Shown in pieces: positions 1 to 64,000 of a stretch of DNA of 64,000 nt. The position numbers and the translations under genes were made by a program. This DNA comes from Tagaea sp. (GTDB lineage: Bacteria; Pseudomonadota; Alphaproteobacteria; CACIAM-22H2). The notes beneath the pieces were generated by a model, which did no database searches, was not told the origin of the DNA, and was given only the letters and a program-made list of their open reading frames with translations. Position 1 is the first letter of the stretch, and each line of letters opens with the position of its first letter. The stretch spans positions 1,248,001 to 1,312,000 of the forward strand of contig CBDIIB010000004.1 in assembly GCA_965279525.1 (NCBI GenBank), in the 5' to 3' direction.

Positions 1-49
1 TCGGCCAATTCCAGATGTGCGTCGACGGGATGTGCCATATGCGTTTTTC

Positions 50-979
50 CTAGGGCAGTCGGGCAATCGAATCGATCATCCGGTCGAAAAGCGCAGCCGC
101 ATTCACTTTCGAGGCGACGAACGCGCTCGCCGGGCGCTTCGTGCGTCCGTTCCAGTCGATCGTCGAGCGGCCGCGCACGCGTCCCTCGGTCTCGATCTCG
201 ACGTGGCAGTCGCGCCCCTCGAACAGGTCGGGCCAGAGCAGCCAAGCAACCGTGCACGGGTCGTGCATCGGATGCGCCTTCGTCGCCATGCCGCCGGGAC
301 GCGGGCGCGTCAGCATGCCGTGGATGCACGCACCCGTGCGCGTGCCCAGTGCGGCGATCCTGTCGACATGCGCCGGCGACGCGATAGCCTGATGCGTGAG
401 GTCCAGACCGAAAAGAGCGGACTTCACCCCCGCCGCCATGACGACGGCGGCCGCGTGCGGATCGACATAGAAGTTGAACTCGGCCGCCGGCGTCATGTTC
501 CCGAGCGACAGGGCGCCGCCCATGATCGACAGCAGCCCCAGTCGCGGTGCGATGTCCGGTGCAAGGCGAAGCGCCATCGCGATGTTGGTCAGCGGTCCAA
601 GCGCGCAGACCGTCACGCTGCCCGGCGGCTCGGCCCTTACGAGACGGATCAACGCGTCGACCGCATGGCCGTCGGCGGCGACGGATTGCGGCTCGGGCAA
701 TCCCGAGCCTGCCAGCCCGTCCGGCCCGCTGATGAACTCGGCGGTTTCCAGCGGCACGATCATCGGCCCGTCCATGCCGGCATGGACCGGCACGTTGCGG
801 CGCCCGGCAAGCTCGCAGATGCGCAGCGCATTCGCAGTCGTGCGGCAGAGACCGACATTTCCGGCAACGGTCGACACGAGCTTCACGTCGAACACCTCCG
901 GGTGCGCAAACGCGAGCAGCAGTGCCACCGCATCGTCCTGCCCCGGATCGGTATCGACGACGAGCGTGCGCGCGGTCAC
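50..979 (-). CDS. Inosine/uridine-preferring nucleoside hydrolase
   Basis: N-terminal DTDPGQDD (DxDxGxDD) Ca-binding motif, VAGN, LGPLTN, AEFN..DP and MHDP motifs; start overlaps the stop of the upstream ATPase gene. Confidence 0.93.
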   Translation of the reverse strand: MTARTLVVDTDPGQDDAVALLLAFAHPEVFDVKLVSTVAGNVGLCRTTANALRICELAGRRNVPVHAGMDGPMIVPLETAEFISGPDGLAGSGLPEPQSVAADGHAVDALIRLVRAEPPGSVTVCALGPLTNIAMALRLAPDIAPRLGLLSIMGGALSLGNMTPAAEFNFYVDPHAAAVVMAAGVKSALFGLDLTHQAIASPAHVDRIAALGTRTGACIHGMLTRPRPGGMATKAHPMHDPCTVAWLLWPDLFEGRDCHVEIETEGRVRGRSTIDWNGRTKRPASAFVASKVNAAALFDRMIDSIARLP

Positions 980-1752
980 GCAGCCTCCTGTGCGGCCGAC
1001 ATGATCATATGGCTGAGATCGTCGGCAGACAGCCCACCGATCGGCCGGTCGGCGATCTTTCGCCCGCTCTTCAGGATCGCGACGCGCGTGGCCAGCGCCA
1101 CCACGTCGCGCATGTTGTGGCTGATCAGCAGGATCGTGTGCCCCTGCGCTTTCAGCGCGCGTACCAGATCCAGGACCTGCGCCGTTTCCTTGACACCCAA
1201 TGCCGCCGTCGGCTCATCCATGATTATGATTTCGGCATTCCAGCGAAGCGCGCGCGAGATCGCGACCGCCTGCCGCTGACCGCCCGACAGGCGCTCGACG
1301 GGCCGCGACATGTCGGCGATGTCGACTGACAGGCGCGCCAGGTAGTCGCGCGATTCACGCGCCATGCGGGCCTTGTCGAGGATGCGGACAAACGGCAGGC
1401 CGAAAGCGCGCGTCCGCTCGGCACCCATGAAGATGTTGGCGGCGATCGAAAGACGCGGTGCAAGCGCCAGATCCTGGTAGATGGTCGCGACACCCTGCGC
1501 CAGCGCATCGTGCGGCGAGCGGAAATGCACGGGTACGCCGCGCAGCGACATCGTTCCGTCACTGGGAGCCTGCGCACCCGACAGAATCTTGATCAGGGTC
1601 GACTTGCCGGCGCCGTTATCGCCGCAGATGGCGAGTACGTCGCCGGAATAGACGTCCAGATCGACGCCGGCGAGCGCCTGGACAGCGCCGTAGCTTTTGG
1701 AAATGCCGCGCAGCGAGAACAGCGCCCCGTCGGATCTTGCGTCGTCCGCCAT
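976..1752 (-). CDS. Sugar ABC transporter ATP-binding protein (CUT2, single-domain)
   Basis: Walker A GDNGAGKST, VATIYQDLAL, LSGGQRQ, MDEPTAALG, ISH; start trimmed to ATG at 1752. Confidence 0.92.
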   Translation of the reverse strand: MADDARSDGALFSLRGISKSYGAVQALAGVDLDVYSGDVLAICGDNGAGKSTLIKILSGAQAPSDGTMSLRGVPVHFRSPHDALAQGVATIYQDLALAPRLSIAANIFMGAERTRAFGLPFVRILDKARMARESRDYLARLSVDIADMSRPVERLSGGQRQAVAISRALRWNAEIIIMDEPTAALGVKETAQVLDLVRALKAQGHTILLISHNMRDVVALATRVAILKSGRKIADRPIGGLSADDLSHMIMSAAQEAA

Positions 1753-1780
1753 CTGGCCACGCATCCTTGGCACCGGAGAA

Positions 1781-1804
1781 GCCGGGCGGGTCGCCCCGCC
1801 CGGC
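1781..1804 (-). terminator. Intercistronic hairpin downstream of SBP gene (mRNA stabiliser or attenuator)
   Basis: GCCGGGCGGG-TCGC-CCCGCCCGGC, a perfect 10-bp stem. Confidence 0.6.
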
Positions 1805-1810
1805 GCCCGG

Positions 1811-2755
1811 TCACTTCTTCAGATAGGCGTTGACGTTGTTCTTGTCGACGACGACGGCGTCCATGAACAGATAGGGACCGCTGACGATCGAAGTCGCGGG
1901 CTGCTTCTTGACGACGATGGACTCGACGGCATCGACCGCCTTGACGCCCATTTCCTCGAACGGGATCGTGACGGTGGCGAGGAACGTGCTTTCCGGATCG
2001 GCAATGCGCCGGTAGCTGTCTTCGCCACCGTCGACCGACACCAGCGGGATCTGGCCCTTCTTGACGCCCTGCGCCTTCAGCAGGTCGTCGATGATGTAGG
2101 CTTGCCCGTCGAACGACGCCCAGATGCCGTTGATCTTGCCCTGGTTCTGCAGCAGCAACGCCTGCACGCCGGCCCGCACGTCGTCGCGCCAGCTCTGCGT
2201 GCGCGCCATCGAGTGCTTGCCGATTTCCTTGATGGCCGTGTTCTCCGACACGACCGTGTCGAGGACCTTGCCGCGGATGCGCGACGCGATGTTACCCTCG
2301 AATCGGACGGTCAGGATGTTGCCCGTGTAGCCCATCTGCCCGAGCAGATACATGGCCGCGTCGGCGCCGACCTTGTACTCGTTGGTCTGGATGTCGAACA
2401 GCGCGTGCGGACCCGCACCCGACTGGACGGTGATGACGGGGATCCCGCGGTCCTTGGCCAGCTTGAACTGCGCGTCCGCCTCGACCGGCTTGCCCATCGC
2501 GATGACGATCGCGTCGACCTTCTTCGAGATGAGCGCTTCGAACTGCTCGGCGTGCTTGGGCAGCGAACCTTCCGAATTGAGCAGCGTGACGCCCCAGCCC
2601 TTCGCCTTCGCCGCAGCAGCCGCGGCATTCGCCACGCGCGCGTGCGTCTCGGAGGAAAACTGGAAACCGATCACGCCGATCTCGACTGCCTGTGCGGCCG
2701 CCGTGCCCGCCAGCAGCATCGCCGCTGCCGCGACCAACGATTTTAGCTTTGCCAT
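1811..2755 (-). CDS. Sugar ABC transporter substrate-binding protein (RbsB-like, Peripla_BP_4)
   Basis: Signal peptide, KVDAIVI, GIPVIT and LVSVDG motifs typical of periplasmic sugar-binding proteins. Confidence 0.9.
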   Translation of the reverse strand: MAKLKSLVAAAAMLLAGTAAAQAVEIGVIGFQFSSETHARVANAAAAAAKAKGWGVTLLNSEGSLPKHAEQFEALISKKVDAIVIAMGKPVEADAQFKLAKDRGIPVITVQSGAGPHALFDIQTNEYKVGADAAMYLLGQMGYTGNILTVRFEGNIASRIRGKVLDTVVSENTAIKEIGKHSMARTQSWRDDVRAGVQALLLQNQGKINGIWASFDGQAYIIDDLLKAQGVKKGQIPLVSVDGGEDSYRRIADPESTFLATVTIPFEEMGVKAVDAVESIVVKKQPATSIVSGPYLFMDAVVVDKNNVNAYLKK

Positions 2756-2789
2756 ATCCGTCTACTCCCTCTTGCGACCCTGTCGGGCG

Positions 2790-3773
2790 TCACACCTTGA
2801 ATGCCGGCTTTTTCGTCACCATCGCTGAAAAGGCGACGGATCCGATGATGATGCCACCAAGCACGATATCCTGCACGTAGTAAGCGGCCCCCTGCAGGAC
2901 GAGACCGTTGCCGAGTACCTTGAGCACGACCGCGGCGAACAGCGTGCCGGGGACGTTCGGCCGGCCCGGCTCGAACATCGTCATGCCCAGCAGCACTGCC
3001 GCTATCGCATAGAGGAAATAGTCGCCCGCCATGTTGGGTGCTGCGGACGACAGGTTCGCGGCGAGCAGGACGGCCGCAAGACCCGCACAAGCACCCGACA
3101 ACGCGAGGCCGATCCGCTTCATCCTTGCCGTCGCGATGCCGGCAAGGCGCGCCGCCTCGTCGGCCTCGCCGGTCGCAGTCATGTGGGCGCCCGTGCGGGT
3201 CCACTTGACGAGCCCGTAGGCGACGATCGCGACGCCCGCCATCCAGAAAATCAGGTTGGACACGCCCCATGTCGTTCCCCGGGCGAGCCCGGTGAACCCG
3301 GTCGGCCAGCGGCCGACGAAGGCCACGCCCTGCGTGATCATGAAGGCCAGCCCCTTGGCGATGGCGGCCGTGCCCAGCGTGACGATCAGCGAAGGCACGC
3401 GAAGGACGGTCACCCCGAAGCCGTTGAACAGGCCGAGCCCCAGCCCGACCGCGATCGCGGCAAGGAACGCGATCCAAGGGTCGTGCTTTTGCTGGACGAG
3501 CCAGCCGGCGACGACGGCGGCGAGACTGGCGACTTCGGCAACCGACAGGTCGAGTTCGGCGATGGTGAGGGCGAGCGCGAAGCCGATCGCCAGGATCGCG
3601 AGGAAGCTGGTGTCCTTGGCGATATTGAGGAGATTGGCCGGGCTGGCGAAGTTCTGCGCGAAGACGACGAAATAGGCGATCAGGACGAGACCGGCCATCA
3701 CCGTGCCGTAGCGTTCGATGGCATCTCGGATGCGCCGGTCGGCGGATCCAGGGGCTTGGCTGAAGGGGGACAT
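2790..3773 (-). CDS. Sugar ABC transporter permease (RbsC/BPD_transp_2)
   Basis: Hydrophobic; LDLSV, VPSLIVTLG, EAARLAGI, AIAAVLLG motifs; start trimmed from 663-aa ORF. Confidence 0.9.
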   Translation of the reverse strand: MSPFSQAPGSADRRIRDAIERYGTVMAGLVLIAYFVVFAQNFASPANLLNIAKDTSFLAILAIGFALALTIAELDLSVAEVASLAAVVAGWLVQQKHDPWIAFLAAIAVGLGLGLFNGFGVTVLRVPSLIVTLGTAAIAKGLAFMITQGVAFVGRWPTGFTGLARGTTWGVSNLIFWMAGVAIVAYGLVKWTRTGAHMTATGEADEAARLAGIATARMKRIGLALSGACAGLAAVLLAANLSSAAPNMAGDYFLYAIAAVLLGMTMFEPGRPNVPGTLFAAVVLKVLGNGLVLQGAAYYVQDIVLGGIIIGSVAFSAMVTKKPAFKV

Positions 3774-3816
3774 CGGCCGATGGCGCTGACTGTTAACGAT
3801 TGAACCGGCCCCCGTG

Positions 3817-5289
3817 TTATCGCCGATCTGCGGGCCATGTGGCAAGGCGTCGCGAGACGGGTGCAAGTGCCTCGTGCGCTTGCCGGAACTCGGCATAGAG
3901 CCGGTCGAAATGCGATCGCCGGGCGGTATCGGGCGCATAACGTCGCCCCGGCCGGACAAGGGCCGCCTGTGCTGCCGCAAGCGTCGGGTATTCGCCGCAT
4001 GCCACCCGTGCCGCGACTGCCGCACCGAGCAGCCCCGGCTCCTCGACGGCCGGCGCCACGACCGGCCGGTCGAGAATATCGGCCTTGATCTGGCACCAGG
4101 CCACGTTTGCCGCACCGCCACCGCCAAACCGCAACTCGCGGGCCTGCAGGCCCGTACCGGCTTCCGCCCGCTCGAGGACGATGCGGTTGAGAAAGGCAAT
4201 CCCCTCCATGACCGCGAAGACGAGATCGACCGCCCCGTGCTGGCGGTTGAGGCCGACAAACGCGCCGCGCAGGTTCGCGTCCCAGAAGGGCACGCGTTCG
4301 CCTTGCAGGTAGGGCAGGAACAGCACCGGCACGTCGGTCCGGGGTTGGGCAAGCAGTGCCTCCAGTGCCGGACTGACATCGCCGTGCCTTCCCAGCAGGT
4401 CGAGCACCCAGGCGAGCGTGTCGGCCCCGTTCTGCCCCGGGCCTCCGAGTTGGTGAAGTGCCGGCCCCCAGACGACGTCGAGCAGGCCTTCGGCGATAGC
4501 CGGATGGCCGGCGACCAATCCGAGAACCTCGGTCGTGCCGGAGATGTTGTAGGCGAGGCCCGGCTGGAGAGCGCCAAGCCCGGCGACGGCCGCCCACGTG
4601 TCGTTGGCCATCGCCACGACAGGGCACCCGGCCAAGCCGGAAAGTGCGCCAGGGAGACCTGCGACGACATGCCCCATGATCGAAACCGGATCGCCCAGGG
4701 CCGGAACCAGCGATTCCGGCACGCCGATGGCGGCAAGTATCGAACGCCCGGCTGGTCCCGCAGCGGCAGCCAACCGGGCAAGCGATACGCTGTCGCCGGC
4801 CAGCACGCCGGTCAGCCGGAAGTTGAGCCAGTCCTTCGGCTCGACGACGTGCGCCGTGCGGGCGAATGCCTCGGGCACCACGCGCGCAAACCACAGCAGT
4901 CGCGCCGCCGGATGATAAGCATTGAGACGGGCAGCTTCCGGATGTCCTAGCGGACAGGCCGCGCGCAGTTCCTCGACGACCGTCTCGGCGCGGCTGTCGT
5001 GCCACAGCACGGCCGGATGGGTCGGGCGGCCCTCGGCATCGAGAAATACCTGCGTGCGCGTGAAGGCGGAAATCGCGATCGCCTTCGTCGCGGCGAAGGC
5101 CGCCGGTGCGGCGGCGGCGAGCGCACTTCCAAGATCTGACAGGTCGCGCCACCAGATCTCCGGATCCGCCTCGGCCGACTGGCCGGCCGACGACGGGACA
5201 GACAGGAACGCGACGATCCGGCCCGTCTCGTCGACAAGCCCGCCACGCAGGCTGGTGCCGCCCAGATCGAAAGCAAGGACGCAGCTCAT
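3817..5289 (-). CDS. FGGY-family carbohydrate kinase (xylulokinase-like)
   Basis: DLGGTSLRG, WHDSRA, SGTT, FLPYLQGERVP, GGGGA..WCQIKAD, LGAA. Confidence 0.92.
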   Translation of the reverse strand: MSCVLAFDLGGTSLRGGLVDETGRIVAFLSVPSSAGQSAEADPEIWWRDLSDLGSALAAAAPAAFAATKAIAISAFTRTQVFLDAEGRPTHPAVLWHDSRAETVVEELRAACPLGHPEAARLNAYHPAARLLWFARVVPEAFARTAHVVEPKDWLNFRLTGVLAGDSVSLARLAAAAGPAGRSILAAIGVPESLVPALGDPVSIMGHVVAGLPGALSGLAGCPVVAMANDTWAAVAGLGALQPGLAYNISGTTEVLGLVAGHPAIAEGLLDVVWGPALHQLGGPGQNGADTLAWVLDLLGRHGDVSPALEALLAQPRTDVPVLFLPYLQGERVPFWDANLRGAFVGLNRQHGAVDLVFAVMEGIAFLNRIVLERAEAGTGLQARELRFGGGGAANVAWCQIKADILDRPVVAPAVEEPGLLGAAVAARVACGEYPTLAAAQAALVRPGRRYAPDTARRSHFDRLYAEFRQAHEALAPVSRRLATWPADRR

Positions 5290-6200
5290 GCCCGCGCGAT
5301 CCTTTCGATGGCATCGTGCGCGGCATAGGACGCTGCTGCGCCGCGCTTGCGGCAGGCCAATGATCCGGCGGATATCCCCCAGCGCATCGCCGAGGGCATG
5401 TCGCCGTCGACGGCATAACGTCTGGCAAAAGCGCCGACGAACGCATCGCCAGCCCCTGTCGTATCGACGACCTTCGTGGGCGGTGTCGAGAACCGCACGG
5501 GAGCATAGTCGGAATCAGCGAGCCATGCGCCATCGGCCCCGACCGTGACCACCGCCGCCAGCCGGGCAAATCTTCGCAGCGAACTGGCAAGGGCCGACGG
5601 CGTTGCCCGTACCGGCAGTCCCGTCAGGACACGTGCTTCGATCTCATTGGCGATCAGGATGTCCGTCAACCGGAGCAGGCTGGCCGGGATACGGGCAACT
5701 GCCGGTGCCGTATTGAGGAGCGTAACCGCTCCCGCCCTGCGCGCGATCGAGAAAGCCGCTTCGGTTGCCGCGACCGGAACTTCGAACTGGCCGACGACGA
5801 GCGTCGATGCCCGGATGCCGGCACCCATGCGCCGCACATCTGCCGCCGTCAGGCGTGCATTGGCACCCGACGCCACCACGATGCGGTTGCGCCCATCCGT
5901 CTCGACGAGAATCGCCGCAGATCCGGTCGCGACACCGTCCTTGCGGATGACCATGCGGGTGGCGATGCCGCATTTGCGCCAGAGCGAGATCGCCTCCGCG
6001 CCGGCACCATCCGAGCCGACTGCGGCAAGCATGGAGACACGCGCGCCGGCAAGTGCTGCTTGGATCGCCTGATTGCTGCCCTTGCCGCCCGGCCCCTCGA
6101 CGAGATCGGCGCCGATCACGGTCTCGCCGTCGGCGGGCATGCGCCGCATGGCGAAGCTCAGATCGCGATTGTAACTTCCGACGACGACGATGCGCGGCAT
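5286..6200 (-). CDS. rbsK: Ribokinase (PfkB family)
   Basis: VVGSYNRD, GPGGKGSNQA, NEIE, VDTTGAGDAF; start trimmed to ATG at 6200. Confidence 0.88.
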   Translation of the reverse strand: MPRIVVVGSYNRDLSFAMRRMPADGETVIGADLVEGPGGKGSNQAIQAALAGARVSMLAAVGSDGAGAEAISLWRKCGIATRMVIRKDGVATGSAAILVETDGRNRIVVASGANARLTAADVRRMGAGIRASTLVVGQFEVPVAATEAAFSIARRAGAVTLLNTAPAVARIPASLLRLTDILIANEIEARVLTGLPVRATPSALASSLRRFARLAAVVTVGADGAWLADSDYAPVRFSTPPTKVVDTTGAGDAFVGAFARRYAVDGDMPSAMRWGISAGSLACRKRGAAASYAAHDAIERIARA

Positions 6201-6269
6201 GGACGGCGGCTCCCTTCCGCCCGAGGATTGCCCTATAGTCGGCCGGATTACCAGTTCGGAGAAGTGCCG

Positions 6270-7178
6270 ATGTCGCAAGACGAAGAGCAGAAGCCGTGGC
6301 AATGGAGCGAGGCGACGTGGCGCGCCATCGTCAACAAGGTGCGGGGCGGCAAGTCGCTGCTGCCCGAGAAGTGGAAGGACGGCGCACGTTGTGCCGTGGC
6401 CCTTTCGTTCGATTCCGACCACGAGACGGGCGAGCTGCGACATGGCGGCAAGTCGTTCGGCAAGCTAAGTCAGGGCGAATACGGAGCGCGTTCCGGCATC
6501 AAACGCATCCTCAAGGTCCTCGACAGGCACGGCGTGCCGGCAAGCTTCTTCCAGCCGGCGGTCTCCGCCCTGCTCCACCCGCAGGAAGTGAAATCTGTCG
6601 TCGGGGCCGGCCACGAACTGGCGATCCACAGCTGGATCCACGAATTCAACAGCACGCTCGGCTACGAGACCGAGCGCGATCTCAATTTCCGCGCGGCCGA
6701 CGTGCTTGAAAAAATCTCCGGCAAGCGCGCCGTCGGCATGCGCACGGCCTCCTGGGATTTCAGCCCCCACACGCTCGGCATCATCCGCGAGATGGGGCTG
6801 CTCTACGATTCCTCGCTGATGGCCGACGACGACCCCTACGAACTGCTCGAGGACGGCAAGCCGACCGGCGTGGTGGAACTGCCGGTCGAATGGATCCGCG
6901 ACGACGCGATCTATTTCAACATGGACCGCATGGCGAGCCTGCGCCCTTACACGGCGCCCGACACGGTCTTCGACATCTTCCGGCGCGAGCTGGAAATGGC
7001 ACATGCCGAAGGCGGTCTCTACGTGCTCACGATGCACCCGCACGTGATCGGTCACCGTTCGCGCGTCTGGATCCTCGAGGAGATCGTGAAACTGGCGAAG
7101 TCACTGCCAGGCACATGGATCGCCACGCACGCCGAGATCGCGGCCTATTGTGCCGCAGCCGGCGGCCTGAAGCGCTGA
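6270..7178 (+). CDS. Polysaccharide deacetylase family (CE4, PuuE/HpPgdA-like) amidohydrolase
   Basis: ALSFDSD, EYGARSG, GHELAIHSWIHE, YDSSLM, LTMHPHVIG; no signal peptide; SD GGAG upstream of ATG 6270. Confidence 0.9.
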   Translation: MSQDEEQKPWQWSEATWRAIVNKVRGGKSLLPEKWKDGARCAVALSFDSDHETGELRHGGKSFGKLSQGEYGARSGIKRILKVLDRHGVPASFFQPAVSALLHPQEVKSVVGAGHELAIHSWIHEFNSTLGYETERDLNFRAADVLEKISGKRAVGMRTASWDFSPHTLGIIREMGLLYDSSLMADDDPYELLEDGKPTGVVELPVEWIRDDAIYFNMDRMASLRPYTAPDTVFDIFRRELEMAHAEGGLYVLTMHPHVIGHRSRVWILEEIVKLAKSLPGTWIATHAEIAAYCAAAGGLKR

Positions 7179-7182
7179 TCCG

Positions 7183-7932
7183 CTACTTGCCGCCGTCGAC
7201 CTGGAGAACTTGCCCCGTGATCCACGCGGCATGCTCCGAGGCGAGGAACAGAACAGCCTTGGCGATATCCTCGGGCGTACCCAGCCGGCGCATCGCGATC
7301 CGCTCGAGCAGCGCCTTCTGCCCGTCGGGGCCATAGCTCTCCCACTGACGCTCGCTGGCCGGATTCGACCGCACGAAGCCCGGGGCGACAGAATTGACCG
7401 TAATGCCGAACTGGCCGAGTTCGTGGCCAAGCTGGCGCGTCAGGCCGACAAGCGCATGCTTGGACGAGGCGTAGGCCTGGATGCCGGTGAGGCTTACGCC
7501 CAGTCCCGCACCCGACGAGATGTTGACGATCCGCCCGGACCCGCCCTTCTTCATGTGTGGCACAGCCGCCTGCGCAAACGCGAAGGCACCATCGACATTG
7601 ACCTCGAACAGGGCCCGCCATGCATCGGGCGTGATACTCTCGACCGGCTGCCGCACCTGCCCACGCACGCCACCAGCGTTGTTGACGAGAACGTCCACTC
7701 GCCCGGTTGTCGCAGCCGCCTTGTCGACGAAGGCAAAAATAGCTGCCCTATCGGCGATGTCGAATGCCGCCGTCTGCATGCGGCCACCAGAGGTTTCAGC
7801 AAGTTCGCCGGCATCCAAATCGCAGGCGAAAACGCTTGCACCGTCATCGGCGAACGCGCGCGCGATGGCACGGCCGATGCCGTGACCAGCTCCAGTGACG
7901 ACGACGGTCTTGCCCGAGAAATCGAGTTTCAT
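7183..7932 (-). CDS. Short-chain dehydrogenase/reductase (FabG-like)
   Basis: TGAGHGIG, LVNNAG, NISS, YASSK catalytic motif, VAPG. Confidence 0.93.
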   Translation of the reverse strand: MKLDFSGKTVVVTGAGHGIGRAIARAFADDGASVFACDLDAGELAETSGGRMQTAAFDIADRAAIFAFVDKAAATTGRVDVLVNNAGGVRGQVRQPVESITPDAWRALFEVNVDGAFAFAQAAVPHMKKGGSGRIVNISSGAGLGVSLTGIQAYASSKHALVGLTRQLGHELGQFGITVNSVAPGFVRSNPASERQWESYGPDGQKALLERIAMRRLGTPEDIAKAVLFLASEHAAWITGQVLQVDGGK

Positions 7933-8951
7933 GCGCCGACGGCCTTGGCAAGCTCGTCGAGCGTGGCATCATCCAGCGGCCGGCGGCCGTCCTCGACGTC
8001 GTGCACGAAAGCCACGAGGGCGCGGATCGCCGGCGTGTCGACGCCCACTTCCTTGGCGAGGTCCGCGATGATGGCGATCTGTGCGTCGACCTCGGTCTTT
8101 CGCTTGCGGACGGCAAGATCTCGCCAGATGCCGCTATGGGTCTTGGTCGATTTGGCGTTGTGCACGACCATCGCGTCGAGCGAGGCCTGCACGGCCGCAT
8201 CGGAAGCCTCCGGCGTGAACGCCGCCACGTCGAACCCGTTGAAACCTTCGGCACGCACCTTGCGGGCGCGGCCCGCGAGCACCGCCTCGGTCCCGATACG
8301 CCGGTAAAGTGCCTTCCAGCGTGGTTCGGCGAGGGCGTCGGCAATGGACCGGTTCGTCAGTGCAGTCGCGAAAAGCAGCGCGCCGTACCCGAGCTTGCCC
8401 CAGAGATAGCCCCAGATGTTATCGGTCGCGATCGCGCGCGGCTCGAATCGCTGGAACAGCGCCAGCGTTTCGGCCAGACGCGGCGTCGAGCGTCCGTCGA
8501 GTTCGCCGAGCACGACCGCGCCGTAGCCGCCATAGGTGATCCGGCCTGGCTCGAGATAGTCCGCCCCGTAATTGACGAAGCAGCCCATCGTGCGCGCATC
8601 GCCGACCTGCCTTGCGATGGCGATCTCGTTCAGCCCGTTCTGCGCCGATACGACATATCCGTCGTCGGCGAGATGCGGGGCCAGGGCCGCCGCGGCGGCG
8701 ACCGTATGCTGCGCCTTGACCGCCAGCACGATGCGCCCGAAGCGCCCCGGCACGTCGGCCGGAAGGCATGCCTTGGCGGCCACCGTGAAATTGTCGATCG
8801 GCCCCTCGATCGTCAGGCCGGATTTGTTGATCGCCGCGACGTGTTCCGGCACGTTGTCGACGAACAGAACATCGACACCGGAGCGGACGAGATAGGCGCC
8901 GAGCGTGCCGCCGACGGCGCCCGCCCCCCAGATGACAGTCGGGCCGGTCAT
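7929..8951 (-). CDS. Ketopantoate reductase family (PanE/ApbA-like) oxidoreductase
   Basis: GAGAVG, LAVKA, QNG, WGKL (catalytic Lys), S..RD...TEVD; start trimmed to 8951. Confidence 0.88.
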   Translation of the reverse strand: MTGPTVIWGAGAVGGTLGAYLVRSGVDVLFVDNVPEHVAAINKSGLTIEGPIDNFTVAAKACLPADVPGRFGRIVLAVKAQHTVAAAAALAPHLADDGYVVSAQNGLNEIAIARQVGDARTMGCFVNYGADYLEPGRITYGGYGAVVLGELDGRSTPRLAETLALFQRFEPRAIATDNIWGYLWGKLGYGALLFATALTNRSIADALAEPRWKALYRRIGTEAVLAGRARKVRAEGFNGFDVAAFTPEASDAAVQASLDAMVVHNAKSTKTHSGIWRDLAVRKRKTEVDAQIAIIADLAKEVGVDTPAIRALVAFVHDVEDGRRPLDDATLDELAKAVGA

Positions 8952-9652
8952 TGCGGCCACGGTCCGTTCAGCAGATCGCGGGTTTCGGCGACGGCGACGT
9001 CCCACAGGGCCAGCATCTCAGCATCGTCACGGATGTACCGACCGCCATAGTTCCCGTCGCCAAGCATCTTGCGCGCTTCCGCCGGGCCCAATTGCTTCAG
9101 TTTCTCGATGTCGACCATCGGTTTCTGGACATCCGGATAGGCGACGTTTGCCACACGCGTCCATGGGAAGTTTTCCATCCATGAGGCATGACTGGCGACC
9201 GGATCGATCTCCTTGACCTTCTTCCATGTCTTGGGCGCACACCACCAATTATGGAACTTGACCGCCACGCCGGAATTCTCCGACATCCATTCGAGCGCGT
9301 AGGCGCCCACCGGATTGTTGCCGCCGTGGCCGTTGACGATCATCACGCGCTTGAAACCGCTGCGCTTGATCGAATCGAGGACATCGTTCATCACCGCGAT
9401 CGCCGTCGAGATGCGCAGCGTCACCGTCCCCGGAAACGCCTTGAAGTATGGCGTGATGCCGTAAGACAGCACCGGAAAGACCGGCACGCCGGCGGGCTGT
9501 GCCGCGTCGAGCGACACTTTCTCGGCGAGGATCGCATCGACGCCCAGGCTGAGCTGCGAATGCTGCTCGATGCTCCCGATGGGCAGGACACAGCGATCAT
9601 CGCCCTTGAGGTGGGTTTCGAGCTGCATCCAGTTCATTTCGGTCAGGCGCAT
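8948..9652 (-). CDS. Creatininase family amidohydrolase
   Basis: LPIGSIEQH..L..D, FPGT, NGHGGN, HASWME metal-binding motifs. Confidence 0.92.
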   Translation of the reverse strand: MRLTEMNWMQLETHLKGDDRCVLPIGSIEQHSQLSLGVDAILAEKVSLDAAQPAGVPVFPVLSYGITPYFKAFPGTVTLRISTAIAVMNDVLDSIKRSGFKRVMIVNGHGGNNPVGAYALEWMSENSGVAVKFHNWWCAPKTWKKVKEIDPVASHASWMENFPWTRVANVAYPDVQKPMVDIEKLKQLGPAEARKMLGDGNYGGRYIRDDAEMLALWDVAVAETRDLLNGPWPQ

Positions 9653-9682
9653 GTCGGAATCCGTCCGTTCGCGAGGGAGAAA

Positions 9683-9714
9683 CCCGCGGACGACGCACGA
9701 GCGCCGTCCGCGGG
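9683..9714 (-). terminator. Intercistronic hairpin downstream of Dpp SBP gene
   Basis: On the minus strand CCCGCGGACGGCGC-TCGT-GCGTCGTCCGCGGG gives a 14-bp stem whose G-U pair forms only on that strand. Confidence 0.6.
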
Positions 9715-9730
9715 GCATTGCCTTCGGAGT

Positions 9731-11329
9731 TCAGCGTACCGGCTTGATGTTCATCGCAAGCGTGTCCTCGTCGACACGTGCCTTGATGCGGACCTTGGCC
9801 TTCTGCATGGCCCAGGCCGAGCCGACCGACACGATCGGAAGGCGCGGACGGTCCTGGAGAACGAGGGCGTTCGCCTGCTCGAGGAAGGCGCGGCGCTTCG
9901 CGTCGTCGAGTTCGACGGCTGCGTCCTGGAGCAGCTTGTCCATCGTGGTGTTCTTGTAGCCGAGCACGTTGAATGCACCCATCTTGGCCGCCGGATCGTT
10001 CGAGTGCGCGACGGACGAAAGCGTGTAGTGCGCCTCGCCTGTCAGCGTGCCCCAACCCGACATCGACATCGAGAATTCCCCGCGCGTGCGTGCCGGGAAG
10101 AAGACGGCGGCCGGTTGGGCGCTGGCAACCGCGTCGATGCCGACCGATGCCAGCATCTGCGCGATCGACGTTCCGACCTGTGTGTCGCCGGGCAGGCGAT
10201 CTTGCGTGAACGCGAAGCGGATGCGGAAGCCGTTGGGATAGCCGGCATCAGCCAGGAGCTTTTTGGCTGCCGCGACATCGTAGCGGCGTGCCGGCAGGCT
10301 CTTGTTGTAGCCGAAGATCGACGGCGTCACGAGCTGGTTGACCGGAATGCCGAGCCCGTCCATCGAGATCTCGGCGATCGTCTTGCGGTCGATCGCCATG
10401 TCGATCGCCTCGCGCACGCGGCTGTCCTGAAGCGGGTTCTTCGACAGGGCCGAACCGTCCTTGGCCGTGATCTGGCCAGCGGGCGGTACATCGCGCATGT
10501 CGAGTTCGACATTGAAGACGTAGACGGTGCCGATCGTCGAGACTTCGAGCTTCGGATCGCGCTTGAGAGATGCGACATCGGTCGCGGGCACGCGGGTGAT
10601 CAGGTCGAGCTGACCGGCCTTGAGCTGGGCGACGCGCGCGGCATCGTTCGGCACTTCCTTGCGGACATGGCGTGCCCAGGGCTCCTTGGGACCCCAGAAC
10701 GTGTCGTTGCGGTCGAGCACGAGATCGCCCTTCGGCTGCCAGGAAACGTACTTGTACGGTCCCGTGCCGATCGCGGCCTTGCCGGAGTTGAACGCCTCGT
10801 TGGCGTTCTCCTTGGTCAGGCCAGCGGCCGCCTTGTGCGAGACGATGAACAGGCGGATGAAGTCATAGGGAAGAATCGGCGCCGGGCCGTCGGTCTCGAT
10901 ATGGACCGTGTGCGCATCGACAACCTTCACTGCCTTGACTCGGCGCACATAGATTGTCGTCGGGTTCGGACCGGCAACGACAGGAATGCGCTCGATCGAG
11001 AACTTGACGTCCTCGGCCGTGAAGTCCGATCCGTCATGGAACTTGACGCCGCGACGCAGCTTGAACTCCCAGGTCGTCGGATTGAGGACCTTCCAGCTCT
11101 CGGCAAGGCGCGGCTCGACCTCAAGCCCATCACCCGACCAGGTCAACGTGTCGAAAATGTGCTTGAGCGATTCGGCATGCGTGCCGGTCGCCGTGAAATG
11201 CGGATCGATCGAGTCCGGTCCGCCGCGCACGCCGATCGTCAGCGTCTGCGCCGACGCACCTGCCGAGAAGGAAAGCGCCAGGGCGCTCCCGACGAGCGCG
11301 CCGCGCGCCCAATTCGCGTAATGGTTCAT
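9731..11329 (-). CDS. Dipeptide/oligopeptide ABC transporter substrate-binding protein (SBP family 5)
   Basis: Signal peptide, PRLAESW, FKLRRGVKFHDGSDFTAEDVKFS, IGTGPY, AKKLLADAGYPNGF. Confidence 0.94.
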   Translation of the reverse strand: MNHYANWARGALVGSALALSFSAGASAQTLTIGVRGGPDSIDPHFTATGTHAESLKHIFDTLTWSGDGLEVEPRLAESWKVLNPTTWEFKLRRGVKFHDGSDFTAEDVKFSIERIPVVAGPNPTTIYVRRVKAVKVVDAHTVHIETDGPAPILPYDFIRLFIVSHKAAAGLTKENANEAFNSGKAAIGTGPYKYVSWQPKGDLVLDRNDTFWGPKEPWARHVRKEVPNDAARVAQLKAGQLDLITRVPATDVASLKRDPKLEVSTIGTVYVFNVELDMRDVPPAGQITAKDGSALSKNPLQDSRVREAIDMAIDRKTIAEISMDGLGIPVNQLVTPSIFGYNKSLPARRYDVAAAKKLLADAGYPNGFRIRFAFTQDRLPGDTQVGTSIAQMLASVGIDAVASAQPAAVFFPARTRGEFSMSMSGWGTLTGEAHYTLSSVAHSNDPAAKMGAFNVLGYKNTTMDKLLQDAAVELDDAKRRAFLEQANALVLQDRPRLPIVSVGSAWAMQKAKVRIKARVDEDTLAMNIKPVR

Positions 11330-11330
11330 G

Positions 11331-11882
11331 TCACGGTCTCCCTTGGATCTGAGTGGGCCAATTCGGTTTATCGACGATGATCTTTTCGAGCAGCGCCTCG
11401 AGCGTGCGCCGTTCACTTTCGGTCAGTGCACTCGCCATGCCGTTCTCGTGTGCCACAAAAGCCGGCACGGTCCTTGCGACAATGCGCCGGCCGCGCGCGG
11501 TCAGCGTGAGGATGAGGCGCCGCCGGTCCTTCGGGTCCGCCCGGCGATCGATGAGCTTCTTGCGCAAAACCGCGTTGACGCCGCGGCTAAGCGTGTTCTT
11601 CGGCCGGGCAGTCGAGGCGGCGATGTCGTCGGCGGTAATCCCGTCCTTCAGCGCCAGCGCATAGAGCACGATGTGCTCGGGCAGCGTCAGGCGATAGGTG
11701 CGCCAGACCCATTCGTAGACGGTCTGGTTGAAATGGTGGGCGATGAAGTTGACGCGGAACGACAGGCGGCAGGGATTGTTCCAGAGTTTGACGCCGAGCA
11801 TCGGGTGCGGCATCGGCTGGCTCGCCTTGCGACGGCCATCGGCCTGCGCGTTGTCGTCTTTGCGGGCGCGTTTGGATGCCAC
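11331..11882 (-). CDS. MarR-family transcriptional regulator
   Basis: wHTH with DPKDRRRLILTLTARG motif; GTG start with GGGAGG SD. Confidence 0.9.
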   Translation of the reverse strand: MASKRARKDDNAQADGRRKASQPMPHPMLGVKLWNNPCRLSFRVNFIAHHFNQTVYEWVWRTYRLTLPEHIVLYALALKDGITADDIAASTARPKNTLSRGVNAVLRKKLIDRRADPKDRRRLILTLTARGRRIVARTVPAFVAHENGMASALTESERRTLEALLEKIIVDKPNWPTQIQGRP

Positions 11883-11907
11883 CGTGCCTCCCCGGAACGG
11901 CGGGAAC

Positions 11908-11958
11908 CTTGACGCATGCGCGAAGGGGCTGTCAAGATGGTGGTTCTAGATGGAACTA
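11908..11958. promoter_or_regulatory. Divergent promoter region with putative MarR operator
   Basis: Opposed CTTGAC (11908-13) and GTCAAG (11931-36) -35-like boxes; imperfect palindrome TGGTTCTAGATGGAACTA at 11941-11958. Confidence 0.5.
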
Positions 11959-12007
11959 TTTCTCCTTGGACGGCCGCGCGCCCGGCAGGCGACCGGCTAG
12001 TGGCGCG

Positions 12008-12982
12008 ATGATAGGCTTTTTCATCCAACGCCTTGTGCAGGCGCTGATCGTGATGCTCATCATTTCGGCACTCGTGTTTGCCGGGGTGTACGGCATCGGC
12101 AATCCGATCGACGTGCTGCTTTCCCCGGACGCCACGCACGCGATCCGCGAGGCGACGATCCGTGCCTACGGCCTCGACCAGCCGCTCTGGATCCAGTACC
12201 GCGATTTCCTGCTGCGCTTGGCCGTCGGCGATTTCGGCCGCTCCTTCGTCTTCAACATGCCGGTACTCGACCTGATCCTGTCGCGCCTGCCCGCCACGCT
12301 CGAACTCACGATCGCCGCCGTCTTCGGAGCGACCGCACTTGGCGTGCCGCTGGGCATGTACGCCGGTTACCGGCCGGACAGCATGGCCGCCAAATCGATA
12401 ATGGCGTTTTCGGTTCTCGGTTTCTCGGTGCCGACCTTCTGGATCGGTCTCGTGCTGATACTGGTCTTTGCGGTCGAACTTGGCTGGTTGCCGGCCGGCG
12501 GACGGGGCGATACCGCGATGCTGTTCGGCGTGCCGTGGAGCTTCCTGACGTTCGACGGATGGAGCTATCTCGCTTTGCCGGCGCTGAACCTGTCGCTGTT
12601 CAAGTTCGCGATGATGGTACGCCTCGCGCGCGCTGGCACGCGCGAGGCGATGCTCGGCGACACGGTCAAGTTCGCGCGTGCGGCCGGGGAGAGCGAAGCG
12701 ACGATCCTGCGCCATCACGTGCTGCGCCTGATCGCGATCCCGATCGTGACGGTGTTCGGCCTAGAGTTCGGCTCGACACTCGCCTTCGCGGTCGTGACCG
12801 AGACGATTTTTTCGTGGCCAGGCGTCGGCAAGCTCATCATCGACAGCATTTCCACGCTCGACCGGCCGGTCATGGTCGCCTACCTGATGCTGGTGGCGTT
12901 CCTTTTCATCTTCATAAATTTCTTCGTTGATATCGCCTATGCGGCCCTCGATCCGCGCCTGCGCGCCGGGCGGGCGAAGTGA
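12008..12982 (+). CDS. dppB: Dipeptide/oligopeptide ABC permease (DppB-like)
   Basis: GLDQPLWIQY, GDFGRS, RLPATLEL, ETIFSWPGVG, D.AYAALDPR. Confidence 0.92.
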   Translation: MIGFFIQRLVQALIVMLIISALVFAGVYGIGNPIDVLLSPDATHAIREATIRAYGLDQPLWIQYRDFLLRLAVGDFGRSFVFNMPVLDLILSRLPATLELTIAAVFGATALGVPLGMYAGYRPDSMAAKSIMAFSVLGFSVPTFWIGLVLILVFAVELGWLPAGGRGDTAMLFGVPWSFLTFDGWSYLALPALNLSLFKFAMMVRLARAGTREAMLGDTVKFARAAGESEATILRHHVLRLIAIPIVTVFGLEFGSTLAFAVVTETIFSWPGVGKLIIDSISTLDRPVMVAYLMLVAFLFIFINFFVDIAYAALDPRLRAGRAK

Positions 12983-13857
12983 CCGGAACGACGCCTCTCG
13001 GCCGCTTCTGGTCCGAATTCCGCGAGAATCGCGTGGCGCTTGCGTCCCTCGGCGTGGTGCTGGCGATTGTCGGCGTGGCGGTTTTCGCTCCGATCGTGGC
13101 ACCGCAGGACCCGTACGATCTTGCCACCCTAGTGCTCGCCGATGCCCGTCGACCACCGGGGTTCCTTGGAACCAAGGGGTTCGTCCACTGGCTAGGTACC
13201 GACGCGCAGGGGCGCGATCTCCTTTCGGCGATCCTTTACGGCTTGCGCGTGTCGTTGCAGGTCGGCCTGGCGGCGGGAACCTTCGCTTTCGTTGTCGGTG
13301 CATCGATGGGAGCCGTTGCCGCGTTCGTCGGCGGCCGGATCGAGATGCTCATAATGCGTTTCATCGACCTGCAGCTCTCCTTCCCGGCCATCTTGCTGGC
13401 GCTCGTCCTCGTGGCCGTGCTCGGGCCGGGAAAATGGCAGTTGATTGCCGCCCTGGTCACCGCGCAATACGCCTACTTCGCGCGTACGGCGCATGGGGCC
13501 GCGTCGGCAGAACGCTCGAAAGACTATGTCGTAGCGGCGCTTTCCACGCCCCTGTCCGCCCGGCGGGTCGTCTTTCGCCACATCCTGCCCAACTGCCTGC
13601 CGCCGCTGATCGTCGTGGCGACGGTACAGGTCGCCAATTCCATCGCGCTTGAGGCCACCCTCTCCTTCCTCGGTCTCGGCCTGCCGGTGACGGAGCCGTC
13701 GCTGGGCATGCTGATCGCCAACGGATTCCAGTACATGTTGTCGGGACGATACTGGATCTCGATCTATCCGGGCGTGGCACTGATCGTGCTGATCGTCGCG
13801 ATCAACCTCGTCGGCGACCAGATCCGCGACCAGCTCAACCCGAGGCTCCGCCGATGA
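12979..13857 (+). CDS. dppC: Dipeptide/oligopeptide ABC permease (DppC-like)
   Basis: LGTDAQGRDL, RHILPN, EATLSFLGLG, NLVGD..RD.LNPR. Confidence 0.92.
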   Translation: MTGTTPLGRFWSEFRENRVALASLGVVLAIVGVAVFAPIVAPQDPYDLATLVLADARRPPGFLGTKGFVHWLGTDAQGRDLLSAILYGLRVSLQVGLAAGTFAFVVGASMGAVAAFVGGRIEMLIMRFIDLQLSFPAILLALVLVAVLGPGKWQLIAALVTAQYAYFARTAHGAASAERSKDYVVAALSTPLSARRVVFRHILPNCLPPLIVVATVQVANSIALEATLSFLGLGLPVTEPSLGMLIANGFQYMLSGRYWISIYPGVALIVLIVAINLVGDQIRDQLNPRLRR

Positions 13858-14822
13858 CGGCGTTGCTTGAAGTTCGCGATCTTTCCACACACTTTGCCAC
13901 CCGCGCCGGCGTGCTGAAGGCCGTCGATGGCGTCAGCTTCTCGATAGCATCGGGTGAGATCGTCGGGCTGGTCGGCGAATCCGGTTCCGGAAAATCGGTG
14001 ACCGGCTTCTCGATCCTCGGGCTCGTCGATCCGCCGGGGCGTATCGTAGGCGGGTCGGTTCGTCTGGACGGCAACGAGCTCGTCGGACTGCCAGCCGAAG
14101 AGCTGCGTGCCCTTCGCGGCCGACGCATGGCGATGGTCTTCCAGGATCCGTCGACGACGCTCAATCCCGTGCTGACGATCGCGGTCCAGATGCGCCTGGC
14201 GCTGGAAGCGCACGATCGGGTCGGGGCCGTCGCGGCGCGCGCGCGCGCGGTCGAGCTGCTCGGACGCGTCGGCATTCCCGATCCGGCCAACCGGCTCGAC
14301 AGCTATCCGCACCAGTTGTCCGGCGGCATGCGCCAGCGCGTCGCGATCGCCATCGCATTGCTCAATCGCCCGGCGCTGATCATCTGCGACGAGCCGACGA
14401 CGGCGCTCGACGTGTCGATCCAGGCCCAGATCCTGACCGAAATGAAGATGCTGGCGGCAGAGTCCGGCACGGCACTCGTCTGGATCAGCCACGATCTTGC
14501 GACCGTGTCGGTTCTCGCGAGCCGCATCCTCGTGATGTACGCCGGCCGCGTCGTCGAAGAGGGGCCAACGGCGGAGGTGCTGCGCGCACCGCGCCATCCC
14601 TATACGCGAGGCCTGCTGGATTCCCTGCCGTCGATCGCCGAACCCGGGCAGGAGTTGCGCCAGATCCCCGGCGCGATGCCGTCGCTCATCGCCCTGCCGC
14701 CGGGCTGCGCCTTCGCTTCCCGCTGCACCTACGCCGACGCCGGCTGTACCGTCATGCCCGAGATGCGCCGCAATGCCACGCGCGGCGTTCGCTGCCACAA
14801 GCCGCTTGGTGGCTTCCCATGA
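13854..14822 (+). CDS. dppD: Dipeptide/oligopeptide ABC ATP-binding protein (DppD-like)
   Basis: GESGSGKS, YPHQLSGGMRQR, DEPTTALD, HPYT, C-terminal Cys cluster. Confidence 0.93.
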   Translation: MTALLEVRDLSTHFATRAGVLKAVDGVSFSIASGEIVGLVGESGSGKSVTGFSILGLVDPPGRIVGGSVRLDGNELVGLPAEELRALRGRRMAMVFQDPSTTLNPVLTIAVQMRLALEAHDRVGAVAARARAVELLGRVGIPDPANRLDSYPHQLSGGMRQRVAIAIALLNRPALIICDEPTTALDVSIQAQILTEMKMLAAESGTALVWISHDLATVSVLASRILVMYAGRVVEEGPTAEVLRAPRHPYTRGLLDSLPSIAEPGQELRQIPGAMPSLIALPPGCAFASRCTYADAGCTVMPEMRRNATRGVRCHKPLGGFP

Positions 14823-15838
14823 GCCCGCTGGTTTCGGTCGCGAACGCGTCCAAGCTTTTCCGTCAATCGCCCACGCTGGGCGAGCGGATCGCCGCACTCG
14901 CCGGCGGCAGCCTTCCGCGCCCCGTCCATGCCGTCGACGGCGTTTCGCTTGATATCCGCAAGGGTGAAGTTCTGGGCCTCGTGGGCGAGTCCGGTTGCGG
15001 CAAATCGACCCTTGGCCGGATGATCGCCGGCATCCTGCAGCCCAGCACCGGCCATGCACATCTCGACGGCGTTCCGCTGCTTGCCGAGACCGGTCGGCCG
15101 GTCAAGACCTCGACGCGCGTGCAGATGGTCTTCCAGGACCCGTTCGCCTCGCTCGATCCGCGAATGCGCATCGGCGACATCGTATCCGAGGGTCCGCTCG
15201 CCAATGGTATCGTGCCCGCAGCCGAAGTCCGGGCGGATACGGCGCGATGGCTTTCGACCGTCGGCCTCGATCCTGCGGTCGCCGAACGCTACCCACATCA
15301 GTTCTCCGGCGGCCAGCGCCAGCGCATCGCGATCGCGCGAGCACTTGCCATGCGTCCCGACGTGCTCGTGTGCGACGAGCCCGTCGCTTCGCTCGATGTG
15401 TCGATTCAGGCACAGATCATCAACCTGTTCTTGAAGCTGCGCCGGGAGCTCGGCCTGACGATGCTTTTCATCAGCCACGATCTGGGTCTCGTGCGCCACG
15501 TGTCGGACCGGATCGCCATCATGTATCTGGGTCGCATCGTCGAGCTGGGCGACACGCAAGGCATCTTCAACGCGCCGCGCCATCCCTATACACGCGCACT
15601 TCTCGACAGCATGCCCAAGCTGCGGCTCGATGCCGATGCGGCGATCGCGTTCCGCCCGATCCAGGGCGAGTTGCCCTCCCCGCTCGCCCCGCCGCCCGGT
15701 TGTCACTTCCACCAGCGCTGCCCGCATGTCCAAGCCCGGTGCAAGGCCGAACGGCCCGCATTGCGAATGCTCGGCGAACGCCAGGTCGCATGCCTGCGTG
15801 CCGATGAACTCAACCTCCAATCGGAGATATCGGGATGA
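14819..15838 (+). CDS. dppF: Dipeptide/oligopeptide ABC ATP-binding protein (DppF-like)
   Basis: GESGCGKST, FQDP, YPHQFSGGQRQR, HPYT, GCHFHQRCP. Confidence 0.93.
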   Translation: MSPLVSVANASKLFRQSPTLGERIAALAGGSLPRPVHAVDGVSLDIRKGEVLGLVGESGCGKSTLGRMIAGILQPSTGHAHLDGVPLLAETGRPVKTSTRVQMVFQDPFASLDPRMRIGDIVSEGPLANGIVPAAEVRADTARWLSTVGLDPAVAERYPHQFSGGQRQRIAIARALAMRPDVLVCDEPVASLDVSIQAQIINLFLKLRRELGLTMLFISHDLGLVRHVSDRIAIMYLGRIVELGDTQGIFNAPRHPYTRALLDSMPKLRLDADAAIAFRPIQGELPSPLAPPPGCHFHQRCPHVQARCKAERPALRMLGERQVACLRADELNLQSEISG

Positions 15839-16767
15839 ACGGCCCGGAATTCTCACTTGCAATCCATGGCGGCTGCGGCGTGCTGCCGCGCAAGACGATC
15901 CCCGAGAGGTTCGCCGCCGACGTGCATGCGGCACTGCACGCCTCGCTTGCCGCCGGAGCGGCGATCCTGCGTGACGGCGGTGCGGCGCTTGATGCCGTCG
16001 AGGCGGCGGTCGTCGTCATGGAGGATGCCGCGGTCTTCAATGCCGGCCATGGGGCCGCCTTCAACGAGACCGGCGGGCACGAGCTCGACGCCGCGATCAT
16101 GGACGGGCGCACGCTGGAAGCGGGTGCCGTGACCGGCGCCAGAACCATGCGCAACCCGATCCGCGTGGCGCGCGGCGTCATGGCGTCGGGCGATTTCCTG
16201 CTGCTGCAGGGCGACGGGGCAGACGATTTTGCGCGTCGCGGCGGCTATCAGATCGTGCCTCAGAGCTATTTCGGTACCGAACAACGGCGCCAGATGCTGG
16301 CCGAGATGAAGGAACTGGCCGCCAAGGGCGAGGCTGCCAAGGCCAACGAGGCGCAGAAGCACGGCACGGTCGGAGCCGTCGCACGCGACCGGCACGGCAA
16401 TCTTGCCGCGGCCACTTCGACGGGCGGCTACACGAACAAGCCTGTCGGTCGCGTCGGCGACACGCCGATCGTCGGAGCCGGCACATACGCGAACAACGCG
16501 ACCTGTGCGGTCTCCGGAACCGGCAAGGGCGAATATTTCATCCGCAAAGTGCTGGCGCACGAGATTTCGGCACGCATGGCTTATCTCGGACATGGCCTGG
16601 AGAAGGCGACAGCCGACATGGTGGCAGAACTGCGGGATTGGGAATGCGGTGCCGGACTGGTGGCCGTCGACCGGCACGGGAATATCGCCTTGCCGTACAA
16701 CACGGAAGGCATGTATCGCGGCTCGGTCACGTCGCTGCAGCCGGCCCGGGTGGCGATCTACGAATAG
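15835..16767 (+). CDS. iaaA: Isoaspartyl peptidase / L-asparaginase (Ntn hydrolase)
   Basis: AIHGG, FNAGHG, ELDA, HG/TVGAVA autoproteolytic Thr, ATSTGG, GRVGDTP. Confidence 0.93.
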   Translation: MNGPEFSLAIHGGCGVLPRKTIPERFAADVHAALHASLAAGAAILRDGGAALDAVEAAVVVMEDAAVFNAGHGAAFNETGGHELDAAIMDGRTLEAGAVTGARTMRNPIRVARGVMASGDFLLLQGDGADDFARRGGYQIVPQSYFGTEQRRQMLAEMKELAAKGEAAKANEAQKHGTVGAVARDRHGNLAAATSTGGYTNKPVGRVGDTPIVGAGTYANNATCAVSGTGKGEYFIRKVLAHEISARMAYLGHGLEKATADMVAELRDWECGAGLVAVDRHGNIALPYNTEGMYRGSVTSLQPARVAIYE

Positions 16768-16871
16768 GCGGCCCCGAACTTGCAACCTCCTCTATACAAC
16801 AGGCTCCCGGGCCGCCTAACATCGCGCCAATGCGGGCCGACCGGCCCCGGACATCAGGCATGGAGATCGTC

Positions 16872-17813
16872 ATGAAGGCATGGATTGTGGCGCTGTCGCT
16901 GGGGGCTGCGGCCGCCCTGTCGCCCGCGTCGGCACAGACGAAGCTGACCATCGGCTACAGCGGTTGGACGGGTTTTGCACCGCTCACGCTCGCCAAAGAA
17001 GCCGGCATCTTCCAGAAGAACGGTCTCGACGTGACGATGTCGAAGATCCCGCAGGCGAGCCGCCACCTGGCCATCCAGTCGGGGCAGGTCGCCTGCGCCG
17101 CGACGACCGTGGAAACCTGGGTCGCGTGGAACGCCAACGGCGTCGCCACCAAGCAGATATTCCAGCTCGACAAGAGCTACGGGGCCGACGGCATGGTCGT
17201 GCGCAACTCGATCGCGTCGATCAAGGACCTCAAGGGAAAGACCGTCGCGGCGTCCGCGCCGGGAACGGCGCCCTATTTCACGCTCGCCTGGTTCCTCAAG
17301 AAGAACGGGCTGTCGGTCAAGGACGTCACCATCGTCAATCTTGAGCCCGGTCCGGCCGCGCAGGTCTTCATTGCCGGCCAGAACGACGCGGCGATGACAT
17401 ACGAGCCTTACCTTTCGTCGGTGCGCGCGGCTCCGCAGGCCGGCAAGATCATCGCCACGACGCTCGACTACCCGATGATCATGGACACGTTCGGCTGCAC
17501 GCCGAAGTTCCTTGCCGACAATCCGGCCGCCGGCAAGGCACTCGCCGACAGCTATTTCCAGGCGATCGACATGATCGCCAAGGATCCGGCAAAGGCGAAC
17601 GAGATCATGGGCGCCGACGTCAAGCAGACCGGCGCGCAGTTCGCGGCATCCTCGCAGTACCTGCGCTGGCAGGACAAGGCGGCCAACAAGAAGTTCTTCG
17701 AGGGAGAGTTCCAGGCTTTCTCGAACGAGGCCGCTGACCTGCTGCTCGAGATCGGCATCATCAAGGCGAAGCCGGACATTGCTTCGCTCGTCGACACGCG
17801 CTTCATTCAGTGA
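16872..17813 (+). CDS. NitT/TauT-family ABC substrate-binding protein (SsuA/THI5-like)
   Basis: Signal peptide, GWTGFAPL, DKSYGADG, SIKDLKGK, TYEP. Confidence 0.9.
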   Translation: MKAWIVALSLGAAAALSPASAQTKLTIGYSGWTGFAPLTLAKEAGIFQKNGLDVTMSKIPQASRHLAIQSGQVACAATTVETWVAWNANGVATKQIFQLDKSYGADGMVVRNSIASIKDLKGKTVAASAPGTAPYFTLAWFLKKNGLSVKDVTIVNLEPGPAAQVFIAGQNDAAMTYEPYLSSVRAAPQAGKIIATTLDYPMIMDTFGCTPKFLADNPAAGKALADSYFQAIDMIAKDPAKANEIMGADVKQTGAQFAASSQYLRWQDKAANKKFFEGEFQAFSNEAADLLLEIGIIKAKPDIASLVDTRFIQ

Positions 17814-17819
17814 CGGACG

Positions 17820-17849
17820 GGCGCCGGGAGCCTGCAGGCTTCCGGCGCC
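17820..17849 (+). terminator. Intercistronic hairpin downstream of SBP gene
   Basis: GGCGCCGGGAGCC-TGCA-GGCTTCCGGCGCC, a 13-bp stem with one G-U pair. Confidence 0.6.
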
Positions 17850-17868
17850 GGTCCCCACGGATCGTCCG

Positions 17869-18651
17869 ATGACCCTTTTCCGACCGCTCGAACCGGTTGG
17901 CCGTACCGCGCGCATCGTGCTCGGGATCGCGTTCTTCGTGGTCTTCTTCCTCGCCTGGGCGGCAGCGACGCTCAGCGGATACGTGCCGATCATCTTCCTC
18001 GCCGATCCGATCACGATGGTGCAGGACGGTTGGCTGCTTCTCACCAAGTTCGGATTTTCCCGCGACATCGGCGTGACGGTTTGGCGCGTGGTCGGCGGCT
18101 TCGTGCTGGCAGCACTCGTCGCCGTTCCGCTCGGTATCCTCATGGGGGCCTACAAGACCGTCGAGGCGTTCCTCGAACCTTTCGTATCCTTCGCGCGCTA
18201 TCTGCCTGCCTCGGCCTTCGTGCCGCTGCTGATCCTGTGGGCCGGCATCGGCGAGACGCAGAAGTTGCTCGTCATCTTCATCGGGTCCGTCTTCCAGATC
18301 GTGCTGATGGTCGCGGTTGCCGTCGGCAACACGCGGCGCGACCTCGTCGAGGCGGCGTATACGCTGGGCGCAAGCTCAGCCAGCGTCGTGCGCCGCGTGC
18401 TTATCCCGGCCAACGCGCCGGAGATCGCCGAAATCCTGCGTCTCGTGCTCGGCTGGGCGTGGACCTATGTGATCGTCGCCGAACTGATCGGTTCATCGTC
18501 GGGCATCGGTCATATGATCATCGAGAGTCAGGCATTGATGGCCACGGGCCAGATCGTGTTCGGCATCATCGTGATCGGGCTCATCGGTCTGATTTCCGAT
18601 TTCGCCTTCAAGACGGTCAACCGCGTGTTTTTCGGCTGGCGACTGGCATGA
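17869..18651 (+). CDS. NitT/TauT ABC permease
   Basis: RYLPASAF.PL, GIGE..K, EAAYTLGA, AELIG. Confidence 0.92.
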   Translation: MTLFRPLEPVGRTARIVLGIAFFVVFFLAWAAATLSGYVPIIFLADPITMVQDGWLLLTKFGFSRDIGVTVWRVVGGFVLAALVAVPLGILMGAYKTVEAFLEPFVSFARYLPASAFVPLLILWAGIGETQKLLVIFIGSVFQIVLMVAVAVGNTRRDLVEAAYTLGASSASVVRRVLIPANAPEIAEILRLVLGWAWTYVIVAELIGSSSGIGHMIIESQALMATGQIVFGIIVIGLIGLISDFAFKTVNRVFFGWRLA

Positions 18652-19442
18652 CGGTAGGACCAAAGCTGCGCGTCGAAGGCGTATCGCGCACCTTCCCGGG
18701 TGTGGCGGGCCGGCCGGCGCTGACGGCACTCGAGCCGACCGACCTCTCGATCGCCGAGAACGATTTCATCACCGTCCTGGGTCCCTCGGGTTGCGGGAAG
18801 TCGACCTTGCTGCGCATCGTCGCTGGGCTTGACCGGCCGAGTGCGGGCCGCGTGCTGCTCGACGGGCACGCGATCGAAGGCCCCGGCCCCGACCGCGGCA
18901 TGGTGTTCCAGTCCTATACGCTTTTTCCCTGGCTCAACGTTGCCGACAATGTCGCCTTCGGCTTGCGAGAGCGCGGCGTGCCCGAGCGCGAGATCGCCGA
19001 GACCGTCGCGACGTATCTCGATGAAGTCGGCTTGAGGGGTTTCGAGAATCACCTGCCCAAGCAGCTCTCCGGAGGCATGCAGCAGCGCACCGCGATCGCG
19101 CGTGCCCTTGCCAACGATCCCGAGATCCTGCTCCTCGACGAGCCGTTCGGCGCGCTCGACAACCAGACCCGTGGGCTGATGCAGGAACTTCTGCTCGGCA
19201 TCTGGGAGCGGGACCGCAAGACCGTGATATTCGTCACCCACGACATCGAGGAGGCGATTTTCATGGCCTCGCGCGTGCTGGTGATGACCGCGCGTCCCGG
19301 CCGCATCAAGGCCGACATCCCGGTCGATCTGCCGCACCCGCGCCATTACACGGTCAAGACCAGCCCCGATTTCTCGGCGCTCAAGGCCCGCCTTACCGAG
19401 GAGATCCGGGTCGAAGCGATGCGCGCGGCCGAGATTCACTGA
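18648..19442 (+). CDS. NitT/TauT ABC ATP-binding protein
   Basis: [40 protein letters not shown]. Confidence 0.94.
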   Translation: MTVGPKLRVEGVSRTFPGVAGRPALTALEPTDLSIAENDFITVLGPSGCGKSTLLRIVAGLDRPSAGRVLLDGHAIEGPGPDRGMVFQSYTLFPWLNVADNVAFGLRERGVPEREIAETVATYLDEVGLRGFENHLPKQLSGGMQQRTAIARALANDPEILLLDEPFGALDNQTRGLMQELLLGIWERDRKTVIFVTHDIEEAIFMASRVLVMTARPGRIKADIPVDLPHPRHYTVKTSPDFSALKARLTEEIRVEAMRAAEIH

Positions 19443-19463
19443 TCCGCGAAAGGCTCCCCCAAG

Positions 19464-19949
19464 ATGCTCGGACTATCCCTTGCCGCCTTTACCACCCTGC
19501 ACGTCATAATCAGCCTGATCGGCATCGCGACCGGCATCGTGGTCCTCGCCGCGATGATCGCCGACCGGTACGACGCGCGGATGACGGCAGTCTTCCTTGC
19601 AACCACTGTGGCGACGAGCGTCACCGGCTTCATGTTCGAGTTCGCCGGCGTCACGCCAGGACACGTCTTCGGCGTCCTTTCGCTCGCAGCTCTCGGACTG
19701 GCGCTCCATGCGCTCTATATCCGGGCGCTCGTCGGACGGTGGCGGCATGTCTACATCGCCGGCGCGATCTTCTCTCTCTACCTGAATTCGTTTGTCGCCG
19801 TCGTGCAGGCCTTCCAGAAGATCGGGTTCCTGCAGTCGATGGCGCCCACGCAGTCCGAGCCGCCGTTCCAGATCGCACAACTCGTCTTGCTCGTCGCGTT
19901 CGTGGCGGCGGGATATCTGGCGACAAAGCGATTCCGGCACTCGGTCTAG
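19464..19949 (+). CDS. Hypothetical integral membrane protein (about 5 TM helices)
   Basis: Alternating hydrophobic segments, with His in TM1 and TM3; co-oriented 21 bp after the ABC ATPase gene. Confidence 0.75.
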   Translation: MLGLSLAAFTTLHVIISLIGIATGIVVLAAMIADRYDARMTAVFLATTVATSVTGFMFEFAGVTPGHVFGVLSLAALGLALHALYIRALVGRWRHVYIAGAIFSLYLNSFVAVVQAFQKIGFLQSMAPTQSEPPFQIAQLVLLVAFVAAGYLATKRFRHSV

Positions 19950-19953
19950 CCGA

Positions 19954-20973
19954 TCAGAGCTCGATCCGTCGGCCGCTCCGCACGGATTCGTAAGCCCGGA
20001 CGATCATGGTCAGCGCCCGGATGCCGTCTTCAAGTGAAACCGGCGGTGCCTCGCCGTTTCGCAGGGCCGCAGCAAAGGCGATGGCGTTCTGGTGGTGGAA
20101 CTGCCCTTGCTTGAATCGCGGAATCAAAGGCGAAGAAATCCACTCCCGAACGGCCTGATCGCGCCTGAACGTCCGGAGGAAGGGTCCATTCGAGATGTCG
20201 CGCGACGCAAGATCGACGCCCGACAAGAGTGCGGTTCCGTTTGAGCCATAGATCTCGATCGACGTGTCCGCCGCCACGAACGTAAAACTCGCAACGACTT
20301 CAGCCGTCATGCCGTCGGCGTACTCGAACAGTGCGATCGCCTGATCCTCGACCGGCAGGCCCAGCGCCGATGATGCCGACGCAAGCACGCTCTTCGGCAT
20401 ACCGAACGTCCAGCAGAGAAAGTCGGCGGCGTGGACGCCTTCGTCGAGAAGCGCCCCACCGCCGGACCTGGCAGGATCGACGTACCAACGATTGGAAAAA
20501 TCTGCATCCAGACCATAGAAGTGGCCGTGACGGATGCGGACAAGGCCGATCCGCCCCAGTTCGCCGGAAATCACGAGCCGTCGAAGCTCGAGCGACGCCG
20601 GATCGAACCGCTTCGGAAAACTCTGCATGAACGCGATGCCGCTGTCGCGTACCGCCGTCGCGATGCGCTTGGCCTCGATCAAGTTGATCGCGGTCGGCTT
20701 CTCGCACAGAACGGAACGCCCGGCTTTCGCGGCATGCTCGATCAGCGGTGCGTGCGCCGCCGTTTCACTGCATATGGCAACCGCATCGCAGGCATCGAGC
20801 GCCCGATCGAGGTCTGCGACGAACGGCACGCCGAAACGGCTGGCTGCCTCAGCGCCACGAACCTCGTCGTCGTCCCAGATCGCCGTCAAAGCAACATCCG
20901 GCTCGGCCCGGAAGGCCTCGGCCCAGAAGTTCGCGTGATAGTGCGCGAAGCTCAGGATCGCGATCCGAATCAT
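19954..20973 (-). CDS. Gfo/Idh/MocA-family oxidoreductase
   Basis: DAVAICS...H, CEKP, RF.P, SGGGALLDEGVH. Confidence 0.92.
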   Translation of the reverse strand: MIRIAILSFAHYHANFWAEAFRAEPDVALTAIWDDDEVRGAEAASRFGVPFVADLDRALDACDAVAICSETAAHAPLIEHAAKAGRSVLCEKPTAINLIEAKRIATAVRDSGIAFMQSFPKRFDPASLELRRLVISGELGRIGLVRIRHGHFYGLDADFSNRWYVDPARSGGGALLDEGVHAADFLCWTFGMPKSVLASASSALGLPVEDQAIALFEYADGMTAEVVASFTFVAADTSIEIYGSNGTALLSGVDLASRDISNGPFLRTFRRDQAVREWISSPLIPRFKQGQFHHQNAIAFAAALRNGEAPPVSLEDGIRALTMIVRAYESVRSGRRIEL

Positions 20974-21995
20974 ATGTTCTCCACCGAAACGCGTGTACCG
21001 GCCGACGAACTGGACCGCTCGATCGCTTCGGCGATCAGGATCCCGTTCAATGCGTCGAGCGCCGTCCGCTCAGGTGGCCGGGCGCCGGTTATCCCGTCGA
21101 TCCAGCGCTGATGCTGGCACTGGCCGAACGGCGGCGTCGGAACGGCAGGTGTCTCCCACCCCTTCCCGCCGCTGAAATTGACTGCAAGCGGCCCCAGCTC
21201 GCTTCTCAGCCAGATCGTGCCTCTCGTCCCATAAATCTCGAACCGGAAACGGTCGCAGCCCTTCGCCTCGATCATCGACATCTCGTGCGATGCCGCGACT
21301 CCATTCACCATCGAATACGCCGCCCATGCACTGTCCGGATTCTCGACCGCGACACGCCGTCCGTCCGCCAACTGGCGTTCGGCGCGCAGGATTGCCGTCG
21401 TTGCTGACACGGCCGCCACGGGACCGCAGACCTGTGTCAGCAGATCAATCCCGTGCACGCCGAGTTGCAGGACGACGCCGCCGGCAACACGCGACTTCTT
21501 GAAGAACCAGTCAGCCCAATCCGGACCTGGCGTGGCGTTGCGCAGGCGGATGCTCGTCACCTCGCCGATGGTACCGTCGGCGACGAGTTCGCGTGCCATG
21601 CGGAACTCCTCGAAGTAGCGGTGCATGAAGCTGACCTGCAGATCGACCTTAGCTGCCGCTGCGGTGGCGATGATCCGCCGGCAGGCCGCACTGTCGGCTG
21701 CCATCGGCTTCTGCAGGAGAATGGCCTTGCCTCTGGCGGCGGCCTCCGCCGCGATGGCCTCATGCGTATCGTCGGGTGTCGCGATGATGACAGCCTCTAC
21801 ATCCGGCCTGGCAAGTGCAGCGGAACTGTCCACACTTGCATCTGGGATGCCATAGCGGGCGGCTGCGGCCTGTGTCTTGGCCACATCGCGCCCGACGATG
21901 ACCCGTACGTCGGCGTTCGGGACCGCGTTCAGTCCGGCAAGATGATAGTCGGCGATCGACCCCGTGCCGACAAACGCGATCCCGATGCGTGCCAT
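20970..21995 (-). CDS. Gfo/Idh/MocA-family oxidoreductase
   Basis: VGTGSIA, IATPDDTH, LQKP, GGVVLQLGVH. Confidence 0.92.
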   Translation of the reverse strand: MARIGIAFVGTGSIADYHLAGLNAVPNADVRVIVGRDVAKTQAAAARYGIPDASVDSSAALARPDVEAVIIATPDDTHEAIAAEAAARGKAILLQKPMAADSAACRRIIATAAAAKVDLQVSFMHRYFEEFRMARELVADGTIGEVTSIRLRNATPGPDWADWFFKKSRVAGGVVLQLGVHGIDLLTQVCGPVAAVSATTAILRAERQLADGRRVAVENPDSAWAAYSMVNGVAASHEMSMIEAKGCDRFRFEIYGTRGTIWLRSELGPLAVNFSGGKGWETPAVPTPPFGQCQHQRWIDGITGARPPERTALDALNGILIAEAIERSSSSAGTRVSVENI

Positions 21996-22000
21996 CCGGC

Positions 22001-23035
22001 TCAGGCCTTCCAGCGACCGGCACGGCGAACCAGCGCCGGGTCCGCCGCTGCCACCGGGTCGGAGAACGTGTAGTCGAGCGGGTGCTTGGGTGCCTTTATG
22101 CGACCAGAAGCGACGAGGTAGCCGCTCATCGACTCCATGTCCGCCACATAGGCATCGTCGAATGCCGGATTGAAGTCGTAGTCACCCCAGATCGCCTCGA
22201 CGAGGGCCTTGTCCTGCTTGGTCTGCGCCGAAACCAACTCGAGCACTTCGGCCCGGTTGGCGGCACTTGCCACATACTTCTGGCCGCGCACGAGCACGGC
22301 CATCAGCGTGCGCGTGGCAACCGGATTCTTGCGCACGAACTCCTCGCTCGCGACGAAGATCGAACGCGTTGCCGAGATGGCGGCAGCCGCGCCCTTGTTG
22401 GCAGCAAAGCCGCTGTTGGTACCCGAATGCAGCATCGTCGTGTTGCCGAGCTTCAGTGCGTTGTGTGCCCAGGGCTGCCAGCACAGAAGCGCCTGGATGT
22501 TGTTGCTGGTAAGGCCTGCAAGCTGCTCGGGCGGTGGCATGTTGACGATCTGCAGCTTGCTTTCGTCGAGCTTGTAGAGCTTGGCAAGGTTGTGGAGGGT
22601 AGCGCTGGCGGTCGAGCCCGCGAGAAGCCCGATTTTGATTCGATACAGGTCTTCGGGCTTGCTCACGTTCGCGTCATTGCGCACGATCAGCTGTTCGGCC
22701 TTCGTGGCGATGCAGTTCGTGCCAAGCACGACCGCAGGCACACCCGAATTGGCCATCGAGATCGGCGGCAGGTTGCCGGGCGTCCAAAGATGGATTTGCC
22801 CGCCGATCAGGGCCTCCCCGGCGAGCGCGCCGCTGGTGAAGCTCGGTGTCGTGATCTCGGTAAAGCCTGCCTCACGCAGCCAACCCTTCTGCATGGCGAC
22901 GATGTGCGGCGCGAAGACCGGATCGAGGCCGAAGCCGATTCCGAGCTTCGATATTTCCGGGCGTGCCTGGGCGTGAACGATTGCGGGCGACACGAGTACC
23001 GCAGTGGTCGTGGCAAGGAATGTCCGGCGATCCAT
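22001..23035 (-). CDS. NitT/TauT ABC substrate-binding protein (Tat-type signal)
   Basis: MDRRTFL twin-arginine leader, FTSG, GSTA, WQPW. Confidence 0.88.
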   Translation of the reverse strand: MDRRTFLATTTAVLVSPAIVHAQARPEISKLGIGFGLDPVFAPHIVAMQKGWLREAGFTEITTPSFTSGALAGEALIGGQIHLWTPGNLPPISMANSGVPAVVLGTNCIATKAEQLIVRNDANVSKPEDLYRIKIGLLAGSTASATLHNLAKLYKLDESKLQIVNMPPPEQLAGLTSNNIQALLCWQPWAHNALKLGNTTMLHSGTNSGFAANKGAAAAISATRSIFVASEEFVRKNPVATRTLMAVLVRGQKYVASAANRAEVLELVSAQTKQDKALVEAIWGDYDFNPAFDDAYVADMESMSGYLVASGRIKAPKHPLDYTFSDPVAAADPALVRRAGRWKA

Positions 23036-23054
23036 GGTTTGGCCCCTTCTGTTT

Positions 23055-23822
23055 CTAGAAACGGTGCCAGCGCCCCACCGTCCGGCGGATTGCCGCGGCG
23101 AGTTGCTGGTCGGCGACAAGATTCACAAGTCCGATCAGGAATATCCCGAATATCGAGATGCCAAGCTGGCCAAGCTGGCGGGCCTCCATGACGAGATGGC
23201 CCATGCCGCGTTCGGCCGCGATGAGTTCGGCCGCCACGAGCACGCCGAAACCGAGACCGAAGCCGATGCGCAGGCCCGTCGCGATGTCCGGCATCGCGGC
23301 GGGAACCGCGACCTTGACGAGCAGCCGAAGTCCGTCCACATCCATCGTGCGGGCCGCACGCAGAATCGCGGGCTGGATCGATGCCATGCCGCGCGCGGCA
23401 CTGCTGAAGACCGGGAAGAATGTGCCGAGGAAAATGACGAAGATCTTCGACGGTTCGCCGATCCCGAACCATACGATCGCGATCGGAATCCAGGCGAGTG
23501 GCGGGATCGGCCGCAGTATCTCGACGAATGGCCGGCTCACCAGTGCGACGGGACGATACCAGCCAGCGGCGATCCCCAGGGCGATTCCCGCGGAGGCGCC
23601 GAGCGAGAATCCCGCAAGGATGCGCCACAGGCTTGTCCCTACGTGTTCGGCAAGCGTGAGGAGCGGAATCGTCGACAGTGCGACAAGGATCGCCTGGCTT
23701 GGTGCCGGCATGATCGCAGGATTACGCCAGCCGAAACGGGCCGCGATCTCCCACAGGCTGACAAACAGGACGACCCCGATCAGGCCGGCGTAGCGCTCGA
23801 CGAGTCCCGGAGACCGTATCAT
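23055..23822 (-). CDS. NitT/TauT ABC permease
   Basis: LRPIPPLAWIP, WFGIGE, AARTM, AAELIAA..GMG. Confidence 0.92.
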   Translation of the reverse strand: MIRSPGLVERYAGLIGVVLFVSLWEIAARFGWRNPAIMPAPSQAILVALSTIPLLTLAEHVGTSLWRILAGFSLGASAGIALGIAAGWYRPVALVSRPFVEILRPIPPLAWIPIAIVWFGIGEPSKIFVIFLGTFFPVFSSAARGMASIQPAILRAARTMDVDGLRLLVKVAVPAAMPDIATGLRIGFGLGFGVLVAAELIAAERGMGHLVMEARQLGQLGISIFGIFLIGLVNLVADQQLAAAIRRTVGRWHRF

Positions 23823-24610
23823 TGCTGCTGGGCCTCCTGCCTTGCCTGCCACGGAACGAGCCACGCTTCGATGCGTGTCAGGACGAGCATCACGCCGAGC
23901 CCGAATCCGCCGATGCAGAACATCCCGACCATCGTGATGTCGGTGCGATAGAAGGTCCGCGCCTCCATGATCAGCGATCCCAGACCATGGATCGTTCCGA
24001 TCATCTCGGCCCCGACGATGACCATGAAGCCCACGCCAAGGGCCATGCGCGCTCCCGCCAGCAATCGCGGAAGCGCGGCCGGCAGCATCACCTGCCGGAA
24101 TATCGTGCGCGCGTCGGCGTCCATCGTGCGCGCGGCGCTGATCAGGGCCGGGTCGACGAGCTTGACCGCGGCAATGCTTGCCGACAGCATGACCCAGAAG
24201 CAACCATAGCCGATCAGGAATATCTTGGCGCCCTCGCCGGTCCCGAACCAGACGATGGCAAGCGGAAGCAGGCTCAATGTGGCGATCGACCGGCAGAACG
24301 CGACGGTCGGCGCTGTCATTCGGTCAAGCAGCGGACTGCTGCCGATCAGCATGCCGAGCGGCACGGCAAGCGCGACAGCCAGCAGGTGCCCGGTGACGAT
24401 GCGCTGGAATGTGATGCCCGCATGCGCCCACAGCGTGATGCCCTGCGGATAGCCTGTGAACGCAAGATCGACGAAGCTGCGCGCGAGCCGGCTGGGTGGC
24501 GGAAACTGGATCGGCCGCAGCCAGCCGGCTCCCACCGCGAACTCCCACAGGCCCAGGAACGCGGCGAACACGGCAAGCGGCACGGCCCAACCGGCGTGTC
24601 GGCCGCTCAT
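23819..24610 (-). CDS. NitT/TauT ABC permease
   Basis: FPPPS, WFGTGE, AARTM, LPAALP, AEMIG. Confidence 0.92.
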
Positions 24611-25356
24611 GGCTCGCCCCTGAGACAGGCCCAGACCTCGTCATAGAGAGCGACGAGCTGCGGGTCGCTGCGCCGGCGCGGGCGCGGAATGTCGATGCGT
24701 CGCTCCAGCACGATGCGCCCGGGTCGTGGCGCCATCACGAGGATGCGGTCTGCGAGAATCAGCCCCTCCCAGATCGAATGGGTGACAAACACGACGGTCT
24801 TGCGGCGCTGGGCCCACACGCGCAGCAACTCATCCTGCATCTCGTTGCGCGTGATCTCGTCAAGTGCTCCGAACGGCTCGTCCATCAGCAGGATCTTGGG
24901 ATCGAGAGCCAAAGCGCGTGCGATCGCCACACGCTGCTGCATGCCGCCGGAAAGTTCGAACGGATACTTCAGTTCAGAACCCGCGAGACCGACGAGCGCC
25001 AGCAGTTCTCTCGCAAGCCTCGCCGCCTCGAGCTTGGGCACGCCGCGATTGACGGCGGCGAACTCGATGTTGCGCTGGGCCGTCAGCCACGGAAACAGGG
25101 CGCCGTGCTGGAACACCATGCCTTTGCCGGCGCCCGGCCCCGTGACGACCGTCGCATCGACGCGAACGTCGCCGGCGCTGGCCCGCTCGAGGCCTGCGAC
25201 GATATTTAGCAATGTCGTCTTTCCGCAACCGCTGCGACCCAGCAGGACGACGAACTCGTTTTCCGCAATCGATAGGTCGACCTTGCCGAGTACGGGCTGA
25301 CCGGTCTCGTTTCCGAAGCGCTTGCCCAGCCCGTTGATTTCAATCGCCGCCGTCAT
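24607..25356 (-). CDS. NitT/TauT ABC ATP-binding protein
   Basis: [30 protein letters not shown]. Confidence 0.94.
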
Positions 25357-25368
25357 ATCGCCGCCGTA

Positions 25369-26343
25369 TCAGGAGATGGTGACCGACTTCGAAGCTGCTG
25401 CCGCGGAATCGAATGCGGCCTCGATGATCTGCACGGAAAGAAGGGCATCCGCGAAGGTGCAGGAGACCGGCGTGCCGCTCCGCAGCGCCATCAGGAACTC
25501 GGTCGTGATCAGCCCCTCGTTCGGCAAGGCCGCCAGTTCCTCGCGTGCCGAGCCCCGCCGGCTCTGCCAGACCATGTGCCAGCCAGTGGGCATGGCAAGC
25601 GGGCGGCGCAGCTCGATCATTCCGTCCTCGCCGAAGATCCGGATCTCGTCCCACATGTGCCAGCCTTCTTCGATGCAGGCGAACTGGCATTCGATGCCCG
25701 GGAACTCGATCTCGATGAACCCGCCGAGGTCGGCTCGCCCCGTCGGCCCCGGACGCAGTCGGCTGCGTACTTTCGTGGGGCGGCTATCGATAAGCCACGG
25801 CACGATGTCCGCCATGTGCGTGCCCCGGCCGGTGTAGGCCCCACCGCCGCCGAGGGCAGGATCTAGGAACCAGCCGGTCTTTTCGTAGCCAAGCTGCACG
25901 GTCTGCACGTGGCGGACGGCACCGATTCCACCGCTGCGGATGATCTCGCGCGCTCGCCGGCAACCGGCGTCGAGCCGGCGATTGAAGGCAACCGCATTGA
26001 GTAGCTTTCGTTCCGATGCGGCAGCGATCAGGCGACGTGCGTCGGCCGTCTTCATCACGAACGGCTTGTCCACGAGAGTCGCCCAGCCGCGCACCATGGC
26101 GTGATCGGCATGCTCCGCATGCAACATGTGTGGCGTGGTGATCAGCACTGCATCGGCGTCAGGCAGTTCGTCGAGCTTGCCGACGATCCGCGCGCCCGTC
26201 GCGCGCGCGAGATCGGCAACCGCCGGAGCCGGATACGGATCGAAGATTCCGACCAGCTTGACACTCGTGTCGGCTAGCAGCGTGGGGACGTGGTATCGGC
26301 GCGAGAAACCGCCGCATCCGATCATCGCGAAGCGCGTCGTCAT
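25369..26343 (-). CDS. Gfo/Idh/MocA-family oxidoreductase
   Basis: IGCGGFS, ITTPH..H, VDKP, GGGAYTGRGTH. Confidence 0.9.
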   Translation of the reverse strand: MTTRFAMIGCGGFSRRYHVPTLLADTSVKLVGIFDPYPAPAVADLARATGARIVGKLDELPDADAVLITTPHMLHAEHADHAMVRGWATLVDKPFVMKTADARRLIAAASERKLLNAVAFNRRLDAGCRRAREIIRSGGIGAVRHVQTVQLGYEKTGWFLDPALGGGGAYTGRGTHMADIVPWLIDSRPTKVRSRLRPGPTGRADLGGFIEIEFPGIECQFACIEEGWHMWDEIRIFGEDGMIELRRPLAMPTGWHMVWQSRRGSAREELAALPNEGLITTEFLMALRSGTPVSCTFADALLSVQIIEAAFDSAAAASKSVTIS

Positions 26344-26346
26344 TCT

Positions 26347-27105
26347 CTATTTCCTTCTATGTTCGACAGGCTCGTGCAGACTTCGACGAAACATCGCGAA
26401 CAGCCGGGCCCAGACCTGCTCTGCTGCCGGCTTGTGGTAGCAATAGCGCTCCGGAAAGGTGAAGCCATGCAATGCGCCCTGGTGAAGCTCGACACGATAC
26501 CGACCGCCGCGCGCGGCAAGCGCGGCTTCGATCGCGCGCATGTGCTCGGGCGGTGCGGTCTGGTCATTGTCGGCCCAGCCAAAATAGGCTTCCGCCGCCA
26601 GAGTCTTCGCGACCAGCAGATGGGGGGATTGCGGCGTGTCGTTGACCAGGCGGCCGCCGTGTAGAGAAGCGAAGGCAGCGACCTGCCCTGCGTGGGCGGC
26701 AGCAGCACCGAGCGCGTGGCGACCACCCATGCAGTAGCCGACTGCACCCGCCGGCAGGCGGGTTGCCGGATCGCCGGCCGCGTGTTCGAGCAAGGCCGCC
26801 GCATCAAGTGCCGTCATGGACAATGACAGCGCACTGTTGAGTTCGACCATTTTCGGGTCGAGGATGCCGTGCGCCAGCGGTGCAGGATCAAAGCTCGGGC
26901 AACCCCAGCGATAATAGAGATCGGGCAACATCGCGTAGTAGCCGGACGCCGCGCAGCGCCGTGCCATGTCGCGCAGCTCCTCTCGGATTCCAAGCGCATC
27001 CATATAGAAGAGCACTACCGGAAACGGGCCTCTCTCGTCCGGATGGACGATGAAAACAGGCATCTGCCCGTCCACCGTTTCGAGCATGACGTTGCTTTCG
27101 ATCAC
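26347..27105 (-). CDS. Dienelactone hydrolase family protein
   Basis: MDALGIR, PDLY, GYCMGG (Cys nucleophile), Asp, HGF catalytic His; GTG start overlaps upstream TGA. Confidence 0.92.
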   Translation of the reverse strand: MIESNVMLETVDGQMPVFIVHPDERGPFPVVLFYMDALGIREELRDMARRCAASGYYAMLPDLYYRWGCPSFDPAPLAHGILDPKMVELNSALSLSMTALDAAALLEHAAGDPATRLPAGAVGYCMGGRHALGAAAAHAGQVAAFASLHGGRLVNDTPQSPHLLVAKTLAAEAYFGWADNDQTAPPEHMRAIEAALAARGGRYRVELHQGALHGFTFPERYCYHKPAAEQVWARLFAMFRRSLHEPVEHRRK

Positions 27106-29243
27106 CGAGCCGCCTCCCCCGGAAGATGGACGAAGATCGGGCTCGACCAAGCAAACGCGCCATCCCACTGACGCACGCGGACCCAGTAGGCATTCCAGCC
27201 TGGCTCACCTGCCGGATCGCGGAATGTACCCTGCCAAGCCAGCGGACCGGGATCGCGCGGCAGGCGGCGGATCTCGAGTTCCCGATGCGGCTTCCTGTCG
27301 CTCAGGTATGTCGAACCAGTCGCAAGCTTGCCGACCGGGACTGATGTGGATATCTGCGCGGTCTGGACCGTGAGCATCGCGTCGTCGGGAGCGTTGACTC
27401 GCACGGTGATGCCGTCCCAGTCGCCGCCCGTCGCCGAACGCCAGTCGATCCGCTTCGGCTTGGCGGACAGGATCCCCTCGTCGGGCGTATCGAATGCGTG
27501 GCCTTCGGCATCGGCAAACTTGCCGGCCGACAGCGTGGCATGCCCGTCCCAGCACATGCGTGCCCGGGCGAAATTGCCCGGTGCAGTCGCGCCGCGCCAG
27601 GCGATCCTGACCCGATCGGAAAGCGGCGCATCCGAGGCCGTCAACGCCACCGAGTGGATGACACGGGTTCCCCGGAATATCTCCACGGCTTCAAGCGGGC
27701 TCGTTCCCTCGATGGAAATGCTGAGTACCGGCGGTATCGCAGCGTCAAACTCGCTGCCCATCGCATGTCCTTCAGCCGAGTACTCAAGCCGGATCCGCTC
27801 CCCGGTCGTCGCGTAGCAGTTCCGCGCCTCCAGTGCCTCCCAGAGGCCTTCCCGCGTGAGGCTGCGCAACGGGGACGCGACCAGGCCTCCGCGCACGTTG
27901 CGAACCGCCTGGTGACCCGGATGGCTGGCACCGGGCCTGCCATCCACGCCGTCACTGCCCGCCGTCACGCCCATCCGGTAGCCGCGTTCGAGTGCTTCGA
28001 ACATGAACCACTCCGACGTGGCATGCGTCGAATGGACTTCGATGAGCCGTTCGAGCGTCGGCTCGTGGCGGCGAAGGTCGGTCGTCCGTCCGCCGACATG
28101 AAGGGCGATCAGGGTCTTGGTGCCGCGATACCGGGCATGGAGATCCTCGGCCTGCGGCAGATCAGACGAAATATCGCCTTTATCGTCGACGTACTCGTGA
28201 CTGCAGCGCGTGATGGGAGCGGCATCGTCCGGAAAATACAGGTTCCGGTCGCCGCCCTTGGCGGTGTCGGCCGACCATTCGAGGCCGAGAAGGGAAACAA
28301 AACGGCCTGGCTCGTTGTAACGCGCGGTTACTGCTTCGGTTTCTTTCCATTCGGGTGACGAGACAAGGAAGCAGTTGGCCTGGTGACTTGAAAAATCGAT
28401 GCGCGCGAAATCGCGGGCATGGGTGAAGAAGGCGTCGATCGTCCGCGCCCCACAGCCAATCAGGCATTGGGCGTGGATGTCGCCCCAGTGGATGCGCCGG
28501 GAAGGTGTGGCCGCATGGACCTTGATCGGATTGGAGACGGCCGCAAGTGCCCCACGCGCCGAAAGACGCGCGATACCGGGCTTCTCGATGCGTGCTCGCC
28601 AGCGCAGCACGCCCGGCAAGTCAGGAAGCGACTCGCATACGGCACCGTCGATGGCCGGACGCTGCACCGGAGTCGCCGGATTGCCCCATTCGTCCTCGAT
28701 GCGGCAGGCAAGCTCGAACGCTTCGCCGGCGACGACGTCGCTGGGCGCGATCAGCACTGCCCGGCTTGCTGGCGCGCCGACGACATCGACGACAAGTTGG
28801 GCAATTTCCGTCCAATCGCCAACACCCGCCTGCACACGCACCGAGACGGCCGAGCCCTCCTCGATGAATGTCTGCGCTCGGGTTTCGAAGCGAGCCTCTA
28901 TGGCGGTCGCTCCCGGCAGCGCGTCGAGCAGGTCGAGTTCGAACACGTGATCGAACGGATGCCATTCGATCGAGCGGCGCGTGCGCCAGCGGTACCGGCA
29001 CGGATGCGATATCGAAATCGTCGTGAAGCCGGGCTGGTCTGGCGAATGGCACTGCGGGATGTCCCAATCACTGGGCCACCGTCGGATGAATGCGACGGCA
29101 CTTCCAGCCGGCAGGCCCGATGGCCCCACAAGGAACTTTGCCGTCCACGTACCTCTCATGCCTGCGACGACCGGGCTCGGGCCGTCGAGCGTTACGGATC
29201 CGGACTTCCCGCTCATGTCGATGTTGATCGCAAGGCCGCTCAT
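27102..29243 (-). CDS. DUF3604 / CehA-McbA-like PHP-fold metallohydrolase
   Basis: SNP..V, WGDIHAQ, EWS...GGDRN, HVGGR, IEVHS, GSDG.DGRPG, YATTG.RI, YWVRVRQ.DG..AWSSP; start trimmed to 29243. Confidence 0.8.
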   Translation of the reverse strand: MSGLAINIDMSGKSGSVTLDGPSPVVAGMRGTWTAKFLVGPSGLPAGSAVAFIRRWPSDWDIPQCHSPDQPGFTTISISHPCRYRWRTRRSIEWHPFDHVFELDLLDALPGATAIEARFETRAQTFIEEGSAVSVRVQAGVGDWTEIAQLVVDVVGAPASRAVLIAPSDVVAGEAFELACRIEDEWGNPATPVQRPAIDGAVCESLPDLPGVLRWRARIEKPGIARLSARGALAAVSNPIKVHAATPSRRIHWGDIHAQCLIGCGARTIDAFFTHARDFARIDFSSHQANCFLVSSPEWKETEAVTARYNEPGRFVSLLGLEWSADTAKGGDRNLYFPDDAAPITRCSHEYVDDKGDISSDLPQAEDLHARYRGTKTLIALHVGGRTTDLRRHEPTLERLIEVHSTHATSEWFMFEALERGYRMGVTAGSDGVDGRPGASHPGHQAVRNVRGGLVASPLRSLTREGLWEALEARNCYATTGERIRLEYSAEGHAMGSEFDAAIPPVLSISIEGTSPLEAVEIFRGTRVIHSVALTASDAPLSDRVRIAWRGATAPGNFARARMCWDGHATLSAGKFADAEGHAFDTPDEGILSAKPKRIDWRSATGGDWDGITVRVNAPDDAMLTVQTAQISTSVPVGKLATGSTYLSDRKPHRELEIRRLPRDPGPLAWQGTFRDPAGEPGWNAYWVRVRQWDGAFAWSSPIFVHLPGEAAR

Positions 29244-29259
29244 GCTGGGCTCCGGCTCC

Positions 29260-30066
29260 TTATCTGAGATCGAGGCGATAGCGGTAGACGTCGCCGCGCA
29301 TGACGGCGCGCCGGAACTCGCCGATCCGGCCATCGGCCAGATAGGTCCGCCGTTCGATCCGAAATACAGGAGCACCCGCCTTGATGCCGATCTGTGCGGC
29401 GTCGTAGGTGCCGGCGATGGCCGGCTCGATGAGTTCTTCGGCGCGCGTCAGCGCCACGCCGTATTCCTGCAGCAGGATGTCGACGAGATGGCGTTCATCG
29501 AGATTGTGCTTGGGCAGGTCCGGGCACAGTGCCACGGGCAGGAAGCTGGTTTGAAGCGTTACCGGGACGCCGGCGGCGAACCGCAAGCGCTTGAGGAAAA
29601 AGACCGACCGGTCGGCCCCAAGTCCGAGTATCTCCGCGACGGCGGCGTCAGCACGCCGACGGGACAGCGCGAGCACGCTTGCGCCCGGATCGAGTGGCGG
29701 CCCCTCGACGCGGAACTGCCGGTAGGAGCCAACGACGTTCCCTTCGATCTTCGGATGGCGCAGGAATGAGCCGCGCCCCGCCTGCCGGTCGATAAGCCCA
29801 TCGCGTGCCAGTTCGGCGAGCGCATGGCGGATCGTGCCTCGGCTGGCAGCATAATGCTCGCACAGCGCTGACTCACACGGCAGTTCTGCGCCCGGCAAAA
29901 ACCGGCCGGAATTGAGGTTCAGCATCAGGTCTTCGCGGATCTGGTGATGCAGAGGGATGCGCGCGACACGTGCGAATGGCGGCAAAACGACAGGATCCGG
30001 GCCGTCCGGGCCCTCTGTCCCGCGCTGGACGTCCATCTGCCGGCCGGTCGTCGTTACCTCGGACAT
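29260..30066 (-). CDS. GntR-family regulator, HutC/UTRA subfamily
   Basis: LPCE..L...Y..SR.TIR.AL..L..DGLI.R..GRGSF HTH and a C-terminal UTRA domain. Confidence 0.92.
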   Translation of the reverse strand: MSEVTTTGRQMDVQRGTEGPDGPDPVVLPPFARVARIPLHHQIREDLMLNLNSGRFLPGAELPCESALCEHYAASRGTIRHALAELARDGLIDRQAGRGSFLRHPKIEGNVVGSYRQFRVEGPPLDPGASVLALSRRRADAAVAEILGLGADRSVFFLKRLRFAAGVPVTLQTSFLPVALCPDLPKHNLDERHLVDILLQEYGVALTRAEELIEPAIAGTYDAAQIGIKAGAPVFRIERRTYLADGRIGEFRRAVMRGDVYRYRLDLR

Positions 30067-30091
30067 ATCCGCTCCCGCCTCTTCTCCCATA

Positions 30092-30123
30092 CAAATGTAT
30101 GAACATTTGAACAGGTCCGTCAA
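30092..30123 (-). promoter_or_regulatory. Sigma70 promoter overlapped by HutC-type GntR operator
   Basis: Minus strand TTGACG-N18-TACATT; palindrome CAAATGT-ATGA-ACATTTG at 30092-30109. Confidence 0.7.
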
Positions 30124-30135
30124 GTCGGTCGTTGC

Positions 30136-31665
30136 CTAGGCCATTCCCACCGGCTGCGGCGCCGGATCGCGCACGTCGTCCGGTCGACTGCGGATCATGT
30201 CGGTCAACTCGCGCTGAACGCCGGCCACCGCCGGATCCCCGAAGCGATTGTCCATCTCGTGCGGATCGCCGACGAGGTCGTAGAGTTCGCCGGCACCTGA
30301 ATCGAGCTCGAGCGTCAACTTGTGCGTGCGCGTGCGCACGGTCCGCAGCTTGAGTGCCACACCGCAGCGCGACGGATGCAGGTCCCATTCGTTGTAGGCA
30401 AAGTCGCGCGTGCCATCGCCCTCCATCAAGGGGCGAAGACTGCGCGAATGGAGCGCGCGATCGGGCGACAGCGAAGCGTAGTCGTAGAACGTCGAGGCTA
30501 GATCGAGCGTGGAAACCGGATGCGGGACGATCTTTCCCTTCGGCACGCCGGGGCCGCGCACGATGCATCCGATGCGAAGCAGGCCCTCGTAGTGGATCGG
30601 CCCCTTGAGCAACAGGCCGTGGTCGCCCAGCCAGTCACCGTGATCCGTCGTGTAGACGACCAGCGTGTCGCGATCGAGACCCAGCCGCTCGAGCGAGAGC
30701 AGGATACGCCCGACATTGTGGTCGATTAGCGAGATCATGCCGTAATAGTTCGCGATCAGGTGGCGCAGTTGCAGGTCGCTCTGGGCCGGCGTGCGAGACT
30801 GCTTGGCGCGGAACGCCTGCAACTCCGGATCGTCGAGCTTGGGCACGCCTTCGAGACTCGCCTTGTGCCACCAGGGCCGCCGCTCCAGATCTTTCGTCCG
30901 GTGGACGGGCAGATCCACGTCGTCTGGATGGTGCAGATAGCACCAGGGTGCCGGCGCATCGAACGGATGATGGGGATCGGGGAACGAAGCCCAGGCGACC
31001 CACGGTGTGTCCTTGTTGTCGCGCATGAAATCGATCGTGCGGTCACCGATCCAGGTCGAGTTGTGGAAGGCCGGCGGCAGGGCCGAATTCCACGTCTGGG
31101 CCGCGCCCACATCGGGGGCCAGTTTCGTCGAGAACATCTTGTTGAGCATCTCGCCGCGGCCGTCCTTGTGGTACCAGGCCTCATACTGGAGGCCTTCGGG
31201 CGGCTTCTGCGGCAGGAACATGTTGTGGCCGGCGATCATCATGTCGACATGCTGGAAGCCCATATAGGGTCCCGACCAGTCGGCGCCAAACTCGTGCGAG
31301 CTCGAACGACACTCCGGCCGCCCGGTCGGCTTGAAAGTATGGAAGGTGGAGAAATGTGCCTTTCCGATAAAGCCCGTCCGGTACCCGGCTTTCGCGAAGG
31401 TGCCGGCGAAACCGGCACTCCCGACATTCTCGTCAAGGTCTATGCCATTGTCCCAGACACCGTGCGTGCGCGGCAGCAGGCCCGTGAGGATCGAGGCGCG
31501 CGAGGGCTGGCACACGACGTTGGGCGTGATGCATGCGGAAAAGCGGGTCCCCTCGCCTGCAAGCATGTCGAGATGCGGCGTGCGGACCTTGCGACCTTCA
31601 TATCCGTAGCAGTCGCCGCGCTGCTGGTCGGACGTGATGAGCAGGATGTTAGGCTTGCGTGTCAT
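30136..31665 (-). CDS. Formylglycine-dependent sulfatase (cytoplasmic)
   Basis: PNILLITSDQ, TPHLD, CQPSRASILTG, GKAH, DPHHPF, TTDHG, K; no signal peptide. Confidence 0.93.
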   Translation of the reverse strand: MTRKPNILLITSDQQRGDCYGYEGRKVRTPHLDMLAGEGTRFSACITPNVVCQPSRASILTGLLPRTHGVWDNGIDLDENVGSAGFAGTFAKAGYRTGFIGKAHFSTFHTFKPTGRPECRSSSHEFGADWSGPYMGFQHVDMMIAGHNMFLPQKPPEGLQYEAWYHKDGRGEMLNKMFSTKLAPDVGAAQTWNSALPPAFHNSTWIGDRTIDFMRDNKDTPWVAWASFPDPHHPFDAPAPWCYLHHPDDVDLPVHRTKDLERRPWWHKASLEGVPKLDDPELQAFRAKQSRTPAQSDLQLRHLIANYYGMISLIDHNVGRILLSLERLGLDRDTLVVYTTDHGDWLGDHGLLLKGPIHYEGLLRIGCIVRGPGVPKGKIVPHPVSTLDLASTFYDYASLSPDRALHSRSLRPLMEGDGTRDFAYNEWDLHPSRCGVALKLRTVRTRTHKLTLELDSGAGELYDLVGDPHEMDNRFGDPAVAGVQRELTDMIRSRPDDVRDPAPQPVGMA

Positions 31666-31669
31666 GCGT

Positions 31670-33142
31670 CTAGGCCTCGATGCGGGTCGCGAAAACGGGC
31701 TTCTCGCCGGGAGCCGGCGAATAGCCGAAGTCACCTCGCTTGATCAGCGCCTCGACGCCGCCGAACTTTGCGATCTTCGCCTCCTGATCGGCAAACGCCC
31801 GTGCATCGACCGCCTCCGGGTCGACGATCTTGCGCAACTCAGCCTCCATCATCGCGAGCGTGTCGCGATGTGCCGGGCTCTCGCCTAGGTCCTTCGTTTC
31901 GCCTGGATCGGCGTCGAGATCGAACAACTCGGGCCGGAAGCCGACATGATAGATGAACTTCCAGCGCCCCTTGCGGACCATATACATCGCCGTGATCGAG
32001 CCGGCGGCGTGATACTCGCCGAAAGCCACGCGGTCGACCGGCGGTGAATTGGCAAGATCGACCAGCGAGCGGCCGGGCAGCGCCTTCTCGGTCGCGTCTG
32101 GCACCAACCCGACGCTTTCGATGATCGTCGGATAGATGTCGACGAGCGTGACCGGCGTGGGACAGATCCTGCCTGCAGGAACCCCGGGGCCCGCGACGAT
32201 CATCGGAACAGCGGCGGCTTCCTCGTAGTGGATCGACTTGCCCCACATGTGGCGCGTTCCGAGGTTGTCACCATGATCGGTCGAATAGACGACGCGCGTC
32301 GTGTCGGCGAGTCCGGCCGCCTCGAGTGCGCCGAGAACCTGGCCGATATTGTCGTCGAGGAAGCTGACCATTCCGTAATAGGCAGCGAGTGCCACGCGCA
32401 CTTTCTCCGGCGTAAAGAAGTCGTCATAGCTCATGCAGCTGCGCAGCGCCGCGACCGAGGGATGCTTCGGATAGTCATCAGGGCCATAGAGGCGCGGCAT
32501 CGGAAGCGACTCCGGCGGATACATTGCGTAGAACTCGGGCGGCGCAATCAGCGGGAAGTGCGGCTTCACGAACGATACGAACAGACACCACGGCTTGGAC
32601 TGCGCCTTGGCATGATTCGTCAGCCACTCGACGGCACCATCGCGAATATTGCGGTCGTATTTCGCGTAAGTCGACTCACCGGGCCCCGCCGCCTTGGCAA
32701 GATCGGGCATACCACCGCGCGTGGCGGCCTTCGGCCGGCGGATAAGGCCCAGAAGGTCACCTTGCCCGTCCACGACATGCAGCGGGATGACTTCCTCGTC
32801 GAAGCCGTTGTCGTCCTTCGTCGAGCGGAAATGCAGTTTGCCGATCGACATCGAGAAGTGGCCCGCCTCTTTCAGCCGGTGCGCCCAGCTGCGGATCGAG
32901 CCATCGTAAGGATGCGCATTGTCCCAGCATGCGTTCTCAGCCACGTACGTGCCGGTGTGCAGGGCCGCGCGCGCCGGCACACAGATTGGGCAATTCGTAT
33001 AGGCGGCCGTGAACTTGGTTCCGCGTGCCGCGAGCCGGTCGATATGCGGCGTCTTGACGATCTTGTGGCCGTAGCAGCCCGCGACATCGCGGGTATGCTC
33101 GTCCGACAGGATGAAGAGGACATTGGACGGCTTCTGGCTCAT
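31670..33142 (-). CDS. Formylglycine-dependent sulfatase (choline-sulfatase-like, cytoplasmic)
   Basis: LFILSDEH, CVPARAAL.TG, GKLH, PHFP, STDHG, WGKS; no signal peptide. Confidence 0.93.
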   Translation of the reverse strand: MSQKPSNVLFILSDEHTRDVAGCYGHKIVKTPHIDRLAARGTKFTAAYTNCPICVPARAALHTGTYVAENACWDNAHPYDGSIRSWAHRLKEAGHFSMSIGKLHFRSTKDDNGFDEEVIPLHVVDGQGDLLGLIRRPKAATRGGMPDLAKAAGPGESTYAKYDRNIRDGAVEWLTNHAKAQSKPWCLFVSFVKPHFPLIAPPEFYAMYPPESLPMPRLYGPDDYPKHPSVAALRSCMSYDDFFTPEKVRVALAAYYGMVSFLDDNIGQVLGALEAAGLADTTRVVYSTDHGDNLGTRHMWGKSIHYEEAAAVPMIVAGPGVPAGRICPTPVTLVDIYPTIIESVGLVPDATEKALPGRSLVDLANSPPVDRVAFGEYHAAGSITAMYMVRKGRWKFIYHVGFRPELFDLDADPGETKDLGESPAHRDTLAMMEAELRKIVDPEAVDARAFADQEAKIAKFGGVEALIKRGDFGYSPAPGEKPVFATRIEA

Positions 33143-34329
33143 CGGATCCTCGGAAGCGTTGTGACGAACGGACCGCCCGGCGACTGGTCATTGCGGACCG
33201 GGAACTCATCGGTGGCAGATGGGTGGATGGCTTCGACACGCGCATCGAGCGCCGCGATATCGGCAGCTCCGTGCAGGACGGAAAGGATCGTCGTATAGCT
33301 GCGTGTATCGCCGTGTTCGAGCCACGCGATCTCGTCCCGCCTCGTGGCGTCGGCACGATTTCCCCAGCGTGTCGTCGCCGGCTCGATGCCGAACCCGTAA
33401 ACGCCTTCGCCGAAGGCCTGCCATTGCTGCAGGCATATGAATTGCCGCGCGTCATAGTCCACGAGGAAGCCGAGGCCTATCCGGTCGTTGACGAGAGCGG
33501 CCGGCACGCGGCCGTTCGCGTCTGCGACCGCGTCGTGATCGAAGACCTGCTGGACAAAGCGCGGCGACGGATCGGACTGCGTGCGCCAGCCAACCTGCTG
33601 GCTCTCCCGCGGCACGTTCGCCGCGAAGGTGCCGCGCACGGGTGCCACGAACCGTGCACCTGCCTCCAGCAGCGGCCAGCCAACATTGATGTGATAGAGC
33701 AGCAGGTGCGGCGTACGGGAAAACCCGCGATTCGTGATCGTGTCACGGATGCGGACGTCGGATGTGCCGACCCTCACCTCGACGCGACGGACGAACGTGA
33801 GATTCTCGCCCATGACCTGAACCTGGCCGACCGTGCCTTCGCACCACAGCGTACATTCGTCGCCGTCCCAGATTTCACCATAGCCGTCAAGCCGGGCCGG
33901 CTGAAAAGCGCCGCGACCATGCATCGGATAGGCGATCTCCTTGCGCAACGGAAGATCGAAATGATCGGCTGCTCCTTTGTCGGGCTGACGCACATGGTCG
34001 AAACCACAGGTGCAAAGCAGGCCCGAGAAGCCGCGCATGAACCCGTTGCCGCCGTCGCCCATCGGATCCATATAGGCCGGGTTGCGGAAACCGGTGTCGG
34101 ACTGCCATGCGAACGGCACGCCGCGATAGTCAAACCGGCCGATATCCATCGTGCGGTCGACGAGAACCGAAAAATCGAGCCCGGCGCCCGTCCGGAACTC
34201 GACCGCGCGCACGCCGCGCTCGGCGCCATCGTCCAGCGTCACGAGATTCACGCCGGCAATCTGCCGCGTGGCGCCGACACGGCGTTCAAATTCCCGGCGT
34301 GTCAACCTCTGTCCATAGATCGTCGGCAT
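33139..34329 (-). CDS. Aldose 1-epimerase-fold protein (DUF4432)
   Basis: G.ERGVR, VLVDR.MDI, GLLCTCG, HGR, YHINVGWP, GIEP; start trimmed to 34329. Confidence 0.82.
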   Translation of the reverse strand: MPTIYGQRLTRREFERRVGATRQIAGVNLVTLDDGAERGVRAVEFRTGAGLDFSVLVDRTMDIGRFDYRGVPFAWQSDTGFRNPAYMDPMGDGGNGFMRGFSGLLCTCGFDHVRQPDKGAADHFDLPLRKEIAYPMHGRGAFQPARLDGYGEIWDGDECTLWCEGTVGQVQVMGENLTFVRRVEVRVGTSDVRIRDTITNRGFSRTPHLLLYHINVGWPLLEAGARFVAPVRGTFAANVPRESQQVGWRTQSDPSPRFVQQVFDHDAVADANGRVPAALVNDRIGLGFLVDYDARQFICLQQWQAFGEGVYGFGIEPATTRWGNRADATRRDEIAWLEHGDTRSYTTILSVLHGAADIAALDARVEAIHPSATDEFPVRNDQSPGGPFVTTLPRIR

Positions 34330-34331
34330 CT

Positions 34332-35162
34332 TTACTTCACAGCTCCTGTCGTCAGTCCCTTCACGATGTAGCGTTGCCCGAACAGCAGGAACGCAAGCGC
34401 CGGCACCAGCGAGAGGGCGGCCGTAGCAGCCATTTCGCCGTACTTGATCTCGTAGCCTTGCGCGAATTTCGCGATCGCGACAGGCACGGTGGCGGTCTGC
34501 TTGGCGGTCAGGTTCAGTGCCACCGCGAATTCGTTCCAACTGAAGATGAACATCAGGATCGCTGTTGCCGCGAGGCCAGGCGCTACGAGCGGCACGACGA
34601 TCCGCCAGATCAGGTAGGGTGTGGAGCATCCGTCAATACGCGCGGCCTCCTCGAGTTCGACCGGCACGTCGCGGATGAAATTGGTCATCAGCCACAGAGC
34701 CATCGGCAGATGGACCGCGACATGACCAAGTGTCAGGCCAAGATAGGTGTTGTCGAGACCGATCTCGCGATAGAGCGGGAACCACGCTGCGACCAGCGTG
34801 ATCGGCGGCACCATATGGAACACCACGGCCCAGCCCAGCATCGTGTGGACCATCCATCGCGGCGTACCAAGCCGCTCGATCGCATAGCCGCCAAGCGTTG
34901 CCGCGAACACGATCACAAGCGTACTCGCCGTCGCCACGATGAAGCTGTTGAGCGTATTGTCGAGAAACTCGGTCGTGCGCGAGAACAGTACCTCGCGGAA
35001 GCTGTTCAGCGACGGCGTGAAGAATATCTCGCCCTGGAGCAGCGAAATCTGCGTCTTGAAGCCAGCCGCGACGATCCACACGAACGGGACCAGCACGAAC
35101 ACGGCAACCGTCAGCAGGAAGATGTGGAACAGGCCGATGCCGCGACGCTCGGAGGGATTCAT
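34332..35162 (-). CDS. Carbohydrate ABC permease (CUT1, MalG-like)
   Basis: NSFIVA, ELEEAARIDG, FSWNEF. Confidence 0.93.
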   Translation of the reverse strand: MNPSERRGIGLFHIFLLTVAVFVLVPFVWIVAAGFKTQISLLQGEIFFTPSLNSFREVLFSRTTEFLDNTLNSFIVATASTLVIVFAATLGGYAIERLGTPRWMVHTMLGWAVVFHMVPPITLVAAWFPLYREIGLDNTYLGLTLGHVAVHLPMALWLMTNFIRDVPVELEEAARIDGCSTPYLIWRIVVPLVAPGLAATAILMFIFSWNEFAVALNLTAKQTATVPVAIAKFAQGYEIKYGEMAATAALSLVPALAFLLFGQRYIVKGLTTGAVK

Positions 35163-36049
35163 GTCCGGCCTCCCTGCCGACGCGCGGCCGACAGCGCACC
35201 GACGATCAGCAGCGAGATGCCGAAAAGCACGGCCACCGACATCGCCGAGCCGTAACCCATGCGGTCTTGCGTGAAGAAGGTCCGGTAGATCGTGTAACTG
35301 ATGACCTCGGTGGCCGAGCCGGGACCACCGCCTGTCAGCAGATAGATTTCGTCGAAGACTTTAAGCGACGTCACGAAGCGGAACAGGAACGTCACGACGA
35401 TGACTGGCATCATCATCGGGATCAGCACGTAGCGCAACTCGTCCCACGTGCTTGCTCCGTCGACGCGCGCGGCCTCCTGCACGTCCTGCGGCAGCGATTC
35501 GAACCCGGCGAGCAGCAGCAGGAAGCAGAACGGCGTCCAGTGCCAGATATCGACGACGATGACCGAAGGCAGGGCGAGGGCGCGCGTACCCAGCCAATCG
35601 ACCGGATGGATGCCGAAAAGATCGAGAAACCCGTTCGCGAGGCCGAAATCGTAATTCAGCATCAGCTTCCAGACGGCGCCGATCAGGATGCCGGGAACCA
35701 GGATCGGAAGGATGAAGATCGTACGGTAGGCGAGTCGCCCGCTGCGCACGCGGCTGACCGCCCAGGCCAGCAGGAAGCCGATGACGACCTGGGCGGTCAC
35801 GCCGGCGATCGCGAAAATGAATGTGTTGGAGATGCCGGCGCGCAACAGCGTGTCGTCGGCGAGGCGTCGATAGTGCGCCAGCCCGACATAGGTCCAGACC
35901 GACTTGCCGTCGACCCAGGTGATCTCGTTGACGCTCATCGCCACAAGGTTGAGCACTGGCAGGATCGACATCAGGACGAAGATCGTTGCTGTCGGAGTCA
36001 ACGCGATCGTGCGCCACGTCGTATCGATCTTTACGCTTCTTGCGGCCAT
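35159..36049 (-). CDS. Carbohydrate ABC permease (CUT1, MalF-like)
   Basis: WHWTPF, EAARVDGAS, FDEIYLLTGGGPG..T. Confidence 0.93.
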   Translation of the reverse strand: MAARSVKIDTTWRTIALTPTATIFVLMSILPVLNLVAMSVNEITWVDGKSVWTYVGLAHYRRLADDTLLRAGISNTFIFAIAGVTAQVVIGFLLAWAVSRVRSGRLAYRTIFILPILVPGILIGAVWKLMLNYDFGLANGFLDLFGIHPVDWLGTRALALPSVIVVDIWHWTPFCFLLLLAGFESLPQDVQEAARVDGASTWDELRYVLIPMMMPVIVVTFLFRFVTSLKVFDEIYLLTGGGPGSATEVISYTIYRTFFTQDRMGYGSAMSVAVLFGISLLIVGALSAARRQGGRT

Positions 36050-36078
36050 GTCCGTCCCGTTCCGTGCCCACTTGCCAT

Positions 36079-36108
36079 CCGGGGCCGCATCGGTCGATGC
36101 GGCCCCGG
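36079..36108 (-). terminator. Intercistronic hairpin downstream of SBP gene
   Basis: CCGGGGCCGCATC-GGTC-GATGCGGCCCCGG, a perfect 13-bp stem. Confidence 0.65.
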
Positions 36109-36130
36109 CGGCCTTCCCCGCGCGTCCCTA

Positions 36131-37486
36131 TCAGAGGGCCGCGATCTTCCCGGTCTTGTAGCCGGCGCGCTGCATGATCGCGTGGCATTCGTCTGCGACC
36201 ATGTTGAGCGCGCGGTCAGTCGTCAGTTCGCCGATGACGGCTTGGTTGAGCCGGAGTTCGAGCACGTCGCCGATCTGCGAGCCTTCCGGCACGCTCCACA
36301 TCAGCTGCACGAAGTCGGAGCTTTGCGCCATTGCAGGCATCCAGCGGTTCTTCGGGTCCTTCCATAGATTCTGGTCGGACAGCACGTCCTGGCGAACGGG
36401 CGGCGCGCCAGCCGCGAGGTACTTCATCTGCGCATCGCGGGTCTGGAACCACTTGAGGAACGTGAGCGCCGCCTCCTGCCGCGGCTTGGGCACGTTCTTC
36501 GGGATGCCGCCAAGCCAGTGGCCCAGCACCGGGGCAGGCTTGCCCTTGGCCGAGCCGGGCACGCGCGCGGCGTTGAGCTTGCCGACGACCGCCGACTTGC
36601 TCGGATCGTCCATCTGCGACCACGCGGCGATGACCAGCAGCGCGTGCGCGGCACGCCCCGTCGCGAGGTTCTGGATGATCTGCGCCTGTGCGAGGCCGCC
36701 CGTCTGCGGATGGCCAGCTTCCTTGGCCATGCGGATGTAGAAATCGAGAGCCGCCTTGCCTTCCGGGCTGTTGATCGTGATCGTATAGTCGCCCTTCGGC
36801 TCGTCGCGGAACAGCTTGCCGCCATGGCTGTACAGATAGGGCCACCAGTCGTACGAGATGTCGTTTGGGGACCCGCGCGCCCCGCGCTGCACGATGCCGT
36901 ACATGCGCGGCGGGTTGTGGAGCTTCTTTGCGTTTGCCAGCAACTCGTCCCAGGTCTCCGGGACCTTCAGCTTGTGCTCGGCGTAGAGGTCGGCGCGGTA
37001 CAGCAGCAGCGGGATATTGCCGTTGACCGGCACCGACATCAGCTTGCCCGTCGGCGCATGCGTCTTGGTTGCTTCGTCCCAGAACACGGTGTTGTCGTAC
37101 TTGATCATCTGAGGATCGAGCCGGAACGACGGATCGATGTCGTTGATCGGCGTCAGGAAACCGCCATGGTACATTTCCTGATAGTAGAGGCCGTTCATGA
37201 TCAGCAGGTCGAATTGGCCGTCGCGTGCGCGCACCGACGCACGCTGCTTCTCGAGACTTCCGCCGAACGGATTGACGTCGAGATTGACCTTGTTGCCGGT
37301 CTCTTTCTCGTACGCCTCGACGACGCCGCGGAATCCGTCGAACCACGGCGAATTGTTGATGACGATGGTGAACGGCCCGACCTTGGCTGTCTGGGCTTTT
37401 GCACCCGGCGCCCACGGCATCGCGGCGACGGCGCCCGCAGCACCGGCGGCTGCGATGGCCTCCCGTCGATTGAATTTCAGTGACAT
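36131..37486 (-). CDS. Carbohydrate ABC substrate-binding protein (SBP family 1, Tat-type signal)
   Basis: NRREAI leader, YEKETG, YRADL...PETWDEL. Confidence 0.92.
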   Translation of the reverse strand: MSLKFNRREAIAAAGAAGAVAAMPWAPGAKAQTAKVGPFTIVINNSPWFDGFRGVVEAYEKETGNKVNLDVNPFGGSLEKQRASVRARDGQFDLLIMNGLYYQEMYHGGFLTPINDIDPSFRLDPQMIKYDNTVFWDEATKTHAPTGKLMSVPVNGNIPLLLYRADLYAEHKLKVPETWDELLANAKKLHNPPRMYGIVQRGARGSPNDISYDWWPYLYSHGGKLFRDEPKGDYTITINSPEGKAALDFYIRMAKEAGHPQTGGLAQAQIIQNLATGRAAHALLVIAAWSQMDDPSKSAVVGKLNAARVPGSAKGKPAPVLGHWLGGIPKNVPKPRQEAALTFLKWFQTRDAQMKYLAAGAPPVRQDVLSDQNLWKDPKNRWMPAMAQSSDFVQLMWSVPEGSQIGDVLELRLNQAVIGELTTDRALNMVADECHAIMQRAGYKTGKIAAL

Positions 37487-37522
37487 GGTGTCCTCCCTTG
37501 TGAAGTCTTTTTCGGTCTCGGA

Positions 37523-38467
37523 TCAACTCGCCGTCACGTTGTTGCGCGCGGCAAGCTGCTTCATTTGTTCGTACTGGCGGCTGATCTCGGCCTCGAGTTC
37601 GGCTCCCTTCAGGAACGCCGGAATCATGTTGAATTCGGCGAACTTCTGGACGACTTCCGGATCGTTCATCGACGTGCGGAGCGCCTCGGCAAAGCGGTCG
37701 ACGCGATCGCGCGGCGTCGCCTTGGGCATCCACCACCAATAATTCAGGTTAAGAAGCAGGTTGGTTCCCTGCTCGCGCGCGGTCTTCAGGTTGGGCCAGC
37801 TGGGCAAACGCTGTGGTGCGAAGATCCCGGCAATCGTGAGGTCGCCGGAGTCGACAAGCGGCTTGGCCTCATTGACCGTCAGGAAGGCGCAGTCGACGTG
37901 CCCACCTGCAAGTGCCGTACGCGTCGGGCCACCGCCGCCAGTATTGACGTACCGGAACTTGACGCCCGTTGCATCGCCAAGCGAGAGGAACAGGAAGTGG
38001 TTGATGGCGCCGATCTGGACGCCTGCCTTCAACTCGCCGCTCTTCGCGGCAGCGAGGAAAGATGGCAGATCCTGATAGGGCGACTTGCGGTTGACGATGA
38101 CTGCGACATATTCCGTTGCGACTTGCGCCACCTGCGCGAAGGCTTCGGGTCCAAAGTCCATCACTTTCAGAGTTGCGGCCGTGAGCAGCGCCTGATGCAC
38201 GGCAAGAACGGTGTGTCCGTCAGGTGCCGAATCGCGGACTTGCCGGTTTCCGACCGAAGTGCCGGCTCCGACGACATTCGCGACGGCAAGCGGTTGACCG
38301 AGTACGCGCTGAAGCGGCGACTGGAAGAATCGCGCAATGTAGTCGGCGCTGCCGCCGGGCGGATTGGGAACGATGATTCGGATCGGCTTGTCGGGATAGG
38401 ACTGTGCGAGTGCCGGTGCCGCTAACGATGCGGCAAGGGTTCCGGCGACAAATTCTCTGCGACGCAT
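37523..38467 (-). CDS. tctC: Tripartite tricarboxylate transporter substrate-binding protein (TctC/Bug)
   Basis: YPDKPIRIIVP.PPGGSAD..AR, PDGHT, GGHVD, PKATP. Confidence 0.92.
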   Translation of the reverse strand: MRRREFVAGTLAASLAAPALAQSYPDKPIRIIVPNPPGGSADYIARFFQSPLQRVLGQPLAVANVVGAGTSVGNRQVRDSAPDGHTVLAVHQALLTAATLKVMDFGPEAFAQVAQVATEYVAVIVNRKSPYQDLPSFLAAAKSGELKAGVQIGAINHFLFLSLGDATGVKFRYVNTGGGGPTRTALAGGHVDCAFLTVNEAKPLVDSGDLTIAGIFAPQRLPSWPNLKTAREQGTNLLLNLNYWWWMPKATPRDRVDRFAEALRTSMNDPEVVQKFAEFNMIPAFLKGAELEAEISRQYEQMKQLAARNNVTAS

Positions 38468-38481
38468 GGGGATTCCTCCGG

Positions 38482-39978
38482 TCAGAGTAAGTCGATGGCG
38501 GGTTGACGCCGCTTGCGGCGCCAATCGCGCCAAAGCGGCCATATGAACATCAATGCCGAGACAATCAGGAATCCAAGCGTGATCGGACGCTCGAACAGTG
38601 GCGACAGGGAGCCATTCGAAGCCATGAGGCCGGCCCTTAGCTGGCCTTCGGCGAGCGGCGCCAGAATGAGGCCAATAACGAAAGGCCCAAGCGGGGCACC
38701 AACCATCTCGAGCGCGAACCCAACGATGCCGAAGCCGATCATGGTCCAGACGTCAAAAATCCGGCCGTTCTCGGCAAGCCCGCCGATCACGCAAAGAACG
38801 AGAATGATCGGCAAAACGTAGGCACGTTGAACGTACATCAGGCGCGCGATCAGCATGCATCCTGCGACCATCATGACGAACATCACGACGTGTGCGGCAA
38901 GATGCGTCGCCATCAGCGCGTTGACGACCTCGGGCGAATTCGTAAAGAGCGTCGGGCCGGGCTGGATGTTGTGCATTAGGAGTCCGGCTAGCAATATTGA
39001 AGCCGCCGGGCTTCCCGGAATACCGAGGGTGATCATCGGGATCAGTGCTCCGCCGGTATTGGCGTTATTGGCGGTTTCCGAGGCAACGATGCCGTCCTCG
39101 AAGCCAGTCCCGAATTTCTCGGGCGTCTTCGACATGTTCTTCGCCGTCGAATATGCGACGATCGAACTGATGCTGGCGCCTACTCCAGGCAGGATACCGA
39201 TCCAGATTCCGATCACGGCCGACCGGATGATGTTCCATGCCTGCCGGGCATAGTCGGCCGGTGAAAGGAATATCCCCTTGATGCTCGGATCGAGACGCTC
39301 GAAGCGCTGGCGAGCATGCATCGCGTCCGCGAGGACTTGGCTGATCGCGAATATCCCAAGGATGACAGCCAGACTGCTGAAACCAGCTTCAAGGCTCTCG
39401 AAGCCGAATGTCAGGCGCTTCTGGCCCGACGACTCGTCGATGCCGGGAAACGACACCAACATGCCGAAAAGGCCGGAAAGCAGGCCCTTGATGATGGATC
39501 CTTGGCTGAGGGCGGCGATAAGGACAAGCGCCATCAGAACAAGCGCGAAATTCTCGAATGGACCGAAAACCAACGCCAGTCGCGCCATCATCGGCGAGAG
39601 CGTCACAAGTGCTACCCACGACAATGCACCGCCGATAAGCGACGCGGAGATGCCGAGGCCAAGCGCACGTCCCGGGCGACCGCCGCGCGCCATCGGAAAG
39701 CCGTCGAGTGTCGTGACGACGGACGCTGGTTCGCCCGGGATACGCATCAGCGTTGCCGTAATGAGGCCGCCGGATATGCCGCCGACATACATCGAGGTCA
39801 TGAGAATGACGCCGTCGACGCTGCTCATCCGGTAGGTGAATGGCAGTGACAATGCAAGCAGTGCGCCGCCCGTGAGGCCCGGAAGTGCTCCGACAACGAT
39901 ACCGAGCAACGTGCCGATCATCAGCAAAGCAAAAGGCCCTGCCGTGAATAGATGGAGAAATCCCTGGACGAGATCCAT
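38482..39978 (-). CDS. tctA: Tripartite tricarboxylate transporter large permease
   Basis: GALPGL, IPGEP..V.T.LDG.PMA, GILPG.GA, E.ANNA..GGALIP..TLGIPG. Confidence 0.94.
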   Translation of the reverse strand: MDLVQGFLHLFTAGPFALLMIGTLLGIVVGALPGLTGGALLALSLPFTYRMSSVDGVILMTSMYVGGISGGLITATLMRIPGEPASVVTTLDGFPMARGGRPGRALGLGISASLIGGALSWVALVTLSPMMARLALVFGPFENFALVLMALVLIAALSQGSIIKGLLSGLFGMLVSFPGIDESSGQKRLTFGFESLEAGFSSLAVILGIFAISQVLADAMHARQRFERLDPSIKGIFLSPADYARQAWNIIRSAVIGIWIGILPGVGASISSIVAYSTAKNMSKTPEKFGTGFEDGIVASETANNANTGGALIPMITLGIPGSPAASILLAGLLMHNIQPGPTLFTNSPEVVNALMATHLAAHVVMFVMMVAGCMLIARLMYVQRAYVLPIILVLCVIGGLAENGRIFDVWTMIGFGIVGFALEMVGAPLGPFVIGLILAPLAEGQLRAGLMASNGSLSPLFERPITLGFLIVSALMFIWPLWRDWRRKRRQPAIDLL

Positions 39979-39987
39979 CGCGCGCCT

Positions 39988-40488
39988 CTACGGAAGGTCG
40001 ATGAGGAGCGCGCGAAAGCCAAAGTCGAGTCCGGCGCCGCCGACTATCGCGACGGCCGCGACGATCGCGGCGGCACGCGGTGTCCGATCACTCAGCACCC
40101 AACCAAAGACAGCCATGTAGCCGATCGAGGCAAGCATGAATCCCAAATGCGGGATGGCCGCCGCGTAGAGAATTGCAAGGCCGATACCGTAGACCGAAAG
40201 TCGGTGCGAGATCGCGTAGCTGTCGTCGATCGCCTCAGACATGGTGAAAAGCGCCGTCGAACTGCCACGGGTCGAATGACGAAGGCCGACACGCGCCAAA
40301 AGCACGACGGCGAGCGCGAGAACGATCGCGGCCGTCCAGAATGGGACAGCCGCAGCACCGATCGGATCGTACGGCGCTTTCGGCTGGTTGCGTACGCCCC
40401 ACATCGTCAGCAAGGCGACAGCAATCATCGATACGGCGAAGGCAGCATCGCCTTTCGCAAAGCGCGCGGATTCGCCCTGAATGCTCAC
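39988..40488 (-). CDS. tctB: Tripartite tricarboxylate transporter small permease
   Basis: Four to five TM helices, YDPIG...VP, C-terminal F..LL.DLP; start uncertain (GTG at 40488). Confidence 0.8.
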   Translation of the reverse strand: MSIQGESARFAKGDAAFAVSMIAVALLTMWGVRNQPKAPYDPIGAAAVPFWTAAIVLALAVVLLARVGLRHSTRGSSTALFTMSEAIDDSYAISHRLSVYGIGLAILYAAAIPHLGFMLASIGYMAVFGWVLSDRTPRAAAIVAAVAIVGGAGLDFGFRALLIDLP

Positions 40489-40594
40489 CGGCTTATGTAT
40501 CTGTCGATCGGGTGTAGTGGATCGATCAAGTTCGCGCCTCCTCCGCCGGCCGGGCGTTGTGCCGCTTCGGTCCGGAATGTCCAAAAACTTGACA

Positions 40595-40650
40595 CTTCCA
40601 TCGGAATGGAACAACTACCATCTGGTCTCCAATCCATAACCACTGGATAT
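40595..40650. promoter_or_regulatory. tctB/lysR divergent region with LysR box and a second palindrome
   Basis: T-N11-A box ATAAC-CACTG-GATAT at 40636-40650; TTCCAT-CGGA-ATGGAA at 40596-40611 next to TTGACA (40589-94). Confidence 0.55.
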
Positions 40651-40654
40651 ATCA

Positions 40655-41632
40655 ATGCAGCTTCAGCAACTCCGGCACGTCGTGGCTCTGGTCGAGCATC
40701 GCAGTCTGGTCCGCGCGGCAAAGGCGCTAGGCATATCGCAACCGGCGCTTAGCAAGAGTCTTCGCCGGCTCGAAGCCTATCTCGGCGTCAAGCTCTTCGA
40801 ACGTACTGCACGTGGCGTGCTGGCGACCGAATTTGGCCGTGAGTTCGCACAACACGCCCGGGCCATAGCCGTGGAGGTAAACGAAGCGGAACGAGCGGTC
40901 GGCGCCATCCGCGACGGCCGCGAAGGCCGCATCGTCATCGGATCCGCGCCCAGCGTTATTGCCAGCGTCTTGCCGATTGCCACCGCACGCTTGCTCAAGG
41001 GCCGCAACGACCTGAAGCTGACTGTGATCGGCGGCCTGCACGACCGGCTGTTCGAATGGCTGCGTGCTGGCGAGATCGACGTCGTGATCTCGAACCTCGT
41101 CGAACAGCCGGACGATTCCGACCTCGTCCAAGAGACTCTTTTCGCAGACCGTGTGGTTGTCGCCTGCCGACCGGGCCACCCCCTGCTCGAACGGCGCAAC
41201 CCGCCAAAGAAAGAGATCGAGCGCTATCGCTGGGTATTGCCGGCCACGACCATCCTGACGCGCCAGCATCTTGAGATCGCCATGAAGTCGCACGGGCTGG
41301 CAGCTCCGCGCCTTGCCGTCGAGACGAACGCACTCGCGTTCATGCGTGCGATGATTCTCGAAACCGACTGCCTTGGATTTCTTCCCTCGGTCACCATGGT
41401 GCCTGGACGAGAATGCGCCGGTGTGGTTCCGGCGGGCATCGGCTGGCTCGACTGGGACCGCCCGGTCGGCTTGACACTCCGCCGTAGCGGTGTGCTTTCA
41501 CCGGCCTGCAGGCGCCTGCTCGGCGAGCTTCGCAACGTGTGCGCGGAGAAATTCCCGGCAAACAGGAGTTCGACGGCATTGAAAGCCGTACGTCCGTCGG
41601 GGAAGTCCGCGGATCACCACGGGCTGGTCTGA
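40655..41632 (+). CDS. LysR-family transcriptional regulator
   Basis: AAKALGISQPALSKSLRRLE..LG..LFER..RG HTH and a substrate-binding domain. Confidence 0.95.
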   Translation: MQLQQLRHVVALVEHRSLVRAAKALGISQPALSKSLRRLEAYLGVKLFERTARGVLATEFGREFAQHARAIAVEVNEAERAVGAIRDGREGRIVIGSAPSVIASVLPIATARLLKGRNDLKLTVIGGLHDRLFEWLRAGEIDVVISNLVEQPDDSDLVQETLFADRVVVACRPGHPLLERRNPPKKEIERYRWVLPATTILTRQHLEIAMKSHGLAAPRLAVETNALAFMRAMILETDCLGFLPSVTMVPGRECAGVVPAGIGWLDWDRPVGLTLRRSGVLSPACRRLLGELRNVCAEKFPANRSSTALKAVRPSGKSADHHGLV

Positions 41633-41820
41633 ACTATCGTCCGGGTCGGCGTTCAGCCGATGGAACAGCGCATCGCAACGCCTGCGAATGCCGCACGAAG
41701 CCGCCGGCCCACAGACCGGGATTTGACCGCCATCGACTCGCGCGTGCGCTCGCGCCGTGCCATCAATTGCATCACGGGCGCCATGTGCGCACCACAGAAC
41801 GGATTGGACGAGGAGTCGGC

Positions 41821-43230
41821 ATGACAAGATTCGTCGGCATTACGATATTTCCGGAATACTTCCAGAACGAAGGCGTCGAGGCGGCGCTCGACAATCTTGT
41901 GAACCGCGCCGGCGCAACGGCGATCGCGACATCGCCTTACGTGATGGCAACGGCTCCGGATGGTACAGGCTCGCGCGAACCACCGGCGGATGCCGGTGCG
42001 GGGAAGGTCCGACTTCTGGACCGCCCGCTATGGGGCCGACGGGAATTGTTCGTACGGACGTCGCCAAGCTTCGTTCCCGACGCTTCGCTCTATGCCGGCC
42101 TGCGCTATCGCCCCGCCGCAGCCGACGAGCTTACGGCTTCACAAGGAGGCATCATCGCGGACAGTATTCGGGCGGCAAAGGCTCGTGGCCTTGACGTCTA
42201 TCTTCAGATCCAGGCGGCAATCCCACCCGGCTATCGGGTGCAGTTCGGCGGCCCGGATGAGGACGACCGGCCACGCCTTCCAAACGGCACGTCTCCGGTC
42301 GTCCGGGTCGACAACAATGCATCGCTTGCAAGCCCCCATATTCATGCCTATGCACGCGCGCTCGTGCACGACATCGTGCGCGCGTATCCCGAGATTGACG
42401 GGCTGCGGGTTGATTGGCCGGAATACCCGCCCTACTCACTCGATGGTGCCTTCTTCGACTTCGGGACGCACGCCGAAGCGGCCGCACAGCGGCTCGGCTT
42501 CGACTTTCCCGTCATGCGAGCCGCCGCCGCGTCCCTGCGTTCGCACTTGCTGGGCGGACTCGGTCCCGACGATCTTGCCGACTGGTCTGCCGGAAAAGTA
42601 TCGATCGATTCCGTATTCGGTGGCACGGCACCTCTGGCGGCGTGGCTCCGGTTCAAATCGGCGCTATCGGGCGAGATCATCCGGACTTTTCGCGAAGCGC
42701 TTGATGACGCCGATGGCAGCCACATGAAGCTGGTTCCCAATGCGTTCCCTCCGCCCTGGACGAACCTCAGCGGATTTGATTTCGGCTCGCTCGACGGGAC
42801 ATGCGACGGCGTCTCGGTCAAACTTTATACCATGCACTGGCCGATGATGGTCCGCGCCTGGGCGGATTCGATTGTCACGGCGAATCCGCATCTTGCCGGC
42901 GATCAAAATCTCGGGCGCGGCATCGCACGGCTTTTCGGAATCGGCGACGGGCCGGGGCCAGCGCGCCTGGAAGACTGGCGTTACCCGGAACCCGACGAAC
43001 CACATCCAGCCGGCGCAAAGGCACAGGCTGCGAAGATCGAGGCCGCGCGCCGCATGGCCGGTCGAGTACCTGTCTATGCGCTGGCCCACGGCTATGGCCC
43101 GGTCGACGACTTCGAGGCCCGCTGCCGAATCGCCTGGAACGCATCCGGCGGCCGGATCTGGATCAACAGGTACGGATATCTGGCTGACGCGAAGCTCGAC
43201 GCGATCGGCCGCGTATCGAGGCATGCTTGA
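41821..43230 (+). CDS. Hypothetical protein, probable TIM-barrel glycoside-hydrolase-like fold
   Basis: GAGGAG SD before ATG 41821; YPEIDGLRVDWPEYP resembles the GHL10/DUF187 DG..lD..RYP motif; no signal peptide. Confidence 0.65.
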   Translation: MTRFVGITIFPEYFQNEGVEAALDNLVNRAGATAIATSPYVMATAPDGTGSREPPADAGAGKVRLLDRPLWGRRELFVRTSPSFVPDASLYAGLRYRPAAADELTASQGGIIADSIRAAKARGLDVYLQIQAAIPPGYRVQFGGPDEDDRPRLPNGTSPVVRVDNNASLASPHIHAYARALVHDIVRAYPEIDGLRVDWPEYPPYSLDGAFFDFGTHAEAAAQRLGFDFPVMRAAAASLRSHLLGGLGPDDLADWSAGKVSIDSVFGGTAPLAAWLRFKSALSGEIIRTFREALDDADGSHMKLVPNAFPPPWTNLSGFDFGSLDGTCDGVSVKLYTMHWPMMVRAWADSIVTANPHLAGDQNLGRGIARLFGIGDGPGPARLEDWRYPEPDEPHPAGAKAQAAKIEAARRMAGRVPVYALAHGYGPVDDFEARCRIAWNASGGRIWINRYGYLADAKLDAIGRVSRHA

Positions 43231-43286
43231 CCGCCCGCCGCCGAAATCCAATACTCGCAACCAAAGACACAATGGGAGGAAGTCCG

Positions 43287-44237
43287 ATGCTGTTCAAAAT
43301 CGCCGCTGCGATCGTTGCCGTTTTTGCCACCCTCGGACCGGCGATGGCGGCCTGGCCGGAGAAGCCCATCCGAATCGTCGTTCCATTCGGGCCAGGCGGC
43401 ACGACCGACATTCTCGCGCGCACGCTCCAGAAGGTATTCGACGAGCGGAAGATCGTTTCGCAGCCGGTCGCCATCCAGAATGTCGGTGGCCACTTCTCGG
43501 TCGGCGCGCGTCAGGTCATGACCGCACAGCCCGACGGGCACACATTTCTTGCCATCCATCTTGCCCTGTTGTCAGGCGAAGTCGTTGATCCGGCGCGGGG
43601 GGTCTCGTATCGCAACTTTGAGCCCGTCGCGCTGACTGGCGGTTTCTGCTTCCATCCGATCGTCCGCGCGGACTCGAAGTTCACGACGCTCAAGGAACTT
43701 CTCGACGCGGCTAAGGCCCAGCCCAATACGATTGTCACCGGCGTGAATATCGGCGCGCTCAATCACATGATGGCCCTGTTCATGGAGCAGGGGTTCCCGG
43801 GTGCCAAGTTCCGATATGCACAGATCGGCGGTGGCGGCGAGAACTTTGCAGCGATCATGGGTGGACACACCCAACTCACCGTCCTTTCGAGTTCGGAATA
43901 CCAGACGTACAAGGCGAACGGCATTCGCGCTCTCGCCTATTCGGGACCTGAGCGCCTTTCGCTCGAGCCCGGGATCCCGACCGCACGCGAACTTGGGCTC
44001 GGCTTCGACTATTGCGCCGAGAACTTCTGGTTCGCTCCCAAGGGAACATCGCGTGAGGCGATCGACGGCATGGCGGATGCGCTTGAGAAGGCGAACGGGT
44101 CACCGGACATCAAGGATTTCTTCCAGAAGCAGGCTCAAACCGGTCAGTTCATGCGTGGGGCTGCTTTCGCAAGGCGGCTCGACGAGGTGTTCAAGATGAT
44201 TGAGCCTGTCGCCAAGACTGCCGCTCCAGCACGCTGA
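43287..44237 (+). CDS. tctC: Tripartite tricarboxylate transporter substrate-binding protein (TctC/Bug)
   Basis: Signal peptide, WPEKPIRIVVPFGPGGTTD..AR, PDGHT, PTARELG, APKGT. Confidence 0.92.
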   Translation: MLFKIAAAIVAVFATLGPAMAAWPEKPIRIVVPFGPGGTTDILARTLQKVFDERKIVSQPVAIQNVGGHFSVGARQVMTAQPDGHTFLAIHLALLSGEVVDPARGVSYRNFEPVALTGGFCFHPIVRADSKFTTLKELLDAAKAQPNTIVTGVNIGALNHMMALFMEQGFPGAKFRYAQIGGGGENFAAIMGGHTQLTVLSSSEYQTYKANGIRALAYSGPERLSLEPGIPTARELGLGFDYCAENFWFAPKGTSREAIDGMADALEKANGSPDIKDFFQKQAQTGQFMRGAAFARRLDEVFKMIEPVAKTAAPAR

Positions 44238-44247
44238 GGCTCGGAAC

Positions 44248-44760
44248 TTGTCCAACAGCGATCCGCCGGACGGCGATCGTCGGACCGACACACTCGCTGC
44301 TGTGGTCGTGCTGGCCATTGCTGGCATCGTATTCGTCGCCGGCTGGCGCGAGCCGCCGGCGGTCTACGATCCACTCGGCCCCGGTGCAGTACCGATGGCA
44401 GCGGCGGCGGCACTATTCGCATTGGGGCTCGCTCTCCTCGTGCGTGCGTTGCTCGGCCTGCATATCGGTCAAGCGGCGCAGTCGCTGATCGGGGGCCTGG
44501 ATACTTCGGGCGAAGATGTCGACTACCCGCTCCGACCCGGGCTCGCGGCATTCGCATATGCCGCGACGGCCGCCTATGTCGCTGCTATCTGGCTTGCGGT
44601 TCCGTTCTTCCTTTCGACGTTCGCATTTCTTTCCGTCCTCGGACTTGCAATGGCGCGCTTGCGGCGGCCACTTGCCTACTGGGTCATCGGCGCGGCGCTG
44701 ACAGCGACGATCTCGATCGAGCACGTCTTCCGCAAGGTACTTCTCGTGTCGCTTCCATGA
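44248..44760 (+). CDS. tctB: Tripartite tricarboxylate transporter small permease
   Basis: TM helices, YDPLGPG.VP, C-terminal F.KVLLVSLP; TTG start with GAGG SD. Confidence 0.82.
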   Translation: MSNSDPPDGDRRTDTLAAVVVLAIAGIVFVAGWREPPAVYDPLGPGAVPMAAAAALFALGLALLVRALLGLHIGQAAQSLIGGLDTSGEDVDYPLRPGLAAFAYAATAAYVAAIWLAVPFFLSTFAFLSVLGLAMARLRRPLAYWVIGAALTATISIEHVFRKVLLVSLP

Positions 44761-46241
44761 CGCTCGCTGACGCATTCCTCAATCTCGCCACGCCACTCCC
44801 GTTCCTGATCATGATGGTCGGCGTGACGATTGGCATTGCCGTCGGCGTCATGCCGGGTATCACCGCCGGAATGCTGATGGCGTTGACGCTGCCATTTACC
44901 TATTCGATGGCGCCGACCAACGCGATCATCCTGCTCATCTCGATGTTCGTGGGCGGGATATCGGGCGGCCTCGTGACGGCAACACTCATGCGCATTCCCG
45001 GCGAACCGAACGCCGTCATGACGACGCTAGACGGCTATCCGCTTGCCAAGAAGGGTTTTCCGGGCCGGGCACTTGGTCTCGGCAACGCCGGTTCGATCGT
45101 CGGCGGTTTCGTGGGCTGGCTCTTTCTGGTGTTGCTGACGCGCCCTGTCGCCGATCTCGCGGTATTGTTGGGACCGTGGGAGAACTTTGCGCTCGTGCTG
45201 ACGGCACTCGTGCTCGTTTCCTCCCTCAGCCGTGGTTCGTTCCTCAAGGGAATGATCTCAGCCTTGCTCGGGGTTCTCGTTGCGATGCCGGGCGTCGACC
45301 AGACTTCCGGTATCGTGCGTCTCACATTCGGCATCGAGGCACTGACCAACGGCTTCCAGTTGCTGCCTGTTGTGATCGGCCTGTTCGCGATGTCGCAGCT
45401 CGTTGCCGATACGATGCATATCGATCAGAGCAACGAACATATCCGCGCGTCGATGCGTGGGGTCGTCCTCCGGCTGCGCGACTATGTCGTGCACGGCTGG
45501 AACATGCTGCGATCGTCGCTGATCGGAGTGTGGATCGGAATCCACCCGGGGGTGGGCTCGGCGGTGTCGTCGATCGTCGCCTATACGGTCGCGAAGAACG
45601 TGTCGAAGACGCCGGAGGCGTTTGGCACCGGCAGCGAGGAGGCGATCGTCGCGGCCGAGAGCGCCAACAACGCGACCACCGGTGGCTCGCTTATCCCGCT
45701 CCTCGCGCTGGGCATTCCCGGTGGGATCGCCGATGCCATCCTGCTGGCGGCCCTCGTCATGCATAACCTGCGGCCGGGGCCCTTGCTGTTCTCGACGAAC
45801 CCGGAAATCGTCAACACAATCATGGCGACGCACCTCGTGGCGCACATCGCGATGTACCTGCTGATGACGGCGGGTGTGCTTCTCTTTGCCCGCCTGATGC
45901 TTGTGCCCCGCGCGGTTCTGTTTCCGATCGTCGTCGTGTTCTGCATTGTCGGTGCGTTCGCGGTCGACGGGCAGGTCTCCGACGTCTGGATCATGCTGCT
46001 GTTCGGATTGGTCGGCTTGTCGATGGAGCTGGCACGCTTCCCGCTTGCCCCGTTCGTGATCGGTTTCGTCCTAGCTCCGATGGCCGAAGCAAAGCTGCGT
46101 TCGGCGCTGATGATTTCGGATGGTTCCATGTTGCCGCTCGTGACCCGCCCCGGCTCGCTCGGCCTGCTGCTCGTCGCGGCCGCATGCTTCGTCTGGCCGT
46201 TCTGGCGGGCATGGCGAGCGGGCCGGCAAGCGACAAAGTAA
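44757..46241 (+). CDS. tctA: Tripartite tricarboxylate transporter large permease
   Basis: GVMPGI, IPGEP...T.LDGYP, ESANNA..GG.LIP.L.LGIPG. Confidence 0.94.
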   Translation: MTLADAFLNLATPLPFLIMMVGVTIGIAVGVMPGITAGMLMALTLPFTYSMAPTNAIILLISMFVGGISGGLVTATLMRIPGEPNAVMTTLDGYPLAKKGFPGRALGLGNAGSIVGGFVGWLFLVLLTRPVADLAVLLGPWENFALVLTALVLVSSLSRGSFLKGMISALLGVLVAMPGVDQTSGIVRLTFGIEALTNGFQLLPVVIGLFAMSQLVADTMHIDQSNEHIRASMRGVVLRLRDYVVHGWNMLRSSLIGVWIGIHPGVGSAVSSIVAYTVAKNVSKTPEAFGTGSEEAIVAAESANNATTGGSLIPLLALGIPGGIADAILLAALVMHNLRPGPLLFSTNPEIVNTIMATHLVAHIAMYLLMTAGVLLFARLMLVPRAVLFPIVVVFCIVGAFAVDGQVSDVWIMLLFGLVGLSMELARFPLAPFVIGFVLAPMAEAKLRSALMISDGSMLPLVTRPGSLGLLLVAAACFVWPFWRAWRAGRQATK

Positions 46242-46288
46242 CGGCTCTGCGGCACGGTGATGGTCTCGCTTTGAATGTCCTTTCCGGA

Positions 46289-46362
46289 TATTTGATCAAA
46301 GATTGACTCTATAAACATAATTATGCACGCTGTTATCCAATAATCCGGGCTATTTGATCAAA
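46289..46362 (+). promoter_or_regulatory. Promoter flanked by two identical palindromic operators
   Basis: TATTTGATCAAA at 46289-46300 and 46351-46362; TTGACT at 46303-08; AT-rich island. Confidence 0.7.
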
Positions 46363-46384
46363 ACCGGACCGGTTGAGGATACGC

Positions 46385-47044
46385 ATGCTGCCGGAGATCG
46401 AGGAAGGGCCGATCTGTGACCGTTTACGCCAGGACATACTGTCCGGGGTGTTTCCGTTTGGCGGCCGACTCAAGATCGACGAGCTTGCGGCACGCTACAC
46501 GACAAGCCATATGCCGATTCGCGAAGCGCTTCGCCAACTCCAGGGCGAGGGTCTCGTCAATGTCGAGCCGAACCGGGGCGCCCGCGTACGAGCAGTCGAT
46601 GTCGAGTTCGTGCGCGACCTGTTCGACCTGCGAATCGCACTCGAGGCGATGCTGGCGAGGCGCGCGGCAGAGAGGATCGTCTCTTCACAACTCGATGAAA
46701 TCCGCCGGATTGAATCCGACCTCGAGGCAAGCGCCGCCCGGTCCGACTTTGCCGCGGTTCTTGTCGCCAACCAAGCGTTCCATGCAGTTATCAACAATGC
46801 CGCCGGAAACGTCGAAGCGATACGAATCCTCGACCGCCACTGGAACATCATTGTCGCGCTTTGGGGACGTCATGGTTATGGCGAGGAACGTGTCGCAGGG
46901 GTGATCTCCGACCACCGGCAGATCATCGTGGCACTATCCCAGCGCGATGCAGAAGGTGCGGCGATCCTTCAGACCGCACACGCGGCAAAGGCCAAGCAGG
47001 AGATGCTGCGCAGGATCCAGGCGGCCGAAGTGGGGCTGCAATGA
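46385..47044 (+). CDS. GntR-family regulator (FadR/FCD subfamily)
   Basis: S.MPIREAL..L..EGLV...PNRGA.V HTH; FCD domain with N..FH and H..I residues; GAGG SD. Confidence 0.92.
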   Translation: MLPEIEEGPICDRLRQDILSGVFPFGGRLKIDELAARYTTSHMPIREALRQLQGEGLVNVEPNRGARVRAVDVEFVRDLFDLRIALEAMLARRAAERIVSSQLDEIRRIESDLEASAARSDFAAVLVANQAFHAVINNAAGNVEAIRILDRHWNIIVALWGRHGYGEERVAGVISDHRQIIVALSQRDAEGAAILQTAHAAKAKQEMLRRIQAAEVGLQ

Positions 47045-48168
47045 CGGTCGCGACAATCCGTTCCATTGACGGCCATGCCGTCCGAGCCAGCGCGAAAACC
47101 ATCTGGGCTTTCGTCCGCATATGCGACTCCGAGGGCAACTTCGGCTGGGGCGAAGCGACGCTCGCAGGTCAAGAAAGCCGGCTAGCGGCAGCATTGGCAC
47201 CTATAGCTGCAGGTTTGCTCGGCACCAGTGCGCTTCCGAGTGACAACCCGCTTGGGCGCTGCGGCATAAGCCGCACAGATCGAGCCGGTGCCGCGATCGC
47301 CAGCGCGCTCGACCAAGCACTATGGGATGCCGCAGGACGCCGCGAGGGCCGGCCGATGCGCGAAGCCATCGGAACGCCGGTGCTCGACAAGATTCCACTC
47401 TACGCGAACATCAACAGACGGACAGTCGACCGAACCCCGGCAGGCTTCGCCGCCAGCGCGCGAAAGGCGATTGCTGACGGATTCGAGACGGTGAAGATTG
47501 CGCCTTTCGATGCCGTCCGGCCAGGAAGCGGCGACTACGTCACGGAAGGGATCGCGCGTGCCGCAGCAGTCCGCACCGAGATCGGACCGTCACGACGTCT
47601 TTTCATCGACTGCCATTGGCGCTTCGACCTTGCCAATGCGTCGATGGCACTCGACGCATTGGCCGAACTCGGAGTCTCCTGGTTCGAATGCCCGCTGCCG
47701 GAGCACCCGGAAAACTTCGAAGGTCTCAAGCAGCTGCGCGCACGGGCGAACAGGATCGGCGCGGTGCTGGCAGGATGCGAGACGGAAACCACGCTTGAGG
47801 GATTCCGGCCTTTCATCGATGCCGGCACCTATGACGTACTGATGCCCGATATCAAGTATGCTGGAGGCATAGCCGAATTCCGGCGGACTGCTGAATACGC
47901 ATCGACGCACGGCATGAAAGTGGCGCCTCACAATCCGAGCGGACCCGTGTCTCACGTCGCGAGTCTCCAACTCTGCGCGACACTGCCCGGAATGACCATT
48001 CTCGAACACCAATACGACGAGAGTCCTGCCTTCACCTCCATCGTGTCGGACCAATTGCCACGTACCCGTCACGGATCCAGCGAGTTGCCAACAGGCCCCG
48101 GGCTCGGCATCGCGCTCGACTCCGCAAAGCTTTGTCCGCTTTCTGAACTTGGCGGACCGTCGGCGTGA
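47041..48168 (+). CDS. Mandelate racemase/enolase-superfamily acid-sugar dehydratase (DgoD-like)
   Basis: GWGEAT, DQALWD, YANIN, VKIAPFD, metal ligands IDCH / FECP / GCE, MPD, PHN, LE. Confidence 0.88.
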   Translation: MTVATIRSIDGHAVRASAKTIWAFVRICDSEGNFGWGEATLAGQESRLAAALAPIAAGLLGTSALPSDNPLGRCGISRTDRAGAAIASALDQALWDAAGRREGRPMREAIGTPVLDKIPLYANINRRTVDRTPAGFAASARKAIADGFETVKIAPFDAVRPGSGDYVTEGIARAAAVRTEIGPSRRLFIDCHWRFDLANASMALDALAELGVSWFECPLPEHPENFEGLKQLRARANRIGAVLAGCETETTLEGFRPFIDAGTYDVLMPDIKYAGGIAEFRRTAEYASTHGMKVAPHNPSGPVSHVASLQLCATLPGMTILEHQYDESPAFTSIVSDQLPRTRHGSSELPTGPGLGIALDSAKLCPLSELGGPSA

Positions 48169-48941
48169 TCGCCCTCCACCACGTCCGCAGGCTTGCCGAG
48201 TTCGGCCTCGCATTGGGGGTTGTCGGCATCGCGTGGCATGCGGTGGCGCTACGTGTCGCGAACGCGACCCTTGTTCCCGCGCCGCTCGCCGTCGGCAAGG
48301 CATGGCTGGAACTTCTCCAAAGTGATTTGCCGACCGACATCGCTGCCAGCCTCGTACATCTTGCGACCGGATATGGCGCCGGTGCGACGCTCGGCTTGGC
48401 ACTTGCGGTGCTGTGCGCCCGATTCGAGATCGTCGATGCGATCGCCGACCCGTTCATGGAACTCCTGCGGCCAATCGGCGCAATCGCATGGATCCCGATC
48501 GCGATCATCTTCTTCGGTATCGGACGCGGCGTTCCGATCTTCCTGATTTTTTACGCTTCGGCCTTTCCGATTTTCGTCAATACGCTGGCGGGAATCCGGC
48601 AAGTCGATCTGAACCTCCTCAATGCCGCGCGGTCACTGGGAGCCCCGCCGCGTATGGTCGTCACGCATGTCGTTTTGCCGGCGGCATTGCCGTTGGTGCT
48701 CGCAGGTGCTCGCCTCAGCCTTGGTGTCGCATGGGCCGCGATGGTTGCCGCCGAGCTCACCGGCGCAGATGCGGGCCTCGGATGGCGGATCTTCTGGTAT
48801 CAGGAGTTTTTCGCCATGGACAAGGTGATGGCGGTGATCCTGTCGATTGGCGTTCTCGGTTACGCGCTCGATATGGTCCTGCGGCGCATCCAGTCAGAGC
48901 TCACACGCTGGAGTGCCGATACCCGCATGGAGGCCAGATGA
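48165..48941 (+). CDS. NitT/TauT ABC permease
   Basis: LRPIGAIAWIP, AARSLGA, LPAALP, AAEL. Confidence 0.92.
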   Translation: MIALHHVRRLAEFGLALGVVGIAWHAVALRVANATLVPAPLAVGKAWLELLQSDLPTDIAASLVHLATGYGAGATLGLALAVLCARFEIVDAIADPFMELLRPIGAIAWIPIAIIFFGIGRGVPIFLIFYASAFPIFVNTLAGIRQVDLNLLNAARSLGAPPRMVVTHVVLPAALPLVLAGARLSLGVAWAAMVAAELTGADAGLGWRIFWYQEFFAMDKVMAVILSIGVLGYALDMVLRRIQSELTRWSADTRMEAR

Positions 48942-49717
48942 CGCTGAATCAGCGCCGGGCCGCACCGCTTGTTTTCTTCTCGATTGTCCTGGTCGCATGG
49001 GAAGCGGGCGTCCATGCCACAGGATCAGCGAGAATCGCGCCATACCCGGTTGGCATCGCCGAGGCGGCCGTACGTGCGCTCGCGGACGGCACACTACTGA
49101 CCGCCATTGCCGGCAGCCTGCAGCGGGTCACGACCGGATTCGTGATCGCGGCTCTGCTCGGCATTCCGCTCGGCCTGCTCATGGGGCTCGCCGAACCCGT
49201 CCGCCGTGCTCTCGACCCGATCGTCGACTCGCTACGTGCGATCGCACCGATCGCTTGGATACCGATGGCGCTGCTCTGGCTTGGCATCCGCGGAAATGCC
49301 GCGCTGTTTATCGTCGCATACGCCGCCTTCTTCCCGTTCGTGCTCAATACAATTCAGGCAGTCCGGCTCATCGACCGTCGCCTGGTCGACGCCGGGCGGG
49401 CGCTCGGCGCCGGGCGATGGCTGACATTGCGCGCGATCATCATCCCTGGAGCGCTACCCGTCGTGCTCACCGGCGCACGAATCGCGATGGCATTCGCATG
49501 GGGATCGATCATCGCGGCAGAGATGGCGATCGGCATCAAGGTCAATCCGGGTGGAGCGGCAACTGTTGGGTTGGGGCAACTTATGGTCAATACTCTCTAC
49601 ATAAAACGGGACATAAACGGCCTTGTCCTCTACATGGCCAGCATCGGACTTATCAGCATGGCGATTGACTATGGCGTTCGCTCGCTCCTGCGCGCGGTGA
49701 CCCCATGGCAGAAATGA
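48938..49717 (+). CDS. NitT/TauT ABC permease
   Basis: LRAIAPIAWIP, AGRALGA, IPGALP, AAEM. Confidence 0.92.
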   Translation: MTLNQRRAAPLVFFSIVLVAWEAGVHATGSARIAPYPVGIAEAAVRALADGTLLTAIAGSLQRVTTGFVIAALLGIPLGLLMGLAEPVRRALDPIVDSLRAIAPIAWIPMALLWLGIRGNAALFIVAYAAFFPFVLNTIQAVRLIDRRLVDAGRALGAGRWLTLRAIIIPGALPVVLTGARIAMAFAWGSIIAAEMAIGIKVNPGGAATVGLGQLMVNTLYIKRDINGLVLYMASIGLISMAIDYGVRSLLRAVTPWQK

Positions 49718-50520
49718 GCGCGCCCAAGATCGAGGCGATTGGCCTCGGGAAGACCTACGTTTCGGCCCGCAAGGGAACGCAGGTCGAAGCACTGCGTGAC
49801 GTGTCGTTCCAGGTCATGCCGAACGAGTTCGTGTCGATCGTCGGACCCTCGGGCTGCGGAAAGTCGACACTCCTATCTCTTGTCGCAGGATTTTCAACAC
49901 CTTCGTCCGGCGCCATCCGCTTCGACGGCCGGACGATCACGGGACCAGGCCCGGAGCGAGGCGTGATGTTCCAAGACTACGCCCTGTTTCCATGGCGAAC
50001 GGTCCGCGGAAACATCGAATTCGGCCCGCTTGCCCGGGGCCTCGACACCGCACGACGGATCGATCTCGTCCGGCGGAATATCGAGATGGTGGGACTTGCG
50101 GGATTCGAGGATCGATATCCGCACGAACTCTCCGGCGGCATGCGGCAGCGCTGCGCCCTCGCTCGCCTGCTCGCCAACGAGCCGGAGGTCTGGCTCATGG
50201 ATGAGCCGCTTGCGGCCGTTGACTTGCAGACGCGCGTTATCCTGCAGGACGAGCTTCTCCGACTGTGGGGTGATGCAAGCTTCGGGGTCGAACGGAAATC
50301 GGTGCTTTTCGTCACACATGGAATCGACGAAGCCGTCTACCTGTCCGACCGCGTGGTTGTGCTCGGCCGCAGGCCGGGCCAGATCAAGGAGATCGTCACG
50401 GTCGACCTGCCTCGTCCGCGCGTCGGTATGCGCTCGTCGCCCGAGGTGGCTCGGCTCGTCGAACACATCTGGAACCTGATCCGCGCAGAGGCCGCGCGGG
50501 CGATCGTCGAAGAGCCATAG
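49714..50520 (+). CDS. NitT/TauT ABC ATP-binding protein
   Basis: GPSGCGKST, YPHELSGGMRQR, MDEP, VTHGIDEA. Confidence 0.94.
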   Translation: MSAPKIEAIGLGKTYVSARKGTQVEALRDVSFQVMPNEFVSIVGPSGCGKSTLLSLVAGFSTPSSGAIRFDGRTITGPGPERGVMFQDYALFPWRTVRGNIEFGPLARGLDTARRIDLVRRNIEMVGLAGFEDRYPHELSGGMRQRCALARLLANEPEVWLMDEPLAAVDLQTRVILQDELLRLWGDASFGVERKSVLFVTHGIDEAVYLSDRVVVLGRRPGQIKEIVTVDLPRPRVGMRSSPEVARLVEHIWNLIRAEAARAIVEEP

Positions 50521-50557
50521 AAACCAGAAACGCAAAACCAAAACCCGGAGGAACCCA

Positions 50558-51775
50558 ATGGAACGCGATGCGAATACGACACGACGTTCGGTCCTTAAGG
50601 CTGGCGGCGCCGCTGCCCTGGCGGCATTGCCGCTCTTCCGTGCCAGCCCGTCGCTCGCACAGGCACTGAAGATGTCGATGGGAGTCGGCCTCACGAATGA
50701 CGGAGCGCCGCTCGTTTTCGCGATGCAGCGCGATAAGCTCCTGGAAAAGGCGGCGGAAGAACTCGGCATCCGCATCGATGCCGAGTACCTGAACTTCCCG
50801 GTGCTGCTCCGGATGCTCCAGGGACTTGCCGCCGGCCAGCTCGACATCGGCATGCTCGGCTCGACGCCGACGATCCGCAACCTCGCCCAACCGAACCCGG
50901 CCGTGCCGATCGCGATTGGCGGCGGCGGGATCAAGTTTCCACTGCAGGTCCCGAAAGGATCGCCGATCAGGAAACTCGACGACCTGCGCGGCAAGACGAT
51001 CCTGACGATCGTCGGATCCGATCTCCATCTTGTGCTGATGCTGATGTTGAAAGCACATTTCGGGACAGACGACGTCAAGGAACTGAACATCACGGTCAAG
51101 AACATCCAGGCATTCACCGAATTGACGCGCGCGCAGCCCGGGATCGATGCCGTTCTGAACGTCGATCCGGCTGCCCGGGGTGCCGAAAACGCAGGCGAGC
51201 TCGTGGCGCTCGTGCGCAACGACGGATCGACCGGTCCGGCCTACGACGGCCCGGAAGGAAAGGGCGAGGGTCACAAGGTCGCGAGCTTCAGCAAGACCGG
51301 ATTTCATCCTGAAGCCTACTATCCGCACCGGATCTGGTGGGTCGCGCGCGAGCAGTTCATGCGCGAGAACCCGAAGGCCGTCGTGGCGCTTCTCGTCGCC
51401 AATGCGCGTGCCGTCCAGTTGACGACAAAGATGACGACGGACGAGGTGATCGATCTTGCAAACAAGGAATGGTTCAGCGACCGCGCGGCCCAGCGCCCCT
51501 ATGTCGAGAACATCCTTTACCGCAAGCGCGGCTGGTCGTGGATCACCGAGGGAGACGCGCGCTCCCTGATAGGCATGTCGAAAGTCAAGACGATCTTCCA
51601 AAGCGAGCTCAATCCTGACTCCGTCAAGCGCACGCTTGCTCTCGGAGCGCCGCTTTCTCGAGAGGCTTGGGAACGGGTCGGCAAGGACCCCGCCCCGGCC
51701 GCATTTTCCGACCGCACGGCGCCAGACACCCGTGGCGCACCGGTATGGGAAGTCGACACTTGGAAGCTCGCATGA
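50558..51775 (+). CDS. NitT/TauT ABC substrate-binding protein (Tat-type signal)
   Basis: TRRSVLK leader, GQLDIG.LG.TP, SPIRKLDDLRGK; GGAGG SD. Confidence 0.85.
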   Translation: MERDANTTRRSVLKAGGAAALAALPLFRASPSLAQALKMSMGVGLTNDGAPLVFAMQRDKLLEKAAEELGIRIDAEYLNFPVLLRMLQGLAAGQLDIGMLGSTPTIRNLAQPNPAVPIAIGGGGIKFPLQVPKGSPIRKLDDLRGKTILTIVGSDLHLVLMLMLKAHFGTDDVKELNITVKNIQAFTELTRAQPGIDAVLNVDPAARGAENAGELVALVRNDGSTGPAYDGPEGKGEGHKVASFSKTGFHPEAYYPHRIWWVAREQFMRENPKAVVALLVANARAVQLTTKMTTDEVIDLANKEWFSDRAAQRPYVENILYRKRGWSWITEGDARSLIGMSKVKTIFQSELNPDSVKRTLALGAPLSREAWERVGKDPAPAAFSDRTAPDTRGAPVWEVDTWKLA

Positions 51776-52674
51776 CGAAGGCAGACGTCCAGACGATCGG
51801 TCGTCACGAGTCCGTCGCGATCCACCATGGCAATGCCGTCACAGGCGAATGCCCGTTCTGGGACGTCCGTTCCGGCATGCTGTGGTGGGTCGATATCCAG
51901 GGACAACGACTTCTTGGCTGTTCGCCGGACAGCGGCGAGACGGTCGAACACGCGCTTCCGAGCATGCCGGGGCTGCTGGTGGGGCGAAGGAAAGGTGGGC
52001 TGCTCGTCGGCCTCGAAGACGGCCTCTATCCATTTGATCCCGCTGGCGGGCTCGGTGAACGCATTTTCGCCGTCGAGGACGACATGCCGGCGACGCGGAT
52101 CAACGAAGGCAAGCCCGATCCAGTCGGCAGGCTCTGGTTCGGCACGATGGACAAATCCGGATCCGGCGCACCGCTCGGCTCGCTCTATCGGCTCGACCTT
52201 GACGGTCGCCTGACACGTGTCCGCACGGAGGTCCGCATCCCGAATGCGATTGATTTCACGACGGACGGATCCCAGTTCTTTTTCTGCGATACGCGCAGCC
52301 GGACGATCGAGGTCGCGGCATACGATCAGGTAGCCGGAACTGCCGGCGCGCCGCGAACGTTCGCGCAGTTCGCCGAGCCCGGCGCACCAGATGGCAGCTG
52401 CATCGATGCCGAAGGCGGACTTTGGGTGGCCGTGATCGACGCCGGTAGGATCGAGCGGTTCCGGCCGGACGGCACGCTCGATCTCGTCGTGGAACTTCCG
52501 GTTTCGCGCCCCACAATGCCCACGCTCGGCGGGCCTGACGGACGCACCCTGTTCGTGACGTCCCAACGCCGCGTCCTGTCCGCGCAGGAACTCGCCCGCC
52601 AACCGCTTGCCGGCGATCTCATCGCAGTCCGCGTACCCTATTCCGCACGCCCGCCTTTCCTCGCCGCGTTCTAG
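51772..52674 (+). CDS. SMP-30/gluconolactonase/LRE-family sugar lactonase
   Basis: GECPFWD, WVDI, RINEG..D..GR.W.GTM, PN, PDG...D.EG..W, FVTS. Confidence 0.92.
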   Translation: MTKADVQTIGRHESVAIHHGNAVTGECPFWDVRSGMLWWVDIQGQRLLGCSPDSGETVEHALPSMPGLLVGRRKGGLLVGLEDGLYPFDPAGGLGERIFAVEDDMPATRINEGKPDPVGRLWFGTMDKSGSGAPLGSLYRLDLDGRLTRVRTEVRIPNAIDFTTDGSQFFFCDTRSRTIEVAAYDQVAGTAGAPRTFAQFAEPGAPDGSCIDAEGGLWVAVIDAGRIERFRPDGTLDLVVELPVSRPTMPTLGGPDGRTLFVTSQRRVLSAQELARQPLAGDLIAVRVPYSARPPFLAAF

Positions 52675-53030
52675 GACTGGCCCGCGCGCAGGCTGAATAC
52701 GCGTTCCAGCGCGATCCGCAGCGGGCCATCGCCGTCCTGGAGGAGAATGTCGGACATGTACGCCTGCCAGCGCCGCCAGACCGGGTTTCCGCGAAACGCA
52801 TCCATCTGATGGTCGGCACGACGAACGACAAACGCGAACAGCAGGCCATACTCGCGCATCAGATGGATTTCGAAATGGAGAATGCCTGCGCCTTCGATCG
52901 TCGCGCGCATTTCCGGCCATATCTCGTCGTGCCGCTTCTCGTACTCGGCCTCGGTGCCCGGCCGCAGGCGCAGGCAAAAAGCGATACTCTCGGCCGCAGG
53001 CAACGGCCCGATCAGGTTAACGGCGTTCAT
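52671..53030 (-). CDS. rhaM: L-rhamnose mutarotase family protein
   Basis: LRPG..AEY..RH..IWPE, GI....I, LF, WQ.YM. Confidence 0.85.
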   Translation of the reverse strand: MNAVNLIGPLPAAESIAFCLRLRPGTEAEYEKRHDEIWPEMRATIEGAGILHFEIHLMREYGLLFAFVVRRADHQMDAFRGNPVWRRWQAYMSDILLQDGDGPLRIALERVFSLRAGQS

Positions 53031-53059
53031 ATGCCCTCCTTCAATCGGAAAATCGGCAC

Positions 53060-53089
53060 TTGAGATATGACTGATATCTCAGTTATAGA
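53060..53089. promoter_or_regulatory. Divergent promoter with GntR operator
   Basis: Perfect 8-5-8 palindrome TGAGATAT-GACTG-ATATCTCA at 53061-53081 within TTGAGA-N18-TATAGA. Confidence 0.7.
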
Positions 53090-53096
53090 TCAAGCC

Positions 53097-53747
53097 ATGA
53101 GCCAAGCGATGCTACGTCACAAGGCCTATGACCGATTCAAGGAGCGGCTTTTCGCCCGCGCCCTTGAGCCAGGACAATTCATCACGCAGCGCGAATTGAG
53201 CGAGATCGTCAAGATCCCCATCGGTCCGCTTCGCGAGGCGCTCAAGAAGCTCGAAGCCGAGGCCCTTGTCCGGCTGATCCCGCAGCGCGGCATCCAGATC
53301 GCTGACGTGAACGTCACCCTGCTGAACGAAGCCTTCGGACTGCGCCGGATACTGGAACTTGCGGCCGCGCGCCATTTCGCGGCGGAAGCGCCGATGTCGC
53401 TGATCCGCGATCTCGAGGCGCAGACCGCTCGAGTGTTGAAGCGTATTCGCCCGAACCCGGATCGAGAGGCGCTCGACGAGGCACTGCGGGTCGACTGGAT
53501 GATGCACGATCTGGTGATCGACCGGCTCGGGAACCGAACGCTATCGGACGTCCATCGCCTGAACTTCGACAAGATCCGTCTTGCGCGACTGCACCGCCGT
53601 TTCACGCCGGAGCGCGTGCGGCCGGCGATCGAGGAGCACATGGCCGTCATTGCCGGGTTCCGCGCCCGCAGCCCGGACGCCGCCGCGGCCGCCCTCGACC
53701 GCCATCTGACCATCGCTCACCAGAGGGCGGTCGGGTTGGCACCATGA
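53097..53747 (+). CDS. GntR-family regulator (FCD subfamily)
   Basis: PLREAL..LE.E.LV...PQRG HTH; FCD with H and EH..I; start moved to 53097 because ATG 53067 lies inside the operator. Confidence 0.9.
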   Translation: MSQAMLRHKAYDRFKERLFARALEPGQFITQRELSEIVKIPIGPLREALKKLEAEALVRLIPQRGIQIADVNVTLLNEAFGLRRILELAAARHFAAEAPMSLIRDLEAQTARVLKRIRPNPDREALDEALRVDWMMHDLVIDRLGNRTLSDVHRLNFDKIRLARLHRRFTPERVRPAIEEHMAVIAGFRARSPDAAAAALDRHLTIAHQRAVGLAP

Positions 53748-55219
53748 CGAAGCGGCCCAACCTGCTATTCCTTTTCTCCGATCAGCATGCTTTCCATGTA
53801 GCGGGATGCTACGGCGACCGCATCGCGAAAACGCCCAATCTTGACTCGCTAGCGGCATCCGGCGTTACGTTCGATGCCGCCTACTGCCCATCGCCGATCT
53901 GCGTTCCGTCGCGCATGTCGATGCTGACGGCATGCCATCCCTCCACTCAGGATTGCTGGACGAACGACGACTTTCTCGCCTCCGACCGGGCGACCTGGCC
54001 GCATGCCTTGGGGGCCGCCGGTTATCGACCCATCCTGATCGGCCGATTGCACGCGATGGGCCCGGATCAGCTGCACGGCTATGCTGAGCGCGAGATCGGC
54101 GATCACAGTCCAAACTGGGCTGGCGTCCCGCGCCACGACATGGGCGTGCTCAACGAAACGAATGATCCGCACCGCACGAGCGTCGTGCGCAGCGGGTCCG
54201 GCGAAAGCGCCTACGAAATCAAGGACCGGGATGTGACCCGGGCCGCAGTCGCGTGCATCGATCGCCTCGGCACGCAGCGTAGATCCGGAAATACCGAGCC
54301 ATTCGCACTATCCGTTGGATTCATGCTGCCCCATCCGCCCTATGTCGCGACCAAGGCGGACTATGCGCTTTTTTCAGGAAAAGTGAGCCCGCCGCGACTC
54401 GCGGCGCCCTCACCGGACAGCGAGCATCCGTGGCTCGCTTGGTGGCGCAACAACAGGGGTATCGAAACTGTCGATCCGGAAGATGCGCATCGCGCACGCG
54501 CCGCATATTACGCACTCACATTCAGGCTCGACGCGATGATCGGCGAAGTACTCGACGCACTGCATCGCAACGGCCTCGCCGAGGATACACTGATCGTCTA
54601 CACGACGGACCACGGCGACCAGATCGGCGAGCGTGGACTTTGGTGGAAGCACACGTTCTACGAGGAGTCCGTTCGGGTTCCGATGATCCTGTCCTGGCCC
54701 GGGACGATCCCGGCCGGCCAGCGCCGCTCTCAGGTCGTCAACCTCGTCGATCTGTCCGCGACAATGCTCGCGGCGTTGGGCGCTCCGCCCCTTCCTGGTT
54801 CGCAAGGTCGCAGCTTCCTCGACGTGGCAAAGAACGGTGACGCGCCTTGGCTCGACGAAACCGTATCGGAATACTGCACCGATGAAGTTCCGGTTTGGAC
54901 CGGCGGAATGGCCGTGCGCCAGCGCATGCTGCGCCGGGGCAGGTGGAAGCTCGTCTACTATCACGGATATCGCCCACAGCTCTTCGACCTCACGACGGAT
55001 CCCGACGAATTATGCGACCTTGCGGAATCCCCGACACATGCATCGGTCGTGGCAAGCCTGCTGGAACGTCTCCTGTCGGACTGGAACCCGGACGACGTGG
55101 ATTTGCGGATGCGCGCACGCCGCCGCAACAAGGACATGATCGGCGCCTGGGCACGCCGAACGAGCCCGCCCAACGCCTATCTCTGGCCAACGAAGCCAGA
55201 GCAGAACCGCCTCGATTGA
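53744..55219 (+). CDS. Formylglycine-dependent sulfatase (choline-sulfatase-like, cytoplasmic)
   Basis: PNLLFLFSDQH, CVPSRMSMLT, GRLH, PHPPY, TTDHG, WWKH; no signal peptide. Confidence 0.93.
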   Translation: MTKRPNLLFLFSDQHAFHVAGCYGDRIAKTPNLDSLAASGVTFDAAYCPSPICVPSRMSMLTACHPSTQDCWTNDDFLASDRATWPHALGAAGYRPILIGRLHAMGPDQLHGYAEREIGDHSPNWAGVPRHDMGVLNETNDPHRTSVVRSGSGESAYEIKDRDVTRAAVACIDRLGTQRRSGNTEPFALSVGFMLPHPPYVATKADYALFSGKVSPPRLAAPSPDSEHPWLAWWRNNRGIETVDPEDAHRARAAYYALTFRLDAMIGEVLDALHRNGLAEDTLIVYTTDHGDQIGERGLWWKHTFYEESVRVPMILSWPGTIPAGQRRSQVVNLVDLSATMLAALGAPPLPGSQGRSFLDVAKNGDAPWLDETVSEYCTDEVPVWTGGMAVRQRMLRRGRWKLVYYHGYRPQLFDLTTDPDELCDLAESPTHASVVASLLERLLSDWNPDDVDLRMRARRRNKDMIGAWARRTSPPNAYLWPTKPEQNRLD

Positions 55220-55269
55220 AACTGAAACAACGGCCGACAGAGCCGAACGACGCAAGGAGGAAAACGAAT

Positions 55270-56295
55270 ATGCTCAAGAAACTGATCGCCGCATTCGCGC
55301 TGCTTGGCGCGAGTGTTGCCACGGCCCAGCCACTCGAGATCAAGATCGGCGCTGCCTATGCTACCGACCATGCCGCCGCTTTCATCGGCGTCGAACGCGG
55401 CATATTCGCCAAGCACGGTCTCGACGCGAAAATAGTCATGTATCAGACCGGCGTCGAGATGATCAACGGACTGCTCGCCAACGCGCAGGACGTCAACATC
55501 ATGGGATCAATTCCGTTCCTCGCAGGCGTGTCGCGCGGGCAGCCCATCGTCCTGATCGGCCATCTGCACGGCGACGCGCTGTCGACGAACTACTCGCAGA
55601 ACAACGCGCTGATCACGACACCGCAGGGCGGTGTCCGCAAAGACGATCTTCAAAGCCTGCGGGGCAAGAAGATCGGCCTTGCGCGCGGAACGGGCGCGGA
55701 AGGTTATCTTCTCGGCATTCTCGCCCAGGCAGGTCTCAAGGACACGGACATGACGCTCGTGAATTTGCGCCCAGCCGATACAGCCACGGCTCTTCGCCAG
55801 GGAGACGTGCACGCTGTTGCGGCATGGGAACCATGGGCGACCGTCACGACACTTCGCACGCCCGGCGCCATCGAGATTATCCGGGGCAACTGCAATAGCT
55901 GCTATGATCCGGGATCCATCCTGACCACACGCGCGACGATCGCCCAGAAGTCGGAACAGCTCCGCCGTTTCATGGTCGCATTTTCCGAGTCGCACCAGTG
56001 GCTCCGCCAGAACTACGACGCGGCAGCGGAAATCAACATGCGCTGGATCACCGGGATCGAAATGGACATCATGAAAGTGGCCATCCGGAACTCCCTCTAC
56101 GATCTCCGGGTGACCAAAAACACGCTCGAAGGCTATGACAAGAAGACGATTCCGGCCCTGGTTGCCGACAAGCGGATGGCGCGTTCGCTGCCCGCAGCGA
56201 GCGTCGTAGATGCCCAATTCTACAAGCACGTCGAGGCTGTTGCACCGCAGTTTTTCTCCGATCTGAAGCCGGTCCCGGCGGACCGCCGTCTCTGA
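55270..56295 (+). CDS. NitT/TauT ABC substrate-binding protein
   Basis: Signal peptide, GIFAKHGLD, LRGKKIG...GT, AWEPW; AGGAGG SD. Confidence 0.9.
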   Translation: MLKKLIAAFALLGASVATAQPLEIKIGAAYATDHAAAFIGVERGIFAKHGLDAKIVMYQTGVEMINGLLANAQDVNIMGSIPFLAGVSRGQPIVLIGHLHGDALSTNYSQNNALITTPQGGVRKDDLQSLRGKKIGLARGTGAEGYLLGILAQAGLKDTDMTLVNLRPADTATALRQGDVHAVAAWEPWATVTTLRTPGAIEIIRGNCNSCYDPGSILTTRATIAQKSEQLRRFMVAFSESHQWLRQNYDAAAEINMRWITGIEMDIMKVAIRNSLYDLRVTKNTLEGYDKKTIPALVADKRMARSLPAASVVDAQFYKHVEAVAPQFFSDLKPVPADRRL

Positions 56296-56308
56296 GAAGG
56301 TTGGAGAG

Positions 56309-57097
56309 ATGACGAATGTTCGGATCGCCGCACGCGATCTAAGACTGGAGTACCGCGACGAGACGCGTGGCGAGCGTCACGTCGCGGTCGACCATCTGTC
56401 GCTCGACGTTCTCGCCGACGAGTTTTTCTGTGTCGTCGGTCCGAGCGGTTGCGGCAAGTCCACGCTGATATCGGCGATCGCGGGCTTCCTCAAGCCGCGT
56501 GCCGGAACCCTGACTCTCGACGGGAAATCGATCGACGGACCCGGGGCCGACCGCGGTGTCGTATTTCAGGAGTATGCCCTACTCCCCTGGATGACGGTTC
56601 TCGACAACGTGGCCCTTGGCCCCAAACTGAAGGGCGTTCCGAAAGCCGAGCGTCATGAACGTGCGCGACACTATCTTGAAATGGCGAACCTGGCGGACGC
56701 AGCACAGAAGTATCCCCACGAACTTTCGGGCGGCATGAAGCAGCGTACGGCCGTCGCGCGGACGCTGGCAAACGAGCCTGAAGTGATGCTGATGGACGAG
56801 CCGTTTGCGGCGATCGATGCGCAGACGCGAATGACCCTCCAAGAGGAGCTGCTCCGCATCTGGGCCGCCGCGCGGATTACGGTCCTTTTCGTAACGCACA
56901 GTGTCGAGGAAGCCTGTTTTCTTGGCGACCGGGTAGCCATTCTCACACCCGGACCTGGTCGCGTGAAGGAGATCGTCGACGTGCCGATCGCCCGCGACCG
57001 CCGCAGTTGGGCGGAACTGGGTGCCGATCCCGAGTTTACCCGCATCAAGGATCATGTCCTTGCGTCGGTCCGCGGCGTGGACCGACAGGCAGCATGA
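56309..57097 (+). CDS. NitT/TauT ABC ATP-binding protein
   Basis: GPSGCGKST, YPHELSGGMKQR, MDEPF, VTHSVEEA. Confidence 0.94.
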   Translation: MTNVRIAARDLRLEYRDETRGERHVAVDHLSLDVLADEFFCVVGPSGCGKSTLISAIAGFLKPRAGTLTLDGKSIDGPGADRGVVFQEYALLPWMTVLDNVALGPKLKGVPKAERHERARHYLEMANLADAAQKYPHELSGGMKQRTAVARTLANEPEVMLMDEPFAAIDAQTRMTLQEELLRIWAAARITVLFVTHSVEEACFLGDRVAILTPGPGRVKEIVDVPIARDRRSWAELGADPEFTRIKDHVLASVRGVDRQAA

Positions 57098-57417
57098 TCG
57101 ATCGCCGGCATCCGTTGTTCCGGACTTTCGCTTCCACAATGGCCGTACTCGCCGTCGCTGCGGGATGGACGGCGTGGGGGCGCAGCCACGCCGACTCCCT
57201 CGCCCAAGCAGGCGGGGTTGGAACAGCCAAGGGTCACTACATCGTCACGCTGGCGTTTGCGCCGGAAGGATTTCACGTGACTCGTCTCCAGGCAATCGGA
57301 CGCCTGATCGAGGTGCGCGGCTCGGAGATATTCCTGATGGATGTCGATCCAACGGCACTACGCGAAGCCGCAACGGCCTACTGGGTCCGCGGGGTTCGGC
57401 AATGGCCGGGTCGATAG
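57094..57417 (+). CDS. Small hypothetical membrane-anchored protein inside ABC operon
   Basis: ATGA overlap with the ATPase stop and overlap with the permease start; N-terminal hydrophobic helix and compact alpha/beta-like C-terminal domain. Confidence 0.75.
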   Translation: MIDRRHPLFRTFASTMAVLAVAAGWTAWGRSHADSLAQAGGVGTAKGHYIVTLAFAPEGFHVTRLQAIGRLIEVRGSEIFLMDVDPTALREAATAYWVRGVRQWPGR

Positions 57418-58220
57418 CGTCGTCCGGGATTCCACTGCGCAAGAAGCTGGAGCGCCCTGCCAAAGGGGCATTTGGCATCCTGCTTTTCCTGCTGGCGTGG
57501 CAGGTCTCGGTTCCGCTTGTCGGGCTTGAGCCCTATTTCTACCCGGCACCGTCCGACGTCGCGGCCGCATTCGTCGATCTGGTGCGCAAGGGGATTCTTC
57601 CGGTCTATGTCATCGATAGCCTGGAGCGCTATACCGTTGGCGTCGCGATCGGTGCGTGTGCCGGCATCTTTTTCGGAATCCTCATCGGGCTCAACGCGAC
57701 CGCCTCGCGGCTCCTGTCACCGACGATCAACTTCCTTTTCGCGATCGTTGAGGTCGCATGGATACCGATTTTCGTTATCTGGTGGGGCTACGGTTACAAG
57801 ACGATCCTCATCGCGCTGACATACGTGGTGTTCTTTCCAGTCGTCTACAACACGCTGGTTGGAGTGCGGACGGTTCCGCAGCCATTGATCAATGCCGTCC
57901 GGGTTCTTGGCGCGAACCGATGGCAGGTCCTGACCAACGTGATCCTTCCGGCTGCCCTGCCGAGCATAATTACGGGTCTGCGTGTTGGCGCCGGCTTTGC
58001 GTTCCGAGGGCTGATCTTCGCGGAAATCGTCGCGGCAAAAACCGGTCTCGGCTATCTGATTTTCGAAGGAGCGCAGACCCAGCAGACGGCACGTACGATC
58101 GTGGGCATGATCTCGGTCGGTCTGCTCTGGTTGTTGATCGACCAGTTCTACCTGAAGCCACTTGAGCGGGCGACCATCGAGCGCTGGGGCCTCGTAATCG
58201 AGGCGGAGCAGCGCGCATGA
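57402..58220 (+). CDS. NitT/TauT ABC permease
   Basis: YPAPS, VAWIP, AVRVLGA, LPAALP, AE....TGLG. Confidence 0.92.
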   Translation: MAGSIASSGIPLRKKLERPAKGAFGILLFLLAWQVSVPLVGLEPYFYPAPSDVAAAFVDLVRKGILPVYVIDSLERYTVGVAIGACAGIFFGILIGLNATASRLLSPTINFLFAIVEVAWIPIFVIWWGYGYKTILIALTYVVFFPVVYNTLVGVRTVPQPLINAVRVLGANRWQVLTNVILPAALPSIITGLRVGAGFAFRGLIFAEIVAAKTGLGYLIFEGAQTQQTARTIVGMISVGLLWLLIDQFYLKPLERATIERWGLVIEAEQRA

Positions 58221-58978
58221 AAGCCGATTCGCTGATCGGGCTTGTTCCGTTCGGGCTGGCGCTCGCGGCCTGGGCGATTCTGCCCATGGTGATTGACTAT
58301 CCATCCTACATGCTGCCGCCACTGCCGGACGTCTGGATCCATCTCCAGGAGATCGTGTCGGACGGAACTCTCGCAGACCATGTCGTCAGCTCTCTGGGCC
58401 GGCTCGCGCTCGGCTTCGCCCTAGGTGCCGGCATTGCCGTACCGCTCGGCATTGCGATCGCGCTCAACCGGCACGTCGCCGACACTCTGAAGCCTCTGTT
58501 GACGTTTCTCCAGTCGATCGCCGGGATTGCGTGGGTTCCGCTGGCAATCATCTGGTTCGGAATCGGTATCGGCTCCGTCGTCTTCGTCATCGCGAACACG
58601 ATTTTCTTTGCTACGCTCTACAACACGGTCGTCGGCGTACAGGCGATCCCTCAGGCGCTGCACCGGGCGGTCCGTTCGCTGGGTGGACGCGGACTTAGTC
58701 TTGCCACGGTCCTGATTCTGCCCGGCGCCCTCGTCCAGCTCATCGTCGGTTTCCGTACCGCAATGGCCTACGGATGGCGTGCATTGGTCGCCGGCGAGAT
58801 GATCGCCGGGACCAACGGGCTCGGATACATGACGATCGAAGCGGTTCAATGGTATCGCACAGAAACGGTCCTGATCGGCATGATCGCAATCGGACTGATC
58901 TGGTTGGTAATGGATCGTCTCGTATTTGTCCCGATCGAGCGCGCGACGGTCCAGCGTTGGGGGATCGTCCAGCGATGA
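58217..58978 (+). CDS. NitT/TauT ABC permease
   Basis: LPP, IAWVP, WFGIG, AVRSLG, GEMIAG..GLG. Confidence 0.92.
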   Translation: MKADSLIGLVPFGLALAAWAILPMVIDYPSYMLPPLPDVWIHLQEIVSDGTLADHVVSSLGRLALGFALGAGIAVPLGIAIALNRHVADTLKPLLTFLQSIAGIAWVPLAIIWFGIGIGSVVFVIANTIFFATLYNTVVGVQAIPQALHRAVRSLGGRGLSLATVLILPGALVQLIVGFRTAMAYGWRALVAGEMIAGTNGLGYMTIEAVQWYRTETVLIGMIAIGLIWLVMDRLVFVPIERATVQRWGIVQR

Positions 58979-59910
58979 AAATCCCGTACGAGCGCCTCGG
59001 TCTTGGCGGTGCCGCTCTCGGCGTGCTCTTCAACCCTGTCGACGATGCGGACGCCCTGGCCGCGATCGACGCAGCCTGGGATGCAGGCATACGGACGTTC
59101 GATACATCCCCGCTCTATGGCGGCGGACTATCCGAAGAAAGACTCGGCCGCGCGCTATCGCGACGGCCGCGCAACGCCTTCTTCCTGTCGACCAAGACAG
59201 GTGTCAACCGTCCTTACGGGCAGGCTGCCGCCCCGCCGGGTGGGGCCCGCCGGGCAGCCGACGTCTGGGACTATTCGCCGGATGCGACACGAAGCTCCGT
59301 GAAGACCAGTCTCGGGCGCCTGGCAACCGACCGGCTCGATCTTGTCCACCTCCACGATGTCGAAGGCCGGACCGATGCAGCCATGGCCGCTTATCCGGAA
59401 CTTGAGCGCCTGCGTTCGGCGGGCACGATTCAGGGCATCGGGATCGGGGCGAACAAAGTCGAAGCACCACTTGATCTGATGGCACGGGCGCACTTCGACG
59501 CCGTTCTTGTGGCAGGCCGGTATACTCTTCTTGACCAAACGATGCTCCATCTCGTTCCGCTCGCCGAGAATGCCGGGACGCGCTTGATCGTCGGTGGCGC
59601 CTTCAATTCGGGCATCCTTGCGACCGGTGCAGTTGCCGGCGCCATGTTCCATTATGACCCGGCGCCGGCAGGCATTCTGGACCGAACAAGGGCGATTGAG
59701 GGGCACTGCGCAGCCCACGGCGTCCCCTTGCGGGCGGCCGCGCTGCAGTTCCCGCTGGCCCATCCGGCAGTCCATACGCTTCTGCTCGGAGCACGCAACC
59801 CCGCCGAACTCCGGGACTGCCTGGAAATGCTCGCGTTCCCCATTCCGGCAGCCTTCTGGCATTCGCTTCAGCAGGCTGGACTCGTCGACCGAGCATGTCC
59901 GCTGCCATGA
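58975..59910 (+). CDS. Aldo/keto reductase, D-threo-aldose (L-fucose/L-galactose) 1-dehydrogenase-like
   Basis: LGLGGA.LG, FDTSPLYG.GLSE, STK, DYS, LHD, AGRYTLLDQ, FNSGILA, AALQFPL.HP. Confidence 0.88.
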   Translation: MKIPYERLGLGGAALGVLFNPVDDADALAAIDAAWDAGIRTFDTSPLYGGGLSEERLGRALSRRPRNAFFLSTKTGVNRPYGQAAAPPGGARRAADVWDYSPDATRSSVKTSLGRLATDRLDLVHLHDVEGRTDAAMAAYPELERLRSAGTIQGIGIGANKVEAPLDLMARAHFDAVLVAGRYTLLDQTMLHLVPLAENAGTRLIVGGAFNSGILATGAVAGAMFHYDPAPAGILDRTRAIEGHCAAHGVPLRAAALQFPLAHPAVHTLLLGARNPAELRDCLEMLAFPIPAAFWHSLQQAGLVDRACPLP

Positions 59911-60743
59911 TCGACGCACACATCCATTTCTGGGACATGCGTCGACAGGACGACATCCTGATCGTCCGTCGCGAGCCGTCGCTGGCACGTCAGGCCATGC
60001 CGGACGACCTGCGGCCACTGATGGCCGATGCCGGGGTGAACGGTGCCGTCGCGATCCAGTCGGCGCCGGACTTCGGCGAGACAGACCATCTGATCGAGGT
60101 CAGCGCGCGCACGGCCGAGATATTTGGAATTGTCGGATGGGTCGACCTTGCGGCAGACGAGGTGCGCGAGCGCATCCGCGCTCTTGCAGCACGGCCGAAA
60201 ATCGTCGGCGTACGCGCGATGCTCAACCGCGTCGATCCGGTCGGCTGGCTTGCCGAAGATCGGGTTCGTCCGGGTCTCGCGGCACTTGTCGAGGCTGGTC
60301 TCTCACTCGATGTCATCGCACGCGCCGAACATGCGCCGGCGATCGCAAAAGTGGCCGCTGCACTTCCCGACCTCCGCATCATCGTCGACCATGGGGCGAG
60401 CGCACCTTTGCGTCGATCCGACAGGCAGGACTGGCTCGAGGCTATCGAGCAGATCGCGGCCTTTCCATCGATTTCCACGAAGTTTTCCGGACTTGCCGAA
60501 GAAGCTCCTGAGAGTTGGGCTCCGGAGACGCTCGAACCGGCATTCCGGCACTTGCTTGCTTGCTTCGGTCCGGCCAGAATCATGTGGGCCAGCAATTGGC
60601 CGGTCATCAATCTGCGCGGCGGTTATGCCGGCTGGGCTTCGGCCAGCCGGACCCTGCTCGACAGGGCCGCGCTGGCACATCATGATCGGCAGGCCATCGA
60701 AGATGGCAATGCACGACGCATCTACAGGATCGCAGCGGTCTAG
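59907..60743 (+). CDS. Amidohydrolase_2 protein, L-fucono-1,5-lactonase-like
   Basis: IDAHIHFWD, VGWVDL, GVR, VDH, KFSG, FG..R.MWASNWP. Confidence 0.87.
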   Translation: MIDAHIHFWDMRRQDDILIVRREPSLARQAMPDDLRPLMADAGVNGAVAIQSAPDFGETDHLIEVSARTAEIFGIVGWVDLAADEVRERIRALAARPKIVGVRAMLNRVDPVGWLAEDRVRPGLAALVEAGLSLDVIARAEHAPAIAKVAAALPDLRIIVDHGASAPLRRSDRQDWLEAIEQIAAFPSISTKFSGLAEEAPESWAPETLEPAFRHLLACFGPARIMWASNWPVINLRGGYAGWASASRTLLDRAALAHHDRQAIEDGNARRIYRIAAV

Positions 60744-60746
60744 CCA

Positions 60747-61652
60747 CTAGGATTTCCCCGCATAGCGGATCTTGACGCCGGCCTCTTCCTCGCGCAGGCG
60801 CACGACACTCGAGATGTCGTCGGCGTCGTATCCCTTGTCGCATGTCTCCTTGAGCGACGCCTGCAGGCCTAGACCCACCGGCGTACCGACACCGGCGTCT
60901 TTCGCCATTGCCAGAGCCAGACGGACGTCCTTTGCAGCCAGCCTTGTCATGAATCCGCGCCGGAAGTCGCCCACAAAGCTCTTCACAGGCTGGATCTTGA
61001 GAAGGTGCGCGCTGGAGGCTCCCGTACTGCCGACCAGTTCCACAATCTTCTCGAGCGACAGTCCGGCTTTCATTCCGAAGGCGAGAGCTTCGGCGTGCAG
61101 CGCGAGAATCCCGGCCGAGACGTAGTTGTTGACGAGCTTGAGGGCGTGACCGTTACCGAGCGGTCCGGCATGGACGATGTAGTTCCCCATTACGTCTAGG
61201 ACCGGGCGAACCTCGGCGACATCCGCCAGCTCCCCGCCGACCATGATCGCAAGAGTCCCCTTCTCGGCGTCCTCGACGGCACGTGCCACGGGCGCGTCGA
61301 CCATCCGTGCGCCGGCCGCATGGATCGCTGCGGCAATTCGACGGGTCGTGCCAGGGTCGATCGTACTCATATCCATGTAGATCTTGCCCGGCCGGATCGC
61401 AGACGCGATCCCGTCGGGCCCTGTCGCGACGGTCTCGACGTCCGGCGAGTCCGGAAGCATCGTGATCACGATATCGCTTGCCGCTGCGACCTCTGACGGT
61501 CGCCTCATCGCTCGCACGCCACCACGCACGAACGCATCCATAGCCGACGCATTGCTATCGCAGACGATCAGAGGAAATCCGGCCTTCTGGATGTTACGTG
61601 CCATCGGCGCTCCAATCGTGCCGATGCCGATGAATCCGATGGTCATTTTCAT
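60747..61652 (-). CDS. Beta-hydroxyacid dehydrogenase family reductase (YihU/sulfolactaldehyde reductase-like)
   Basis: GFIGIG.IG.PMA, ITMLP, DMSTI.P, DAPVAR, KLVNNY, FM..LA.KD. Confidence 0.88.
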   Translation of the reverse strand: MKMTIGFIGIGTIGAPMARNIQKAGFPLIVCDSNASAMDAFVRGGVRAMRRPSEVAAASDIVITMLPDSPDVETVATGPDGIASAIRPGKIYMDMSTIDPGTTRRIAAAIHAAGARMVDAPVARAVEDAEKGTLAIMVGGELADVAEVRPVLDVMGNYIVHAGPLGNGHALKLVNNYVSAGILALHAEALAFGMKAGLSLEKIVELVGSTGASSAHLLKIQPVKSFVGDFRRGFMTRLAAKDVRLALAMAKDAGVGTPVGLGLQASLKETCDKGYDADDISSVVRLREEEAGVKIRYAGKS

Positions 61653-61705
61653 GTCAAACTCCGTTCCTCGTCGGATTGGCGCCTCACTAGCGGTGCCGCG
61701 TGAAC

Positions 61706-62731
61706 TCAGGCACTGTCGCGGACGATCAGTTCAAATCCGAGGTCAACGATCCGCTTCGAGAGACGTCGCCCCGCTAGGCAATCGCGCAGCATTCTTCCGG
61801 CGGCACGGCCGATCTCGTAGCGCGGGATCCGAATGGTCGTGAGCGCCGGAATCAGCTCGCCGGCGAACTCCAGATCGTCGAACCCGATGATCGAGATGTC
61901 TTCCGGGATCCGGATCCCGAGCCTGTTGCACTCCTGGACTGCGCCTATCGCGAGCACGTCGGATGCGCAGAATAGCGCTGAAGGCGTAGGTTTCATGGCC
62001 AATAGTTGACGCAAGGCCCGAGCTCCAGCCTCGACGGCGAGATCTGTGGCTATCGACCATTCTGGCCTGACGCGGATTCTCGCTGACTTCAGGGCACGGA
62101 CATAGCCGAGATGACGATCGCGCATTCGATCGTTGTTCTTCTCGTCGAGGCCTATATGCGCGATTCTGGTATGCCCCTTCGAGACGAGATACACGGTTGC
62201 TGCCCGGGCGGCCGCCTCGTTCGAGAAGCCGACAACGAGATCGAGCGGCGAATCGGGGATGTTGTTGCCCTCGATAACTGGAATACCGGACGACGAAAGA
62301 AGATGGACTGTCGATGTGGAGTGAGTCGTTCCCGTCAGGAAAATCGCGTCGACACGTCGGGACAGAAAGGCTCGGACGATCGCCTCTTCCTTCTCGAGCG
62401 AGAAGCCGGTCACGCCGACGAGAATGTGGAATCCGTCGTCGGACAACTCGTCGGACATCCCCTGGATCGTTTCGGTAAAACTCGAGTGACCGAGATGCGG
62501 CACGAGCACCGCAACGACACCGGTCTGACGCACGGACAACGAGCGCGCGACAAGATCGGGCGTATAGCCGGTCGACTTCAGCGCCGCCTCCACCCGACTT
62601 CGGGTCTCCGCAGAAACCCGATCCGGGTCCCGAAGCACGCGTGCGACGGTCATCGTCGAGACCTTCGCCATCGCAGCCACGTCCCGGATCCGTGCGCGTC
62701 CCGGCGGGGACTGGTTCGAGCTCCGCTTCAT
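61706..62731 (-). CDS. LacI-family regulator (gluconate-repressor GntR/IdnR-like)
   Basis: IRDVA..A.VS.MTV.R, GY.P...A, VGFSN, FC.SD..A.G, IIGFDD, LTTI. Confidence 0.93.
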   Translation of the reverse strand: MKRSSNQSPPGRARIRDVAAMAKVSTMTVARVLRDPDRVSAETRSRVEAALKSTGYTPDLVARSLSVRQTGVVAVLVPHLGHSSFTETIQGMSDELSDDGFHILVGVTGFSLEKEEAIVRAFLSRRVDAIFLTGTTHSTSTVHLLSSSGIPVIEGNNIPDSPLDLVVGFSNEAAARAATVYLVSKGHTRIAHIGLDEKNNDRMRDRHLGYVRALKSARIRVRPEWSIATDLAVEAGARALRQLLAMKPTPSALFCASDVLAIGAVQECNRLGIRIPEDISIIGFDDLEFAGELIPALTTIRIPRYEIGRAAGRMLRDCLAGRRLSKRIVDLGFELIVRDSA

Positions 62732-63558
62732 CCTTTAAGTGCCCCGCCGACAAGACCCTGGACGAGGTATTTCCGGATGAACACGGTGAATGCCACGATC
62801 GGCGCCATCACGAGGACCGCACCGGACGAGACAAGCCCCCAGTCCGCTCCTTCGTAGGCAAGGAAGCCGACGATGGCGACAGGAAGTGTCCGCGCCTCGC
62901 GGCTTGTCAGGACGAGAGCTAGGAGAAACTCGTTCCACGCCATGATGAAGGTCAGGATGGCGGTCGCCGTCAATCCCGGTGCGGAGACCGGCAGAATCAC
63001 CTTGAGGAAAATCTGCCAGTGGCCCGCCCCGTCGATCCGAGCGGCTTCGTCCAGTTCGCGGGGCACGTCGTTGAAAAAACTCCAAAGGGACCACATCACA
63101 AGAGGGATATTAAGGTTCGCATAGGCGACGATCAGGATCCACCAGGTATCGTTGACCCCAAATGCGCGCGCCGCCAGGAAATACGGGATTATGAAGACCG
63201 TCGGCGGCACGATCCGCACGAACAACGAGTAGCCCAGCGCGATGTTGCGGAATTCTCGCCAGCGCGACCGAGAAACCACGTAAGCCGCCGGCGCACCGAC
63301 CGCGAGCGAGACGACAACCGTGCCGATCGCGACGACGACGCTGTTGACTAGGTAGGACATGAATGTCCCGTCCTCCAGCAGGCGCCGGTAGTTGTCAAGG
63401 GTCGGCCAGAAGACAAAGACTTGGGTCCGGTCGAACGCCTGCAACTGCGTCTTGAGCGACAGCAACACGATCCAGAAAAGCGGCAACAGGATTAGGGCCA
63501 GGAACACGAGCGTGCCCAACGACATCACGACGACAGGAAATTTGCGGCGGACGATCAT
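62728..63558 (-). CDS. Carbohydrate ABC permease (CUT1, MalG-like)
   Basis: NSVVVA, ELDEAARIDG, AWNEF, TLPV. Confidence 0.93.
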   Translation of the reverse strand: MIVRRKFPVVVMSLGTLVFLALILLPLFWIVLLSLKTQLQAFDRTQVFVFWPTLDNYRRLLEDGTFMSYLVNSVVVAIGTVVVSLAVGAPAAYVVSRSRWREFRNIALGYSLFVRIVPPTVFIIPYFLAARAFGVNDTWWILIVAYANLNIPLVMWSLWSFFNDVPRELDEAARIDGAGHWQIFLKVILPVSAPGLTATAILTFIMAWNEFLLALVLTSREARTLPVAIVGFLAYEGADWGLVSSGAVLVMAPIVAFTVFIRKYLVQGLVGGALKG

Positions 63559-63571
63559 TCCGGTATTCGGC

Positions 63572-64000
63572 TCACGACTGGACCTGCGGACGGACCAGCG
63601 ATCTGTAGAGCGGTGCGCAGATGACCGCCATCATCAGCAGGATCACGACGAGCATCGTCGCCGAATAGCCAAGATCGAAGTACCGGAAGCCGGTCAGATA
63701 GGCATAGAAATCCATGTTTTCGGTCGCGTTGCCCGGGCCGCCACCGGTGATCGTGAAGATGACCGGAAACACTTTTGTGCTTTCGATGATGCGGAACAGC
63801 AGGACGACGAGAATTGTCGGAATCAGCATGGGAATAGTCACGTGGCGCAGTACCTGCCAGGAACTCGCGCCGTCGATATGTGCCGCCTCAAAGACGTCCT
63901 GCGGCAGCGACTCAAGTCCGGCAAGTAGCAGCAGCATGACATAGGGTGTCCACTCCCATGTCAGGGTCAAGATGAGCGCTCCCATCGCGCCGTTCGCCGT
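63572..64000 (-). CDS. Carbohydrate ABC permease (CUT1, MalF-like), 5' end outside window
   Basis: WEWTPY, EAAHIDGAS, TGGGPG.AT. Confidence 0.9.
   Translation of the reverse strand, partial: TANGAMGALILTLTWEWTPYVMLLLLAGLESLPQDVFEAAHIDGASSWQVLRHVTIPMLIPTILVVLLFRIIESTKVFPVIFTITGGGPGNATENMDFYAYLTGFRYFDLGYSATMLVVILLMMAVICAPLYRSLVRPQVQS

Follow-up and report, generated by a model that had tools for sequence, protein, structure and literature searches.

Gene content of the region

The window, the whole 64,000-nucleotide stretch analysed, comes from a lake-type alphaproteobacterium (Tagaea sp.). An earlier note had placed two GntR-led operons here, and all the genes it named were recovered in place by open reading frame analysis, Pfam and NCBIfam; every NCBIfam equivalog score in the region lies below its cut-off. 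Among the papers searched, none gave an experimental description of this gene set.

The first operon, on the forward strand, starts with the FadR-type regulator GntR1 (46373..47044, with an ATG at 46385; Pfam GntR and FCD). It is followed by a DgoD-like acid-sugar dehydratase of the MR/MLE (enolase) superfamily (47041..48168), which scores 178.7 bits with Pfam MR_MLE_C and 153.7 bits with its best NCBIfam match, galactonate dehydratase (cut-off 311). The next genes encode two NitT/TauT-type ABC permeases (48165..48941 and 48938..49717; Pfam BPD_transp_1), with SaoP, TauC, SsuC and NrtB as best NCBIfam matches, and an ABC ATPase (49705..50520; Pfam ABC_tran) whose NCBIfam matches, SaoA, NrtCD and PRK11248 (taurine ABC ATPase), are all below cut-off. 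The binding protein SBP1 (50558..51775, 405 aa) is a divergent NMT1/SsuA-type protein (Pfam NMT1, 33.8 bits; NCBIfam SsuA_fam, 78.8 bits, cut-off 163.5) with weak PDB matches of at most 27 bits and a TAT-like leader (Pfam TAT_signal, 20.3 bits, below cut-off). An SMP-30/gluconolactonase-family lactonase (51772..52674; Pfam SGL, 249.9 bits), closest in the PDB to 7plb (151 bits), completes the series. Between the operons, a RhaM-family mutarotase is encoded on the reverse strand (52671..53030; Pfam rhaM, 79.9 bits; NCBIfam YiiL_rotase, 63.9 bits, cut-off 99.6); in the relatives L003 and L005 it lies directly 3' of the Amidohydrolase_2 lactonase described below, on the same strand.

The second operon, also on the forward strand, is headed by GntR2, another FadR-type regulator (53067..53747; Pfam GntR and FCD), and a sulfatase (53744..55219). 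Its binding protein SBP2 (55270..56295) is of the SsuA/NMT1 type with a Sec-type leader (Pfam NMT1, 83.9 bits; NMT1_2, 68.8 bits); it reaches 134.6 bits with SsuA_fam (cut-off 163.5), and its closest PDB match is SsuA 2x26 (49 bits). The ATPase (56309..57097; Pfam ABC_tran) scores 245 bits with the NCBIfam taurine-ABC ATPase (cut-off 357), and the two NitT/TauT-type permeases (57399..58220 and 58217..58978; Pfam BPD_transp_1) fall below the cut-offs of SaoP, TauC, NrtB and SsuC. Between the ATPase and the first permease lies SMALL (57094..57417), a 107-aa membrane ORF whose first 4 nt are shared with the end of the ATPase gene. It combines a single N-terminal hydrophobic segment with a conserved C-terminal domain containing FHVTRLQAIGRLIEV. 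It has no Pfam match at E ≤ 10 and belongs to no known family. SMALL occupies this position in 18 of 78 loci carrying orthologues of the sulfatase, every one of the NitT type, and is also found in the metagenome locus L108.

The operon continues with an aldo/keto reductase (AKR; 58975..59910; Pfam), probably an aldose 1-dehydrogenase, whose closest solved relatives are the L-galactose dehydrogenases 9w6y (109 bits) and 7lh6 (99 bits). In the AKR tree, 13 AKRs from sulfatase operons are separated from 19 others by a branch with 95/94 support. The adjoining Amidohydrolase_2 lactonase (59895..60743; Pfam, 164.9 bits) scores 155.2 bits with the NCBIfam L-fucono-1,5-lactonase (cut-off 400) and is closest in the PDB to 4dlf (89 bits). 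Convergent on the second operon, a HIBADH-family reductase (NCBIfam) is encoded on the reverse strand (60747..61652). Overlaps of 4 nt (47041/47044, 48165/48168, 53744/53747, 58217/58220 and 58975/58978) occur in both operons and are consistent with co-translation.

Candidate operators

Two distinct conserved palindromes are present, one at each GntR promoter. Two exact copies of TTTGATCAAA (46291..46300 and 46353..46362), the candidate GntR1 operator, are the only exact matches in the window. The first copy overlaps a -35-like hexamer, and a promoter-like site is located at 46292-46321. The motif is kept 5' of GntR1 in L001, L015 and L016, where GntR1 orthologues (72-89% identity) head the dehydratase gene. 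The whole 4.35-Mb genome holds four such sites, and the other pair, on contig C5, precedes a paralogous operon encoding a GntR (57% identity), an MR/MLE dehydratase (46%), an SDR and a DHDPS-family protein; this is the only place elsewhere in the genome where the motif occurs.

The candidate GntR2 operator, ACTGATATCTCAGT (53070..53083), is located between -35-like and -10-like elements and is found once in the genome. Of the 20 loci in which GntR2 has a homologue, 12 contain ACTGA-N4-TCAGT exactly and two more contain it with a single mismatch. Since the palindrome overlaps the ATG at 53067, the real start of GntR2 is probably 53097 or 53109.

The sulfatase

The sulfatase is an S1 formylglycine-type enzyme of a distinct clade (Pfam Sulfatase, 149.6 bits). 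Its N-terminus, MTKRPNLLFLFSDQH, has no signal peptide, as the earlier note had observed, which indicates a cytoplasmic location. Signal peptides are likewise absent from all sulfatases of the approximately 60-kb island around the region, which contains six cytoplasmic sulfatases. C53-x-P-S-R57, D13, Q14, N74, H103, H197, D289, H290 and K302 are invariant among 72 clade sequences, and two FGE genes are present in the 4.35-Mb genome; as judged from sequence, the catalytic set is complete and the genome encodes FGE.

The closest PDB match is the choline sulfatase 6fny (182 bits), and the NCBIfam choline-sulfatase model yields 283.4 bits (cut-off 433). R101 is invariant in all 72 clade sequences, whereas the aligned choline sulfatase has Lys, within GKMH. 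At the position aligned with Glu386, the ammonium-binding residue of choline sulfatase, 58 of the 72 clade members have Asp, so that the substrate of the clade may carry a cationic group.

The upstream TTT operon and a predicted barrel protein

Upstream of the first operon, a LysR-type regulator on the forward strand (40655..41632) precedes a further forward-strand operon encoding UNK, a conserved protein of 469 aa (41821..43230), and a TTT transporter composed of a TctC-type solute receptor (43227..44237; Pfam TctC, 77 bits), whose first 4 nt coincide with the end of the UNK gene, the small membrane subunit TctB (44200..44760; Pfam TctB) and the large membrane subunit TctA (44757..46241; Pfam TctA, 446 bits). 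The regulator clusters (c28) with the LysR of L017, which matches Pfam HTH_1 and LysR_substrate, and the LysR-TTT synteny is repeated in L008, L015 and L017.

UNK has no Pfam match at E ≤ 10, no NCBIfam match and no PDB sequence match. Its AF2 model (pLDDT 91.1, pTM 0.91) has the GH153 protein PgaB as best Foldseek match (E 7e-10) and aligns by VIA-align with BpsB GH153 (Z 24.9, rmsd 3.4, 319 aligned residues); judged by their titles, the 50 VIA-align matches listed represent barrels of the GH type or relatives of these. UNK is thus predicted from its modelled (beta/alpha)8 barrel to be a glycoside-hydrolase-like protein outside known families, and it had been overlooked when the earlier note reported no polysaccharide-degrading enzyme. 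It is likely cytoplasmic, since its N-terminus, MTRFVGITIFPEY, shows no signal peptide by eye. By database comparison, the gene set includes two protein families without a name, the UNK barrel and SMALL.

In the window, UNK lies outside the ABC operon. It is present in 22 of the 78 sulfatase loci, mostly adjoining the sulfatase, and orthologues with at least 60% identity have the sulfatase clade alongside in all 7 metagenome loci that could be assessed. In L003 and L005, no UNK was found up to 10 kb from the operon, and its distant homologues occur in unrelated gene contexts.

Comparative linkage of the sulfatase clade

The comparison set comprised 78 loci with orthologues of the signal-less S1 sulfatase. 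These were selected by sulfatase similarity and many are close kin, so that counts drawn from them overstate independent events. NitT/TauT-type permeases are located near the sulfatase in 21 loci, TTT carboxylate transporter genes in 32, an AKR in 14 and the Amidohydrolase_2 lactonase in 11. In 33 loci, an MR/MLE gene is found no more than 10 kb away, and the gap to the nearest one has quartiles of 6, 30 and 2277 bp (median 30 bp). Among the 53 loci spanning 15 kb or more, a NitT or TTT system is encoded in 37 and an MR/MLE protein in 26; the background, taken from the genome of the window alone (10 TctA and approximately 17 MR/MLE genes in 4.35 Mb), predicts approximately 5% and 8%, respectively, per 21.5 kb at this single-genome rate. 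By gene neighbourhood, the clade shows a conserved linkage to anion-type importers, MR/MLE dehydratase, AKR, amidohydrolase lactonase and UNK, which supports the earlier association of such importers with sugar-oxidising and sugar-acid enzymes.

Both operons are found in full synteny in L001 (83-98% protein identity). The second operon is present in approximately 20 further loci, and the arrangement is therefore not due to chance. GntR2 (at least 40% identity) precedes the sulfatase in 20 loci, and the order GntR2-sulfatase-SBP-ATPase-permeases, to which AKR and lactonase are added in some loci, extends from Tagaea-titled MAGs and other Rhodospirillales to Arenicellales (L071) and Paracoccaceae (L052). 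The first ABC system is barely connected with the sulfatase by comparison: among the sulfatase loci compared, it accompanies the sulfatase only in L001 and, at 33% identity, in L033. The few sulfatase-linked loci with SBP1, the first ABC system or SMP-30 are L001 and, distantly, L033, L173 and L129. In the metagenome locus L173, dehydratase, SMP-30 (70% identity), sulfatase and UNK share one strand, while L129 contains UNK and the GntR1-dehydratase-ABC set and no sulfatase in its 15 kb. Orthologues of the first-operon dehydratase (57-60% identity) are found immediately 5' of the sulfatase in L008, L015, L016 and L017, which links the two operons.

Proposed route and substrate

With moderate confidence, we lean towards reading the region as the centre of a larger island through which small sulfated carbohydrates are imported intact, desulfated in the cytoplasm and oxidised. 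A sulfated reducing sugar would enter via SBP2 (55270), the ATPase, SMALL and the two permeases of the NitT/TauT-type system, upon which GntR2 would leave ACTGA-N4-TCAGT. The mutarotase would supply the correct anomer, the AKR would oxidise C1 to yield a lactone, and the Amidohydrolase_2 enzyme would open it to the aldonate; the sulfatase could act on either the incoming sugar or the sulfated aldonate. Free aldonate would induce the GntR1 regulon via TTTGATCAAA, and the MR/MLE dehydratase of that regulon would form a 2-keto-3-deoxy acid, to be cleaved to pyruvate and a C3 fragment by the C5 operon (dehydratase, SDR, DHDPS-type aldolase) under the same operator. The TTT transporter with UNK (41821-46241) and the first-operon ABC system with SMP-30 would provide parallel entries for carboxylate-bearing forms, i.e. 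a sulfated glycoside, sugar acid or lactone.

The weakest step is the identity of the sugar; the most likely candidates are L-galacto sugars or 6-deoxyhexoses, with the sulfates of fucose, galactose or rhamnose as examples. The AKR is similar to L-galactose dehydrogenases, and the lactonase to the fuconolactonase model. A uronate/aldarate route would fit as well as the deoxyhexose route, as the HIBADH reductase with UxaA/GarD-type partners, the DHDPS protein and the MR/MLE enzymes all suit it. Because UNK adjoins the sulfatase elsewhere, the substrate may also be a small sulfated glycoside and not a monosaccharide only.

The core of the pathway put forward in the earlier note is retained here, while its substrate scope and several other points are revised. 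A C-sulfonated sugar, offered there as a second option, is a weak candidate: S1 sulfatases are not known to cleave C-S bonds, and the island contains no HpcH aldolase. For the aldolase that the earlier note did not see, the DHDPS-family gene on contig C5, behind the same operator, is a candidate. Finally, the reductase described as YihU-like scores 214.6 bits with sulfolactaldehyde reductase (cut-off 348) and 209 bits with tartronate-semialdehyde reductase (cut-off 397) in NCBIfam. It is an uncertain member of the pathway; LacI and CUT1 permease genes lie upstream on the same strand, and it is probably the final gene of this adjacent LacI/CUT1-ABC operon.

Gene content of the two operons

The genes that the earlier note had listed as two adjacent GntR-led operons were all found, by ORF calling and by searches of Pfam and NCBIfam, where it had placed them. 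On the plus strand, the first operon (46373-52674) begins with the regulator GntR1 (46373 or 46385-47044), followed by a dehydratase of the MR/MLE family (47041-48168; PF13378 and PF02746), two permeases and an ATPase, the binding protein SBP1 (50558-51775) and an SMP-30 lactonase (51772-52674; PF08450). A RhaM-family mutarotase (52671-53030) lies on the minus strand between the operons. The second operon (53067-60743, plus strand) consists of the regulator GntR2 (53067-53747), an S1 sulfatase without a signal peptide (53744-55219), the binding protein SBP2 (55270-56295), an ATPase and two permeases, an AKR (58975-59910) and an amidohydrolase_2 protein (59895-60743). Convergent with the second operon is a HIBADH-family gene on the minus strand (60747-61652). 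A search of the window against Rfam gave no match.

None of the proteins of the two operons, nor their HIBADH neighbour, reaches an NCBIfam equivalog cut-off; the protein names used here are therefore family-level names. Searches of PDB sequences place the sulfatase closest to choline sulfatases (182 bits) and the AKR, which passes no curated model, closest to L-galactose dehydrogenases (109 and 99 bits, down to 78 bits). The amidohydrolase_2 lactonase is most similar to 4dlf, merely titled 'Amidohydrolase 2' in the PDB, which we take to be the L-fucono-1,5-lactonase of Burkholderia. Its sole NCBIfam match, the L-fucono-1,5-lactonase equivalog, marks it as a related protein at 155.2 bits against a cut-off of 400. 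For the SMP-30 lactonase, the nearest solved relative is 7plb. Both binding proteins carry the Pfam domains NMT1 and NMT1_2, which assigns them at family level to NitT/TauT (anion-type ABC) importers. SBP2 is closest to SsuA (2x26) and 3e4r ('Nitrate transport protein'), and SBP1 has weak PDB matches only. The permeases and ATPases score best against the NCBIfam models for SaoP/SaoA and for ABC subunits of taurine, sulfonate and nitrate systems, in no case reaching the equivalog cut-off. The 'Sao' names were rejected as a substrate clue: in the available part of their description, Sao denotes a selenoprotein-associated transporter, which carries no substrate information here.

A sulfatase clade marked by an invariant arginine

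The sulfatase and its relatives (72 clade sequences) were aligned with the choline sulfatase 6fny over residues 2-463. The maturation motif C53-V-P-S-R57 conforms to the C/S-x-P-x-R consensus, with C53 and R57 invariant and P55 present in 70 of the 72 sequences. D13, Q14, N74, H103, H197, D289, H290 and K302 are likewise invariant. All of these except H103 are read as equivalents of SmCS Asp14, Gln15, Asn75, His201, Asp296, His297 and Lys309, respectively, the catalytic and metal-binding roles being those described in the available excerpt of PMC5870055; the equivalences of Asp14, Asp296 and His297 are our own reading of the 6fny alignment. The sulfate-binding lysine of the G-K-x-H motif is replaced by Arg101 (G-R-L-H) in 72/72 sequences, a conservative exchange that marks the clade and that we do not take as a loss of sulfatase function. 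The Tagaea genome encodes nine S1 sulfatases over the cut-off, and FGE maturation genes are represented by two PF03781 matches over the cut-off (168 and 134 bits).

In choline sulfatase, Glu386 binds the quaternary ammonium group and is the choline-specificity residue, according to the same excerpt (PMC5870055). The aligned residue, within a gapped stretch, is Asp380, and the position holds Asp in 58 of the 72 sequences and His, Ala, Gly or Thr in the others. Because of this prevalent Asp, a cationic group on the substrate is conceivable, and the gene context argues against choline sulfate as the substrate. The acidic residue at this position, the choline sulfatases as nearest solved and NCBIfam relatives, and the wide occurrence of AKR-lactonase pairs without sulfatases would all suit a sulfur-scavenging function. 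In that case, an ordinary, unsulfated L-fucose/L-galactose-type catabolism would lie beside a sulfatase and a sulfonate-type importer that acquire sulfur from choline-O-sulfate, alkyl or aryl sulfates, and their adjacency would be a by-product of island formation. Such an arrangement is very improbable, however, given that the sulfatase misses the choline-sulfatase equivalog of NCBIfam (283.4 bits against a cut-off of 433.45) and that Pfam scans of the locus turned up neither bet genes nor a binding protein of the OpuAC type. Moreover, 4-nt overlaps and a single conserved operator join sulfatase, importer, AKR and lactonase, and the linkage to sugar-acid enzymes recurs in Alphaproteobacteria, in an order of Gammaproteobacteria and, for the dehydratase, in Chloroflexota.

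Conservation across genomes

A scan for relatives of the sulfatase, with one genome per species, yielded 78 loci at 46-90% identity. The nearest records carry the title Tagaea sp.; among the others are Chloroflexota, an Arenicellales MAG and members of the Rhodospirillales, Geminicoccaceae, Rhodobacterales and Hyphomicrobiales. These genes do co-occur in other genomes according to tblastn with the window proteins, and L001 keeps both operons in full synteny. The order GntR2-sulfatase-SBP2-ATPase-permease-permease repeats in about 20 loci (tblastn). It is followed by AKR and lactonase in L001-L006 and L071, and by an AKR without lactonase in L009 and L031. In L003 and L005, the mutarotase lies directly 3' of the lactonase on the same strand.

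Neighbours within 10 kb of the sulfatase were counted in all 78 loci by six-frame ORF clustering and Pfam after removal of shadow clusters. Longest-ORF calling was unsuited to this high-GC DNA with its long antisense ORFs, and a GC3 filter missed genuine genes; ORF cluster 1 (231 members) was rejected as an antisense artefact. Genes of TctA/B/C carboxylate transporters (TTT) occur in 32/78 loci and NitT-type permeases in 21/78. Among the enzymes, MR/MLE genes are the most frequent (33/78), followed by AKR (14/78), UxaA/GarD-type dehydratases (12/78), Amidohydrolase_2 (11/78), DHDPS-type (7/78) and RraA-type genes (6/78). The MR/MLE gene usually adjoins the sulfatase, with nearest-gap quartiles of 6, 30 and 2277 bp. 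Among the 53 loci that span 15 kb or more, a NitT or TTT system is present in 37 and an MR/MLE gene in 26; the 10 TctA and about 17 MR/MLE genes of the Tagaea genome (4.35 Mb) would predict about 5% and 8% per 21.5 kb, a rough control from one genome for loci many of which are kin.

That the two operons of the window belong together is indicated mainly by L008, L015, L016 and L017, in which the gene immediately 5' of the sulfatase encodes an orthologue (57-60% identity) of the dehydratase from the first operon. In L015 and L016 this dehydratase is in turn preceded by a GntR1 orthologue, and in the metagenome locus L173 dehydratase and sulfatase lie on one strand. This coupling of the dehydratase to an O-sulfatase also weakens the C-sulfonate option of the earlier note, according to which the first operon would be a sulfo-Entner-Doudoroff-type route for a sulfoquinovose isomer or sulfofucose, the convergent reductase would produce DHPS from sulfolactaldehyde, and the sulfatase operon would be unrelated. 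NitT/TauT systems do carry sulfonates, and the SMP-30 (PF08450) and MR/MLE (PF13378/PF02746) families and an ABC importer are common to the first operon and the sulfofucolytic Sfc pathway. The top NCBIfam model of the HIBADH-family protein is indeed sulfolactaldehyde reductase; the protein, described as 'YihU-like' in the earlier note, nevertheless misses that equivalog (214.6 against 348 bits), scores nearly equally with tartronate-semialdehyde reductase (209 and 206.6) and HIBADH (203.5) models, and is encoded in another operon. The Tagaea genome has seven HpcH (PF03328) aldolases, none of them in C4:1.25-1.33 Mb or near C5:1.18 Mb, and Pfam scans of the window revealed no sulfite exporter, C-S lyase, SuyAB or TauE. 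A C-sulfonate route is thus quite improbable.

The minimal cassette found in many genomes consists of dehydratase, sulfatase, UNK (a 469-aa protein without Pfam match) and TTT. Because it lacks a dehydrogenase and a lactonase, and because TTT systems typically carry carboxylates, we lean towards a sulfatase that would act at or near the level of the sugar acid, or on a glycoside with an acid part. That a sulfated uronic acid, a sulfated aldaric acid or a disaccharide with such a unit serves as the substrate, in place of a neutral deoxyhexose or hexose sulfate, is rather unlikely. TTT would then import the carboxylate, the AKR would be a uronate oxidase, the amidohydrolase_2 protein an aldarolactone lactonase or isomerase, and the MR/MLE and UxaA/GarD-type enzymes would dehydrate aldarates, while the DHDPS-family protein would act like KdgD and the HIBADH-family protein like tartronate-semialdehyde reductase. 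The carboxylate-type transporters in 32 and the UxaA/GarD-family genes in 12 of the 78 loci agree with this assignment, the best NCBIfam match of the latter being galactarate dehydratase (below cut-off). So do the 209 bits of the HIBADH-family protein to 2-hydroxy-3-oxopropionate reductase, the weak match to KdgD of a DHDPS gene on contig C5, and the galactarolactone isomerase (amidohydrolase superfamily) and cycloisomerase (MR/MLE) known from Agrobacterium. Yet the characterised uronate dehydrogenases are, to our knowledge, SDR-type enzymes and not AKRs, and the solved relatives of the AKR are L-galactose dehydrogenases. Fuconolactonase is the only NCBIfam match of the lactonase, a RhaM-type mutarotase accompanies the operon, and all scores remain below the cut-offs.

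In a tree of the AKR family, a 95/94 branch lies between 13 AKRs from sulfatase operons and 19 ordinary ones, whose usual partner is a lactonase and not a sulfatase. This split may fit a specialised substrate, a weak indication since the tree is unrooted and the sulfatase-linked set sits on very long branches.

Two variants of the locus occur in other genomes. In L061, L065, L067 and L077 (Rhodobacterales/Paracoccaceae-titled), at about 12.8-16.6 kb, a LarC-type nickel-insertion gene (PF01969) with conserved unknown neighbours lies downstream of sulfatase, MR/MLE and UxaA genes, a hint that this version of the cassette includes a nickel-pincer-dependent racemase or epimerase for 2-hydroxyacids. 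The Chloroflexota-titled loci L054, L057, L063, L064, L074 and L078, in which no TTT/NitT transporter was seen within 10 kb, hold the sulfatase among two to four MR/MLE genes from three different clusters, together with a DegT-type aminotransferase, DHDPS, an RraA-type aldolase, an SDR and DUF2961.

A sulfatase-associated barrel protein

UNK (41821-43230) follows a LysR gene (40655-41632) and precedes TctC. Its stop codon overlaps the TctC start, so that UNK-TctC-TctB-TctA are taken as one operon. ORF cluster c52, which had masked UNK until tblastx revealed the coding frame, was rejected as an antisense artefact. Searches with UNK were negative in Pfam (E<=10), in NCBIfam and among PDB sequences. 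It is probably cytoplasmic, since no signal peptide was noted by eye.

UNK is present in 22 of the 78 sulfatase loci and mostly abuts the sulfatase. It overlaps the sulfatase stop codon in L008 and L017, follows 45-82 nt after the sulfatase in L007, L010, L018, L019 and L051, lies just 5' of it in L044 and L050, and closes the NitT-type operon in L009, L012 and L014. In L031 (17100-18510, minus strand), a UNK homologue is split into four tblastn pieces in different frames, which may reflect a pseudogene or a faulty assembly. Of 400 other genomes sampled evenly from the class, two contained UNK, both at sulfatase loci already known. A metagenome search seeded with UNK gave 80 loci, 44 of them with at least 1.6 kb on both sides. 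Among these 44, a clade sulfatase accompanies UNK in 7/7 loci whose UNK has >=60% identity, in 2/11 at 55-60% and in 4/26 below 55%, and some S1 sulfatase is present in 25. Distant homologues occur in mixed contexts, with an aldose 1-epimerase directly downstream in L111 and L113. The family comprises at least 1650 sequence clusters at E<=1e-5 among 8000 candidates scored, all labelled 'hypothetical'.

An AlphaFold2 model from an 18-sequence alignment (pLDDT 91.1, pTM 0.91) predicts an eight-stranded barrel, which Foldseek matches to a glycoside-hydrolase barrel at E 7e-10. VIA-align places it closest to the GH153 protein PgaB/BpsB (6au1; Z 24.9, rmsd 3.4, 319 aligned residues), followed by Cwp19 (5oq2; Z 22.8), a GH164 mannosidase (22.1), the fucosidase 6tvk (21.9), which we take to be a GH151 enzyme, and the Bifidobacterium beta-galactosidase 4ucf (20.9), presumably of GH42. 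The 50 chains listed span Z 24.9-16.4 and are all GH-type or kin by title, at about 11-15% identity for the matched barrels. PF02638 (GHL10) occurs in 20% of the members of one among the 30 nearest Atlas clusters. Invariant residues of UNK (E12, T37-Y40, S83, Q129/Q131, D198-E201, F309/P310, K334-W340 and H423) sit at or just past the C-terminal ends of the eight predicted strands. We read UNK as a putative cytoplasmic glycosidase-like enzyme of a new family; a shared fold alone does not establish glycosidase activity. It has the overall (beta/alpha)8 fold in common with the C-terminal domain of GH153 PgaB/BpsB and with GHL10/Cwp19-type barrels, at about 11-12% identity, but goes with a sulfatase, whereas GH153 PgaB/BpsB goes with exopolysaccharide export.

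A small conserved ORF, candidate operators and a paralogous operon

The gap of about 300 bp between the ATPase and the first permease of the second operon holds a 107-aa ORF (57094-57417) that has no match in Pfam and whose product carries a single hydrophobic segment at the N-terminal side. The ORF is kept at exactly the same place in 18/78 loci, all of the NitT type.

An inverted-repeat search of the two promoter regions returned nothing at the settings used; palindromes were spotted by eye and then confirmed by pattern search. Upstream of GntR1 are two copies of TTTGATCAAA, the first of which overlaps a -35-like hexamer, and the element is kept at this position in L001, L015 and L016. A second palindrome, ACTGATATCTCAGT, occurs once in the Tagaea genome, upstream of GntR2, where a -35-like and a -10-like element flank it. 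Because the palindrome overlaps the annotated ATG, GntR2 probably starts at 53097 or 53109. A GntR2 homologue is present in 20 loci; 12 of them match the core ACTGA-N4-TCAGT exactly and 2 others differ from it at one position. The presence of two distinct operators suggests that each repressor has its own effector: GntR2 could, for example, respond to the imported sugar sulfate and GntR1 to an aldonate.

The Tagaea genome contains four copies of TTTGATCAAA, and the remaining two lie on contig C5 before a paralogous operon with a GntR (57% identity), an MR/MLE protein (46%), an SDR and a DHDPS-family aldolase. This operon adjoins a LysR gene, another sulfatase, an SDR and a CUT1 ABC system. The statement that no aldolase is visible is correct for HpcH aldolases in the locus and has to be amended by the C5 gene behind GntR1-type operator copies, a candidate for supplying the aldolase step missing from the locus. 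The same piece of C5 (L083, C5:1182001-1200000) also encodes, at 12468-13877 on its minus strand, a DncV-like nucleotidyltransferase with SMODS and AGS_C domains, a CBASS-type cyclic-oligonucleotide synthase a few kb from this second sulfatase locus.

Comparison with known systems

The sulfofucolytic Entner-Doudoroff pathway of Paracoccus wurundjeri comprises SfcH, SfcD, SfcF, SfcE and an ABC importer, includes an SMP-30 lactonase (PF08450) and an MR/MLE dehydratase (PF13378/PF02746), and mirrors the sulfo-ED pathway for sulfoquinovose, as far as the available excerpt describes it (PMC12421959). Compared by protein family, the proposed Tagaea route resembles these excerpted pathways in the ABC import of an anionic 6-substituted hexose, oxidation at C1, lactone opening by an SMP-30 protein and dehydration by a DgoD-like MR/MLE enzyme, with the mutarotase as an optional element. 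It differs in the sulfur group, presumably an O-sulfate removed by the S1 sulfatase, whereas the C-sulfonate of the Sfc and sulfo-ED routes is carried to sulfolactaldehyde. In addition, the dehydrogenase is an AKR instead of the SDR of the Sfc pathway, an extra amidohydrolase_2-type lactonase is present, and the locus lacks an HpcH aldolase, with a DHDPS-type aldolase in a co-regulated operon elsewhere.

Oxidative L-fucose and L-galactose pathways employ an AKR or SDR dehydrogenase, an amidohydrolase_2 L-fucono/L-galactono-1,5-lactonase, a mutarotase and an enolase-superfamily or UxaA-type dehydratase. The Tagaea locus has their counterparts in an L-galactose-dehydrogenase-related AKR, a lactonase related to fuconolactonase and 4dlf, a RhaM-family mutarotase and an acid-sugar dehydratase. 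Unlike these pathways, which use sugar-type transporters, it combines a cytoplasmic sulfatase with NitT/TauT or TTT importers; all equivalog cut-offs are missed, and the AKRs of sulfatase operons are set apart from the ordinary AKR-lactonase pairs by the 95/94 branch. The available part of PMC13668718, a study of fucoidan, gives the KEGG list of L-fucose degradation II and concerns free fucose and degradation outside the cell, and not the import of sulfated monomers.

The GlcNAc-6-sulfate clusters of Bifidobacterium breve UCC2003 combine import of a sulfated monosaccharide with an intracellular sulfatase and cross-feeding, according to the excerpted review PMC7326374. The concept of importing a whole sulfated monosaccharide released by others and desulfating it inside the cell is thus common to both, but phylum and transporter type differ, and the downstream part in B. 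breve is ordinary amino-sugar catabolism without an oxidative sugar-acid route or a GH-like partner. Sulfatase maturation in B. breve depends on an anaerobic radical-SAM system, in contrast to FGE here. BetC of Sinorhizobium meliloti (6fny, 7pth, 6g5z), the nearest solved relative at 182 bits, is likewise a cytoplasmic Cys-type S1 sulfatase with the same catalytic residues, in the part of PMC5870055 available. The Tagaea enzyme departs from it in missing the equivalog cut-off, in Arg101 for the GKxH lysine, in the change of Glu386 to Asp in 58/72 sequences, and in a context of sugar and sugar-acid genes instead of betaine synthesis genes. In none of the known systems compared do UNK, an S1 sulfatase, uptake by NitT/TauT or TTT and an oxidative route through sugar acids occur together, and searches of an open-access literature library found no description of such a cluster.

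A proposed pathway for small sulfated sugars

Sulfated glycans form a large pool of carbon and sulfur, which known degraders attack by means of polysaccharide-utilisation loci and of sulfatases that are secreted or periplasmic. The island points to a different, scavenger lifestyle: transporters that normally serve sulfonates or carboxylates would bring in small sulfated sugars whole, and the cell would remove the sulfate in its cytoplasm and oxidise the sugar by a non-phosphorylative route. On the observed gene content, conservation, catalytic residues and candidate operators, the system is a putative new form of sulfated-carbohydrate catabolism with two unannotated components, conserved in many genomes. 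The anionic-sugar pathway first proposed for this region thus stands in part: the sulfatase is linked across genomes to anion importers and sugar-acid enzymes, while the C-sulfonate alternative loses ground with the coupling of the dehydratase to an O-sulfatase and the lack of an HpcH aldolase in the island. Which of desulfation and oxidation comes first, which sugar is used and what each importer does are matters of inference.

Tentatively, and with more doubt than confidence, the sulfatase clade and UNK can be viewed as a dedicated two-enzyme 'cleave and desulfate' unit. Its targets would be an abundant, unrecognised class of sulfated glycosides or sugar acids that are small and dissolved, such as pieces of sulfated exopolymers from algae or cyanobacteria. 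These would enter bacteria that have no polysaccharide-utilisation loci via anion-type transporters, either TTT or NitT/TauT systems with the 107-aa ORF product as a novel subunit. If this were true, UNK would be the founding member of a new glycoside hydrolase family, and a sugar sulfate would for the first time join the substrates of the NitT/TauT family. The testable parts are the two SBPs and the TctC receptor, the two repressors with their candidate operators, the Arg-marked sulfatase clade and the two unannotated families. The identity of the substrate would name a cross-feeding currency of freshwater and soil communities and assign a function to widespread 'hypothetical' genes.

The wider island

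A co-directional array on the minus strand (29260-40614) contains TctB-TctA-TctC, a CUT1 binding protein with two permeases, DUF4432, sulfatases and GntR/UTRA. Its CUT1-DUF4432-GntR/UTRA group (29260-37486) includes two signal-less sulfatases (31670-33142 and 30136-31734) and DUF4432 (33139-34629), followed by a second TTT system (37523-40614), all on the minus strand. The TTT/CUT1/LysR part of this array is syntenic in L008, L015 and L017. Further upstream, a third NitT/TauT system (binding protein 22001-23119, two permeases, ATPase 24607-25356; minus strand) lies within 19954-27168. It is flanked by three GFO/IDH/MocA oxidoreductases (19954-20973, 20970-21995 and 25369-26343) and stands beside a dienelactone hydrolase (26347-27168), all on the minus strand. 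This region is another sugar-type enzyme set on an anion-type importer.

The adjoining 20 kb downstream (L081, C4:1310001-1330000) encode three signal-less sulfatases, two CUT1 systems and a GMC oxidoreductase (5685-19619 of that piece). A same-strand group there consists of an AKR (16213-17238), a SAF-domain small subunit in the C-terminal part of an ORF (17235-17957), a HIBADH and a GD_AH large subunit (18447-19619). The split GD_AH and SAF dehydratase lies 15 kb downstream, and the AKR-HIBADH-GD_AH set repeats in L015 and L016. Such a split pair is the architecture of the sulfolactate sulfo-lyase SuyAB and also of GarD relatives; for the UxaA-like genes, galactarate dehydratase was the only NCBIfam model returned, below its cut-off.

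At the other end of the window, 1-18143 holds long ORFs without a Pfam match, for example 9188-11380 and 16854-18143, which may be spurious. The remainder of this part has unrelated sugar and peptide functions: a ribose-type ABC system with FGGY and PfkB kinases (3817-6443), SDR and ketopantoate-reductase-like genes, and an Opp-type ABC system with Asparaginase_2 (11876-16767).
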